Source of the DNA: Gammaproteobacteria bacterium | Lineage (GTDB): Bacteria; Pseudomonadota; Gammaproteobacteria; Eutrophobiales; Eutrophobiaceae | Reading direction: 5' to 3' | Assembly (NCBI GenBank): GCA_963422205.2 | Contig: OY728594.2 | Location: 1-52,210 of the forward strand | Length of the DNA stretch: 52,210 bases | Shown: positions 1 through 52,210 of the stretch, piece by piece | How positions within the stretch are numbered: the stretch's first letter is position 1 | How the letters are laid out: each line of letters starts with the position of its first letter | The notes under the pieces: model-generated | Seen by the model: only the letters and a program-made list of their open reading frames with translations | Databases searched by the model: none | What the model was told of the DNA's origin: nothing | Translations under genes and position numbers: made by a program

Positions 1-1575
1 AATATCGCACGACTGGGCCGGGCGCTTGGTGTCGCTGACAACAGTGAGATTGCGGCGACTGCCTTACGTCAATTTTTAAATGACGATCCGATTGACGTGA
101 CGCCGCTCATGCGCAGCGTTCTTGAGCGGCCCCCGACACTCACAGACTGGGCACGAGGCTATTACGTACAGCGCGGTGATCTCCCAGCGGACGTGACCGC
201 TGACGATGTGCGGAGCTTTATTGCCGCGCGGGGTGACGACGAGATAACCGCGCTTGCGCGTGGTGCGCGCAGTGCGGGTTATATTGATCGTGACGCTGAT
301 TTTCGCGGGGCGCTAGAGAGAGACGGGGCCGGTGATCTGGTCTTTGCCGGTCAGGATGCCGAGGCCGTTGCGGACTGGCGAGACTGGTCGGGACTCCCGG
401 ACGAGACATTTGATACAACCGCCGCAATCCGCCAGATCAAGCGCGATTATCCGGGGATCAAGCGCAAAAGACCTACAACGGACTATCTTAAATCGCTCGG
501 CGGCATCAGGCCCGGCACACTCCTAGCGGCTGATCTCAATGCGCGGGGCGTAACAGCGCGTAACACGCCCGGATTGTTTCGCAAAAATGGGCTAGGCGAT
601 ATTGATAATATCCCTGCCGACGAGTACGGCGATGGTGGTATGCGCTCATTGCCGCTGGCTGATGATGGTTTTTATATTGACCGCGAGGCTCTGATAGACG
701 CGATTGTGAGCGAGCAGGCCGGGACGCCTGTGTATCAGACGTTACAGGAGCAGGACGCGGTGCGCCGCATTGCTGATCTTGAGGCATACGGCAAGCAGCT
801 GGGCAAACGGTACAGCGTCGATATTGAGGCGATCAATCGCGTTGCGGACGCAATGCAGCCATCGCCCAATGCTGACGTGCGCTACGATGCTCTGCAATTT
901 GCCCGTGCGGGCGATAGCGTGGAGGTGTCAATTGCCAAGGCGTGGGAGCGCCTCAATCTGACAGACCGCGTGGCAGATGGTGTGCAGGGATCACGTCAGG
1001 CGCTGATTGAGTACCTAGCGCGTCTGGGAGAGACCAATGTTGGCGCGGGGCAAATTGATCAAGCGGTGCGGTCAATGCAGCGCGGCCGGGAATTTGTTGA
1101 TGCGATGCGCGATGCCGGGATTGATATTCAGGGCGCGCAAGCGCGGGCTTTGGCGCGGTCTGCGCAGCAAGAGCGGCCTGCTGATTGGATATATGCGCTG
1201 ATGCTGCGGGAGCAGGGCACTGTGCCACCGTCTGGCGCTGGAAGATTGGAGCGTCCTTTTCCGAGGGCGCGGGCGGCGCCTGATGATGCCGCGCCAGAAC
1301 CGCCGAAGGCGGCGACATTGGTGTCAGAGGAGCAGGGTCTGCAAGCGACACAGGCACCGCGGTCATCGACGCAGCGCGGGGATAGCGATGATCTGGCCGG
1401 TGAGTTTGCAATTGACGAGCAAATTGTTGCGGATATGCGCGAGCAGGGGCAATTGTCGGATGCAGAGATTGCGGAGTTGGATGAGATAGACGATGCAATT
1501 GCGCAGGCTGAGGTTGAGGACGCAGCGATGTTGGCTATGGCAGAGTGCATGGTAATCACTAAGGGGCAGATTTAA
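1..1575 (+). CDS. Internal virion (ejection) protein, 3' part; frame is open to the window edge
   Basis: Frame 1 has no stop from base 1 (NIARLGRALG...) through the listed ORF 97..1575. Helical, acidic protein directly coupled to the next internal virion gene. Probably continues the ORF at 51229..52210. Confidence 0.6.
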   Translation, partial: NIARLGRALGVADNSEIAATALRQFLNDDPIDVTPLMRSVLERPPTLTDWARGYYVQRGDLPADVTADDVRSFIAARGDDEITALARGARSAGYIDRDADFRGALERDGAGDLVFAGQDAEAVADWRDWSGLPDETFDTTAAIRQIKRDYPGIKRKRPTTDYLKSLGGIRPGTLLAADLNARGVTARNTPGLFRKNGLGDIDNIPADEYGDGGMRSLPLADDGFYIDREALIDAIVSEQAGTPVYQTLQEQDAVRRIADLEAYGKQLGKRYSVDIEAINRVADAMQPSPNADVRYDALQFARAGDSVEVSIAKAWERLNLTDRVADGVQGSRQALIEYLARLGETNVGAGQIDQAVRSMQRGREFVDAMRDAGIDIQGAQARALARSAQQERPADWIYALMLREQGTVPPSGAGRLERPFPRARAAPDDAAPEPPKAATLVSEEQGLQATQAPRSSTQRGDSDDLAGEFAIDEQIVADMREQGQLSDAEIAELDEIDDAIAQAEVEDAAMLAMAECMVITKGQI

Positions 1576-4127
1576 TGTCAGCACGGTCAAACAGGTGCAA
1601 AGCGCGTGGCAAGGCAGCGGCGGATGCGGCGGCTAAAAAGCTCAACAAGAGTCAAAAGCGCAAGCGTGCGGTTAATGCGCTTAATCAAAAGACGATTGAC
1701 GAGCTTTACGACGAGTTGGATTCGGCTGGCAATGCGTTGGAGGCAGCGCGTGGCAAAGTTGGTCAAACGCGCCGCGCGGCAATGATTGAAAAAAAGAATA
1801 GAATTCAAAATGTTATTGTGTTTCGCGGCATTATGGATGAAACGAAGGCGGCTTTTGAAAAAACCGGTGATCCAACGCTGGCTATTCGGGCTGCGCTGGG
1901 CGGCGTAAATACGCCTCTGTTTGGGGCGCAGTGGTCTGTGGATGCGATATCGCGGGGCATGACCACGCGGCTGATGGGCGGTGCGTGGAATGATTTGCAA
2001 AAAGCGCGTGTCGAGGTAGGCGGTCGCAAGGTTGATCTGATGCGGCGCTTTGGCAGGCTGACGAAGGACGATGAACGCAAGCTGGCGCGTGTGCTTTGGG
2101 ATATGTCGCTGGATGATCCGCAGGGTGTGACGGCACCAGCGGATATTATGGGCATTGCAAAAATCATGCATAAGTGGCGTGAGATTTGGCGCGGGGAATT
2201 GAATGCGCGCAATGCCAATATTGAAAAACACGAGGGGTATATTGGCCGCCAGAATCATGACACGATTAAAATGGCGGCGGCGGGTCGCGCGGACTGGAAA
2301 GCGGCGGTACGCGATAAGCTGGATTACGCTCGTATGGAGGTTGAGGTTGGGGATATCGATAAGTTTCTTGATAGCGCTTACTGGGCAATTACATCCGGTG
2401 TGCGCTTGTCCGAAAACCGTCCTCTTGAAGATATCGCCAGTGCCTGGACCGGGCCCGGTAATTTAGCAAAGCGGGTAAGTTCGGCGCGTGTTTTGATATT
2501 CAAAGACGCTGATATGTGGATGGATTACCGCGAGCAGTTTTCGTCGTCGAGTCTTCATAATGCGTTTGCGTCGGATATGCTAAATGCGTCACGAAATGTC
2601 GGTCTTCTTACACGGCTGGGCACCAATCCGAAGGCGATGGTGGATCGTCTTATGCAGGCTATTGGGGAAGAGTATCGTTCTGATTTTGACGCGATGGCTA
2701 AAATTAACAATCAGAAAAATCACATCAACAATCTGATTGCGGAGGTTGATGGGACAACGGCGCTGGGATCGGAGACGACCAAGGCGCGCTGGGGTCAGAC
2801 AATTCGCGGTTTGAAAAACATGGCTATTCTGGGGAGTTCGGTGATTTCAACGCTGACGGACTGGGTAAATGTGGCCAATACGCGGCGCTATCACGGGGAT
2901 GGCATGAGCAAAGCCACGATGGAGGGGCTGTTGAGTTTGCCGAAAGGGATTGGCAGGCGGGCGCTGGGCAGTCCTGAACTCAAAGAGGCGCTGCGGCAAT
3001 CGGGTGTTGGGGCAAAGGCAGTTTGGGGCGGTTTTTACAACCGGTTTGACGCCTCGGATGATAGTCGTGGGTATATGTCATGGCTAACAGACAAGTTTTT
3101 CAAGGCAAACTTGATGTCATATCAGGCGGATTTTCAGCGTGAAGCAGCGTTTATGCTGCACGCAACGAAGCTTGGCGCAATGGCGGGCAAAGGGTTTGAT
3201 GATCTGGATGATGCGACAAAGCGTTTGCTGGGTTTGTATAATATCAGCGCCAAGGAGTGGGATATTGCACGGCTGGCAATGACAAAGGACGTGGATGGGG
3301 ACACGTTTATTTTTCCCGGTGAAATTGACAATGTATCAGGTGCGGTGTTTCGGGGTATGTCGAAGGCCCAGCAAGCGCGGGCCAAGCGGGATGTGCGGCT
3401 AAAACTGTTTTCAATGTATGCGACCGAAGTTAGCCATTCCATTCCCGAGCCGGGGGCGCGCGAAAACGCGATTATGAAACAAGGCTTGCAGGAAGGAACC
3501 TGGGCAGGTCAGGGATTGCGGTTTTTAATGCAACTAAAAGCGTTTCCGATTACGATTGCAACCAAGGGCTGGGGACGTGCTTTGCATGGTCAAAGTTTGG
3601 AAAAGCGGTCATTTCTGCAAACAGCAGTAAATTATCAGACAGTAAATCTGATTATTGGTGCCGGAATTACGGGCATGTTTGTGAACTGGATTAATGATCT
3701 GAAAGCGGGTCGTGAGCCCCGGGAATTGTCTTGGAAGTCCTTTGTGGCGGGTTTGCTGAAAGGCGGCGGCGCGGGCATTTACGGTGATTTTCTCTTTGCA
3801 GAAACAAATCGATACGGAACAGGTGCATTGGATACATTGGCGGGACCGGTTCTAGGGACAGCGGCAGAAATAATCAATCTTTGGAATTTGGGGCGACAGG
3901 GAGAAGCGCGCTGGGGCGATGTTCTTCAATTGGTCAAATCCAACATTCCTTTTGCCAATATTTTCTATGTAAAGCCTGTTTTGGATTACATGATTTGGTA
4001 TCAGTTGCAGGAAGCGATAAATCCGGGTTATCTTAAGCGTCAAGAACGCAGGCTACAGCGGCGCGATGGAACGGAATACTGGCTGGCCCCGTCTAATGTG
4101 GTGGCTCGCGGCGGTGGTTTTAGGTGA
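1575..4127 (+). CDS. Large internal virion/ejection protein (epsilon15/BPP-1-type core protein)
   Basis: 850 aa and helical. C-terminal motifs (QLKAFPI, KGGGAGIYGDFLF, IPFANIFY...LQEAINPGYL) resemble podovirus internal core proteins. Confidence 0.7.
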   Translation: MSARSNRCKARGKAAADAAAKKLNKSQKRKRAVNALNQKTIDELYDELDSAGNALEAARGKVGQTRRAAMIEKKNRIQNVIVFRGIMDETKAAFEKTGDPTLAIRAALGGVNTPLFGAQWSVDAISRGMTTRLMGGAWNDLQKARVEVGGRKVDLMRRFGRLTKDDERKLARVLWDMSLDDPQGVTAPADIMGIAKIMHKWREIWRGELNARNANIEKHEGYIGRQNHDTIKMAAAGRADWKAAVRDKLDYARMEVEVGDIDKFLDSAYWAITSGVRLSENRPLEDIASAWTGPGNLAKRVSSARVLIFKDADMWMDYREQFSSSSLHNAFASDMLNASRNVGLLTRLGTNPKAMVDRLMQAIGEEYRSDFDAMAKINNQKNHINNLIAEVDGTTALGSETTKARWGQTIRGLKNMAILGSSVISTLTDWVNVANTRRYHGDGMSKATMEGLLSLPKGIGRRALGSPELKEALRQSGVGAKAVWGGFYNRFDASDDSRGYMSWLTDKFFKANLMSYQADFQREAAFMLHATKLGAMAGKGFDDLDDATKRLLGLYNISAKEWDIARLAMTKDVDGDTFIFPGEIDNVSGAVFRGMSKAQQARAKRDVRLKLFSMYATEVSHSIPEPGARENAIMKQGLQEGTWAGQGLRFLMQLKAFPITIATKGWGRALHGQSLEKRSFLQTAVNYQTVNLIIGAGITGMFVNWINDLKAGREPRELSWKSFVAGLLKGGGAGIYGDFLFAETNRYGTGALDTLAGPVLGTAAEIINLWNLGRQGEARWGDVLQLVKSNIPFANIFYVKPVLDYMIWYQLQEAINPGYLKRQERRLQRRDGTEYWLAPSNVVARGGGFR

Positions 4128-4130
4128 TGA

Positions 4131-6509
4131 ATGAGCACTGATGAAAATTTCACATTCATTGATCCGCTGATTGCGGAGATATGTGATGAAAACGGGCGTG
4201 TTACGCCCGCTGATCTGGATGTTGCGTTTGCTCAAACGGGCCGTGCTATTAATAATTTGAGTTTGGCGCTTTACGATTCTTTATCGCCTTTCCTGACATC
4301 GCCCGGGGATTTTCCGGCAGGATATAATCTGGGTAATGGTCTTATAAAGTTAACGGGGTATGGGCAGGCGGTTCAATATGAAGGTCCTGATATTGCAATG
4401 CCTTTGGTGCGAACACCTGTTTTTCCAGGTGAAACGTATACCCTTACTGTTGCTTATTCACGAACCATTGACTCTAACGATCCGAACAATGATGGGGTTC
4501 GGTATGGTATAGAGTGGTACAATACCACAGGCGCATTGATAGAGCGTCAGGTTATCAAAACAGACTACGCTTTGTTTGTAAAATCTCTTTTGAAATCGGA
4601 GACATTTGTTGTGGGAGAGGGGGAGGCAGAGGATATTGATCTGCCAATTCCACGCAATGCGCGTTATGCGCGTCCATTTTTTGAAGTTTTTGGCATAGAT
4701 CACCAAACCAATCTGCATCGGTTGGGATTACGTGTTCAAGCCACGAGCGGCCTGCGTGGCCCTAAAGGAGACCCTGGCTTTACAGCGATTGCGCCTTCAA
4801 TTGAGATTATAGGCACGTCAGCAAATATAACGACACGTCCTGCCACGGCACAAACGGGCCAGGGGTGGGTGACAACAGATGATGGCAAGGTTTATTTGTT
4901 TGCAGCTGAGCGATGGAATGAACTGCCTGCCTCCCCGATTACAACTGCATCTTCGATTGTCTGGCCGAACAATTATACCATTCCCACAACGGCTCTGCCT
5001 GCTGCAAATGTAGAGCGGGTGTTTTATGTCACGGCGAATGGTAATGATGCCAATGACGGAAGGTCACTGTCTAAGCCAGTTGCGACGGTAGGGCGTGGTC
5101 TGGCATTGGCGGAGGCCACAGGCCAGTCCTGTACGATTAAGGTGAGCGCGGGCGATTACGTGGTACAGCCTGATACGGTTGTGCCTGCGAATTGTGTTTT
5201 GGCAGGCGATGATTTGCGTTCAGTCAAGCTGTCGCTGCCAGCGGGATCGGAAGAAAGCATTATGCTGCGGTTAAGCAGCGGGTGCCGCGTGACAGGATTT
5301 ACGTTTTTAAACATCCGCCAGCCAGAGGCGGTGATTAACAATGAGGATCGGATTTATACGCCGCCTGAAACGGGTTTTGCCTGTGGTTTTAAGGAAAACG
5401 AAGTTATCTTGCGCTCTCCTTATGTATCGAATTGCTCGGTGTTTAATAATCTGACGCTGAATCAGATGCGTGACCCAATTGATCGGGAGGCGGGCAATCC
5501 TCTTATACCGCGCGTGGGTGGCTGTGTAATTTGTGATGGGAATGTGTTGAGTCCGAATACACCGCTGCGATCGATTGTGGTAGATAGTTTTACGGCTATT
5601 AATCCCAATGGTGTGGCGTATTTGATTTTGCGCAATGGGTTTATGCAACTTGTGTCGATTTTCACAAACTGGGCTCGCGCAGGTATTTGGTGTCATTTGG
5701 GTGGTCACGTTACGATTGCAAATTCGAATAATTCGTTTGGCGATTATGCGTTGGTTGGCACGGGGTCTCGTGAAGTTGTCGAGATTGTGGATCAGCCGAC
5801 AGACACTTACGAAGAATATCCTGCGCTGCGTCAGCAAATCATGGACGAAAGCGCGACGATTATTGATGAATTCTGGAACCAGTTGGTTACAGAGTTTCCC
5901 ATGACAATCGGAAGTAATGTCGCGCTGGAGGCGTCTTGCCGTCGGGATGCGGCACGGCTTCTGGATGCGATTGGTGATGATACCGGAACAGCGCAGGACA
6001 GCAGCAGCAAAAATTTTGTCTACAGCTTTTTTGACTGGAATGCGCAATATAACTTTAACGATCAGTATCTGCCTGAAATTCGTCGTTCCTGGGAGATTAT
6101 TCGTCAGCGCATTGCGGCTCGGTGTCCGGCGGCAACAATTGCTGAAGATATGCTGAATGCTCTGTTTGCTATGCTAGACAGTGCAATAGCTACGCCAAAT
6201 CGCATTTTTTTCCAGAGTTTGGTGGAAGCAACAGGGCAACAATTTTCCTATGTTGGCGCTGGCGTAAACCTGAATTCACTGCCTGTTTCGCAGCGGGGAA
6301 CGGGGCGTGCGTTTTCGCAACCAAGGCAAGCACTGTTGTCTGATGGTGTGGCGCGAATTAATGCAACCTTTGGCACTGAGGCGGGTGATACGTATCTGGG
6401 CGAAGATTTGCGTGTGGATTTTGAGCGTTCTATCGTGGAAGGGTTGGCCTTTGAGCGCGGTGTACAAAACATAGCTTTGCCATTGATTTTGGCTTTGGGA
6501 GGAGAATAA
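4131..6509 (+). CDS. Tailspike/tail fibre protein with pectin-lyase-like beta-helix
   Basis: YVTANGNDANDGRS..PVATV motif, followed by GDDLRSV, RSPYVSNCS and DSFTAIN segments typical of phage beta-helix structural proteins. Short GPKGDPG linker. Confidence 0.65.
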   Translation: MSTDENFTFIDPLIAEICDENGRVTPADLDVAFAQTGRAINNLSLALYDSLSPFLTSPGDFPAGYNLGNGLIKLTGYGQAVQYEGPDIAMPLVRTPVFPGETYTLTVAYSRTIDSNDPNNDGVRYGIEWYNTTGALIERQVIKTDYALFVKSLLKSETFVVGEGEAEDIDLPIPRNARYARPFFEVFGIDHQTNLHRLGLRVQATSGLRGPKGDPGFTAIAPSIEIIGTSANITTRPATAQTGQGWVTTDDGKVYLFAAERWNELPASPITTASSIVWPNNYTIPTTALPAANVERVFYVTANGNDANDGRSLSKPVATVGRGLALAEATGQSCTIKVSAGDYVVQPDTVVPANCVLAGDDLRSVKLSLPAGSEESIMLRLSSGCRVTGFTFLNIRQPEAVINNEDRIYTPPETGFACGFKENEVILRSPYVSNCSVFNNLTLNQMRDPIDREAGNPLIPRVGGCVICDGNVLSPNTPLRSIVVDSFTAINPNGVAYLILRNGFMQLVSIFTNWARAGIWCHLGGHVTIANSNNSFGDYALVGTGSREVVEIVDQPTDTYEEYPALRQQIMDESATIIDEFWNQLVTEFPMTIGSNVALEASCRRDAARLLDAIGDDTGTAQDSSSKNFVYSFFDWNAQYNFNDQYLPEIRRSWEIIRQRIAARCPAATIAEDMLNALFAMLDSAIATPNRIFFQSLVEATGQQFSYVGAGVNLNSLPVSQRGTGRAFSQPRQALLSDGVARINATFGTEAGDTYLGEDLRVDFERSIVEGLAFERGVQNIALPLILALGGE

Positions 6510-6512
6510 CCA

Positions 6513-8354
6513 ATGTTTGTTCGCGGATATAATCCAAACGTAAAAAAAGAATTTATAAGCGTAAGTCGCCCTATTCCCGGAACACTAACGTTTAGTGATC
6601 TCGCGACATTTCAGCAAAAAAACCTCTTTTCAAGAGATGTTGATGTTTCATTAGATTTTCCTAGAGATCTTGAAATTTACACTTGGTTTAGTGGTTTTAT
6701 TGCCCCAATTACAAATAGTATAAACAGTCCAGTTTCTATTCCTTCGCAGCTTATTTACGCGCAATTTCCTACAAATTTATCAACAGTTGATCAGATCGGA
6801 TCGGCTGGAATGGGCGCAAGTGTTCCACTCAATACAAATGCACAATTGGCAATATCTCAGGACGCCATGACAATTTATATGGCTGCGGATCGGCTTTATA
6901 CAATTGATCCGGAAACTGGCGTTGCAACGGCGGTTGGACCTGTGGGTTTTGGTCAAAATATTTATGAGCTTGTGTCTTTTCCTTCAGGAGCCACAGCGAC
7001 TCGCACGATTCAATCGTTTTTAATTCGTAATAATGGCGATGCATTTTTAACTGGAAGCGTTGAAAACGATAAAAACCGTTTGTACTCTCTTGATTTAACG
7101 ACTGGAATGGCAACGCCAATTGGGTCTTTGGGATATGGAATTAATAACAATTTTAGCTTGAGTGGTTTGTCTGAAATTCCAGAAAGTGACATAGTTTATG
7201 GGATTGGAAACATTGCTACAAGTGGAGATAACAACCTATATACGATGAATGTTACAACCGGGGAACTTACGCGGGTTGATACTGCTGAGGACAACTTGCG
7301 TATTTTGCCAAGAACCCCGACCCCTTCTAAACTGGCTTCGGTTCGTGATGTTCTTAACACAACGATAACTTCAACATCAAATCAAGATTCTTTAAAAAAC
7401 CTTTTTATATTCAATGGTGAAGGTTTTTACATAATACCCTCCACAAAAATAGAGCAAGCTTATCAAGTTCCCAAAAGTGATCAAATGACTGTTACTGGTG
7501 CACCTTCTGCATTAGCAGATCTTCCCACTGGATTTAGCGGGTTGGCTTTTCGTCGAATTCGTGATTCAAACAACGCAGATATAATTGATATTTATGCTGT
7601 TGTTCAAAACAGATTTGTTAGAATTGCCTCTACACCCAGCATGTTTATGCTGGCTAATAATATTACATCAATTGCAAATCAAAGTTTGAATTTTTCCTTT
7701 AATTTAAATGAAGTTGAAACAATAGCATTTAATCCCGCTAATGATAATGACATTTGCATTACAACATACGTAAATTCGTTTGAAAGGTTTCCCTCATCAA
7801 CCAACTTGAACAATTTTTCGGATAGTAATGGTCGGATTTCTATTTCTCATAATACGCCTGTAATTCGAACCGAACGACCTCCGTTGAATGTGTATCAGAA
7901 CAAAACGGGGCAAGTGTCTTTGCAGTCAGATGCTGTTTTGATTTGTCCCCTGTATCTGGTTACAGAACCCGAACCTTTGGAGGATCGCACTGTATTTGCA
8001 ACATGCTTGATTACAGATTTTATCGTGTCCAATCCATGGCAGGAAGAACAGTCTGAATTTACAATCTATAAAAATCGTCTTGATGTATCAGGTGCTTTTA
8101 TACCAATTTACAAAGGGGAAGCTTTGGCCGTTGGAGATGAACGAAAGATTGATTTGGGAAAACTCTTTCTGACAAGTGGAGAATATCTTGTCATTGCTCA
8201 AGATAATCCCAAAGGCATGGTATACAGCATTAACTATGTTTTGAACCAGACTGCTGAATTCTTTGTGCAAAATGACGATTTTGCGGGCACTAACACATTT
8301 GAGATTGATGGTCTTGAAAGTGTTGTAACTGCGGTTGATGTCATAGACAACTAA
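6513..8354 (+). CDS. Putative virion/tail-associated protein with beta-propeller-like repeats
   Basis: Repeated LYTIDPETG / LYSLDLTTG / LYTMNVTTG blade-like motifs. Visibly more AT-rich than its neighbours. Confidence 0.5.
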   Translation: MFVRGYNPNVKKEFISVSRPIPGTLTFSDLATFQQKNLFSRDVDVSLDFPRDLEIYTWFSGFIAPITNSINSPVSIPSQLIYAQFPTNLSTVDQIGSAGMGASVPLNTNAQLAISQDAMTIYMAADRLYTIDPETGVATAVGPVGFGQNIYELVSFPSGATATRTIQSFLIRNNGDAFLTGSVENDKNRLYSLDLTTGMATPIGSLGYGINNNFSLSGLSEIPESDIVYGIGNIATSGDNNLYTMNVTTGELTRVDTAEDNLRILPRTPTPSKLASVRDVLNTTITSTSNQDSLKNLFIFNGEGFYIIPSTKIEQAYQVPKSDQMTVTGAPSALADLPTGFSGLAFRRIRDSNNADIIDIYAVVQNRFVRIASTPSMFMLANNITSIANQSLNFSFNLNEVETIAFNPANDNDICITTYVNSFERFPSSTNLNNFSDSNGRISISHNTPVIRTERPPLNVYQNKTGQVSLQSDAVLICPLYLVTEPEPLEDRTVFATCLITDFIVSNPWQEEQSEFTIYKNRLDVSGAFIPIYKGEALAVGDERKIDLGKLFLTSGEYLVIAQDNPKGMVYSINYVLNQTAEFFVQNDDFAGTNTFEIDGLESVVTAVDVIDN

Positions 8355-8366
8355 ACGGGCTTACCA

Positions 8367-9968
8367 ATGAACCTTGAGGACGTCTTGGCGGCCTACAAGG
8401 CTTTGCCAAAAACCAAGCAAAAGAAAATTGAAAAAGATGCGCTGAAAGTCACGGCGCACATGCCGTTTGTTCCCAATCCTGGTTCGCAGACAGACGCTTA
8501 TCTGTGCGAGGCCGACGAATTGTTCTACGGCGGGGCCGCTGGCGGCGGTAAAAGTTCTCTGATCTGCGGACTTGCGGTCAATGAATATCACCCGGCATTG
8601 TTACTGCGGCGGGAATCTGCACAAGCGGGCACTCTGGTTTCTGAAATCAAGCGCATTTTGGGACCAAAGAATGACGCTAAATTTGCAGCCACTTCTGTCA
8701 ATGGTGGTGGAATATGGACTTTGCCCAAAGGCGGAACCATTGAAATTGCAGGTGTTGCGCATGAGGACGACAAGGAAAAGTATCAGGGCCGGGCGCATCG
8801 GCTGAAAGCGTTTGATGAAATTACGCAGTTTACGGAAAGCCAGTACCGGTATTTGATCAACTGGCTTCGGGATGTATCGGGAAAACGCTGCCGAATTGTC
8901 TGCACGGGCAATCCGCCCACGACAACGCAAGGGCAGTGGGTTATTCGCTACTGGGCCCCTTGGTTGGACAAGCACCACCCCAACCCTGCCAAATCCGGTG
9001 AGTTGCGTTGGTTTACAACTGTGAATGGTCAGGATCATGAAGTAGACGGCCGCGGCCCGCATATGATTGATGGTCGCGAGGTTCTGGCGCAATCGCGATG
9101 CTTTATTGCTGGCCGTCTGGAAGACAACCCCGATTTAATGGAGACAAATTATGCATCACGCCTTGAAGCGGCTCCAAAGGAATTACGTGATCGTCTGCGG
9201 TATGGTCGGTTTGACGTGGAACCCGAAGATGATGCATGGCAGATTATTCCGTCAAAATGGATTGCAGCGGCGCAGGCGCGTTGGACGGAAACACCATCAA
9301 CGGAAGATATGACAGCGCTTGGTGTGGATGTGGCACAGGGCGGTCAGGACCGCACAGTGCTCATAGCGCGCCATGGAGACTGGTATGGACGCCCGGATGT
9401 GCATGAGGGCGCTGATACCCCTGACGGGCCGTCTGTGGCCGCTCTGGTGGCCTCCAGGCTGCGCGACAGGGCGCGGGTTGTTGTGGATGCAGGCGGCGGC
9501 TATGGCGGCGATACGCTGACGGCTTTGGCCCAGGCTGATATGCCATGTTATGGACACAAAGGCGCAAGCGGCAGTCGGGCGGTCTCGCGTGAAGGTGTGT
9601 TTGCGTTTTATAATTTTCGCAGTGAATGCCTGTGGCTTTTGCGCGAGGATTTGGACCCTGACTATCAAAGCCGGATTGCCCTGCCACCAGACGTAGAACT
9701 GGCGGCCGATCTGGCCAGTTATCGGTATGAAGTTCGCGAACGGGGTGGCAAGCAGATTATTCATGCTTTGCCCAAGGAGTTGATGCGGGCTGAGTTGGGG
9801 CGGTCCCCGGATAAGGGCGATGCGCTGGTTATGGCCTATGCGGCTTTTGCCAAAAGTCTTGCGGAGCCCAGAATTGCAAGCGATCGACGCAAAGCACGTG
9901 CAAATCTTCAACAACACGTGTTAAATGACAGTAGAACTATCTCGGCTCTTCGAAAAAAACTGCGATAG
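8367..9968 (+). CDS. terL: Terminase large subunit
   Basis: Walker A YGGAAGGGKS, Walker B AFDEITQF, TGNP coupling motif, nuclease motifs GVDVAQGGQD and SPDKGDALVM. Confidence 0.95.
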   Translation: MNLEDVLAAYKALPKTKQKKIEKDALKVTAHMPFVPNPGSQTDAYLCEADELFYGGAAGGGKSSLICGLAVNEYHPALLLRRESAQAGTLVSEIKRILGPKNDAKFAATSVNGGGIWTLPKGGTIEIAGVAHEDDKEKYQGRAHRLKAFDEITQFTESQYRYLINWLRDVSGKRCRIVCTGNPPTTTQGQWVIRYWAPWLDKHHPNPAKSGELRWFTTVNGQDHEVDGRGPHMIDGREVLAQSRCFIAGRLEDNPDLMETNYASRLEAAPKELRDRLRYGRFDVEPEDDAWQIIPSKWIAAAQARWTETPSTEDMTALGVDVAQGGQDRTVLIARHGDWYGRPDVHEGADTPDGPSVAALVASRLRDRARVVVDAGGGYGGDTLTALAQADMPCYGHKGASGSRAVSREGVFAFYNFRSECLWLLREDLDPDYQSRIALPPDVELAADLASYRYEVRERGGKQIIHALPKELMRAELGRSPDKGDALVMAYAAFAKSLAEPRIASDRRKARANLQQHVLNDSRTISALRKKLR

Positions 9969-9984
9969 GGAAAGGAATGAAAAT

Positions 9985-10182
9985 ATGAGTTCGTTGTTCA
10001 AAACGCCAAAACCGCCGCCAATTCCTGATCCAACGGCGTTGCCGGATACGGATATGATTGATCAGAACCGTCGCAAAGCACTGCGCAGAATGCGGGCTTC
10101 AAGCGGTATTCTATCTACGCAATTGCAGAATAATGGCGGAGCAAGCAGTACGTTTACGCGCTCTACTTTGGGAAGCAATTAA
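9985..10182 (+). CDS. Small conserved protein between terL and portal
   Basis: ATG at 9985 after AAGGA. MSSLFKTPKPPPIP...RR...STLG pattern and position match BPP-1/T7-like morphogenesis modules. Confidence 0.6.
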   Translation: MSSLFKTPKPPPIPDPTALPDTDMIDQNRRKALRRMRASSGILSTQLQNNGGASSTFTRSTLGSN

Positions 10183-11828
10183 TGAGCAAGTCCGGGCGAA
10201 ATCTGTGGGAAATGGGGGATCGGTTTTTTGCCGAGAAACAGCCATGGGATTCACTAAATGATGAAATTGCGACATGGTTCTGGCCTGCCAGTGCGGATGC
10301 CACAAGTACGATTTCGCCCGGCGAGGAATTCACGGATCATTTGGTAGACAGCAAGCCGTCCCAGATATTTCGGGATTTGGCGAATGCTTTGGGGTCTATG
10401 CTGCGCCCGCCTGATCTGGATTGGTTTAGTCTGACAGTCAATCGGGACGATATAAAGAACAGCACGGCGGCGCGTCAAAAGCTGGAGGCAATGACACGCA
10501 CAACGCGGGCTGCGATGTATGCAGGGGATGCGGGTTATATCAGGGCGACCAAGCAGGGTGATTTTGATTTTGCTCTGACGGGAAACAGCGTCAAAAGCGT
10601 CATGAACAACCGGTACAACAACGGTCTTTATTACCAGACGTGGCGATTAAAGGATTGTGCGTGGTGTGAAGACCAGTGGGGCGTTGTTAATAACCTGCAT
10701 CGCAAGATGAAGCTTTGCGCCATTGACATGAAATCCATGTTTGATGAAGAGAAGCTGCCGGAAGCGGTCAAAGAAAATCTGCGTAACAACAAGCCTTATG
10801 CCAAGCATGAAGTGCGCCATGTAGCTTTGCCGATTGACTTGTACGAGCCGGACCGCAAATTTCCGCCTTCGGCGCGTTTTGCCTCTGTTTATCTGACGAA
10901 TAAAGGTGATGTTCTGAAAGAAACGCCGGAACCGGAATTTCCTTATGTGGTAAGCCGGTGGCAAACGGTGTGCGGATGGCCATACGGATATAGCCCTGCA
11001 ACTATGGTGGCATTACCGGATGCGCGGCTTGTGCAGCGCATTGCCGCTAGCATTATTGAGGCGACGGAAAAAAGCACGGAACCGCCTTTGATTGCCACCA
11101 ATCAAAGTATTCTGGGACCGGTTTCTTTGAGTGCAGGCTCTATTACGTGGGTGGATAGTGAATATGACGAACGGTTGGGACCTGCCGTGCGTCCACTTGA
11201 TCTGGGCAAGAATGCGGGGTTGGGTCAGGGATTGCTCGATCGCAAGGTTGCAGAAATGGCTGGCGTGTTTTTTCTGGACAAGTTTACCTTGCCGGATACG
11301 CGCAATCGTACGGCAACAGAGGTGCGCTTGCTTTATCAGGAGTTTATTCGCAGCACGTTGCCGATCTTTGAACCGATGGAGCGCGAAAGCATTGGCGCAG
11401 AAATTGACTTGAGTGTTTCAAAACTAATGCGGCTGGGAGCCTATGGTGAAGATTTCCCTGAAGAATTGCAGGGCAATGATTTAACGTATGAGTTCAAAAA
11501 TCCTTTACGTGATGCGCGGGATCGTATGGTTGTTGAGCAATATCAGGAATCCATTGGTGTTATTGGTGCCGCAGCGCAGTTTGATCCAAGTGTTGTGAGC
11601 GCAATCAATGCAAAGAAAATGTTCCGTGATGTGATGAATGTAGTGGCACCGTCTGATTGGCTTTATACCGAGAAAGAAGCGCAGGAGCGACAGGATGCGG
11701 CGCAGGAAGAACAAGCAGATCAAAACCTGTTGAGCGAGTTGTCTCAAGGCGCGACAACCGCCCGTGAAGTGGCTCTGGCGGCAAAAGAGTTGTCTGGTGT
11801 GACGGGAGCAGGTGACACGAATGCATGA
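10182..11828 (+). CDS. Portal (head-tail connector) protein
   Basis: 548 aa with motifs PYVVSRW...YGYSPA..ALPD and RTATEV, typical of T7 gp8/BPP-1-like portals. Confidence 0.9.
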   Translation: MSKSGRNLWEMGDRFFAEKQPWDSLNDEIATWFWPASADATSTISPGEEFTDHLVDSKPSQIFRDLANALGSMLRPPDLDWFSLTVNRDDIKNSTAARQKLEAMTRTTRAAMYAGDAGYIRATKQGDFDFALTGNSVKSVMNNRYNNGLYYQTWRLKDCAWCEDQWGVVNNLHRKMKLCAIDMKSMFDEEKLPEAVKENLRNNKPYAKHEVRHVALPIDLYEPDRKFPPSARFASVYLTNKGDVLKETPEPEFPYVVSRWQTVCGWPYGYSPATMVALPDARLVQRIAASIIEATEKSTEPPLIATNQSILGPVSLSAGSITWVDSEYDERLGPAVRPLDLGKNAGLGQGLLDRKVAEMAGVFFLDKFTLPDTRNRTATEVRLLYQEFIRSTLPIFEPMERESIGAEIDLSVSKLMRLGAYGEDFPEELQGNDLTYEFKNPLRDARDRMVVEQYQESIGVIGAAAQFDPSVVSAINAKKMFRDVMNVVAPSDWLYTEKEAQERQDAAQEEQADQNLLSELSQGATTAREVALAAKELSGVTGAGDTNA

Positions 11829-12138
11829 GCCGTGGAAGCCTGTGCGAGTTGCAGATGAAGAAACGAGGTACCGCGTCCCAGGCGTGGTGTCGCAGCGTGA
11901 CATAGCAGCCTTAAAAGCGGTTTGGCGAGGTGAAGCAACCGAGCATCAACAACGGCGTGCACTGGAAGCGATTGTGTGGAGCGTGACAAGAGCAGGTGAT
12001 GTGACGTATTATCCTGACGCGCTGGGTGGTGAAAGAGACAGTTCTTTTGCTCAAGGAATGCGGTTTGCTGGATTGCAGCTTCTCAAGCTGATTGAGATTA
12101 ATATTGAGTTTGATGGAAAGGAAACCAAAGATGGCTGA
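11821..12138 (+). CDS. Bbp19-like small protein
   Basis: ERDSSFAQGMRFAGLQLLKL motif and position between portal and scaffold. Confidence 0.6.
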   Translation: MHEPWKPVRVADEETRYRVPGVVSQRDIAALKAVWRGEATEHQQRRALEAIVWSVTRAGDVTYYPDALGGERDSSFAQGMRFAGLQLLKLIEINIEFDGKETKDG

Positions 12139-13123
12139 TGAGCTTTTGGACAGTGGTGCAGCAGAAGGTGCCGATCAAGGTGGCAATGAAAGCAGTGCGG
12201 ATGACAGCGGTATTTTGGGCAATCTTGACGCTGAGAATAACGAAGACGCAGGCGTTCTTGACACCGCGGCAGGCGATGTAAAACCAAAAGAAGAGACTGG
12301 GTCTGGCGAAGATGATGCAGGTTCTGAATTGGCATGGAAAGACATTCAGAAAGCATTGTCGGGTGGGGATGATGATATTTCCCGCATGGTCGCGCGGTAT
12401 CGTTCTCCTGCTGCTTTTGCGAAAGCGTTTGCGGCCCAACGCCAGAAAATTGCGGAAAGCAGCAAGGTTCCTGAACTGGCTGAGAATGCAACCGAGGAAC
12501 AGGTGGCTGAGTATCGCAAGGCCATGGGTTTGCCTGATAAATTTGACGATTACGCAGTTGGATTTTCGGAAGATTTTAAGGGTGAAGATGGCGACGATGC
12601 GCTGGTTAAAGAATTTGCCCAGAGCATGTATGACAACCACGTGCCTCCAAAATACGCGCAGGCTGCAATTGATTACTATCAAAACTTGATGATGAAAGGT
12701 GAGCAAAACATCAATGAAAACGCTGCTGCGGTAAAACGTGAAACCTATGATGCTTTAAAAGCAGAATGGGGTAAGGAATTTGATGCTAACCGCAATGCCA
12801 TTGATGTGTATTTGACAGAAACCATGGGTCAGGATGGTAGAGCGGTGATGAATGGTTTGCGTTTGTCGGATGGATCAAGCTTGTTGGATAATGCGCATCT
12901 TTTGCGCCTTCTTGCACAGCCTGCACGGGATTATGTGGGCGGTGAAGCGCTTGTGTCAGGATCTATGTCACAGACAGCCGAGGATGTCGCCAAGTCGCTG
13001 AATGACTTGATGGCATTGCGGCTGAGTGATCCGCAGAAATATCAATCAGCGTCTGTACAAAAAGAAGTGGCGGAATTGTTTGAACGCAAGAAGCGGCTGG
13101 AAGGTCGAGGTGCGACGGCGTGA
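12131..13123 (+). CDS. Capsid scaffolding protein
   Basis: Acidic disordered N-terminus, YRKAMGLPD and LKAEWGKEFDAN motifs, located just before the capsid gene. Confidence 0.75.
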   Translation: MADELLDSGAAEGADQGGNESSADDSGILGNLDAENNEDAGVLDTAAGDVKPKEETGSGEDDAGSELAWKDIQKALSGGDDDISRMVARYRSPAAFAKAFAAQRQKIAESSKVPELAENATEEQVAEYRKAMGLPDKFDDYAVGFSEDFKGEDGDDALVKEFAQSMYDNHVPPKYAQAAIDYYQNLMMKGEQNINENAAAVKRETYDALKAEWGKEFDANRNAIDVYLTETMGQDGRAVMNGLRLSDGSSLLDNAHLLRLLAQPARDYVGGEALVSGSMSQTAEDVAKSLNDLMALRLSDPQKYQSASVQKEVAELFERKKRLEGRGATA

Positions 13124-13148
13124 CAAATCAGGAATTAGAATAAGGTTT

Positions 13149-13177
13149 TTGACATTAAATTCCTGATGTTATATATT
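13149..13177 (+). promoter_or_regulatory. Sigma70-like promoter for the capsid operon
   Basis: TTGACA-17 bp-TATATT. The -35 box is flanked by a 10-bp inverted repeat (ATCAGGAATT 13127-13136 / AATTCCTGAT 13158-13167). Confidence 0.65.
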
Positions 13178-13183
13178 TGACTT

Positions 13184-13247
13184 AAGGACACCCCTGCAAA
13201 GGCCCCTTCTGCTACTGACAACGCCCCGTTTGAGCGGACACCCGTTG
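13184..13247 (+). ncRNA. Putative cis-regulatory RNA leader (two stem-loops sharing an ACACC/CC internal loop)
   Basis: AAGG-ACACC-CCT-GCAA-AGG-CC-CCTT (13184-13208) and CAACG-CC-CCG-TTTGAG-CGG-ACACC-CGTTG (13219-13247). Confidence 0.5.
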
Positions 13248-13288
13248 AAAGTTTCAGCTTTCCTTTCAATTAACTCTACAGGTGTGTC

Positions 13289-14116
13289 GTGTCCTATCAA
13301 ATCACGCAGGAACAGTATCGTCAGGAATGGACCGTCGCTTTTCAGCGCGGTATGACCTATCTCAAGGACTCTGTTACCAAGGAAATGCTTCTCAAAGGTA
13401 ACGAGGCCGTTTTCCCAATTCAGGAACAGGCTCCAAAGTTTAGCGCACGTGGCGCAAACGGTCGCCTTCCTGCCCAGCGCACTGGCGCACGTCAGGTTCG
13501 TGTTCCTATTGAGGAAAAGAACCTGTTGCAACGTGAGTTGGACTTTAACCTTCTGACCGCGCAGGCCGATGTGCGTGAACTTATGCAGAACTCAAGTGTT
13601 CTTGAGTCTTATCGTGAAATTGATGATGTGATTATCAATGACGCGCTGGCAACAGCCACCAACACCTATAACAGCGGTAACGCGGTTCAGGTAACGGCAG
13701 GCACGGTGCAGAAAATTCTTGCTACCCTGCACGAACGTAATGTGCGCTCTGCGGATATGATTACGTTCTTGTGGACGCCTATGGCATGGGCCGAGTTCAC
13801 ACAACAAGTTGCGGTAATTAACGTTGAATATGTGGACACCAAACCACTGATGGGCGATTACGATACGCCAATCAAATGGGGCGGTGCCAAACATATGATT
13901 CACACCGGATTGCCTGGCATGGGGACGAACAACGCCAAGTGCTATGCTTTTGCCAAAGCGGCTGTTGGTCATGCTGTGGCTGAGGGTCTTACAGGTGTTT
14001 ACATGGGACAGAATGAAGAAGAAGGGTATTACTACCATCGGAACTTCATTACCCACGGCGCGCGCCTCTTGCAGCAATCGGGTGTTATTGAAATCACCCA
14101 CAATGACAACGCATAA
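13289..14116 (+). CDS. Major capsid protein
   Basis: 275 aa, GTG start. QYRQEW..AFQRG..LKDSV and REIDDVII motifs, ends VIEITH. Position after scaffold with own promoter and downstream terminator. Confidence 0.85.
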   Translation: MSYQITQEQYRQEWTVAFQRGMTYLKDSVTKEMLLKGNEAVFPIQEQAPKFSARGANGRLPAQRTGARQVRVPIEEKNLLQRELDFNLLTAQADVRELMQNSSVLESYREIDDVIINDALATATNTYNSGNAVQVTAGTVQKILATLHERNVRSADMITFLWTPMAWAEFTQQVAVINVEYVDTKPLMGDYDTPIKWGGAKHMIHTGLPGMGTNNAKCYAFAKAAVGHAVAEGLTGVYMGQNEEEGYYYHRNFITHGARLLQQSGVIEITHNDNA

Positions 14117-14128
14117 GGAGCGGGTTTT

Positions 14129-14452
14129 ATGGCTTACAACACACGTGGTTTGAGCGTTGCCAATGGCGGCCTGAGCGGTCAGCACTATCAGCAATGGGTA
14201 CTGGACAGTGACGACGACTGGGGCAATGCGGGTACAGCCGACTCTATTTTGTCTACCGGATATATTACCGACGCGGCGGATCGGGGAATGCAGGTCGGTG
14301 ATCCGGTTTTTGTTCGTCGCTGGGACAGTTATACAGACCCTTACACACGCGGTGATCTGGAATCTGGCAACACTGCTTGCGACTGGGCTTTTGTATCGGC
14401 AATCAGCACAACGGGCACTAACGTGGGTGCTGCTACTCTTGTGCGACTCTAA
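14129..14452 (+). CDS. Putative capsid decoration/cement protein
   Basis: 107 aa directly after the capsid gene, GYITDAADRGMQVGD motif, strong RBS TAAGGAG. Confidence 0.6.
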   Translation: MAYNTRGLSVANGGLSGQHYQQWVLDSDDDWGNAGTADSILSTGYITDAADRGMQVGDPVFVRRWDSYTDPYTRGDLESGNTACDWAFVSAISTTGTNVGAATLVRL

Positions 14453-14499
14453 AACAAGTGCTATATAGAAATAGCGTGATACACTTCTCCATAGAAACT

Positions 14500-14528
14500 G
14501 ACCCGGCGCAAGCCGGGTCTTTTTTTTT
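14500..14528 (+). terminator. Rho-independent terminator
   Basis: GACCCGGC-GCAA-GCCGGGTC followed by T9. Confidence 0.9.
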
Positions 14529-14570
14529 GTCAGGTTTCTTTTATGATGCTTCTATGCAAGGAGATTTATA

Positions 14571-15011
14571 ATGATCAAGCAAAACCGACTGTATGGCGGG
14601 CGTGTGATTGAAAAAGAATTTCAAATTCCTTCTTTTGCAGCCAATGTTCCACAAGGTACGAAACTAAGCGATGTTCTAGACCCGTTTTACTGGCTGAACT
14701 ATCATGAGGCATTGACGCCAGGCTGCGAGGTTTGCGTTCTTTCCGAAGACTATGAACTTGATGTGGTTTTGCGAGTTTTGAAAGTTGATCGGCTTCGGAT
14801 TGATGTGCGTGTTATGACAATTCATCATGAACCGAAATCGAAAAACAAATCCAAAGATAATGCACAAAAACCCCCACGACCGGATGGGCTAAGTATTAAA
14901 TGGGGTGGCTCCAAATACAAGTTTATGGTTGTTAAAGATGGTGAGCGTATTGAGCATGGATTTTCCAACAAGCAAGATGCTGAAAAATACATCGATACAG
15001 CAGTTGCGTGA
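14571..15011 (+). CDS. Hypothetical protein (conserved position after the capsid genes)
   Basis: AAGGAG RBS, 146 aa. Confidence 0.6.
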   Translation: MIKQNRLYGGRVIEKEFQIPSFAANVPQGTKLSDVLDPFYWLNYHEALTPGCEVCVLSEDYELDVVLRVLKVDRLRIDVRVMTIHHEPKSKNKSKDNAQKPPRPDGLSIKWGGSKYKFMVVKDGERIEHGFSNKQDAEKYIDTAVA

Positions 15012-15023
15012 AAGGTATAGCAG

Positions 15024-18000
15024 GTGGCAGACCGTCTTGGGATTTACAACACCGCCCTGATTTATATCGGGGAAAGTCCGCTTTCGGCGCTGACAAACGA
15101 TCAGCCTTTGCGCTATGCACTAGATACGGTCTGGGATCGTGTGACGCGCGATGCGTTGTCACGCGGGTTCTGGGAGTTTGCAATCAGGTCCACAACGCTT
15201 TCATCAACAACTGCAACAACATATGCAGGTTATAGTCGTGCATTTGCGCAACCCTCTGACTGGCTTCAAACGGTTCGACTAACGGCAAGCGGCGACAGCA
15301 TTCCTGGCATTGAAGCCGTTAATCAGAGCGCACAACAGGTAGCCATTGAGGCGAATGGCATGTTTTATTCCAACAGCACCACAATTGCTTTGGAATATCT
15401 GAGTTCCAATGCTTTGACCAATGCCAATGTTGAAAACTGGACGCCACTCTTTACTGGGTATGTTGCCACGCAGCTTGCTCTGGAAATTGCGTTTTCTGCC
15501 ACAAATAAGTTGCAACTGATTGAACCCTTGAAGGATGCGGCAACGATGCGCCTTCAAGATGCCCTTGATCGCGAGGCGCGTCCTGCCTTGGAGGTTCAGG
15601 CTCCTTTGTTGTCGGGCCAAACAGGACCACGGCTAAATATCTATAATCAAGCATTGCAGTTAGTGGGTCAGCCTCGGCTATCTTCGCTTGGTGATGTTAT
15701 GCCTATTCGGTTTGCACTGGATGATGCTTGGGACAATACGGTTTCTGATGCATTGTCCCGCGGGTTCTGGGAGTTTGCGATTAAGTCTGCGGATTTAACG
15801 GCAGATACTACGCTAGCCAGCCACGAAGGGTATTCGAATGCGTTTGCGCGTCCAGCAGACTGGCTTCAAACGGTTCGTCTGGCGGTTGGAAATGTATCCT
15901 CTGATGATGTTGCAAGTGCGCCTGAGTTTACGGCTATTGAGGCGAATGGTCGGTTCTACTCGAACAGTGATACGATTGCTTTGGAATATATCAGCGATGC
16001 GTATATTGAACCTGATACGATTGAGGATTGGACACCTTTATTCCGATCGTATGTTGCGTCTTTGATAGCAATGGAAATATCGCCTCTTGCGCAAGTTGAT
16101 GCGGCTGGTGTTGAGGCTCTTGAGGCGATGGGTCAACGTCGCTTGGAAAAAGCCCTTGATCGCGAAGCGCGTCCTGCCTTGGAGGTTCAGGCTCCTTTGT
16201 TGTCGGGCCAAACAGGACCACGGCTAAATATCTATAATCAAGCATTGCAGTTAGTGGGTCAGCCTCGGCTATCTTCGCTTGGTGATGTTATGCCTATTCG
16301 GTTTGCACTGGATGATGCTTGGGACAATACGGTTTCTGATGCATTGTCCCGCGGGTTCTGGGAGTTTGCGATTAAGTCTGCGGATTTAACGGCAGATACT
16401 ACGCTAGCCAGCCACGAAGGGTATTCGAATGCGTTTGCGCGTCCAGCAGACTGGCTTCAAACGGTTCGTCTGGCGGTTGGAAATGTATCCTCTGATGATG
16501 TTGCAAGTGCGCCTGAGTTTACGGCTATTGAGGCGAATGGTCGGTTCTACTCGAACAGTGATACGATTGCTTTGGAATATATCAGCGATGCGTATATTGA
16601 ACCTGATACGATTGAGGATTGGACACCTTTATTCCGATCGTATGTTGCGTCTTTGATAGCAATGGAAATATCGCCTCTTGCGCAAGTTGATGCGGCTGGT
16701 GTTGAGGCTCTTGAGGCGATGGGTCAACGTCGCTTGGAAAAAGCCCTTGATCGCGAAGCGCGTCCTGCCTTGGAGGTTCAGGCTCCTTTGTTGTCGGGCC
16801 AAACAGGACCACGGCTAAATATCTATAATCAAGCATTGCAGTTAGTGGGTCAGCCTCGGCTATCTTCGCTTGGTGATGTTATGCCTATTCGGTTTGCACT
16901 GGATGATGCTTGGGACAATACGGTTTCTGATGCATTGTCCCGCGGGTTCTGGGAGTTTGCGATTAAGTCTGCGGATTTAACGGCAGATACTACGCTAGCC
17001 AGCCACGAAGGGTATTCGAATGCGTTTGCGCGTCCAGCAGACTGGCTTCAAACGGTTCGTCTGGCGGTTGGAAATGTATCCTCTGATGATGTTGCAAGTG
17101 CGCCTGAGTTTACGGCTATTGAGGCGAATGGTCGGTTCTACTCGAACAGTGATACGATTGCTTTGGAATATATCAGCGATGCGTATATTGAACCTGATAC
17201 GATTGAGGATTGGACACCTTTATTCCGATCGTATGTTGCGTCTTTGATAGCAATGGAAATATCGCCTCTTGCGCAAGTTGATGCGGCTGGTGTTGAGGCT
17301 CTTGAGGCGATGGGTCAACGTCGCTTGGAAAAAGCCCTTGATCGCGAAGCGCGTCCTGCCTTGGAGGTTCAGGCTCCTTTGTTGTCGGGCCAAACAGGAC
17401 CACGGCTAAATATCTATAATCAAGCATTGCAGTTAGTGGGTCAGCCTCGGCTATCTTCGCTTGGTGATGTTATGCCTATTCGGTTTGCACTGGATGATGC
17501 TTGGGACAATACGGTTTCTGATGCATTGTCCCGCGGGTTCTGGGAGTTTGCGACAAAAGAACTACAACTTGATGTTGATGATGTCTCTTGTGGTGTAAAA
17601 GGCGCTTCAACAGATGCAGACGGGTTTACGACTTATCCAAAGCCTGATGACTGGATGCATACCACCTATTTGTCCTATTCTTCGCGAGCAGAGGTCTATT
17701 CCCAAGGCGGATTTACCAGCGGATGGGGTGATCAACTTTCAACAATTGAAGACTTGGGAACCGCATGGCGCAGTGATCGCAGCCCTATCTTTGTAGGCTA
17801 TGTGTCTAAAGATTATCTGGCAGAGACCCACATTCCCTCTTGGTCGTCGCTTTTTACGGAATTTGTGATTTCATCGTTGGCGCGGCGTGTAGCTTATTAC
17901 ATTCAGGCTCCTGCCACGACGATAGATATGCTGGATCGAATGGATAAGGACCGCATTCTTCGGGCACGGTCGCAAAACGCCCTTAATCAACGCCAAACCC

Positions 18001-18134
18001 CTGTATCACGCGGCACTTGGTTGCGATCCCGACAAGGAATGTGGGGGCCGTATATCAACAACGGAGAAGGGCGCGGCGAACTTGACCTGACCTTTAGCGG
18101 TTTAAGCGGTGATCCATTGCCATGGCTGAGGTAA
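15024..18134 (+). CDS. Tail adaptor (tail tubular protein A-like) made of five tandem ~197-aa domains
   Basis: Each domain has the pattern IYN.AL..(I/V)G...L...WEFA...P.DW...LF...(I/V)...(L/I)A seen in gp11-like adaptors. Located upstream of the nozzle gene. Confidence 0.8.
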   Translation: MADRLGIYNTALIYIGESPLSALTNDQPLRYALDTVWDRVTRDALSRGFWEFAIRSTTLSSTTATTYAGYSRAFAQPSDWLQTVRLTASGDSIPGIEAVNQSAQQVAIEANGMFYSNSTTIALEYLSSNALTNANVENWTPLFTGYVATQLALEIAFSATNKLQLIEPLKDAATMRLQDALDREARPALEVQAPLLSGQTGPRLNIYNQALQLVGQPRLSSLGDVMPIRFALDDAWDNTVSDALSRGFWEFAIKSADLTADTTLASHEGYSNAFARPADWLQTVRLAVGNVSSDDVASAPEFTAIEANGRFYSNSDTIALEYISDAYIEPDTIEDWTPLFRSYVASLIAMEISPLAQVDAAGVEALEAMGQRRLEKALDREARPALEVQAPLLSGQTGPRLNIYNQALQLVGQPRLSSLGDVMPIRFALDDAWDNTVSDALSRGFWEFAIKSADLTADTTLASHEGYSNAFARPADWLQTVRLAVGNVSSDDVASAPEFTAIEANGRFYSNSDTIALEYISDAYIEPDTIEDWTPLFRSYVASLIAMEISPLAQVDAAGVEALEAMGQRRLEKALDREARPALEVQAPLLSGQTGPRLNIYNQALQLVGQPRLSSLGDVMPIRFALDDAWDNTVSDALSRGFWEFAIKSADLTADTTLASHEGYSNAFARPADWLQTVRLAVGNVSSDDVASAPEFTAIEANGRFYSNSDTIALEYISDAYIEPDTIEDWTPLFRSYVASLIAMEISPLAQVDAAGVEALEAMGQRRLEKALDREARPALEVQAPLLSGQTGPRLNIYNQALQLVGQPRLSSLGDVMPIRFALDDAWDNTVSDALSRGFWEFATKELQLDVDDVSCGVKGASTDADGFTTYPKPDDWMHTTYLSYSSRAEVYSQGGFTSGWGDQLSTIEDLGTAWRSDRSPIFVGYVSKDYLAETHIPSWSSLFTEFVISSLARRVAYYIQAPATTIDMLDRMDKDRILRARSQNALNQRQTPVSRGTWLRSRQGMWGPYINNGEGRGELDLTFSGLSGDPLPWLR
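15576..17553 (+). repeat. Perfect 591-bp tandem repeat, about 3.3 copies, in frame
   Basis: Identical shadow ORFs recur at 15838/16429/17020. The sequence matches at offset 591 by eye from 15576 to 17553. Confidence 0.95.
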
Positions 18135-20452
18135 GCACAGCAATATATGCGCTCAATGGCGGAGAGGTTGGGCCGGATATTATCGCGCGGTTTGACCTTG
18201 ATCGGTTGCGTTTTGCTGCAACGACAATGGAGAATTTTATTTCATTCAAGTCAGGCAAAATGCAGCTTCGACCGGGATTTCAAAATCTTATGGCTGTCAC
18301 AAACGGCAATAGTGGTTTTTGGTTTCCATTTTACAACACAAATAACCTGAGTTTTCTCATTCATTTTATGGGACCAACCATTCGCATTTACAGCGTGACA
18401 CAAGCCGGTGCGACGGTCAATGCAACGGTTACTGGCGCGCCATGGTCTGCTTCGCAAGCTGCAAATATCAAGGCCACACAGATTAATGACGTGCTTTTTA
18501 TTGCTTCGGAACAATCGCCCAGAAAACTGGAATTTCGAGGTGGATCAAGCTGGATTTTATCTGAATATCAGCCGGACGATGGGCCGTTTGATATAGGACC
18601 AGAGGAACAGCCATTTACATTGACACCAAGCGCGCTGACAGGAAACAGTGCAACAATAACATCTTCTGCTTCGTTTTTTTCATCTGGCGACGTTGGCAAG
18701 CTTTTAAGGCTGCGCACTGTTGGCGTTCAAAACGTTGCTGAAACACTTGGATCTAGTAACACGGTAAGTGCCTCTATTCGAGTTTTTGGGAATAACGAAG
18801 AAACCCGCCGGTTCCGTGCAGGTTTTGCCGTTGATCCGAGGAATTCATCAAACGGCAGGCTTATTCTTGAGCAATCTGTTGGAGATGAAAGTTCATGGCG
18901 GTCTTATCGCACATGGTCTGTCTCGGCTGTTACAATCACAGAGCAAAACACGAATAACCAAGGTGATGCTGATGCATCGGCAAGCAGTGATACTACATCA
19001 GGTTCAGGTTCTACAAATCAAGTAGACACGTCAACAAGCGTAAATTTGAATTCCAGTCTTGAGACAGAAACAACTGTTGCCTTGAATCTTGAGCGTGGAC
19101 AAAGCCAAGAAATCTTTGATGATATTCCCAATGTGGCAGTCTATTACCGGTTTCGGTACGAAACATCAGAAACTGAAAGACAGGCGGTGTTTGTAAATCT
19201 GAGTTATGCTAGCGGTTCAACGGAAGGCGTTGCCAGAATTACATCGCGCATTAATTCAACAAGTGCTCGGGTTAATATTCTCAAACCTTTTGGCGCAACA
19301 CGTGCAACATCGGACTGGGATGAAGGATCGTGGTCAGGCACCAAGGGCTGGCCCACTTCTGTAGCTTACCATTCCGGCAGGCTCATGTGGGGAAGACGCA
19401 ATCAAGTATTTGCCTCGGAGTCTGACAGGTTTGAAAACTTTGATGATAATGTTGAAGGCGATGCAACTGCATTTACACGATCCGTGCTTTCAAAATCAAC
19501 GAATGGCGTTCTTTGGCTTTTGGACAATCAGCGCTTGATTGCCGGCGCACAAAACACAGTCTCTTATGCATGGGCGTCAAGCTTTTCAGAAAACCTGACA
19601 GCTTCTGATTTTACATCCCGTATTGCAGTATCGGTAGGTGCCGCGCCTTATCAGGGCGAAGTGCTGGATAGTGAAACCGTATTTTTGGATAATACGAGAC
19701 GCAGACTGTATATTTTGCGTGGAGACGGCCAAAACGATTATCAGATTCTGGATACAACGGAAATAAACCGGGACATTCTTGAGCCGGGTGTGGCCAGCTT
19801 TGCCATTCAGCGACAACCTGAAACACGAATATGGTGTTCAATGTCTGATGGCACCATGCGCTGCCTAACCTATGAACCGTCAGAAAATGTTCTGGCATGG
19901 TCTCGAATTACGACTGTGGGCAATATTCTGCAAGTGCGCACATTACCCGGCCCTGTGCAGGATCATGTTCTGATTGTTTACCAGAATACACGTGGACAAA
20001 CATTTCTGGAACGATTGAGACCGTTCAGTGATGCCGAAGGCGGTGCAAATAGTCTGATGCAGGATCATGACACTGGTTCGTCTTATACAGGGCGCTGGCA
20101 GTCCACCAAGCTGGCTTATGGGGCAGGGGCACCTAATACGGCATTGGGTGCTGAAAAGCGTGTGCACCATCTTGGGCTTTATATGCTGAATACAAGACTG
20201 TCGAGTGTTAAAATCGGCCCATCTTTTAACGACACGCATGATCTGGCACGCACTCAGTTAGGCCGTCCAATTAATTTTAATACAGTGCACGAGGAATTCA
20301 CGGCTTACCCACAACCCTTTGGCGGAAAATGGGATATTGACAGTCGTATTTGCATTGAGGTCCAAAGTCCAAACCCCTGCACAATTGCTGCTTTGGTTGT
20401 GGGTATGGATACGAATGCAAGTGTGTCGTCGGAACGCCGCCGTGAAACTTGA
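18122..20452 (+). CDS. Tail nozzle (tail tubular protein B-like)
   Basis: N-terminal NGGEVGP...R.D.....NF......G...RPG, TQINDVLFI, GWPTSVAYHSGRL and EPSENVLAWSR motifs. Confidence 0.85.
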   Translation: MAEVSTAIYALNGGEVGPDIIARFDLDRLRFAATTMENFISFKSGKMQLRPGFQNLMAVTNGNSGFWFPFYNTNNLSFLIHFMGPTIRIYSVTQAGATVNATVTGAPWSASQAANIKATQINDVLFIASEQSPRKLEFRGGSSWILSEYQPDDGPFDIGPEEQPFTLTPSALTGNSATITSSASFFSSGDVGKLLRLRTVGVQNVAETLGSSNTVSASIRVFGNNEETRRFRAGFAVDPRNSSNGRLILEQSVGDESSWRSYRTWSVSAVTITEQNTNNQGDADASASSDTTSGSGSTNQVDTSTSVNLNSSLETETTVALNLERGQSQEIFDDIPNVAVYYRFRYETSETERQAVFVNLSYASGSTEGVARITSRINSTSARVNILKPFGATRATSDWDEGSWSGTKGWPTSVAYHSGRLMWGRRNQVFASESDRFENFDDNVEGDATAFTRSVLSKSTNGVLWLLDNQRLIAGAQNTVSYAWASSFSENLTASDFTSRIAVSVGAAPYQGEVLDSETVFLDNTRRRLYILRGDGQNDYQILDTTEINRDILEPGVASFAIQRQPETRIWCSMSDGTMRCLTYEPSENVLAWSRITTVGNILQVRTLPGPVQDHVLIVYQNTRGQTFLERLRPFSDAEGGANSLMQDHDTGSSYTGRWQSTKLAYGAGAPNTALGAEKRVHHLGLYMLNTRLSSVKIGPSFNDTHDLARTQLGRPINFNTVHEEFTAYPQPFGGKWDIDSRICIEVQSPNPCTIAALVVGMDTNASVSSERRRET

Positions 20453-20810
20453 TCTGATTCCCGCAACTCAACAACACTTTGTACGTGTGTTTGGAATGAC
20501 TTGTCCTGTTCCTTTTGAAGGAATGGCGGCAATGCGAGGTGATGTTGTTATGGCTATTGGCGGTGTCGCTGTTGAGGAAGATGGTGAATTGACGGCGTTT
20601 TTGTGGTGTAAAGCGCAAGCGCGGGGACCTTGGATGTTTCGGGCAGTAAAACGTGGTTTAAGAAAGCTGGCAACACGTGGGTGCGGTCCAGTTCGTGCGT
20701 ATTGTGATTCAAGCATTGCGCGGTCTGATGTCTTTCTTGAACGGCTTGGGTTTGTTAAAACAGGCGAAACAAAGAACAATATGGAAATATGGAGATGCAA
20801 AAATGGCTGA
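20442..20810 (+). CDS. GNAT-like small protein (internal virion protein A position)
   Basis: GTG start overlapping the nozzle stop. C-terminal SDVFLERLGF motif. Confidence 0.55.
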   Translation: MKLDLIPATQQHFVRVFGMTCPVPFEGMAAMRGDVVMAIGGVAVEEDGELTAFLWCKAQARGPWMFRAVKRGLRKLATRGCGPVRAYCDSSIARSDVFLERLGFVKTGETKNNMEIWRCKNG

Positions 20811-21321
20811 TCCAATAACAATGCTTACAATTGCTTCGGCTGCTTCGATTGCATCTAGCGTTATTGGCGGAATTTCATCCATTCAGGCTGGCAAAGCGCA
20901 GCAGGTTCAGCATGAATATCAGGCCAAGCTGGCAGAGCGTGAAGCGCAGCAAACACGCGCATTCAGTGAACAGGAAGCGGCAAAAAAACGGCGGGAAGGT
21001 CGATTGATGGAGTCTCGTCAGCGTGCCATTGCCGCTGCATCAGGTGGTGCAGGTGATCCGTCTGTCCTGAATATTCTGGCAACGACCGAAGCGGAGGCGC
21101 AGTATGCGGCTGATATTGAGCGGTTTCGTGGCACAAGTCAGGCGGCCGGTTTACAACTACGTGCTGAAAGCCAGCGCTTGCGTGGGCGCCAGGCACGACG
21201 ACAAGGTATTCTGGACGGCGTTGGTTCTTTTCTCGGTGCAGGCAGTACGGCCTTTGATCGCTTTGGAAAAATCGGTTCTGCAAAAAGCGGTGACGGTGGC
21301 GGTGATTATACATACGGATAA
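20803..21321 (+). CDS. Small internal virion/ejection protein
   Basis: MADPITML hydrophobic N-terminus, Ala/Gln coiled coil, QRAIAAASGG motif, Gly-rich C-terminus. Confidence 0.7.
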   Translation: MADPITMLTIASAASIASSVIGGISSIQAGKAQQVQHEYQAKLAEREAQQTRAFSEQEAAKKRREGRLMESRQRAIAAASGGAGDPSVLNILATTEAEAQYAADIERFRGTSQAAGLQLRAESQRLRGRQARRQGILDGVGSFLGAGSTAFDRFGKIGSAKSGDGGGDYTYG

Positions 21322-21324
21322 ACC

Positions 21325-24300
21325 ATGGCAAGAATACCAACAGTAACAACAGAGTTTCGCACGTCGCCGGGCGATCCGGGGGCAGAGTTTCGTGCTGACT
21401 TTACTGGGCCTGTTGCGAATGCAAGGGGGCTGGCACAAGGGCTGGCGCGTGTTGGTCAAAATGTTGAACGACGTTTTGAGCGAGAAGAAGCGGAGCGAAA
21501 CAGGGAAGAAGATTTTAACGTTCAGCGGCGTTTTGTTGAATTTCAAACAGAACAAAATCTCAAAATGCGCGAAAGCTGGGATGCAGCGCCGCCGGGTGCT
21601 TTTGGTTTAACCAGCACGGTGCAAAGCAACTATGAAACGTCTGCTAGGGAATTTTTTAAAACCGTTCCTGATCGTTTAAGGAGTGAATACGATTTACGAC
21701 TTGCCCGTTTGGCGGGTCAGATTTCTGTCAATACGCAAGGCCAACAATCGCAGTTACAGGAAAGCTATTACACTGCCGAAGTTAAATCGGCTTTGGATGA
21801 CTTATATGAGCAGGTTTCTGAAGGCAGCATTTCTTATGAAGATGGGGTTTTACAAGGGCGGGAATTAATTGACGCCGCTGGATTGCGGGAATTGACCAAA
21901 TACGGCCTTGAAGAAAACTGGACAGAACAAGCGGCTATAGGCCAGTGGAACCGTGAATTCACACTTGATCCGCAACAGGCTCGTATTGCGCTGGGCGGCG
22001 GTACATTAGAACAGCGAACAGATTATCAGTTTGACCGTATTGCACTGGCTGTTGAGCAGGCAGAGTCATCGGGAAACACTCTAGCTGAATCGTCTGTTGG
22101 TGCGTCTGGCTTAATGCAGGTTATGCCTGCAACCGCGCGTGGCATTGCTCAGGAACTTCAGGACAGTTCTTTTCCCATTGGTGGAACCGATGAAGACATC
22201 AAACAGTGGCTTAAAATTCCTGAAAACGGACGCCGCTATGGTCGATATTATTTGAATAAACGTTTGAAGCAATTTGACGGTGATCTTGAAGCTGCTTTGA
22301 TTGCTTATAATGCTGGAGCGTCACGCGCTGAAAAATGGCTTGAAAACGGACGTGACTGGTCTGTTTTGCCGTCTGGTGTTCAACGGGAAACCTTGCCGTA
22401 CACGCGCAAAATTCTTGGCAGTTTGGGGTTATCACCAACAGACGGCCCTGTCAGTTTTGCCACTGCCGGGCCTGCAAACTCTGTTTATCTGGATATTCCC
22501 TATGATGAACGACAAAGATTGTTGGCGCGGGCTGAGAGAGAAATGAATAGCCGCTTGGCTTTGGAGCGAGCGTCTTACAGCGATATGTTTAATCAGGAAA
22601 TTGAGTTTATGCTGGACAACGGCGGACAAACCTCTCCTGATTTTTCGTGGAATGCGCAAGAGGTTCGATCGCTCTGGGCTGATAATCCGATTAAAGCGCG
22701 TAATATGGTGGCCGAGTTTCAGGAAGCGCAACGAGACGGGCGGTTTTTGAGTCAAATACAGGGCGCGTCATTTGAAGACATTCAGGAAGTCATTGCCGGT
22801 TATGAGCAATTGCTGCGCGAACCGGGGAGAAACATTGAGGAAAATAAATCTTTAGAGAGGTATGATAGGGTTGCAAAAGAGTATTTGAGAACACAACGAA
22901 CCGAGTTGGTGACTGACTTTGAAAACCGGATTGATACAGCGCTTGGCACATTGGAAGCAGAGCCATCGGAGGCGTTTCCACAGGAAGCGTTTGAACAGCT
23001 TTACAGTCCTGAACAGGTGGAAGCGTTTGAGGGCATCTGGTCTAATGCCATGCAGACAATTGAGGATATTACGGGTTTTGAGGATTTAAGCCCGGCTGAG
23101 ATTGAAGAGCGTGTAGAAGCTGCGAAGGCACGGGTTAAAGACAGAACGACGGCAGCACAGTTTGCCAGCGTAGAACAGGCTGCGGATGCAGAGCGGCAAA
23201 GACTTGTTGTTGAAGCGCAGGCGAATATTGATGAAGCTTTGGAATTTGCCAAAGCCAACGGCCGCCTGCCGGACGAATTTGATATTGAAGCGTATGATCT
23301 GAACAGGCTTGTCGGGACTGAAGGTGCGACACAATTAAAAGAAAATGTCACGCTTATCACGGATATGGCAGAACAGTTGATCAATTGGGGCGATTTGAGT
23401 CCGGTTCAACAAAGCAACATTATCAGTGAGTGGCAGCAGCTTTTAACCATTCCAGGCAATACGGAACTGGAACAGAAAGCGCTTGAAGGTCTTATGACGG
23501 CTATTCGTGTAGAACAGGAAGGGTTTGAAGCTGACGGCGCAGTGCAGGCCCAGCGCGGCAGCCAGGCCGTGCGGGAGGCGTTTCAGGGCTATCAGGAAGC
23601 ATTGCAGTCGCAGGACCAAGGACAGATTGCCAGCGCACGAAATCAGTATGTTACCGTGTTGGATGATTACTATGACTTCAAGAATGTACCTTATAGCCAG
23701 CGTAACATTCTGCCAAACAGTCAGAACGCTGCTTTTGTAGAAAATATCAAACAGGCACCAGAAGACCAGAAGGCCGCAGCAATGGCTTCATTCCTGGAAC
23801 CTTGGTTGCCTGATGATCGGCGTCGCGTCATCGCTGGGTTGGACAAGGCGGGCCTGCCTTCGGGATATGTTGTGGCGGGATATACATTTTCAGACAATCC
23901 GGTCTTGGCTGCGGATTTGGCAAGTGTTGCAGAGTTATCCGTGGATGAACTTGAGGGTAATATGAACCGCACGGATCTGATTAATCCTTTGAAAGATGCT
24001 TTGAATGAGGGTTTGCAAGATTTTCAAAGCGTGTTTTTAAGCGTCAGTCCTGATCAAAGAACTGAGGCTGTTCGGGGTTTCAATATGTATTCCGAGGCGG
24101 CCTATAAAATTGCATTGGGGCGCACAGCCATAAGTCAGCAACCCGAGGATGAAGCTGCGAGCATTATTGCAACCCTGTTTGATGAGGGTGTAATTAATCT
24201 TGAAAACAAGAAATTGTTGCTACCAATGGAGTTGAATACCAACTCTTTTGAAAACAGGCTGGAAAGCGCGCTTGATCGATTGCAGGAACGGGATGTTCTT

Positions 24301-24657
24301 GAAGCGTTTGATCTGGCTCCCATTGTGCTGACGGGCATAGGTGAGATTGATGTACCCACGCAAATTGAAAGCCTGACAAGCACAGGCACTTGGCTAACCC
24401 AGCGGGATCAAACGGGCGTACCTGTGGGTGCTGTTTTACATTACCGTGTGGGCAATGCGTTTGTGCCTGTTGAAAACACAAATGGCGACCTGCTTGAGAT
24501 AAGATATGAGGATATTCAAAACATGAATGTGTTGACTAATTCTCTTGCCAATCGTGTTTTTGGTGCACCAAGAACAGAGCCGATCAATGAACCATCTACC
24601 AATCTTGCTATTGAAGACGCCCCCCTTGAAGACGCCTTGCAATGGCTGACACGATGA
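21325..24657 (+). CDS. Internal virion protein with lytic transglycosylase (SLT) domain
   Basis: SLT motifs QAESSG, ASGLMQVMPATA, ALIAYNAG and ETLPY within a 1110-aa helical protein. Confidence 0.85.
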   Translation: MARIPTVTTEFRTSPGDPGAEFRADFTGPVANARGLAQGLARVGQNVERRFEREEAERNREEDFNVQRRFVEFQTEQNLKMRESWDAAPPGAFGLTSTVQSNYETSAREFFKTVPDRLRSEYDLRLARLAGQISVNTQGQQSQLQESYYTAEVKSALDDLYEQVSEGSISYEDGVLQGRELIDAAGLRELTKYGLEENWTEQAAIGQWNREFTLDPQQARIALGGGTLEQRTDYQFDRIALAVEQAESSGNTLAESSVGASGLMQVMPATARGIAQELQDSSFPIGGTDEDIKQWLKIPENGRRYGRYYLNKRLKQFDGDLEAALIAYNAGASRAEKWLENGRDWSVLPSGVQRETLPYTRKILGSLGLSPTDGPVSFATAGPANSVYLDIPYDERQRLLARAEREMNSRLALERASYSDMFNQEIEFMLDNGGQTSPDFSWNAQEVRSLWADNPIKARNMVAEFQEAQRDGRFLSQIQGASFEDIQEVIAGYEQLLREPGRNIEENKSLERYDRVAKEYLRTQRTELVTDFENRIDTALGTLEAEPSEAFPQEAFEQLYSPEQVEAFEGIWSNAMQTIEDITGFEDLSPAEIEERVEAAKARVKDRTTAAQFASVEQAADAERQRLVVEAQANIDEALEFAKANGRLPDEFDIEAYDLNRLVGTEGATQLKENVTLITDMAEQLINWGDLSPVQQSNIISEWQQLLTIPGNTELEQKALEGLMTAIRVEQEGFEADGAVQAQRGSQAVREAFQGYQEALQSQDQGQIASARNQYVTVLDDYYDFKNVPYSQRNILPNSQNAAFVENIKQAPEDQKAAAMASFLEPWLPDDRRRVIAGLDKAGLPSGYVVAGYTFSDNPVLAADLASVAELSVDELEGNMNRTDLINPLKDALNEGLQDFQSVFLSVSPDQRTEAVRGFNMYSEAAYKIALGRTAISQQPEDEAASIIATLFDEGVINLENKKLLLPMELNTNSFENRLESALDRLQERDVLEAFDLAPIVLTGIGEIDVPTQIESLTSTGTWLTQRDQTGVPVGAVLHYRVGNAFVPVENTNGDLLEIRYEDIQNMNVLTNSLANRVFGAPRTEPINEPSTNLAIEDAPLEDALQWLTR

Positions 24658-25169
24658 ACCTTTATGACGCCACACGAGATTTGCACCACGATGCCGAAGC
24701 GCATTCATGGGGCGCGAAGATGGCTAAGGGAGATATTAGCCAAGCTGAGTACTGGCATTGGCTTTGGAATTTGTGGCTTATTCACCGTGATTTGGATGAA
24801 TACATGCCCGCTGAGTCTCGTCGTGGAATGGCGCTTGGCTGGGATATGGCAAAGACGGATTGCAAGGCAACGATTGTGGCCCAACTGGCAGTGGGGGTAT
24901 ATGACTTTGCAAACATGAGTGACGCAGAGCGAGGCGGCTGGGCTTATATTATGATTGGCGCACATTTTCGGGGTGGCGCAGTTATTCGTAAGCGCATGGA
25001 GCCAAAAGGGTTTTCCTGCCAGCATTTGCGCTTTGAAGACCCTGCCAAGGTAAATGAATATTTGGTGTCTTTGCGAGAAAGACCGGAATGCGCAGAAGGC
25101 GCACGCGCGGCGTTTAAAGCTATTATTGAAATTATGAACAGGATTGAACAAATGTCTGCTTCGTCATAA
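24654..25169 (+). CDS. Heme oxygenase-like protein (auxiliary metabolic gene)
   Basis: Proximal helix TRDLHHDAE (T..LH..AE) and distal helix AYIMIGAHFRGGAVI. ATGA-coupled to the upstream gene. Confidence 0.75.
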   Translation: MNLYDATRDLHHDAEAHSWGAKMAKGDISQAEYWHWLWNLWLIHRDLDEYMPAESRRGMALGWDMAKTDCKATIVAQLAVGVYDFANMSDAERGGWAYIMIGAHFRGGAVIRKRMEPKGFSCQHLRFEDPAKVNEYLVSLRERPECAEGARAAFKAIIEIMNRIEQMSASS

Positions 25170-25193
25170 TGTATTGGAAACGTGGAGGGCATT

Positions 25194-25562
25194 ATGCCGG
25201 GCGGACCTGAGTTATATTTTGAAAATTCAATTGGCGGTACTGAATTGCCAACTGTGGATGCTACGTATGAACGTCAGGTCTGGATGGGCGCATCCAACAC
25301 GTTTTTTCATGTTAGTTTTTATGATTTAAATCGTAATCCTGTAACTCCTACAGGCGGAACCGTTACATTTACAGGTTCTGTTTTGCCGGGACAATGGCAG
25401 GTTCCATCCCTTGGCGGCGTTGTTCAGGCGACAGAGGCGGGACCAAACGCGACTTATACTGTTCCACGTATTTTGGGTCCTGTTCGTAACGTCCGTATGG
25501 TTGTAAATGGAATTACCGGCGGCGTTAATCACATCCAAGCCATAATTGTTCAAACGGAATAA
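25194..25562 (+). CDS. Small beta-rich putative virion protein
   Basis: GGAGGG RBS, beta-strand-like composition, lies within the tail module. Confidence 0.5.
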   Translation: MPGGPELYFENSIGGTELPTVDATYERQVWMGASNTFFHVSFYDLNRNPVTPTGGTVTFTGSVLPGQWQVPSLGGVVQATEAGPNATYTVPRILGPVRNVRMVVNGITGGVNHIQAIIVQTE

Positions 25563-25568
25563 AGAGAT

Positions 25569-26765
25569 ATGCCATTTACACCAGTGACAATTGGCGGTTC
25601 TAGCGGAATGGGTATGGGTTTGAGCGAAGCCCAGGTTGACGCCCGCATTCGAAATGCCTTGAATATCCAGAATGGCAAAGTAGCGATTGGCGATGGCGCG
25701 GGTGGTGTGACTGACAGCTTGCTAAGCCAAAGCGGCGGTGTGATCCAACTGGGTCGCGAAAACACAATGATTGAACGTCCGGGTCGGACAACATCGTTTA
25801 CAGCGAGCGGGACAGCCATTGCACGACAGCCCTCGTTTGTGGCGAGCAGGAATTACGAACAAGTCAACGGCATTGGCGTCTGGGCGCAGGCGCGACCGGG
25901 TGAATCAACGGTGACGTTTAACGTGACCGAGATCAGAATTCGCAATGGCGGTACGTCTTCGTCGACAATCAGCGAGCGCATTGCAGTTAATCGGGGCGAG
26001 ATGACCTTGCCGGCGAGCAATTCGACGGGGCAGATACGCAATTATGCGCTGGATGATTTTGAAATCCCGAGCGGCGCTTTTGTGGATTTCGAGATGGAGT
26101 TTATTGACGGCGTGTTCTTTGGCCTGACATCAGCGCCGGGGATTGTTGCGCCGGAACTGACGGTGCGGTTTGTGACGAATAATCCGTTGGTGAGCGAGGG
26201 CACAAGGCTGCGGCGGCGGTATCAGCGGATGGTGAATTCCAGCACGGTGCGGCAAGGACGTTCGCAAACTGTCCAAATAGAAAGTTTTGCCGAAGCCGAA
26301 GCAGAGAATCCATCGCGCGTTTTAACATTGACAAATGACGGCGGCGGCGCGGATACGGTTAACGATCAATGGGGCGACGGCGCAGGGCCATGGGTGCCGA
26401 ACAGCGGGTCTGGTGCATCGGCAACAGGTGGCTATTTTGACATGTCTCGCGTTTTGGAAGGCGAAAATCTGAACGTTAGTTTGTTTTTTAACATTCTAGG
26501 CATGGTATCACAGACAGCTTTTTCATGTAGAGCGCGTTGGGAGCAACAAAATGGATCATTAATTAGAAGAGAATTTTTGTCGGATGTAGTTGTAGGCACC
26601 GATTTTAGGCTAAATGGCAGTTTAGAAAATATTACTTTCAATATAAGAAAACCTGCTGGAGAAATTAACCGATCCGCCAAAGTCTTTATAGAATATTATA
26701 TCACTTTTTATGTGAATTTTATAAATACGGAAATATCTGTACTAGGGGGTAATCAGTATGCCTAG
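25569..26765 (+). CDS. Tail fibre-related protein
   Basis: Shares a module with the downstream fibre (SLL.QSG, GIGV...AR.G, GVFFG). Confidence 0.55.
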   Translation: MPFTPVTIGGSSGMGMGLSEAQVDARIRNALNIQNGKVAIGDGAGGVTDSLLSQSGGVIQLGRENTMIERPGRTTSFTASGTAIARQPSFVASRNYEQVNGIGVWAQARPGESTVTFNVTEIRIRNGGTSSSTISERIAVNRGEMTLPASNSTGQIRNYALDDFEIPSGAFVDFEMEFIDGVFFGLTSAPGIVAPELTVRFVTNNPLVSEGTRLRRRYQRMVNSSTVRQGRSQTVQIESFAEAEAENPSRVLTLTNDGGGADTVNDQWGDGAGPWVPNSGSGASATGGYFDMSRVLEGENLNVSLFFNILGMVSQTAFSCRARWEQQNGSLIRREFLSDVVVGTDFRLNGSLENITFNIRKPAGEINRSAKVFIEYYITFYVNFINTEISVLGGNQYA

Positions 26766-29700
26766 ATTTTGGTATAATCTTGAATCAAATGGTGTTTTTA
26801 CAGACACGTTTATCCCAGGTTTTAATTCTGTACCCGGAGCATTAAGCGCGATTGCTTCCGGATCGCAAAGCGTTTTACTTCAAAATTCATCAAATAATGC
26901 ATTTTATGGTCTTCCTTGGAATTTTTACCAAGATGAACAAGGCAACCAACTTGGCACAGACCAAGCATCCACAGTCACCGCCCTACAAGCTATCTTAGAC
27001 GGCCCGAACGCCGTCGTAACCTATCCCAAGTCTTCACCACCTTCCTCTGGCTCTCTTCTCATGTGGGACGACAGCGTTGGCGCGGTCATGGACTCTGGGA
27101 TTCAAATGCTGGGCGACCAGATCATGGTCCCGCAAAATGTCACGTTTCAGCAGCGCGTCGCCGCACTCGGCCCGCAGGTGGAGCAGACGCAGATCGGCGG
27201 CTTCGGCCTGCTTCGAAACATCGTCACCGACCAGCAATTCTTCTTGATCGACGCCAGATTTTCTCGCACTTCTGGTTCTCGACGCGCAAGCCAGTTCTTT
27301 TTCAACGCAGGTGAAGAAGCTGCCCTAACCGATATCTACACTGTCACGCCGCCCGACGATGGGCAAGTGGCGTCCGATGGTTTTCAATTCGATTGGGCCC
27401 CCAATTTCGATGGTATCGCGTGGCAGCTTCAATTTAACGGCATCGACGCACTGGACAATCTGCGCATCCGCCTCGATGACACCACTGACGGACCAGCAGG
27501 GGAGCCGGTCTGGTATTACCCTGACGAACTGTCGTTCCTCACGGAAGAAAACGGCACGAACCACGCGCCCGGACTTGTCACGTTGGACCTTGAAGACACG
27601 TCTGGCCCTATCTTTGTTACCACAACCCGTCAGTACCGCTTCACTTTGGAGACGGACGGTGGGGACATTCGTGTTGCGCCCTCAACCAACCTGCCTGAAT
27701 TCCGCATTTCCCGCCAGCTTGGTGAGCGGGTGTCCTATCAGCCCAATGCAGACCGCTACCTCGGTACCATTGGCGACGCCACAGCGGACTTCCAAAGCTG
27801 GCCCGCCGGTAACATCGGCGATTACTTGATCGCTTCAACCGCTGTCACCGTCAATGGCGTCGCGCTCGCAGTCGGTACGCGCTACCGTTGCAATGCCGAC
27901 ACCGCAGCCGCCATGCCAGCCAACTGGATTGCTTTGCCAATCGCTGGTGCTGGACTTTCTGGTCTTACGCGCAAGACCATCCCCGTTTCCATCGGGGCTG
28001 ACAACATTGGCAACTCGGTCCTCTCCACCGGACAAGTTGGATCAACCCGCGAAATCGGCGTGTTTGTAGATGGTCCATCCGTTGAAGCGGAATTGACGGT
28101 TCAGGGCGACATGTCTTCTAATATCAGTGCCGATCCAACTTTGCCTGGTCTGCCCGCTCCATCCACTCTTTTCACTGCGCCTGACGACGCTTGCCAATTT
28201 ACCGTGTACGGGGTGCGAGTCATTATCGGCGACGGGCTTTCAGGCGGTCAAATTCAGGGCCTTCGGATTGGCATTGAACCAGCGTCCACAGGTCAAAACG
28301 GCAACGCTGCAATGGCGCTGGCTGGTTGGCCTACGCTGGCCGACTATCGTGCAGGCAACGGGCAAGACTTCACCGCAGCCAACGTTGCCCAAGAAGAAGA
28401 ATTCGAGTTCGACGCGCCTATTGCGCTGGAGCCTGGTGAAGAATACCGCGTATTCGTAGACACTGACGAACGCTTTGCCATTCGCGGTATGTCACGCGGT
28501 GGGATTTTCGCAGAACTCCTGATTGCCCGCGCGGATGCGTCTAACCGTCAGCAATTGAACCCCAACACATTCAGCAACGTGCAGAGTAACGCCATTCCTC
28601 TTGTGCGCAGCGGCACAGCGGAAACCTCGCTTCTGCGCCAGTCGGGCAGTCAGATCACCACCGATGTAACTGGTATTTTCTCGGTTCAATCGGACCAGAG
28701 CGCAAACCAGATTGTTGACGCTACAGCCAATTTTGCAACGTTCAACTATACCCTCACCGCTGACCGGATCGTCAGCGGCATCGGTGTTCTTGTGCGCGCC
28801 CGCGCGGGCATGAATACAGCGTCTTTTAGCGTCCGCTCAGTCAACTTCGTCAACAACGCGGTCAATCCAGCGACCACAACACCTGTCACCATCCGTGAGC
28901 CGGGCACTCGTACATTTACCGTGGGCGACACTGCGGGCGACGAAGAATTCTTCTACGTCGCAATTGACGAAACTGCGGTTGCCAATGGCGACACGTTGCA
29001 AATTGCTGTGACTGGTGATGATGGTGTATTTTTCGGAACCGCCAGCCCATTCCCCGGCGAAATCGCAAGCCCAACGCTCAACCTCCAAGAGACCATCCGC
29101 TCTCCAATCGTAGATGCCAGCCGTCGCATTGCATCGGGCACTGGCCTTACCGGCGGTGGTGACCTTTCAGCGGATCGCAGCCTGAACGTTGACTTCGCAT
29201 CCAGTGCAGAGGCTGCCGCTGCAACCAGCACTGCGAAAGTCATTTCTCCTGCCCGCGCACAGGACTTCATTGACGCGGCAGGCCGGATGCAGTCTCTTGG
29301 CGTCATTGCCCAGACGGCAGCGGCAGGCGTCAACCACACCAGCTTTCCAGCGGCCAATCGAGGCGACACGCTCTTTGCGGCAGAGAGCAATCCGGGCGCG
29401 GTCAATGGTGTCACGCTTGAAGCAGGCGCAATCTACATCTGCCAGACCAACAACACGCCAGCAAACACGCCCGCAGACTGGATGCGAATGCCAATTGTGC
29501 TGCGTCCGGGTGGGAGCGGTTTGATCACGAGTGCCACTGCCAGCAACTCAAGCGAAATTATCTTCAACCTGCCGTCAGGATATTCGCGGTTTCGTGTGGT
29601 CATGGATGGAGTGCAGCCGGGGACCAACAACTCCAATCTGCGCATGGAAGTGGGCAATGGGACGAGCTTCCAAACCACAGGCTACGTTCGTGCGGCGGAA

Positions 29701-30009
29701 ACACTAGAAGCTGAAACAGACTCCCGAGCTTCTGCGACAGATGTTGGACAAACCGCTTATCAGATTTCAACGGCGTTCGTGCGGTCAGCGCAAAGCGCTT
29801 GCGGCGAGGTTGAAATCTACCAAGCGCGCGTTGCGTCGCAATCCACCACGTTCATGAGCCGGTTTTCTCATTTTTCGGGTCAGCGGTATCGCTACACAGC
29901 AGGGAGCGGGCGCGTATCTGCAACCGCTGACAACACGCGCATTCGTTTTGCCATGAACAACGGCAACATTTTTACTGGAAATTTCTACCTCTACGGTGAT
30001 CTGGCATGA
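26758..30009 (+). CDS. Long tail fibre / receptor-binding protein
   Basis: 1083 aa, GTGLTGGGDLSADRSL and VISPA fibre motifs, C-terminal domain ending RIRF...GNI..GNFYLYG as in marine phage fibres. Confidence 0.8.
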   Translation: MPRFWYNLESNGVFTDTFIPGFNSVPGALSAIASGSQSVLLQNSSNNAFYGLPWNFYQDEQGNQLGTDQASTVTALQAILDGPNAVVTYPKSSPPSSGSLLMWDDSVGAVMDSGIQMLGDQIMVPQNVTFQQRVAALGPQVEQTQIGGFGLLRNIVTDQQFFLIDARFSRTSGSRRASQFFFNAGEEAALTDIYTVTPPDDGQVASDGFQFDWAPNFDGIAWQLQFNGIDALDNLRIRLDDTTDGPAGEPVWYYPDELSFLTEENGTNHAPGLVTLDLEDTSGPIFVTTTRQYRFTLETDGGDIRVAPSTNLPEFRISRQLGERVSYQPNADRYLGTIGDATADFQSWPAGNIGDYLIASTAVTVNGVALAVGTRYRCNADTAAAMPANWIALPIAGAGLSGLTRKTIPVSIGADNIGNSVLSTGQVGSTREIGVFVDGPSVEAELTVQGDMSSNISADPTLPGLPAPSTLFTAPDDACQFTVYGVRVIIGDGLSGGQIQGLRIGIEPASTGQNGNAAMALAGWPTLADYRAGNGQDFTAANVAQEEEFEFDAPIALEPGEEYRVFVDTDERFAIRGMSRGGIFAELLIARADASNRQQLNPNTFSNVQSNAIPLVRSGTAETSLLRQSGSQITTDVTGIFSVQSDQSANQIVDATANFATFNYTLTADRIVSGIGVLVRARAGMNTASFSVRSVNFVNNAVNPATTTPVTIREPGTRTFTVGDTAGDEEFFYVAIDETAVANGDTLQIAVTGDDGVFFGTASPFPGEIASPTLNLQETIRSPIVDASRRIASGTGLTGGGDLSADRSLNVDFASSAEAAAATSTAKVISPARAQDFIDAAGRMQSLGVIAQTAAAGVNHTSFPAANRGDTLFAAESNPGAVNGVTLEAGAIYICQTNNTPANTPADWMRMPIVLRPGGSGLITSATASNSSEIIFNLPSGYSRFRVVMDGVQPGTNNSNLRMEVGNGTSFQTTGYVRAAETLEAETDSRASATDVGQTAYQISTAFVRSAQSACGEVEIYQARVASQSTTFMSRFSHFSGQRYRYTAGSGRVSATADNTRIRFAMNNGNIFTGNFYLYGDLA

Positions 30010-30296
30010 CGGAAAAAGCAAACTTGACCCCAAATCTTGGACCACGCGTGGATCGCCTTGAGTTGGGCCAGGAAAATCTTGGAAATCGCGTAAGAACCCT
30101 TGAGCAAAAAGTGAGCGGAAATGACGCAATGCGCTCAGAGCGTGACAAGCGCATCTTTGAAAAACTGGATGAAATCCAGGCACGACTTGACCGAATGGAT
30201 AGTCACCGTGTTTGGGCAACGCGAACTGTATTGGGTGCGGTTATTCTAGCCGTGGTGGCATTCTTTCTGCGGGGCGGTCTGCATCTTGGGAGTTAA
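30006..30296 (+). CDS. Holin-like/XhlA-like membrane protein
   Basis: Coiled coil followed by a single C-terminal TM segment (WATRTVLGAVILAVVAFFL). Confidence 0.55.
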   Translation: MTEKANLTPNLGPRVDRLELGQENLGNRVRTLEQKVSGNDAMRSERDKRIFEKLDEIQARLDRMDSHRVWATRTVLGAVILAVVAFFLRGGLHLGS

Positions 30297-30528
30297 TTGA
30301 TTTTGCCCTCTCCAGTCGTTGCCTAATAGCTTGCGGCGTAATTCCTTCTGCGCGCGCTGCTTCCGACATACTTCGGTAATTTCCAACCGGTTTGCCGCGC
30401 TGTTTATCTGCGCGAAAATCCAGATTGTGGCGCTTTGCATATTTGGAAACAGCTTGGCGGCTCACGCCAAGCTGTTGCGCGGTTTGGGCCTGCGTCATGC
30501 CTGCCTCATAACAATCTTCGTAAGTCAT
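30241..30528 (-). CDS. Small double-HTH DNA-binding protein
   Basis: TQAQTAQQLGVSRQAVSKY and SMSEAARAEGITPQAIRQRL. AAGGGAG RBS directly after paralog A. Confidence 0.65.
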   Translation of the reverse strand: MTYEDCYEAGMTQAQTAQQLGVSRQAVSKYAKRHNLDFRADKQRGKPVGNYRSMSEAARAEGITPQAIRQRLERAKSINSQDADRPAERMPPRLE

Positions 30529-30540
30529 TTTAACTCCCTT

Positions 30541-31233
30541 TTACGCCGCTTCTAGCAGATTAATGAGTTTTTCGGCCTGCCGCTGCCGGGCAGCAACAGC
30601 GGCATTTACGGCGGCATCTACGGCACAGGCGGCAAAGACGACGGCACGGGCGGCATCGTCTGCGGCATCGTCTGCGGCACAGGCGGTAAGGGCGACGGCA
30701 CGGGCGGCATAGGCGACAAAAGAAGCATCGGCCGCATAGGCGGCGGCATAGGCAGCAGCGGCGGCGACATAGGCTTTTTCCACCACCTCTTTATCCACCT
30801 TTTCGCCTCTTGCCGCTGGCCCTGTGACTTCGCGGCGCACCCGCGCCACAGCTTCTGTTACGTCCGCATCGTCTACCTCCGGCAAATCGCCCAGCAGCCA
30901 GTCGAGGAATTGCCATGTGACCAGGCTTAGATCAGCGCCGGGCTTGATGGCGCCCAGAAACCGCTCCGGCCACGCTTGTGAGTCAGCATCGGGCAGAGAT
31001 TCGAAAATGTCATCCTCCAAGCGCGCCAGTGATTGCGGAATACCAAGCAAATTCTCGTAGGCGCTGTGATCGTTGGGCTGTGCACCCAGATCATGGAGGA
31101 GGCAGCCGACTGCACAGCCCTTGCCATTTTTCCAATATCCGTGATTTTGCACCAGTGTTTCGGCTTTGCGATGGCTGGCCATGATATCCAGCGCTTTGGC
31201 TTTTAAGTCGGGTTGGTTGTGATAAGCAAGCAT
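30541..31233 (-). CDS. MLAYHN-family Ala-repeat protein, paralog A
   Basis: One of six homologous ORFs with a GKGCAVGCLLH head and Ala-rich tail. Confidence 0.8.
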   Translation of the reverse strand: MLAYHNQPDLKAKALDIMASHRKAETLVQNHGYWKNGKGCAVGCLLHDLGAQPNDHSAYENLLGIPQSLARLEDDIFESLPDADSQAWPERFLGAIKPGADLSLVTWQFLDWLLGDLPEVDDADVTEAVARVRREVTGPAARGEKVDKEVVEKAYVAAAAAYAAAYAADASFVAYAARAVALTACAADDAADDAARAVVFAACAVDAAVNAAVAARQRQAEKLINLLEAA

Positions 31234-31250
31234 GATAAATTCTTCTCTCG

Positions 31251-31295
31251 TTTGTTGTATCTGTCAACTTACTTATCTATTCTTTAACTGTCAAC
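31251..31295 (-). promoter_or_regulatory. Repeated sigma70-like promoter (copy 1)
   Basis: Minus strand TTGACA-17-TAAGTT. These 45 bp are identical to 46866-46910. Confidence 0.8.
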
Positions 31296-31310
31296 GGAAA
31301 TTGCCCACAT

Positions 31311-31339
31311 TTGACATCCTCTGTTAAATTTTATTTAAT
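31311..31339 (+). promoter_or_regulatory. Putative promoter for the lysis genes
   Basis: TTGACA-17-TTTAAT, divergent from the paralog A promoter. Confidence 0.55.
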
Positions 31340-31359
31340 AATTGCTAAAGAGGGGAACC

Positions 31360-32064
31360 ATGAAGCGTATAATCATACACTGGACAGGCGGCACGAACAG
31401 CGTTTCCGAACTGGATCGTCAGCACTATCATTTTATCATTGATGGGGACGGCAAAGTTCATGAGGGCAATCTCAAGCCTGAGGCCAATCTTGATTGCACT
31501 GATGGCAACTATGCTGCCCACACACGCCGTTGTAACACAGGTGCAATCGGGGTAGCGCTGGCGGGAATGCATGGCGCAACAGATTTTCCGCTCACAACCG
31601 GCAAATACCCTCTGACATCAAAACAAATTGACGCACTGATCGAATTGTGCGCTGACCTATGCGAAACTTACGGGATCAAAGTTACCCCTAAAACTGTGCT
31701 TACTCATGCCGAAGTTGAGCCTACTCTGGGCATCAAGCAACGCGGCAAATGGGACATCCGCTGGCTGCCTGGGATGACGAGCGTTGGTGGCGCAATTGAG
31801 ATTGGAGACCAGTTGCGCCGTGGCATAAGCAATGCGATGCGGCAAGAGCCAAATGTCAAAATTCGCACAAGCCCAGCACAGTCTAAAGAGGTGCGCGCCT
31901 CAGCAGCGCAAGTTGCGGCAGGCGCGGGCGCGGGTGTATCGGCGGTTGCTGCGCTGGATGGTGCTGCGCAAATCGTCGCGATTGCCTTTGCGGGCGTTGT
32001 CTGTCTGTTGGCTCTCTATCTCATGCGCAAGCGGCTGCAACGGTGGGCACAAGGCGACCGATGA
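31360..32064 (+). CDS. Endolysin, N-acetylmuramoyl-L-alanine amidase (Amidase_2-like) with hydrophobic C-terminus
   Basis: IIIHWT, YHFII..DG, AHT...NTGAIGV and LTHAE motifs. C-terminal TM-like segments. Confidence 0.85.
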   Translation: MKRIIIHWTGGTNSVSELDRQHYHFIIDGDGKVHEGNLKPEANLDCTDGNYAAHTRRCNTGAIGVALAGMHGATDFPLTTGKYPLTSKQIDALIELCADLCETYGIKVTPKTVLTHAEVEPTLGIKQRGKWDIRWLPGMTSVGGAIEIGDQLRRGISNAMRQEPNVKIRTSPAQSKEVRASAAQVAAGAGAGVSAVAALDGAAQIVAIAFAGVVCLLALYLMRKRLQRWAQGDR

Positions 32065-32312
32065 TGTGGCTATCCTTTATAATCAATTCTCGCTTTGGGC
32101 GCGCAGTCGGAATCGCAGTTGGAGCCGTTTTGTTGGTTGTCGGCATTCGACGCTCTGGCTACAACGCTGCCCGGCGGGATCGCGCGGCGGCGGATGTTCA
32201 ATCCTCTCTGGACATCCGTCGTCGCGCGGACGAAGCACTGCGCCGTTCCGAAGGCGATATGCGCCCTGTTGATGATCGGATTGAGGAACACGGGCGGCTT
32301 AGAGATGACTGA
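32061..32312 (+). CDS. Putative inner-membrane spanin
   Basis: N-terminal TM segment plus charged helix, directly after the endolysin. Confidence 0.55.
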   Translation: MMWLSFIINSRFGRAVGIAVGAVLLVVGIRRSGYNAARRDRAAADVQSSLDIRRRADEALRRSEGDMRPVDDRIEEHGRLRDD

Positions 32313-32315
32313 AAC

Positions 32316-32600
32316 GTGTATGATATGACAAATTTGCCCGACTTACCCAAAGACGACGATCCGCACGATCCAATGCTGCCTAACCTGCTTGCCTCGATCC
32401 CAGGCTTGCTTTGGCTTTCGGCGGCAATAGCGGCATTGCTGCTGGCTGGATGCACCTCACTTTCGCCCGCGCCTGCTCAAGCTGTCTGTGACGCACTCAG
32501 GCCCGCCTTGCCGACGTGGAGTGCGCAGGACACTGAGCAAAGCAAGCAGGAGGCGGCGCAGTTTTTAGACGTGTGGGAGGCGGTGTGCAATGGCAATTAA
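32316..32600 (+). CDS. Putative outer-membrane spanin lipoprotein
   Basis: Lipobox LLAGC, Pro-rich, two further Cys. Start codon uncertain. Confidence 0.6.
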   Translation: MYDMTNLPDLPKDDDPHDPMLPNLLASIPGLLWLSAAIAALLLAGCTSLSPAPAQAVCDALRPALPTWSAQDTEQSKQEAAQFLDVWEAVCNGN

Positions 32601-32640
32601 GTGTCATTATCTAGTTTCGCATTGGGAACTACCAGCCTAA

Positions 32641-33621
32641 TTAGCCAAAGCTGATGTATTGCGAAGGTGGATCGTGCGGCCGATAACTGTCTGCGAGTTC
32701 CAACCACCGGCTTAACCTACGCGCCGGCAGGCAGGATTCGCCCCAATATTCAAGGAACAATTCATCGTTCATTTTGCTTGCGGCTTCGGAAATGCGGTGC
32801 GCGTTGTTCTGAATAGAGCGGATCAGGTAATCACCACCGCGTTCTTTTCCCGCTACGCTTCCGGCTGTGAACAGATCGCGGGTTTGTGGCGCAAAAACAC
32901 CGTGTTGCGTGAGCATGTAGAGTGCGGCGTCATCGTATTTTCCGCGTTGTCTTGATCCCTTGAAGATTTGTGGACACATAAGGGCAGCTTCGGCCCGCAT
33001 TTTGTCTTTGGTGCCCTGATCAAGTAAGCGATAAATGCGCACATTTACGGGCAATGTATGCTCACTTTCTTCATCAAACCACCACAACCTTACATCGTCA
33101 CCTATGCGTTCTTTGACGTGATCTTTAACGATAGCCATTTTGGATCGCAGATCAGCTTGTCTAAAATCGTCCATGCTTATGCCGATCTCGCCAAAGAACG
33201 AAGCAACGCCCTCCATATCAATCATGTATCTGGGCGAGTGGGATATTCTAATTCCCTTAATGCAATCGTGATACCAACGCCATCTGACTTCGGGAATGTC
33301 AGCTCTGCAATACACAAGGGCAATATCTCTTGCAGCCTCATCCCTCATTCCTTCAAAGATGCTGTTTCCGGTTCCGTGCCACGTCGATCTGGTCGTGAAT
33401 TTAACCTCGACACCAAACCCGTTGACAACGATATCGGGAAACGCACTGTCATGGAACGAAGGCTTGGCAATTGACGAACCCTCACAGCAAACTCGCAACT
33501 GCGCCAAGACGGTTTTCTCAAACTCCTTGTCATTGGAGTACCCCGGCATTTCCGCCTTGGCTTGCTCGTTCATCAGGACTGTTGCGCGATTCATCAGGTC
33601 GGTGAACGCTTCACGGTTCAT
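32641..33621 (-). CDS. Putative type II restriction endonuclease (PD-(D/E)XK)
   Basis: FPDIVVNGFGVEVK catalytic motif. ATGA-coupled to the C5-MTase. Stop codon lies within the TIR. Confidence 0.75.
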   Translation of the reverse strand: MNREAFTDLMNRATVLMNEQAKAEMPGYSNDKEFEKTVLAQLRVCCEGSSIAKPSFHDSAFPDIVVNGFGVEVKFTTRSTWHGTGNSIFEGMRDEAARDIALVYCRADIPEVRWRWYHDCIKGIRISHSPRYMIDMEGVASFFGEIGISMDDFRQADLRSKMAIVKDHVKERIGDDVRLWWFDEESEHTLPVNVRIYRLLDQGTKDKMRAEAALMCPQIFKGSRQRGKYDDAALYMLTQHGVFAPQTRDLFTAGSVAGKERGGDYLIRSIQNNAHRISEAASKMNDELFLEYWGESCLPARRLSRWLELADSYRPHDPPSQYISFG

Positions 33622-34595
33622 GCAAACACCTGCTCCCAAATTGCTCTGGCAATATGCCACGCCATGACCGGGGGGACCGCGTTGCCGATCTGGCGTTCGG
33701 TTTCACGCATACCACATGGAAAAACGAAATCATCTGGAAAGGACTGAAATCTCGCCTGCTCGCGTAACGAAATACGTCTGGGCAAGCTGTAATGCCACTG
33801 AACATTCCCGTGATGCTCGGCTCGCATGGTTGTTGCTGGAACATCCGCTTTTAATTTCCGTGATCCTTGATCTGGTGAGGCTTTAGCCTTGCTCCATATA
33901 TGCTTGAACTCTGCATCCTCGTTCATGGTCTCAAGATCACAAATCGCATCTGTGGCTGTTGGTGCGCTTGCAAGCGCGCTTGGGAACTCAAACCGCTTGT
34001 CACCGCGAACACCAATAATCAAAAGCCGTTCACGATTTTGAGGCACGCCCCACTGAGACGCGATACAAACTCGCGACGTGACGCAATATTCTGGCAGTGC
34101 AAAATCATCCAAAACCTTTTGCCCAAAATCGCAAGCCAACAATCCTTTGACATTTTCGGCCACGAATACAGCCGGTTTTGTCTTGCGGATCGCTTCAATC
34201 ATGCTCGTGTAAAGGATTGTCCTGCTTCCATCGCCAGCTGATCGCTTACCGTTAACTGATACATCCTGACACGGAAAGCCGCCGATAACGATATCACAGG
34301 ACGCGGGAAGATCGCCAATTAGCGTTTGGATGTCGCCTTGTTGAACGTGATCGCCAATGTTGTCGCGATAGGTCCGACAAGCTGATGCGGATATGTCGTT
34401 TGCAAACTCAATACGGTAGGGCAATCGGTCGTAGGTTTTGCCCATAAACTCAAAACCGCCAAGAAAACCAAGATCCATTCCACCGCAGCCTGAAAACAAG
34501 CTGACAATGGTTTTCTCATCGGGAATTTTGACACCCGCGACACGGGACACAAGTTGTTCAAAATTGGCGGGGATAGATGGAGCGCAATTTGTCAT
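33618..34595 (-). CDS. DNA (cytosine-5) methyltransferase
   Basis: Motifs I (LFSGCGG), IV (GGFPCQ), VI (ENV), VIII (QNRER) and X (IGNAVPP). Confidence 0.97.
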   Translation of the reverse strand: MTNCAPSIPANFEQLVSRVAGVKIPDEKTIVSLFSGCGGMDLGFLGGFEFMGKTYDRLPYRIEFANDISASACRTYRDNIGDHVQQGDIQTLIGDLPASCDIVIGGFPCQDVSVNGKRSAGDGSRTILYTSMIEAIRKTKPAVFVAENVKGLLACDFGQKVLDDFALPEYCVTSRVCIASQWGVPQNRERLLIIGVRGDKRFEFPSALASAPTATDAICDLETMNEDAEFKHIWSKAKASPDQGSRKLKADVPATTMRAEHHGNVQWHYSLPRRISLREQARFQSFPDDFVFPCGMRETERQIGNAVPPVMAWHIARAIWEQVFA

Positions 34596-35509
34596 TCTAC
34601 GCCTCCCACAAGCTGCTTATGCGTCAGCAATCGACCATCAAACTGCCTAGCCGTCTGCGTCATAAAATCTACGGCGTTGCGCGGCAAGTTGTTGCGGGCT
34701 TGAAACTCGTCTACGTAACGCTGTAAGTGCTTCTTGCTCATGTAGTGGAATGTTCCTACGTAACCTCGCTTGAACAAGGCCCAGAACGACTCCATCCCGT
34801 TCGTGCTTACATCATCGCGCACGTATTCCCCGACTGAGTGGTTCACCGCCTCATGCGGCCTGTCGATCCCTTTGTAGGCTTTGGATTCATCGGTGTAGAG
34901 CGTAGCTTCCTTGACGGCGTGATCGTTTACAAAGCCTTGCAACGTCTTGGCGTCTGTATTCTCTACCACTTTGGCTGAAACCTGACCTGTTGCCCGATCC
35001 TTAACACCTGCGATTGGTGTTTTGCCAACCGGACCACGACCCGCCCTGAATTTCTTGTTTGCGTGTTTGTTTTTCTCTTTGCCACCGATATAAGTTTCGT
35101 CGGCCTCAACAGGTCCGGTCATAGCAAAAAGCCCACCCTGATTCCACGCAGCTCGTATCTTGTGTCCAAGACGCCACGCAGCTTCCTGCGCAATACCCAG
35201 CTCACGTGCCAATTGCAAACTGGACACTCCCTTGCGACTTACGCTCATCAGATACATGGCATAAAGCCACTTTTTAACTGGGAGTTTTGCAGATTGCATA
35301 ATTGTCCCGGTTCTGCAGGAAAAGTGCTTGCGGCAATCTTTGCAGCGATAAGGTTGAGGCATTTTTACTGCAACTGTTCGTACTGATCCGCAATGAGGAC
35401 AAAATCGACCATCTTTCCAACGGACGCCTTCAAACCACGCAACTGCGCTTGCCTCATCCGGGAACATCTCATGAAATTGAAATGTGCTGAGTGTGTCCTG
35501 CTTCTTCAT
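34592..35509 (-). CDS. IS1595-family DDE transposase
   Basis: Zn ribbon CPHC..CKDC, ADETYIGG, LYTDE, HSVGEYV, TNGMESFW and KHLQRYVDEF motifs. Confidence 0.95.
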   Translation of the reverse strand: MKKQDTLSTFQFHEMFPDEASAVAWFEGVRWKDGRFCPHCGSVRTVAVKMPQPYRCKDCRKHFSCRTGTIMQSAKLPVKKWLYAMYLMSVSRKGVSSLQLARELGIAQEAAWRLGHKIRAAWNQGGLFAMTGPVEADETYIGGKEKNKHANKKFRAGRGPVGKTPIAGVKDRATGQVSAKVVENTDAKTLQGFVNDHAVKEATLYTDESKAYKGIDRPHEAVNHSVGEYVRDDVSTNGMESFWALFKRGYVGTFHYMSKKHLQRYVDEFQARNNLPRNAVDFMTQTARQFDGRLLTHKQLVGGVE

Positions 35510-35554
35510 CGTTAACCTCTTTCTGTCACGATGAACTTACATGAATCCAGAGAT

Positions 35555-35749
35555 TTAGGCAACAAGTTCTTGGCTAATTAGGCTGGTAGTTCCCTTCGCA
35601 TTCCACAGGCGGCAAATTTCCTCTGCAATTTCTGTGCTGACTTCTTTCGCAACAACCAGTTCCATTTCCTCGCAGACGATGTTCACAAGGCCGTCCGGCG
35701 ATGTTCCGTCACTCCAACGTGCAGTTTTCAGTTTTATTGATTTAGGCAT
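35555..35749 (-). CDS. Small hypothetical protein whose 3' end was replaced by the IS insertion
   Basis: Removing the IS and one TSD restores ...RLWNAKLDNDT-stop near 32597. The ORF now reads into the TIR. Confidence 0.6.
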   Translation of the reverse strand: MPKSIKLKTARWSDGTSPDGLVNIVCEEMELVVAKEVSTEIAEEICRLWNAKGTTSLISQELVA

Positions 35750-35763
35750 ACCCTCTCTCTTCG

Positions 35764-36591
35764 TTACGCCGCGTCGAGCAGTTTGATCAATTGATTGGCC
35801 TGCCGCTGCCGGGCAGCAGTGGCAGCACGGGCGACATCTTCTGAGGCACAGGCGGCATCTACGGCACAGGCGGCAAAGACGACGGCACGGGCGGCATCGT
35901 CTGCGGCATCGTCTGCGGCACGGGCGACGGCACGGGCGGTAAGGGCGGCGGCACGGGCGGTAAGGGCGGCATCTACGGCACAGGCGGCAAAGACGACGGC
36001 AAGGGCGGCATCGTCTGCGGCATCGTCTGCGGCACGGGCGACGGCACGGGCGGTAAGGGCGGCGGCACGGGCGGCACGGGCGGCACCGGCGGTAAGGGCC
36101 GCATCACGGGCATCACTGGCAGCATCAGCGGCTTTTTCCACCACCTCTTTATCCACCTTTTCGCCTCTTGCCGCTGGCCCTGTGACTTCGCGGCGCACAC
36201 GCGCCACAGCTTCTGTTACGTCCGCATCGTCTACCTCCGGCAAATCGCCCAGCAGCCAGTCGAGGAATTGCCATGTGACCAAGCTTAGATCAGCGCCGGG
36301 ACGAATAGCGCCAAGAAACGTCTCGGGCCACGCCTGCGAATCAGCGACCGGCAGGGCTTCGAAAATGTTGTCTTCCAGGCGCGCCAGAGGTTCGGGAATA
36401 CCAAGCAAATCCTCGTAGGCGCTGTGATTGTTGGGCTGTACACCCAGATCATGCAGCAGGCAGCCGACAGCGCAGCCCTTGCCATTTATCCAGTATCCGC
36501 GATTCTGCACCAGCGTCTCCGCTGCGCGGTGACGGCCCATGATCGCCAGCGCTTTTGTCTTAAGGTCAGGATTGTTGTGATAAGCTAACAT
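35764..36591 (-). CDS. MLAYHN-family paralog B
   Basis: ATG at 36591 after GAGAGG RBS. Contains an internal 114-bp tandem duplication. Confidence 0.8.
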   Translation of the reverse strand: MLAYHNNPDLKTKALAIMGRHRAAETLVQNRGYWINGKGCAVGCLLHDLGVQPNNHSAYEDLLGIPEPLARLEDNIFEALPVADSQAWPETFLGAIRPGADLSLVTWQFLDWLLGDLPEVDDADVTEAVARVRREVTGPAARGEKVDKEVVEKAADAASDARDAALTAGAARAARAAALTARAVARAADDAADDAALAVVFAACAVDAALTARAAALTARAVARAADDAADDAARAVVFAACAVDAACASEDVARAATAARQRQANQLIKLLDAA

Positions 36592-36625
36592 GATAGGTCC
36601 TCTCTCTTCGTTTGTTGTTGATGTT

Positions 36626-36646
36626 GAGAGCGCCAATGGCGCTCTC
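36626..36646. repeat. Repeated intergenic hairpin GAGAGCGCC-N3-GGCGCTCTC (copy 1)
   Basis: Same 9-bp stem and flanks occur at 37426 and 46205. Confidence 0.85.
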
Positions 36647-36665
36647 GTTGCTTGATTCCTCTTCG

Positions 36666-37391
36666 TTACGCCGCTTCTAGCAGATTAATGAGTTTTTCGG
36701 CCTGCCGCTTGCGGGCCTTGGCGGCGGCATCTGCGGTGGCATCTACAGCACGGGCGGCATCTACAGCACGGGCGGCATAGGCGGCACGGGCGGCATCTAC
36801 AGCACGGGCGGCATAGGCGGTATCGGCGACGGCACGGGCGGCATCGTCCGCGGCACAGGCGGCAAAGGCGGCATCTGCGGCACGGGCAGCAAAAGCGACG
36901 GCATAGGCGGCATCACTGGCAGCATCAGCGGCTTTTTCCACCACCTCTTTATCCACCTTTTCGCCTCTTGCCGCTGGCCCTGTGACTTCGCGGCGCACCC
37001 GCGCGATCGTCTCAGTCACGTCCGGATTGTCCACCTCGGGGAGGTCCTCAAGCAACCGGTCCAGAAACTGCCATATGACCAGAGTCAAATCAGCGCCGGG
37101 CTTGATGGCGCCCAGAAACCGCTCCGGCCACGCTTGTGAGTCAGCATCGGGCAGAGATTCGAAAATGTCATCCTCCAACCGCGCCAGTGGTTCGGGAATA
37201 CCAAGCAAATCCTCGTAGGCGCTGTGATCGTTGGGCTGTGCACCCAGATCATGCAGCAGGCAGCCGACAGCGCAGCCCTTGCCATTTATCCAGTATCCGC
37301 GATTCTGCACCAGCGTCTCCGCTGCGCGGTGACGGCCCATGATCGCCAGCGCTTTTGTCTTAAGGTCAGGATTGTTGTGATAAGCTAACAT
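36666..37391 (-). CDS. MLAYHN-family paralog C
   Basis: 5' part is near-identical to B. The 3' two-thirds are near-identical to D. Confidence 0.8.
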   Translation of the reverse strand: MLAYHNNPDLKTKALAIMGRHRAAETLVQNRGYWINGKGCAVGCLLHDLGAQPNDHSAYEDLLGIPEPLARLEDDIFESLPDADSQAWPERFLGAIKPGADLTLVIWQFLDRLLEDLPEVDNPDVTETIARVRREVTGPAARGEKVDKEVVEKAADAASDAAYAVAFAARAADAAFAACAADDAARAVADTAYAARAVDAARAAYAARAVDAARAVDATADAAAKARKRQAEKLINLLEAA

Positions 37392-37425
37392 GATAGGTCC
37401 TCTCTCTTCGTTTGTTGTTGATGTT

Positions 37426-37446
37426 GAGAGCGCCCTTGGCGCTCTC
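37426..37446. repeat. Repeated intergenic hairpin (copy 2)
   Basis: GAGAGCGCC-CTT-GGCGCTCTC. Confidence 0.85.
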
Positions 37447-37460
37447 GTTGCTTGTCAGAC

Positions 37461-37928
37461 CTATTTTTTCCATGGCGCTGTTTCAGTATCCGAAGCCTGA
37501 TCAGATTGCGTTGGGTTTGCAGGCGCAGAGTTGTAGGGCTTGTAAGACACGACGCGGTTTTGCGGACCGTAATTCGGATCGTCTTTGACCCGGAGTTTTA
37601 CGCGCATGGGTATCCCATGCAGTTCCTCGGTGTCCTGAATGCGCAGTTTCCCGCAAGCGTGAATGATTGAGTTCAGTTCACGCTGGGCAATTTCAATAGT
37701 GGTTGTATTGTTGTTCCACAAATTTAAAATAGTCCAGAAACGCCGACCTTGTGCATCACCCTCCTGCACTTCAAACTCGCAGTTTACAAACGCATTTCCG
37801 TTGCCAGACTTGGCAAACTGCTTTTCGCTTTTGACGAGTGTAGCCACGTATTCCCCAGCAGGCAACGCAGTCACCTCATTCATGGTTTTGCCGCCAGTAG
37901 CGTCGTATTCACCTCCAAGATCAGCCAT
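37461..37928 (-). CDS. Single-stranded DNA-binding protein (DUF669-like)
   Basis: LPAGEY, GRRFW..LNL, DTEELHG.P motifs and C-terminal APWKK. Confidence 0.8.
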   Translation of the reverse strand: MADLGGEYDATGGKTMNEVTALPAGEYVATLVKSEKQFAKSGNGNAFVNCEFEVQEGDAQGRRFWTILNLWNNNTTTIEIAQRELNSIIHACGKLRIQDTEELHGIPMRVKLRVKDDPNYGPQNRVVSYKPYNSAPANPTQSDQASDTETAPWKK

Positions 37929-38748
37929 TTTCAGTCTCCTCTGCTTGATTGGATATTTTAGAATGCCCCGGCATATAGGGGGCCAGTGCGGTATAACCGT
38001 CAGTCTCGTTAATCAGGATTTTGTCCGGCATACGGTAGCGATTGCCTGCCTCGAAAGTTGGACGAGGGGCAAGATTAAGCGCCCGCTGGCCTGATCCCTT
38101 GGCTTTCGTAATTTTCTTGGTATTTTTGCCAAATCCCGTTTTTTCTTGATCCAACGTGATAACTGCATTCAAAAAACCAACGATATCCGCCCTTTCGCGG
38201 ATCATCGCATCGGCCCTTTTATGCAGACGCATTTTGTAACGATCGTAGTCGTCGCGTTCGGGATCGGAAAACCTCTCGACCATCTCATGCGCAATCAAAA
38301 TGATTGTCATGCGCTTGTGATCACGCAGCCACGCGCAGGCAGATAGAAAATCGCGCCAGACCTCATCAGCTGCTACATACCCTTTGCCGTAGCCAGGGTC
38401 TTCAATTGACGACCATCGCCCATTAGGATCATCTGAACTGCGCTTGCACGTCTCTTTCCAAACCAACGGTTCCATTTGCGTCAGACTATCGATAACCAGA
38501 GTCTGGAAATCATGCTCTTCGGTTGCTAATTCAATCAGCGCCTGATTGACATCGGCAAAGCTGGTCAGCGGTTCCTCGCTAAAACTGGTGAGTTCCAACG
38601 ACCCCGCGCCATCTTCAGTTTGTATAAAGATCGGCTTGGGAAATCCGGCGGCAAGCGTTGTCTTGCCCATTTTTCCGCGCCCATAGATCACTATCATCGG
38701 CGGTTTATCTGGCTTTTTCTGAACCAGATTATTAAGTGATATAGTCAT
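37921..38748 (-). CDS. Sak4-like AAA_24 ATPase (ssDNA annealing/recombination)
   Basis: YGRGKMGKTT Walker A, TLVIDSL Walker B, GYGKGY and ILIAH motifs. Adjacent to the SSB gene. Confidence 0.85.
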   Translation of the reverse strand: MTISLNNLVQKKPDKPPMIVIYGRGKMGKTTLAAGFPKPIFIQTEDGAGSLELTSFSEEPLTSFADVNQALIELATEEHDFQTLVIDSLTQMEPLVWKETCKRSSDDPNGRWSSIEDPGYGKGYVAADEVWRDFLSACAWLRDHKRMTIILIAHEMVERFSDPERDDYDRYKMRLHKRADAMIRERADIVGFLNAVITLDQEKTGFGKNTKKITKAKGSGQRALNLAPRPTFEAGNRYRMPDKILINETDGYTALAPYMPGHSKISNQAEETENG

Positions 38749-38768
38749 GTTAGGTTCCTCTCTCTTCG

Positions 38769-39494
38769 TTACGCCGCTTCTAGAAGTTTGATCAATTGAT
38801 TGGCCTGCCGCTTGCGGGCCTTGGCGGCGGCATCTGCGGTGGCATCTACAGCACGGGCGGCATCTACAGCACGGGCGGCATAGGCGGCACGGGCGGCATC
38901 TACAGCACGGGCGGCATAGGCGGTATCGGCGACGGCACGGGCGGCATCGTCCGCGGCACAGGCGGCAAAGGCGGCATCTGCGGCACGGGCAGCAAAAGCG
39001 ACGACATAGGCGGCATCACTGGCAGCATCAGCGGCTTTTTCCACCACCTGTTTATCCACCTTTTCGCCTCTTGCCGCTGGCCCTGTGACTTCGCGGCGCA
39101 CCCGCGCGATCGTCTCAGTCACGTCCGGATTGTCCACCTCGGGGAGGTCCTCAAGCAACCGGTCCAGAAACTGCCATATGACCAGAGTCAAATCAGCGCC
39201 GGGCTTGATGGCGCCAAGAAACCGCTCCGGCCACGCTTGTGAGTCAGCATCGGGCAGAGATTCGAAAATGTCATCCTCCAACCGCGCCAGTGGTTCGGGA
39301 ATACCAAGCAAGCGTTCGTAGTCAGCGTATCTGTCCGGCGTTCCGCCGAGGTCGTGCAGCAAACAGCCGACAGCGCAGCCCTTGCCATTTTCCCAGTATC
39401 CGTGATTTTGCGCCAGTGTTTCGGCTTTGCGATGGCTGGCCATGATATCCAGCGCTTTTGTCTTAAGGTCAGGATTGTTGTGATACGCTAACAT
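38769..39494 (-). CDS. MLAYHN-family paralog D
   Basis: About 510 bp (38802-39311) are near-identical to 36699-37208. Confidence 0.8.
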   Translation of the reverse strand: MLAYHNNPDLKTKALDIMASHRKAETLAQNHGYWENGKGCAVGCLLHDLGGTPDRYADYERLLGIPEPLARLEDDIFESLPDADSQAWPERFLGAIKPGADLTLVIWQFLDRLLEDLPEVDNPDVTETIARVRREVTGPAARGEKVDKQVVEKAADAASDAAYVVAFAARAADAAFAACAADDAARAVADTAYAARAVDAARAAYAARAVDAARAVDATADAAAKARKRQANQLIKLLEAA

Positions 39495-39515
39495 GATACG
39501 TCCTCTCTCTGTGTT

Positions 39516-39866
39516 TCATTCAGTTGTTGCAAATTCTGCAACAACTGAACCGCCCTTGAATACTTCACCAATCTCGCGAATGACGTTGTTAAACGTAAAA
39601 TCGTCTACACCCATGGCCTCTGCCAGCCCATCCTGCCCCGATTTGAACCGCGCAATGAGATTGTCAAGATCATAAAGACGCTTGCTGGGCAGTCGGAATG
39701 TGATGCTGCGCAAGATCAAATGAAGCTGCGGTCTAACGCCTGCATCCCACGCCGCTTCAAAACAAGCTTTGCGATATTCCTTGCGTCGCGCCGCAATCAG
39801 CCAGAGCGACCGTGTGCGAAAATTTGGACTAAGCTCTTTGTACATCCAAGGTAAAAGTACTTTCAT
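39516..39866 (-). CDS. rusA: RusA-like Holliday junction resolvase
   Basis: LSPN start and DLDNLIARFKSGQDGL....GVDD motif. Confidence 0.75.
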   Translation of the reverse strand: MKVLLPWMYKELSPNFRTRSLWLIAARRKEYRKACFEAAWDAGVRPQLHLILRSITFRLPSKRLYDLDNLIARFKSGQDGLAEAMGVDDFTFNNVIREIGEVFKGGSVVAEFATTE

Positions 39867-40099
39867 GGCTGATTTATCCTCATCTCGACCGGCATAAAGT
39901 CATCAAATGTCAATCCGGCCCCAAGCCGATCAGACATTTTCATCAATGCGGACACGCGCTTCATTGGAATTTGCCCATTCTGACCACCGCGACTGCGCGG
40001 TTCCATCCATTTGTATACCGTCGCGCGATGCAAGTTCAATTCACGCGCCACCGCTGACGCGCCGCCCAGCGTTAATATGATATGTTTTGCAGGTTCCAT
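39863..40099 (-). CDS. Cro-like HTH regulator
   Basis: LGGASAVARELNLHRATVYKW...GG..G.IP. Confidence 0.8.
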   Translation of the reverse strand: MEPAKHIILTLGGASAVARELNLHRATVYKWMEPRSRGGQNGQIPMKRVSALMKMSDRLGAGLTFDDFMPVEMRINQP

Positions 40100-40106
40100 G
40101 GCCGCG

Positions 40107-40159
40107 ACTGTACACGCTGTCTAAAAATATGCAACAATTTTGTTGAAATATTTTCGACA
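40107..40159. promoter_or_regulatory. Divergent promoter region with two operator-like boxes
   Basis: TGTCTAAAAATATGCAACA (40118-40136) and TGTTGAAATATTTTCGACA (40141-40159). Leftward TTGCAT-16-TACAGT ends 7 nt before the cro ATG. Confidence 0.55.
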
Positions 40160-40198
40160 AAATGCTAAGTGTCAATCATCAAACGAGAGGAAACCCTT

Positions 40199-41008
40199 AT
40201 GACCAAACTACCTGAATCAACGCAACCAGCGCCGTTGGCAGCGCCTGTCATCGCGTCCTATGACATTGAAACTTTTGTTTATTTTGACATAGAGACAATT
40301 CCGAACCAGCGGCCTGAAACCTTTGAGAAACTCAAAGAGCAGGTCAAAGCACCGGCAAGTTACAAAAAGCCCGAGAGCATTGAAAAATGGCTTGAAGAAA
40401 ACCGCTACAGCGCGGCGCAAGAGGCGCTTGCCAAAACATCTTTGGACGGCGGGGCGGGGCATGTCTGCACAATTGGCTGGGCAAAAAACGACGGTAAAAT
40501 ACGCGTTGAACATGCGGAAACTGTTGCCGAAGAACACGATATCCTGACTGCATTTTTCAACGATCTGTCAGATTACAAAAGCCACACCTTAGTTGGTCAC
40601 AACATCGCGAAATTCGACATTCCGTTTTTGCTCAAGCGTGCAGTCGTGCTTGGTGTGCCGCTTCCACCTGAAACAGCTTTTCCACGTGATCCAAAGCCAT
40701 GGGACAAGCGGGTGTTTGATACAATGACAGCATGGGCAGGGGCGCGGGATATGATTTCGATGAACCGGCTTTGCGGTATTCTTGGCATCATCGGCAAGGA
40801 CGATTTTGACGGATCACAGGTGGCGCAGGCGTGGGCTGATGGAGAACATCTGCGCATTGCACATTACTGCAGCTCGGACGTGGATCGAACACGGCAGATT
40901 CATCAAAAGTTTCTGGCTGCGGGATGGAGTTATAGCGTCAAATCATTGTCGCAGCCGGTTGTGGAGCCGATTGATGATGAGGTGCCTGATTTTGGAGCGG
41001 CGGTATGA
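40199..41008 (+). CDS. Stand-alone DEDDy 3'-5' exonuclease (PolB exo-like)
   Basis: FDIETIP (ExoI), LVGHNIAKFDIPFL (ExoII), YCSSDV (ExoIII). Confidence 0.85.
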   Translation: MTKLPESTQPAPLAAPVIASYDIETFVYFDIETIPNQRPETFEKLKEQVKAPASYKKPESIEKWLEENRYSAAQEALAKTSLDGGAGHVCTIGWAKNDGKIRVEHAETVAEEHDILTAFFNDLSDYKSHTLVGHNIAKFDIPFLLKRAVVLGVPLPPETAFPRDPKPWDKRVFDTMTAWAGARDMISMNRLCGILGIIGKDDFDGSQVAQAWADGEHLRIAHYCSSDVDRTRQIHQKFLAAGWSYSVKSLSQPVVEPIDDEVPDFGAAV

Positions 41009-41178
41009 CACAGGCCTTGTTATCAACCGTCAAGAGTTCTTTCATAGTCTGCGTTGCCAGCATTGTGAGTGCAGTGCGCACATTAGACAATCACTGGATC
41101 GGTGATCTGATTGGTGCGCTGTCGATCTTTGTTATGATGTGGTGCGCGCTTGTTTTTGGCTACGCAATCGCGCCATGA
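41005..41178 (+). CDS. Small membrane protein (57 aa, not in the ORF track)
   Basis: ATGA overlaps at both ends. Translates as MTQALLS...WIGDLIGALSIFVMMWCALVFGYAIAP. Confidence 0.6.
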   Translation: MTQALLSTVKSSFIVCVASIVSAVRTLDNHWIGDLIGALSIFVMMWCALVFGYAIAP

Positions 41179-42773
41179 AACTGCGTGATTATCAATTAGC
41201 CGCCGTCGATGCGACGTATCAATTCATGGCGCAAGGGCGCGGCAACCCTCTTGTTGTCGCGCCAACAGGATCTGGAAAAAGCCTGATCCTGTCCGAGTTC
41301 ATCCGCAGTGCACTCACAGACTATCCCGACACTCGCATTATATGTGCCACGCATGTCAAAGAGTTGATCCAGCAAAATTACCACGCGCTCATGCGCCTCT
41401 GGCCTGATGCGCCAGCAGGAATTTATTCCGCTGGGCTGAACAAGCGGCAGGTAAACAGACCTATCACATTTGCAGGCATTCAGTCGGTCGCCAAACGGGC
41501 TGATGAATATGGCGATATCGATTTAATGATTGTTGATGAAGCGCATCTTATACCGCGCAAGTCTGCGACGATGTATCAGCGGTTTATTGAAGGCCTCAAG
41601 AATACCAACCCGCAACTCAAAATTATTGGCTTGACCGCCACGCCGTTTCGTGTCGACAGCGGGCGGCTGGATCAAGGCCAAGGCGCGATGTTTGACGGCA
41701 TATCTTACGACATTCCGATCACATATCTGGTCGAGCAGGGCTATCTGGCCCCGCTTGTCAGCAAGTCACCATCGATTGTCTTCGATACCAGCGGCCTGCG
41801 CACGCGCGCAGGTGAATGGGTTGAGAGCGAGATGGTGCAGCGGTTTGGCACGGATAAAATCACCCAGGCCGCCGTTCAGGAAATTATTCAACTGGGGCAG
41901 GATCGAAAATCCTGGCTGATTTTTTGCATCAACGTGGATCACGCGACTGCGGTCAGGGATGTACTTATTGAGCACGGTATTCCCACCGCCGTGGTAACTG
42001 GTGCCACGGCAGCAATAGACCGGCAGCGGATATTGGCAGATTACAAAGCAGGAAGATTGCGGGCTATAACGAATGTCAATGTGCTTTCGACGGGCTTCGA
42101 CGCGCCTCAAACAGATCTTCTGGCTTTTCTTCGTCCAACGCAAAGTTTGGGCCTGTATCTCCAGATGGCAGGCAGAGCCATGCGCACTGCGCCGGGTAAA
42201 GAAAACGGCCTTGTGCTGGACTACGCGGGCAATGTGCTGCGACACGGGCCGGTGGATGCAGTGCAGGTCCTGGAAACACCGCATCAAACAAAAGGCACAG
42301 GCGAGGCGCCGTCGAAAGTTTGTCCTAATTGCAAGTCAATTCTTCACGCGGCAGTTCGCGAGTGTCAGGATTGCGGCTTTGAGTTTCCACCGCCCGTACC
42401 AAAAATTGAAAAGCGCGCCAGCACAGCGGCAATCATGAACATGACTGCTGATGAGAATTGGCAGGCTGTCCAGGACTTCATTGTCTGCAAACACGATCCA
42501 CGCGACGGGAGGCCTGTGTCTTTGCGGGCTGAATATCTGGTCAGCAATTGCTGCGTTAAAGAATGGGTGTGCCTGGAGCATTCCGGTTTTCCGCGCCAGA
42601 AGGCTGTCCAATGGTGGCAAGCCTATGCAGGCACGACACCGCCAGCAACTGTTGCAGAGGCCTTGGATCGGCAGAATGAAATTAGACCGCCTGCGGAGGT
42701 CGTCGTGCGCCGCGAAGGCAAATATGATCGGATTTACCGGGCGCGGGGGCACAAGAAAAGGAATGCAGCGTGA
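41175..42773 (+). CDS. SF2 DEAH helicase with C-terminal Zn finger (RadD/YejH-like)
   Basis: LRDYQ, APTGSGKS, DEAH, TAT, QMAGRAMR and CPNC..CQDC motifs. Confidence 0.92.
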   Translation: MKLRDYQLAAVDATYQFMAQGRGNPLVVAPTGSGKSLILSEFIRSALTDYPDTRIICATHVKELIQQNYHALMRLWPDAPAGIYSAGLNKRQVNRPITFAGIQSVAKRADEYGDIDLMIVDEAHLIPRKSATMYQRFIEGLKNTNPQLKIIGLTATPFRVDSGRLDQGQGAMFDGISYDIPITYLVEQGYLAPLVSKSPSIVFDTSGLRTRAGEWVESEMVQRFGTDKITQAAVQEIIQLGQDRKSWLIFCINVDHATAVRDVLIEHGIPTAVVTGATAAIDRQRILADYKAGRLRAITNVNVLSTGFDAPQTDLLAFLRPTQSLGLYLQMAGRAMRTAPGKENGLVLDYAGNVLRHGPVDAVQVLETPHQTKGTGEAPSKVCPNCKSILHAAVRECQDCGFEFPPPVPKIEKRASTAAIMNMTADENWQAVQDFIVCKHDPRDGRPVSLRAEYLVSNCCVKEWVCLEHSGFPRQKAVQWWQAYAGTTPPATVAEALDRQNEIRPPAEVVVRREGKYDRIYRARGHKKRNAA

Positions 42774-43051
42774 CGCATAAATTTCATATCACTGATCACG
42801 CGGCGCTGCGCTATCTGGAGCGGGGTTGGGGGGTGGATGTGGCCGCCCTGAAGCGGCGGGTTGCCGCGCAGGTGCCCTGTGCGGAAATTTCGGTTGAGGC
42901 GTTCGGGGACTGTGCCGTGATCCGCGACGGGCTGCGGTTTCATCTGCGGCGCGCAGAGGATGGCACGGTCACGATTGTCACGATCACCAGCGCCCAGGAG
43001 GGCCATATCTCGAACCGCGCTAAAAGACTTAAACAAAGAGGAAAGAAATGA
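42770..43051 (+). CDS. Hypothetical protein
   Basis: ITDHAALRYLER motif, coupled to its neighbours. Confidence 0.6.
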   Translation: MTHKFHITDHAALRYLERGWGVDVAALKRRVAAQVPCAEISVEAFGDCAVIRDGLRFHLRRAEDGTVTIVTITSAQEGHISNRAKRLKQRGKK

Positions 43052-43368
43052 GACGTGTAATCATCGAAAGCCCGTATGCGGGAGATGTTGCGGAAAATAT
43101 CAAATATGCAAGGCAAGCAATACGCGATAGCCTGAATCGTTGTGAGTCACCTTTCGCTTTGCACCTGCTTTATACTTATCTAGATGTCCTAGACTATAAT
43201 GTTCAGATTGATCGCTACAAAGGCATCGCAGCCGGTCTCGCATGGCACGAGGTGGCGGACGCGGTGATTGTTTATCAAGATTTAGGAATTTCAAAAGGAA
43301 TGAAGCAATCGATTGAGGCAGCAAAATTGAACAAAGTTCCGGTCGAATACAGATCAATTTTGTCATGA
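43048..43368 (+). CDS. Nucleoside deoxyribosyltransferase-like small protein
   Basis: VIIESPYAGD...PFA.HLLY and GISKGM motifs. Confidence 0.6.
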   Translation: MRRVIIESPYAGDVAENIKYARQAIRDSLNRCESPFALHLLYTYLDVLDYNVQIDRYKGIAAGLAWHEVADAVIVYQDLGISKGMKQSIEAAKLNKVPVEYRSILS

Positions 43369-43685
43369 CGGGGATGCCGGGATATCCTTGTCCTGTCTGC
43401 AAGCGCGCCGGGGGCGCAATTACAATCAGCTTGGAAAACCATCAACTGCAACATCTGTGCAGTCGAAAATGTGCGAGGCTTTACATGTCCGACACGCCTT
43501 TGAAAACAAATGAACAAGCGGCCCTTGTCATAGGCGGGCAGGCGGCTGGTGCATATCTTGAGCAGATAAGTCAGTTTGATTTGCGGAAACTGACCTCTGA
43601 GCAATGGGCTGTGTTCTGCGCAACGTTGTTTCAGGCGACGTGTTCAGACTTGGAAAAACAGGCAGATGATAAAATACCATTTTAG
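43365..43685 (+). CDS. DUF6511-like Zn-binding hypothetical protein
   Basis: CPVC and CSRKC motifs, GAYLEQI...DL..LT.EQW, ends IPF. Confidence 0.55.
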   Translation: MTGMPGYPCPVCKRAGGAITISLENHQLQHLCSRKCARLYMSDTPLKTNEQAALVIGGQAAGAYLEQISQFDLRKLTSEQWAVFCATLFQATCSDLEKQADDKIPF

Positions 43686-43795
43686 GTGGAAGCTATGATC
43701 CGCCCTCGCACCACATCGACTTTGGCTAACGCACTTATAAGTTATGGGCTTGACACTTGCAACTCTTCAAGGTATCAATAGGGAATTATATACTA

Positions 43796-44026
43796 GGGCT
43801 GGAAAGCTTTTGGGCACCGATGAAGCGCGGTTACCATGGCATCTATCACAAGATGTCGCCCAAGCACCTGCAACGCTATGTGAATGAGTTCTCGGGCCGT
43901 CACAACAACAGACCGAAAAATACCATCGAGCAAATGAAAAGGCTTGTATCCAGCGTGGAAGGCAAACGGCTGCGCTACGTGGACCTGATTGCTCCGAACG
44001 GTTTACCAAGTGGGGCGCGGTCATGA
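43796..44026 (+). pseudogene. IS1595 transposase C-terminal fragment
   Basis: [32 protein letters not shown], homologous to the end of 34592..35509. N-terminal three quarters are missing. Confidence 0.85.
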
Positions 44027-44658
44027 GTGGGGTGGAAGCCGCAACCGACCTTTCCAATTTTCTCGGGTCACATAAATTCTCAACCGTGATGGCCGATCCG
44101 CCTTGGCGTTTTACCAACAGAACCGGGAAGATGGCACCGGAACACAAGCGGCTTGCAAGGTACCCGACAATGACGTTGCAAAACATTTGCGCCTTACCGG
44201 TTGCTGATTTTATGGAAGACAGATCGCATTGTTACCTTTGGGTTCCGAATGCCCTTCTTCCCGAGGGTCTACTCGTCATGTCTCAATGGGGTTTCACCTA
44301 CAAATCAAATATCATCTGGCACAAGATACGCAAAGACGGCGGGTCTGATGGGCGCGGCGTCGGTTTCTATTTTCGCAACGTGACGGAAGTTCTGTTGTTC
44401 GGAATACGTGGTAAGAACGCCAGAACATTGCAGCCAGGGCGGCGTCAGGTAAACCTGTTCGGGACGCGTAAGCGCGAACATTCCCGCAAGCCGGACGAGC
44501 AATACGACATCATCGAAAGTTGCAGCTGGGGGCCTTACCTCGAATTGTTTGGGCGTGGCAAACGAGAGAACTGGACTGTTTGGGGCAATCAGGCAACCGA
44601 CGATTACAAGCCTACGTGGGACACGTACAAACATAATTCTGCGGTCGCTGCGGAATGA
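44023..44658 (+). CDS. MT-A70 family N6-adenine methyltransferase
   Basis: ADPPW, YLWV, WGFTY, EHSRKP and LELFGR motifs. Confidence 0.92.
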
Positions 44659-44874
44659 GCGTTCCAGCAACGCCTGAGCAACTGGCGCAAGCCGTCACTA
44701 AAGGTGGAGCGGATCGCAAAGAGCCGGAACAAGAATCTTAATGAAAAAACTTGATTTTCGAAGTCGATTTTATCTTGTATGCCTGTGGCCCGCCCATGCC
44801 TGGTGCTGGTTTGTATCCTGCCTTTTTGGAATTGGATGGAGCGGGCCTTGGGATGATTTCGCCGATAACGACAA

Positions 44875-45060
44875 TCAGGAATAGCCGTTCAGGCGTTCCT
44901 AAGCTCTGGCTTTTGATTCCGTCATTGGACCACCTGCAATTTGAAGAAATCCGCTTGGCCATTTCTGACGATGTTCGGCCTCCCTACGCTTGGGATCTGT
45001 TGTGATGCCACCGTGAAGGATGCGTCCGTCGGAAATGAAGTGATATGTGTACCAGTTCAT
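44875..45060 (-). pseudogene. Small GIY-YIG-like protein interrupted by TAG
   Basis: YTYHF...HGGITTDPKRREAEH. In-frame TAG at 44899-44901, then ERLNGYS-stop, consistent with a TGG to TAG change. Confidence 0.45.
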
Positions 45061-45255
45061 GGTCAACTCCCGTTTTTGACGAGACGTTGACCTTTTGCGC
45101 AAACGTTTGCTACAAAGAACGCAGCCAAGGTTCGGCCAGCCAACGGCTCGTGGTTTAAAGGCGGCGTGAGGTGCTACAACACCTTGCGCCGTTTGCGTTA
45201 TACAAAATCTATATGTAGGAGTCCAAACTATTGGGCACTATCGTATATAATTCCC

Positions 45256-45375
45256 ATTTTTTACTCGCGAATGCAAATGCTTACCGTGAGCGAGATACTT
45301 GAAGGCAAGCGGTTTGAAATGCCGTCGATTGCCCGAGCGCGGGGAGAAAGAGAGCCGCAATTGCCGCTGGGATAA
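45256..45375 (+). pseudogene. C-terminal remnant, probably of an MTase/Mrr-type R-M fusion gene
   Basis: YSRMQMLTVSEILEGKRFEMP. Begins right at the inner TIR and stops at the outer IR. Family assignment is from recall only. Confidence 0.45.
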
Positions 45376-45468
45376 AGCCCATAACTTATAAGTGCCTAAG
45401 TGCGAAGCCTTTTCTTCAATTCTGCTGGCGTTAAACGTTCGATTTTCATGATAGTTCCTTTTCACTTT

Positions 45469-46173
45469 TCACGCGGCCTTGAGCAATTCGATGAGTTTGT
45501 CGGCTTGCTGCTTACGGGCGGCATCTGCGGCACGGGCGGCACGGGCCGCATAGGCGGCGGCATAGGCGGCGGCATCTACGGCATAGGCAGCATCGATAGC
45601 GGCATAGGCAGCATCGATAGCGGCATGGGCAGCATCGATAGCGGCATAGGCAGCATCGATAGCGGCATGGGCAGCATCGATAGCGGCACGGGCGGCATCG
45701 GCGGCGGCATAGGCGGCATGGGCAACCTCTTTCGTGACCGTCTCCCCCCGCGCAAGCGGCTTAGTTACTTCCGTTCGCACCCGCGCGACTACCGCCGTCA
45801 CATCGGCGTACTTGACTTCCGGCAGATCGCTCAGCAGCCAGTCGAGAAATTGCCAGATTACGCGGCTTAGATCAGCGCCGGGCTGGATCGCGCCAAGAAA
45901 CCGCTCGGGCCACGCCTGCGAATCAGCGGCTGGCAGAAATTCGAAAATGTCATCCTCCAGGCGCGCTAGCGGTTCGGGAATGCCCAGCAAGCGTTCGTAG
46001 TCAGCGTGTCTGTCCGGCGTTCCGCCGAGGTCGTGCAGCAGGCAGCCGACCGCGCAACCCTTGCCATTTATCCAGTATCCGCGATTTTGTTCCAGCGTTT
46101 CGGCTTTGCGATGGCTGGCCATGATATCCAGCGCTTTGGCTTTTAAGTCGGGTTGGTTGTGATAAGCAAGCAT
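45469..46173 (-). CDS. MLAYHN-family paralog E
   Basis: Contains five 21-nt tandem units (45580-45684) encoding AIDAA(H/Y)A heptads. Confidence 0.8.
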   Translation of the reverse strand: MLAYHNQPDLKAKALDIMASHRKAETLEQNRGYWINGKGCAVGCLLHDLGGTPDRHADYERLLGIPEPLARLEDDIFEFLPAADSQAWPERFLGAIQPGADLSRVIWQFLDWLLSDLPEVKYADVTAVVARVRTEVTKPLARGETVTKEVAHAAYAAADAARAAIDAAHAAIDAAYAAIDAAHAAIDAAYAAIDAAYAVDAAAYAAAYAARAARAADAARKQQADKLIELLKAA

Positions 46174-46204
46174 GATAAGTTCTCTCTCGTTTGTTGTTGA
46201 TGTT

Positions 46205-46225
46205 GAGAGCGCCCTTGGCGCTCTC
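46205..46225. repeat. Repeated intergenic hairpin (copy 3)
   Basis: GAGAGCGCC-CTT-GGCGCTCTC. Confidence 0.85.
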
Positions 46226-46236
46226 GTTGCTTGATG

Positions 46237-46848
46237 TTACGCCGCTTCTAGCAGCTTGATCAATTGATTGGCCTGCCGCTGCCGGGCAGCAGTGGCAGCA
46301 CGGGCGGCATCTGCGGCACGGACGGCACGGGCCGCATAGGCGGCGGCATAGGCGGCGGCATCTACGGCATAGGCAGCACGGGCGGTATCTTCTGAGGCAC
46401 AGGCGGCATGGGCGGCACGGGCCGCATAGGCGGCGGCATCTACAACACGGGCGGCATCTACGGCATCTGCGGCACGGGGGGTATCTTCTGAGGCACAGGC
46501 GGCGACATAGGCGACATAGGCGGCACAAACAACATTAGCGGCTTTTCTTGCCACCTCTTTATCTACCTTTTCGCCTCTTGCCGCTGGCCCTGTGACTTCG
46601 CGGCGCACACGCGCCACAGCTTCTGTTACGTTCGCATCGTCCACCTTGGGGAGGTCCTCAAGCAGCCAGTCGAGAAATTGCCAGATTACGCGGCTTAGAT
46701 CAGCGCCGGGCTGGATCGCGCCAAGAAACCGCTCGGGCCACGCCTGCGCATCAGCGAACGGCAGGGCTTCGAAAATGCTGTCTTCCAGGCGCGCCATGAT
46801 CGCCAGCGCTTTTGTCTTGAGGTCAGGATTGTTGTGGTAAGCTAACAT
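46237..46848 (-). CDS. MLAYHN-family paralog F with in-frame deletion of the Cys/His segment
   Basis: Reads ...ALAIM/ARLED..., lacking about 51 aa that include GCAVGC. Confidence 0.75.
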   Translation of the reverse strand: MLAYHNNPDLKTKALAIMARLEDSIFEALPFADAQAWPERFLGAIQPGADLSRVIWQFLDWLLEDLPKVDDANVTEAVARVRREVTGPAARGEKVDKEVARKAANVVCAAYVAYVAACASEDTPRAADAVDAARVVDAAAYAARAAHAACASEDTARAAYAVDAAAYAAAYAARAVRAADAARAATAARQRQANQLIKLLEAA

Positions 46849-46865
46849 GATGAGTCCTCTCTTCA

Positions 46866-46910
46866 TTTGTTGTATCTGTCAACTTACTTATCTATTCTTT
46901 AACTGTCAAC
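46866..46910 (-). promoter_or_regulatory. Repeated sigma70-like promoter (copy 2)
   Basis: Identical to 31251-31295. Confidence 0.8.
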
Positions 46911-46921
46911 CCCATATCTCA

Positions 46922-49357
46922 CTAAATTGGAAAAAATGTCTTTTTCAGCGGCCCGCCGTTGGGGTTTTGCTCTCCTTCAAATCGCACTGACCCCTGCCGT
47001 TCCAGTGCCTCCAGAATATCCCGCAAATCGCGGGACTTGATGCGTCGGAATTTGCGCTGAACATCTCTATACAATCGGCCCTTATCCCCGCCGGTTTGGA
47101 TGAATCGCTCCACGTCATTTACATCGCGCTCGTGCTGATTGTCGGCAATGTGACTACTGATATTGCTGATCATGACATTGGCACTCCACCACGCCAGCGC
47201 ATGACCAATTTCCATGTCGCGGCCATCGATCTCGGGGCGATCAACATTCCGCCCCACGGCGCTGATCAAGGCGATTTTGATTGCATTTTCAGTGACGCGG
47301 CGCAGCACCGGGGCAGCCCCCTTGACTCCCTGCTTTTCGGCATAATCAGCAAAAGCCGTCTCTTTCTCTTTCAATCCAGCCCTTTGTTTTTCCGCTGCTT
47401 CATTCATCGGCACTGTGACGGCCGGGGAATGCCCCAGATTACCGCGCGCGCGCTCTGATATTGCCGCCTGCAACTGCACAATTGCATCCGCGACCTCTTC
47501 CGTCGCCGAAACATCCATGGCTTTGGGTGCAGTATCGCCCAACGGAAACACCAGATACCGGGCAATCGACCCATCCTCCATGTGCGACGAGCCAAAGGCA
47601 CGCCAGAATTGTTCCGGCGTTGCCATTCCAAAGAGGCACAGATTCGGACAGTCAATCTGCGCAGGTTCCTGGGTTGCGTAGGCTGTGCCGGTAAAAATCG
47701 TGTTAGCTGCGGAAAACAGCGCGGTGAACTCTGTCAAGATTTGTTTTGCGTGCATCCCGGTGCCCGGCAGCCCAATCTGTTGCAGCATGTGCCCAAATTC
47801 ATCGAGAAAACAAACGCGGCGCGGTTCCACGGTCAGCATTTTCAACAGCCCTGGCCCCGATGCAATCCGGTCCTGCCCGATTAAATTTGCCACACCGCCT
47901 GCCCTCATTATTTCTTTTGCGGGATTTACCAGCGAGGTCTTGCCCCGCCCTGATCCGCCCAGTGCGACGCTGTAAATATTTGTGCGTAGCCCTGTCGCGG
48001 ATTCATAATGGCGTCCCATGACCGCGCCCAGCACCGGCAATGCCACCGCCAGCGCCCCTGCCTCTGTTGCTGTTACAGATGCGCTATCGATATGCGCGGC
48101 CAAATCTCCCAAAAGCCCGTCGCAAACGCTGAATTCCTGAATTGGAAAATCCGGCACCTGGCGCGGCAACATCTTATCCCAATCTCCTGCACTCGGTGGC
48201 GCAATTGGCTTGATTTTACGATAGCTGCGTGTGCCCGGAAATACCGGTAATGTGCCCCAACGACCTGGCTCTACCGATTCAACTTCAGCCGCCTCCGGGC
48301 ACGGCGGGACTCTCTGCTCTGGCGGTATCACCTCAGCCGCTCCCGCGCCTCGCTCCGGTCTGATATACCCGCCCAGCCAGTCCATTGCAGTCGCCACAGA
48401 GCAGTCCCGCGCGGCCATTACCACGTCAATAGGCGTGTAAGACCGATCCGCGCCAAAATCCACGATGCCACCCGTTACAGCTTTGAGATTGGGATTGCGG
48501 TCGTGCAGCGGTCTTCCCTGCGAGCTATCGCGCCAAAACGGCACGGCCTCCCATGCGCCCGGCCCGCGTTGCCGCGTCTTTGGCATGTCTAACTCAGGCC
48601 ACCAGACATCAATCGATTCCATGGCCCGGTCATTGACAGACCGGCCCATCGGCTTCTCCAGATCGTGATCCGTGGAGACCGATCGCTCAAAATCTGTCTC
48701 CCGAACCCGGCGCGGGGCCTGCTTTGACAAACCGATCTTTGTCAGTTCCCGATCCAGCGCCGCCAGTTCCGCCCCGCCAAATTCCGGCAATTCCGAAATA
48801 TCGGTATTCTCCAAAGTATCCGTCGCCACCAGCCACTTATACGGACGATTGGTTTTGGGATGGATTGAGGGCGGCAAAACAGACTGTGTGCCGTGCAGCA
48901 GCAGCTCGACCCGCACCGCGCCGTCTTTATCATACCAGCGGACACGTGCCGTGTGCTCCTCCAATCCCGGGCCCTGTCGATAATATGCCATCCAGCCCTT
49001 GCTGCCCCGACGCCGCACCATAGAGGGCTCGTGCGCGGCATAAATCGCAGTCGCAATCTCTGCATCATCACTGTCAAGATCGAGACCGATCACCGCGCCG
49101 TGGGCTATGCAAACGTTTGCCTCGGGCCACGTCTCCCACTGATCATGTACAAAGGGCGCGGCTTGCGTGTCGCAATATTTCGTCCATCCGGGCATTGGAC
49201 GCCACTGGCCGTTTTTATATTGACCGGGGATCTGTGTGCCGGGCTTGATCGGGATAACGTGATAGCCATTTTCGCGCAGATTTGATCCGACGCGGGCATA
49301 GGGAGAGAGGTCAAGTTCGCCCTTCTCAACCGTCGGTTTTTCGGGTATATCTGTCAA
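46922..49357 (-). CDS. Bifunctional Prim-Pol primase fused to a P-loop (DUF3987-like) helicase domain
   Basis: VIPIKPG, IGLDLD, SVLPPSIHP.T..PY.W in the N-terminus. GGSGRGKT Walker A and FLDEFG Walker B in the C-terminus. Confidence 0.85.
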   Translation of the reverse strand: MTDIPEKPTVEKGELDLSPYARVGSNLRENGYHVIPIKPGTQIPGQYKNGQWRPMPGWTKYCDTQAAPFVHDQWETWPEANVCIAHGAVIGLDLDSDDAEIATAIYAAHEPSMVRRRGSKGWMAYYRQGPGLEEHTARVRWYDKDGAVRVELLLHGTQSVLPPSIHPKTNRPYKWLVATDTLENTDISELPEFGGAELAALDRELTKIGLSKQAPRRVRETDFERSVSTDHDLEKPMGRSVNDRAMESIDVWWPELDMPKTRQRGPGAWEAVPFWRDSSQGRPLHDRNPNLKAVTGGIVDFGADRSYTPIDVVMAARDCSVATAMDWLGGYIRPERGAGAAEVIPPEQRVPPCPEAAEVESVEPGRWGTLPVFPGTRSYRKIKPIAPPSAGDWDKMLPRQVPDFPIQEFSVCDGLLGDLAAHIDSASVTATEAGALAVALPVLGAVMGRHYESATGLRTNIYSVALGGSGRGKTSLVNPAKEIMRAGGVANLIGQDRIASGPGLLKMLTVEPRRVCFLDEFGHMLQQIGLPGTGMHAKQILTEFTALFSAANTIFTGTAYATQEPAQIDCPNLCLFGMATPEQFWRAFGSSHMEDGSIARYLVFPLGDTAPKAMDVSATEEVADAIVQLQAAISERARGNLGHSPAVTVPMNEAAEKQRAGLKEKETAFADYAEKQGVKGAAPVLRRVTENAIKIALISAVGRNVDRPEIDGRDMEIGHALAWWSANVMISNISSHIADNQHERDVNDVERFIQTGGDKGRLYRDVQRKFRRIKSRDLRDILEALERQGSVRFEGEQNPNGGPLKKTFFPI

Positions 49358-49455
49358 TGTGTGGTCGCTCCTTGTGTAAGCGTTTGGGAGAGGCTTGCTG
49401 CATGAGCCTCTTCACACACAAGCTACCCCTACCGCATGCAATTCTCAAGCGGTTT

Positions 49456-49778
49456 GGGACAAAACCGGGACAAAACTTGGCCATAACGGACAAAACCCCT
49501 TAAGTCATTGAAATCACTATACAACGTTTTGTCCCATAACTCCGGACAAAACGGTTAATAACTCTCGTTGTTAACCGTTTTTACATTTTTTGGCCGGGAC
49601 ATAACTGGACAAATGGACAAAACTTGGGACAAAACTAAGGCAAAAAAATGTAATAAAATCAATATATTATAAATTATTATATAGTTATTTACATTTGTCC
49701 CTATGTATTTCTAAGTGTATAGATATGTAAAGCTGTCACGCGCGGGCGCATGTACGCGCGCGCGTGCATGTACGCGCA
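49456..49778. other. Putative replication origin (iterons, AT-rich tract, IHF-like site)
   Basis: About 10 copies of (G)GGACAAAAC in both orientations, AT-rich 49640-49730, WATCAANNNNTTR match at 49657-49669. Adjacent to the primase gene. Confidence 0.7.
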
Positions 49779-49895
49779 AGGGTGAGACTCAAAGCAAAAC
49801 ATCGATGGGTTGGATCAGAAATAGCTCTCAGAGGCGCTGTAAGGCCCCTCAGAGGCCCTTAAAAGGTTTTTAGCTACCCCTGCCCCAAAAACAAC

Positions 49896-49921
49896 AAAAC
49901 GGCCCTGTACGGGCCGTTTTT
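49896..49921. terminator. Bidirectional terminator-like hairpin
   Basis: AAAACGGCCC-TGTAC-GGGCCGTTTTT. Confidence 0.6.
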
Positions 49922-49995
49922 AAAGGGTTCGGGCTACGGATCAGATCAAGCAGTCAAAGCCGCTCAATATCCTTTCAGTTGATTGCCCTGGTTAC

Positions 49996-50235
49996 TCAGC
50001 CAAATGACGGATCAAAATCACGCTCAATTGCGTGCATAACTGCAAATTTACGCATGCTAAATCCGTTGCTCTCGTGCCTGATTTGCGTTTGCGTCTTCTC
50101 GTCAAATTTAGACACGATCCAGCCGTCCTTCGATGCCAGTTTCCACACGTCCCAGCCGCGCAATTTTGCTTCTGTCATCGCGACTTTGTCTGTCATGGTG
50201 TGACGCTTAAGCAATTGTTTCTCATAATTCGTCAT
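49996..50235 (-). CDS. Small hypothetical early protein
   Basis: AAGGAGAGAG RBS and its own repeated-family promoter. Confidence 0.6.
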   Translation of the reverse strand: MTNYEKQLLKRHTMTDKVAMTEAKLRGWDVWKLASKDGWIVSKFDEKTQTQIRHESNGFSMRKFAVMHAIERDFDPSFG

Positions 50236-50261
50236 TTTCTCTCTCCTTTGTTACAACTATC

Positions 50262-50290
50262 AACCTAATCATCTATGCATTAACTGTCAA
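50262..50290 (-). promoter_or_regulatory. Repeated sigma70-like promoter (diverged copy 3)
   Basis: TTGACA-17-TAGGTT with spacer similarity (GTTAA...ATAGAT) to copies 1 and 2. Confidence 0.7.
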
Positions 50291-50388
50291 CCCAATATCT
50301 TAATTTTTTTCAGATTTTTTTTTAAGTTCTTGATTTTAAACAGTATTTTTTAGTTTTGCGAGACTCGAAAAACCGCTAAAATCAAATC

Positions 50389-50781
50389 ATGGCGCAGGGT
50401 GTTAAACATATCGTTACCAAAGAAAATCTCAAAACCGTCCACGATTTTGGCGCAGTCGGAGTCCCGACCCCAGAATGCGCGCGCTATCTCGGAATCAGCG
50501 AAAGCACATTTAATCGCAAATACCTGACCGAATACAAAAACGCGTTTACCCAGGCGAATCAAAACGTCTCAAACAGTCTCTATAATCAAGCGAGAAAGGG
50601 CAACGTAAGCGCTTGTATTTGGTGGGAAAAAACGAGACAATGCCGATCCGAAAAACGGGTGATAGAGGGCGATCCAGACAAACCGATTACCCACGCGCAC
50701 GTGCCCGTGACAGATCGAGATACAGCCCGACGCATCGCCTATGCCCTTGCCGCCGGAATGAACACCGAAGGCGAGGAATGA
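50389..50781 (+). CDS. terS: Terminase small subunit
   Basis: HTH (CARYLGISESTF) plus LYNQARKGNVSACIWWEKTR and DTARRIAYAL, as in small terminases of this type. Confidence 0.7.
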   Translation: MAQGVKHIVTKENLKTVHDFGAVGVPTPECARYLGISESTFNRKYLTEYKNAFTQANQNVSNSLYNQARKGNVSACIWWEKTRQCRSEKRVIEGDPDKPITHAHVPVTDRDTARRIAYALAAGMNTEGEE

Positions 50782-50782
50782 T

Positions 50783-51133
50783 TTAGGCACCCGGGACCGA
50801 GCGATTGGCTAGCGCTAAGGTCAGCGCCCGCTTCCACCAGAGCGGGCGGCGGATGGGATCAGCGCTTGCATAAATATCAGCTGCGCCGCAGAAATCACCG
50901 CCCGATCGGGCATCGCGCTGATGTGTCCAAGGAACATCATGATCACTGATTCTGACAGTGCGATTTTTTTTGCGGATATAATAGCTGCTTATCCGACCTT
51001 CGCGATCTTTACTTGACCTGACTTTCAGCCCCATTTGCCGCGCAACTCGCGCAGCAAGTTTAAGCCGAAGTCCTTCCACGGACAAATCATTGTTTCCGTG
51101 GATCATTTTGGGCCAAACTTGCAACAAATCCAA
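50783..51133 (-). CDS. Hypothetical protein
   Basis: SSYYI....TVRISDH motif. Start codon uncertain. Confidence 0.45.
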   Translation of the reverse strand: MDLLQVWPKMIHGNNDLSVEGLRLKLAARVARQMGLKVRSSKDREGRISSYYIRKKNRTVRISDHDVPWTHQRDARSGGDFCGAADIYASADPIRRPLWWKRALTLALANRSVPGA

Positions 51134-51228
51134 ATCAATCGGATTTCCTGCGCTGCGATTGCTTTAGCGCAACGCTGATGCATAATCAAAGCAACCGTTA
51201 ATCAATCAATGGAAACGAAACACGACTA

Positions 51229-52210
51229 ATGACCGGCCCCCGTCTCGATCCCGTATCTGATCGCCTCGATCTCCTGCGGACCCTCAGCGGCCCGCAACTA
51301 ACTGTGTCCCGAGGCGCATTTGCCCGGTCTCAGCTATCGATAGACACCGCGACCAACAAGCTGGGCAGCTATTTTGCCCGCCGTCGATCTCCCGATCTCT
51401 TCGACAATGAGGAGGCCGCTCTTGACGCCCTGCTACAACAGCGCATCGATCTCGGATTGCAGAAGTGGCGAGAGACTGATCCAGCCCGGCGGGAGTCGCT
51501 CAGTGTAGCCCTGGCCTACAATGCCCGCGCTGTCGCAGAGCAGCGCGCTGCAATCGAGGCCGCGCAATACGACGATGGGCGGCTAATCTCTCCTGACCAG
51601 CTTACAGCAGAGTACGGGCACCTGGGGCTGACATTTGACGCGCCTATGACCCCCGCGGGCGCGGCTGCGCTGGCAGGAGAGACCAGGCGGGCGCAAATAC
51701 AGGAGCAAATAGCAGCCCGCGCCCCGCGGGGGATCACAACCGCCGCCGTCGGCTTTGGCGCTAATATTATTGCATCTGCGACTGATCCGATTGAGCTAGC
51801 GAGCGCATTTATTCCGGTTGTCGGACCGGCGGGCCGGGCAGCGCTGGGCGTCAATGCAGCGACGCGGGCAGGGCGCATTGCCGGACGGGCCAAAGTCGGC
51901 GCTATCCAAGGCGCCACGGGCGCGGCCCTCCTAGAGCCGCTGTATTACGGTCTCTCTCGTGATGCGCAGTTAGATTATGAGATGAGCGATGTGCTCACAA
52001 ACATCGGCATTGGCGCTATACTGGGCGGCGGTGGTGGCGTCATATCCGGCGCGCTTTCTCGCAGCCCGCTCGCAATCGTCAATGTAGACGCTGATATAGA
52101 AGCACCCGGCTCGCCCCCCGTGTTGCTACTCCCCGAGCCTGACAGGCCGACTATTGCCGGACTACTCCCCCCGCCCGCAATCGTCCCTCCCGTCGATCCG
52201 TCCGCTGCCA
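51229..52210 (+). CDS. Internal virion protein, 5' part (runs off the window end; absent from the ORF track)
   Basis: ATG at 51229, then 327 open codons (MTGPRLDPV...DPIELASAFIPVVG...NIGIGAILGGGGG...DPSAA) with no stop. Confidence 0.75.
   Translation, partial: MTGPRLDPVSDRLDLLRTLSGPQLTVSRGAFARSQLSIDTATNKLGSYFARRRSPDLFDNEEAALDALLQQRIDLGLQKWRETDPARRESLSVALAYNARAVAEQRAAIEAAQYDDGRLISPDQLTAEYGHLGLTFDAPMTPAGAAALAGETRRAQIQEQIAARAPRGITTAAVGFGANIIASATDPIELASAFIPVVGPAGRAALGVNAATRAGRIAGRAKVGAIQGATGAALLEPLYYGLSRDAQLDYEMSDVLTNIGIGAILGGGGGVISGALSRSPLAIVNVDADIEAPGSPPVLLLPEPDRPTIAGLLPPPAIVPPVDPSAA

What the first reader, a model, noticed from the sequence alone, without database searches (positions are those of the whole stretch)
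30541..46848. Six-member phage gene family with combinatorially shuffled segments: candidate recombination-driven diversification system
Seen: six same-strand paralogs (A 30541, B 35764, C 36666, D 38769, E 45469, F 46237) total about 4.3 kb of a 52-kb genome. Their alleles assort as a patchwork rather than a tree. NQPDLKAK (A,E) vs NNPDLKTK (B,C,D,F). DIMASHRKA (A,D,E) vs AIMGRHRAA (B,C). NHGYW (A,D) vs NRGYW (B,C,E). QPN.HSAYE (A,B,C) vs GTPDR.ADYER (D,E). SLVTW (A,B) vs TLVIW (C,D) vs SRVIW (E,F). QAEKLINL (A,C) vs QANQLIKL (B,D,F). All frames are intact. Inference: ongoing gene conversion or recombination, plausibly by the Sak4-like ATPase and SSB that sit between C and D, generates a repertoire of variants of an early protein. 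An anti-defence or host-takeover role is a guess. No RT is present, so this is not a DGR.
Basis: partly seen in the sequence, partly recalled or inferred. Interest (0 to 1): 0.9.

Follow-up and report, generated by a model that had tools for sequence, protein, structure and literature searches.

The report
Six mosaic copies of unknown phage gene
A 52-kb phage contig carries six intact, same-strand copies of a very common but uncharacterised phage gene that have repeatedly swapped segments with one another, which looks like ordinary recombination between repeats in an unusually expanded family, with no sign of a dedicated diversity-generating machine.

Summary

The mosaic is statistically strong:
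- PHI was 0.243 against 0.467±0.010 in permutations, with 0 of 5000 permutations as low.
- There were at least 5-6 recombination events in 457 nt.
- 8 of 10 pairs have longer matching runs than any of 2000 permutations.
- Segment trees reject one another.

All copies are under purifying selection (dN/dS 0.12-0.36). F has an in-frame 51-residue deletion of the conserved core.

The family is huge and unnamed: 4054 clusters at 50% identity, no Pfam, PHROG or NCBIfam hit, and no PDB fold match. It is normally single-copy: 121 of 125 related loci and 10 of 10 whole viral records.

No reverse transcriptase, invertase or integrase lies on the contig, and there are no silent cassettes.

Best reading: a lineage-specific expansion homogenised and shuffled by general homologous recombination (gene conversion). 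A Sak4/SSB role and an anti-defence role remain inferences. Reads could not be examined because the tool was unreachable.

The parts
30541..31233 (-). Paralog A (230 aa), lone copy between the lysis genes and an HTH gene
   Evidence: ORF; alignments; N-domain HMM E 3e-71
35764..36591 (-). Paralog B (275 aa), in tandem downstream of C. It carries a 114-nt x 2.1 duplication (97% matches) in the Ala-rich part at 35851-36085.
36666..37391 (-). Paralog C (241 aa). It has 0 private variants among 156 variable N-domain sites and is identical to B at the 5' end (194 nt), to A in the middle (90 nt) and to D in the 3' part (165 + 202 nt).
38769..39494 (-). Paralog D (241 aa), between the RusA-like and Sak4-like genes; 92% aa identity to C
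45469..46173 (-). Paralog E (234 aa), the most divergent copy (45 private sites). Its Ala-rich part is a 21-nt x 6.7 tandem array at 45579-45719.
46237..46848 (-). Paralog F (203 aa), directly downstream of the primase gene. It has an in-frame deletion of 51 residues covering the conserved core.
31261..31294 (-). 34-nt motif with two TTGACAG words, upstream of A; identical copy upstream of F
   Evidence: 2 exact matches, 0 expected by chance. Promoter-like TTGACA-17-AAGAAT.
46876..46909 (-). Second copy of the 34-nt motif, upstream of F
36626..36646 (.). 9-bp GC-rich hairpin (GAGAGCGCC-nnn-GGCGCTCTC) just upstream of B
   Evidence: 3 matches in the window, 0.05 expected
37426..37446 (.). Same hairpin just upstream of C
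46205..46225 (.). Same hairpin just upstream of E
37921..38748 (-). Sak4-like ssDNA-annealing ATPase; candidate agent of the exchanges (inference only)
   Evidence: phrog_124, E 2.9e-45
37461..37928 (-). Phage SSB-like protein, overlapping the Sak4-like gene's end
   Evidence: phrog_2300 1.4e-35 and phrog_6015 1.2e-26
39516..39866 (-). RusA-like Holliday junction resolvase, directly upstream of D
   Evidence: phrog_34, E 1.1e-10

Best explanation
The contig is a phage whose structural module resembles podoviruses of the BPP-1 type. One widespread, uncharacterised accessory gene, normally present once per phage, has expanded here to six co-oriented copies. They sit at junctions between gene modules (after the primase, around the Sak4/SSB/RusA block, and beside the lysis/RM island).

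Each protein has three parts: a conserved all-alpha N-terminal domain of about 150 residues, a fast-changing Ala-rich helical hairpin, and a conserved C-terminal end (ADKLIELLxAA).

The patchwork of alleles comes from repeated non-reciprocal homologous recombination (interlocus gene conversion) between the copies. This is carried out by general recombination functions (the phage's own Sak4-like annealing protein, SSB and RusA, and/or the host's), not by a dedicated diversifier.

Crossovers between these direct repeats would delete essential genes. So only conversion products survive, and selection keeps all copies coding.

Shown: the copies, the mosaic, purifying selection, the rarity of multi-copy states, and the absence of RT or site-specific recombinase genes.

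Inferred: which enzymes do the exchange, and what the proteins do. My committed guess is a host-directed accessory function such as counter-defence or host takeover. On this guess the conserved His/Cys/Asp/Glu-rich N domain is a metal-binding or catalytic core, and several diverged variants widen the range of targets. I give that functional guess about 0.3 on its own.
For: Copies and mosaic:
- PHI: 0 of 5000 permutations as low as observed; Rm at least 5-6.
- 8 of 10 pairs exceed all 2000 permutations in run length.
- Identical tracts sit inside otherwise 60-80% identical pairs: B-C 194 nt, C-D 202 and 165 nt, A-C 90 nt, E-F 88 nt, A-B 82+69 nt, A-E 82 nt.
- C has 0 private variants among 156 variable sites, against A 7, B 12, D 6 and E 45.
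- Segment trees are mutually rejected.
- Upstream cassettes assort independently of the 5' coding alleles: the 34-nt motif precedes A and F, the hairpin precedes B, C and E.

Functional genes: dN/dS is 0.12-0.36 in all 15 pairs.

General recombination genes are present: Sak4-like, SSB and RusA-like. Published abstracts state that Sak4 anneals ssDNA with its cognate SSB and that such proteins recombine diverged DNA (PMC5928155, PMC5499656; start of abstracts).

No dedicated machinery on C1: 0 of 3 RVT_1 matches, 0 of 5 Phage_integrase matches and no Resolvase match lie on it. Mismatches are not A-biased.

Expansion is exceptional:
- 121 of 125 related loci hold one copy, 4 hold two, and the window holds six.
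- 10 of 10 whole viral records hold one copy, 6 of them estimated 100% complete.
- 0 of 125 other genomes of the host's family hold the gene.

Accessory nature: the best neighbour cluster occurs in only 7 of 124 loci. The family comprises 4054 clusters at 50% identity.

Repeat hypervariability: loci with 95.7% identical N-domain DNA have entirely different Ala-rich parts.
Against: - No reads were examined, so the assembly of six similar copies is unverified. Copy C, which has no private variant, is also what a chimeric consensus would look like.
- Deep synonymous divergence between alleles (dS up to 1.4), plus alleles shared with outside homologs P0004/P0005, mean that part of the patchwork could have been imported from other phages and not generated in this genome.
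- Copy number elsewhere is underestimated. Only up to 10 kb on each side was held for the 125 loci, and 37 of 125 contigs end inside the gene's Ala-rich repeat.
- Nothing shows expression or timing.
- The anti-defence guess has no direct support: no PADLOC, Pfam, PHROG or NCBIfam hit and no fold relative.
- Deep conservation of many polar residues in the N domain fits an enzyme better than a fast-evolving inhibitor.
Confidence: 0.68

Rival explanations
1. Programmed repertoire shuffling: the six copies form a standing library that the phage's Sak4/SSB/RusA module recombines at high frequency each infection cycle. This would yield new chimeras of a counter-defence protein, a form of variation by gene conversion like antigenic variation but without a reverse transcriptase.
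For: - The mosaic is dense, with at least 5-6 events in 457 nt.
- Recombination genes sit in the middle of the family.
- 8% of a compact genome is spent on the family.
- All copies are co-oriented and kept open.
- The Ala-rich part is hypervariable across the family.
Against: - There is no expression-site/silent-cassette layout: every copy has a start codon and leader.
- Purifying selection acts on all copies.
- Alleles are old (dS 0.2-1.4), and exact tracts are few and short, at most 202 nt.
- No specific recombinase or RT was found.
- Breakpoints fall in conserved stretches, as expected for plain homologous recombination.
- Rate was not measured because no reads were available.
Confidence: 0.08
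2. Imported mosaic: the copies were acquired or rebuilt mainly by recombination with other phages carrying the same family, so the patchwork reflects exchange between phages and not conversion within this genome.
For: - Outside homologs P0004/P0005 share the A/D/E-type alleles (DIMAxHRKAETLAQNHGYW, YERLLGIP, ADKLIELLKAA).
- dS between alleles reaches 1.4.
- The family is extremely common in phages.
- Gene GC is 0.59-0.63, against 0.517 for the contig.
Against: - Exact tracts of 82-202 nt are shared between copies of this one genome, with three different partners in the case of C.
- No close relative was found in JGI metagenomes with protein C (0 confirmed of 447 pattern matches), or by megablast in the phage collection.
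Confidence: 0.15
3. Assembly or polishing artefact: reads from strain variants or from other copies were merged, creating false chimeras or false extra copies.
For: - The contig belongs to a 14-contig assembly and shares no DNA with the other 13 contigs.
- C has no private variant.
- The family's repeats break assemblies elsewhere: 37 of 125 contigs end inside the gene.
Against: - Each copy lies between different unique genes.
- A, B, D and E carry private variants.
- Blocks are clean, and all frames stay open with low dN/dS.
- Long internal repeats are resolved, for example the 114-nt x 2.1 array in B.
Confidence: 0.05
4. Homology linkers: the copies persist because, as direct repeats flanking gene modules (lysis/RM island, Sak4-SSB block, replication block), they promote excision, duplication or exchange of whole modules. 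The protein function would be secondary.
For: - All copies are direct repeats placed at module junctions.
- In Xanthomonas virus phiXaf18 the single homolog also follows the primase gene.
Against: - Strong purifying selection acts on the protein sequence.
- The family has no conserved neighbour across 124 loci.
- No variant arrangement has been observed.
Confidence: 0.04

Closest known systems
Interlocus (ectopic) gene conversion in multigene families, i.e. concerted evolution of paralogs
   Same: - Paralogs lie in one genome.
- Tracts of identity are embedded in diverged sequence.
- Segment trees conflict.
- Exchange is non-reciprocal and leaves the loci in place.
   Different: It occurs here in a 52-kb phage, where direct repeats of about 700 bp flank essential genes. 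The family is otherwise single-copy.
Phage 'genomic accordion': segmental amplification of counter-defence genes (T4 tifA against toxIN, PMC9391042; SegB-driven amplification in T6, PMC13096335; both seen as search listing with the start of the abstract)
   Same: The copy number of an accessory gene has increased in a phage genome. Two of the pairs here are tandem (C-B, F-E).
   Different: - The copies here are diverged (dS 0.2-1.4), mostly dispersed and individually maintained. They are not a recent near-identical tandem array.
- No counter-defence activity is known for this family.
Cassette-based antigenic variation by gene conversion (pilE/pilS, vlsE, VSG; recalled, not from a call)
   Same: Segmental, mosaic exchange occurs among family members.
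   Different: There is no single expression locus and no silent truncated donors. All six copies have start codons and leaders, and five are full length.
Diversity-generating retroelements (for example Bordetella phage BPP-1, whose terminase is 39% identical to this phage's)
   Same: A phage gene family shows localised variability. The structural module is distantly related to BPP-1-like phages.
   Different: There is no reverse transcriptase on the contig, no adenine-specific mismatch pattern and no template/variable repeat pair.
Imm5 / Imm5_like (PF14423, PF21805) alpha-helical repeat proteins
   Same: The language-model search placed Imm5_like clusters nearest among named clusters (score 0.80), probably because of the Ala-rich helical repeats.
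   Different: - No Pfam hit came from any of the six copies at E up to 1.
- Imm5 and Imm5_like were not among the 4 families matched by any of the 66 family members at E up to 0.01.
- The N domain alone gave no named-cluster hit.

Membership tests
Multigene family with interlocus gene conversion | Two or more paralogs in the same genome | tested here: met
   Six copies lie on contig C1 and none elsewhere in the 14-contig genome.
Multigene family with interlocus gene conversion | Phylogenetic incongruence along the gene, beyond what homoplasy gives | tested here: met
   PHI 0 of 5000 permutations; Rm at least 5-6; AU tests reject the other segments' trees.
Multigene family with interlocus gene conversion | Unusually long identical tracts between otherwise diverged copies | tested here: met
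   8 of 10 pairs had 0 of 2000 permutations reaching the observed run; tracts of 82-202 nt.
Diversity-generating retroelement | Reverse transcriptase gene next to the variable gene | tested here: not met
   PF00078 gave 3 matches in the genome, all on contig C7 and none on C1.
Diversity-generating retroelement | Differences confined to adenines of a template repeat | tested here: not met
   Of 2082 pooled mismatches, 46% involve A, against 59% C, 47% G and 48% T; 55% are transitions.
Site-specific inversion or shufflon systems (Gin/Cin, Rci) | Serine or tyrosine recombinase gene at the locus | tested here: not met
   PF00239 has no match in the genome. PF00589 has 5 matches, on C3 and C7 only.
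Site-specific inversion or shufflon systems (Gin/Cin, Rci) | Segments in inverted orientation bounded by short inverted sites | tested here: not met
   All six copies are on the minus strand as direct repeats.
Cassette antigenic variation (expression site plus silent donors) | Silent, promoterless or truncated donor copies and one expressed copy | tested here: not met
   All six have an ATG and a purine-rich leader. Two have a promoter-like motif and three a hairpin cassette. Expression itself was not tested.
Genomic accordion (recent tandem amplification) | Tandem, near-identical copies | tested here: not met
   Only C-B and F-E are tandem. Pairwise dS is 0.2-1.4.
Imm5_like (PF21805) / Imm5 (PF14423) | Match to the Pfam model | tested here: not met
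   0 of 6 copies match at E up to 1. Among the 66 family members scanned at E up to 0.01, neither model was among the 4 families matched.
The unnamed phage family itself (N domain + Ala-rich hairpin + ADKLIELL end) | Conserved N-domain residues (K11, H21, W34, G39-C40-A41, C44, P66, E73-D74, F77-E78, P89, G99) | tested here: met
   These residues are invariant in 52 sequences. They are present in A-E but largely deleted in F.

The most novel reading that the evidence does not exclude
The six copies are a working repertoire. The phage's own annealing/resolution module (Sak4-like, SSB, RusA-like), embedded among the copies, keeps reshuffling their segments and Ala-rich repeats. A phage population would then carry many chimeric variants of one host-directed protein. 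This would be a variation strategy in a virus of bacteria that resembles antigenic variation and needs no reverse transcriptase.
Probability: 0.1. Interest if true: 0.85.

Novelty: new variant of a known kind. Interest (0 to 1): 0.5.

Why it matters
Phage genomes rarely tolerate long direct repeats, because recombination between them deletes what lies between. Six maintained, diverged, segment-swapping copies, 8% of the genome, point to strong selection on this protein.

The family is one of the large unnamed phage families: 4054 clusters at 50% identity, no Pfam model and no solved fold relative. This phage therefore offers natural variants for working out what the family does.

If the exchange proves frequent, it would be an example of repertoire diversification in phages that needs no retroelement. 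If it does not, it remains a clean case of concerted evolution in a virus.

The finding also has a practical side. The gene's Ala-rich repeat ends 37 of 125 contigs, so the family is systematically truncated and under-counted in short-read viromes.

Tried and rejected
Function by homology:
- Pfam, PHROGs, NCBIfam and PADLOC gave nothing meaningful for the copies. The weak PHROG hits (E 0.02-0.06) fall in the Ala-rich part and were discarded.
- A profile search of PDB sequences gave only a weak ZorA hit (E 0.011) and low-complexity hits, which I judged spurious.
- Foldseek of the full model and of the N domain against PDB gave no match at E up to 0.001 (best E 2.7 and 5.7).
- BFVD gave one uncharacterised phage protein.
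- The Atlas lead to Imm5_like (0.80) was not borne out.
- A search for fused forms found one 448-aa protein with PF10094, which was uninformative.
- Neighbourhood analysis found no conserved partner.

Homodimer prediction (complex prediction): no verdict (score 0.01). It is not used as evidence either way.

Close relatives:
- Megablast of 17 kb against the phage collection found no match.
- A metagenome scan with protein C confirmed none.
- The host's family had 0 of 125 genomes with the gene.

Contig ends: no terminal repeat was found, and the two end ORFs do not join in frame.

Literature: a search for phage paralog gene conversion returned no phage case among the 15 of 91 papers listed. This is not a claim that none is in print. 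Papers cited were seen only as search listings with the start of the abstract, except PMC3482391, where 12 passages were read and added nothing. Supplements were not consulted.

Not available:
- Reads were never examined, and read laying was not called.

Full report
WHAT IS THERE.

The window is the whole of contig C1 (52,210 bp) of a 2.99-Mb, 14-contig assembly. It shares no DNA with the other 13 contigs and has a lower GC (0.517 against 0.54-0.56 for most of them).

It is a phage. PHROG and Pfam matches identify the following:
- a large virion protein (1575-4127);
- terminase large subunit (8367-9968);
- portal/adaptor (10182-11828);
- capsid protein (13289-14116);
- tail tubular proteins (15024-18134 and 18122-20452);
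- an internal virion protein with a transglycosylase part (21325-24657);
- an amidase endolysin (31342-32064);
- a replication/recombination block: HTH, Sak4-like, SSB, RusA-like, exonuclease, helicase and primase.

The terminase is only 40% identical to that of Acidovorax phage AP1 and 39% to BPP-1-like phages. Megablast of 17 kb against the phage collection found nothing. The contig has no terminal repeat, and both ends lie inside ORFs that do not join in frame, so it may be slightly incomplete.

THE OBSERVATION.

Six minus-strand ORFs at the stated coordinates are paralogs. C is 92% identical in protein to D, 83% to A, 86% to B (over residues 1-189), 73% to E and 69% to F.

Two additions are needed:
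- F has an in-frame deletion of 51 residues that removes most of the family's invariant residues.
- B has a 114-nt duplication (2.1 copies, 97% matches) in its Ala-rich part.

The copies also carry shared upstream cassettes:
- An exact 34-nt motif with two TTGACAG words precedes A and F (2 matches, 0 expected).
- A 9-bp GC hairpin precedes B, C and E (3 matches, 0.05 expected).
- D follows the RusA-like gene directly.

IS THE PATCHWORK REAL?

On the DNA alignment, pairwise identity in 60-nt windows swings between about 57% and 100% along the gene, and the nearest partner keeps changing.

Pairwise homoplasy index:
- On the unambiguously aligned 457 nt (five full-length copies, 80 informative sites) it is 0.243, against 0.467 ± 0.010 in permutations. 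None of 5000 permutations was as low.
- With all six copies the result is again 0 of 5000.
- The four-gamete minimum is 5 and 6 events.

A run-length test found 8 of 10 pairs with longer agreeing runs than any of 2000 permutations. The two exceptions were B-E (312 of 2000) and C-E (436 of 2000).

Exact tracts include B-C 194 nt (reaching 43 nt upstream of the start), C-D 202 and 165 nt, A-C 90 nt, E-F 88 nt, A-B 82 and 69 nt, and A-E 82 nt.

ML trees of four segments differ, and AU tests reject the other segments' trees (p from 0.02 down to below 1e-30 for most). Segment 3 is the exception: it rejects trees 1 and 2 but not tree 4 or the whole-region tree at 0.05. The whole-region tree is rejected by segment 1 (0.006) and segment 2 (1.3e-4). 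The segments were chosen after seeing the data, so these p-values are generous. The PHI result does not share that weakness.

Copy C has no private variant among 156 variable sites (A 7, B 12, D 6, E 45). It is made of stretches identical to B, then A, then D. This means at least three recent exchanges involving C.

ARE THE GENES FUNCTIONAL?

dN/dS is 0.12-0.36 in all 15 pairs. The highest pooled ratio (0.54) falls in residues 49-64, a predicted loop.

Synonymous divergence between alleles is large (dS 0.2-1.4). The shuffled alleles are therefore old, and only some exchanges are recent.

Outside homologs P0004 and P0005, which both come from one 10,221-bp contig, share the A/D/E-type states at several segments. 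Some dimorphisms therefore predate this genome.

WHAT IS THE PROTEIN?

None of the six copies hits Pfam, NCBIfam or PADLOC. The PHROG hits are weak and fall in the Ala-rich part.

A profile of the N domain finds 4054 clusters at 50% identity (2949 at E ≤ 1e-10). Nearly all are proteins of 200-270 residues with the domain at the N terminus.

Relatives are in at least 464 viral contigs and in prophage-like regions of MAGs from many phyla.

The architecture is constant:
- an N domain with invariant K11, H21, W34, G39-C40-A41, C44, P66, E73-D74, F77-E78, P89 and G99;
- an Ala-rich repeat of variable length (46-55% Ala here);
- a conserved end, ADKLIELLxAA.

AlphaFold models are confident (pLDDT 84.6 for the full protein, 88.6 for the N domain). 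They show an all-alpha domain followed by a long helical hairpin. Foldseek finds no PDB relative (best E 2.7 and 5.7) and only one uncharacterised viral model.

The cluster of conserved His, Cys, Asp and Glu suggests a metal site or catalytic centre. That is inference.

The Ala-rich part evolves much faster than the N domain. Loci whose N-domain DNA is 95.7% identical have entirely different repeats, while those 99.5-100% identical differ by at most a residue or a short indel.

In 37 of 125 related contigs (24 of 80 viral, 13 of 45 genomic) the contig ends inside this repeat. Only 1 of 125 has its 5' end there.

HOW UNUSUAL IS SIX?

- Among the 125 related loci (up to 10 kb held each side), 121 hold one copy and 4 hold two.
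- All 10 whole viral records searched hold one copy, 6 of them estimated 100% complete.
- None of 125 other genomes of the host's family has the gene.
- The duplicated cases elsewhere are tandem pairs at 59-92% identity. One second copy has an internal deletion like F, and another is truncated.

The counts are lower bounds, because assemblies break in the gene.

The family has no conserved neighbour (best cluster in 7 of 124 loci). However, in Xanthomonas virus phiXaf18 the single homolog follows the primase gene, as F does here.

MECHANISM.

Nothing dedicated to diversification is on the contig. There is no RVT_1, no tyrosine recombinase and no serine recombinase. There is no adenine-biased mismatch spectrum, no inverted segments and no silent cassettes. 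Breakpoint intervals fall across conserved stretches, as plain homologous recombination predicts.

The phage does encode a Sak4-like annealing protein, an SSB and a RusA-like resolvase. Published abstracts state that Sak4 anneals ssDNA with its cognate SSB and that such proteins recombine diverged DNA and generate phage mosaicism (PMC5928155, PMC5499656; start of abstracts). Whether these enzymes or the host's do the work here is not shown.

All copies are direct repeats around essential genes, so reciprocal crossovers would delete those genes. Only conversion products should persist. That step is inference.

VERDICT.

The closest known kind is interlocus gene conversion in a multigene family. 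The phage 'accordion' of counter-defence genes is a looser parallel (PMC9391042, PMC13096335; start of abstracts).

I rate it a new variant of a known kind, with interest 0.5. The expansion and the size of the unnamed family make it a good experimental lead. The main open risks are the unverified assembly and the unknown function.

Noticed in passing
window 32641-35509: The phage carries a complete type II restriction-modification pair: REase 32641-33660 (PADLOC REase_II, 1.9e-67) and C5 cytosine methyltransferase 33618-34595. Directly beside it is a full IS1595-family transposase (34592-35509; DDE_Tnp_IS1595 2.6e-38). The whole island lies between paralogs A and B.
   Followed up: partly
window 43757-44658: An 89-aa ORF that reads like the C-terminal end of an IS1595-type transposase (judged by eye, not searched) abuts an MT-A70 methyltransferase gene (44023-44658; PF05063 2.3e-27).
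   Followed up: no
L010-L134 (related loci): In 37 of 125 related contigs the assembly ends inside this gene's Ala-rich repeat, against 1 of 125 at its 5' end. The family is therefore systematically truncated and under-counted in short-read assemblies.
   Followed up: yes
window 35795-36418, 38796-39242, 45400-45870 (+ strand): Long ORFs run antisense to the Ala-rich repeats and encode Gly/Ala/Arg-rich strings. They are a by-product of GCN repeats and probably not genes.
   Followed up: no
window 1-1575 and 51229-52209: Both contig ends lie inside ORFs that do not join in frame, and there is no terminal repeat. The phage genome may lack a short stretch.
   Followed up: partly
L135 (Xanthomonas virus phiXaf18, record 25196-26050): The single homolog (gp37, annotated as a hypothetical protein) lies directly downstream of the DNA primase gene, the same position as copy F. 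This may be the ancestral site of the family gene.
   Followed up: partly
L056 12980-13519: In another phage, a second copy of the family gene has an internal deletion and no Ala-rich repeat. It resembles the deletion derivative F.
   Followed up: no
G000 contig C7 824763-827751: Two reverse-transcriptase matches lie close together on a host contig, one with an in-frame TGA. They are unrelated to the phage contig.
   Followed up: no
window 97-1575, 6513-8354, 25569-26765, 51229-52209: Large ORFs in the structural half have no PHROG hit, or no Pfam hit apart from a weak DUF4394 match in 6513-8354.
   Followed up: no
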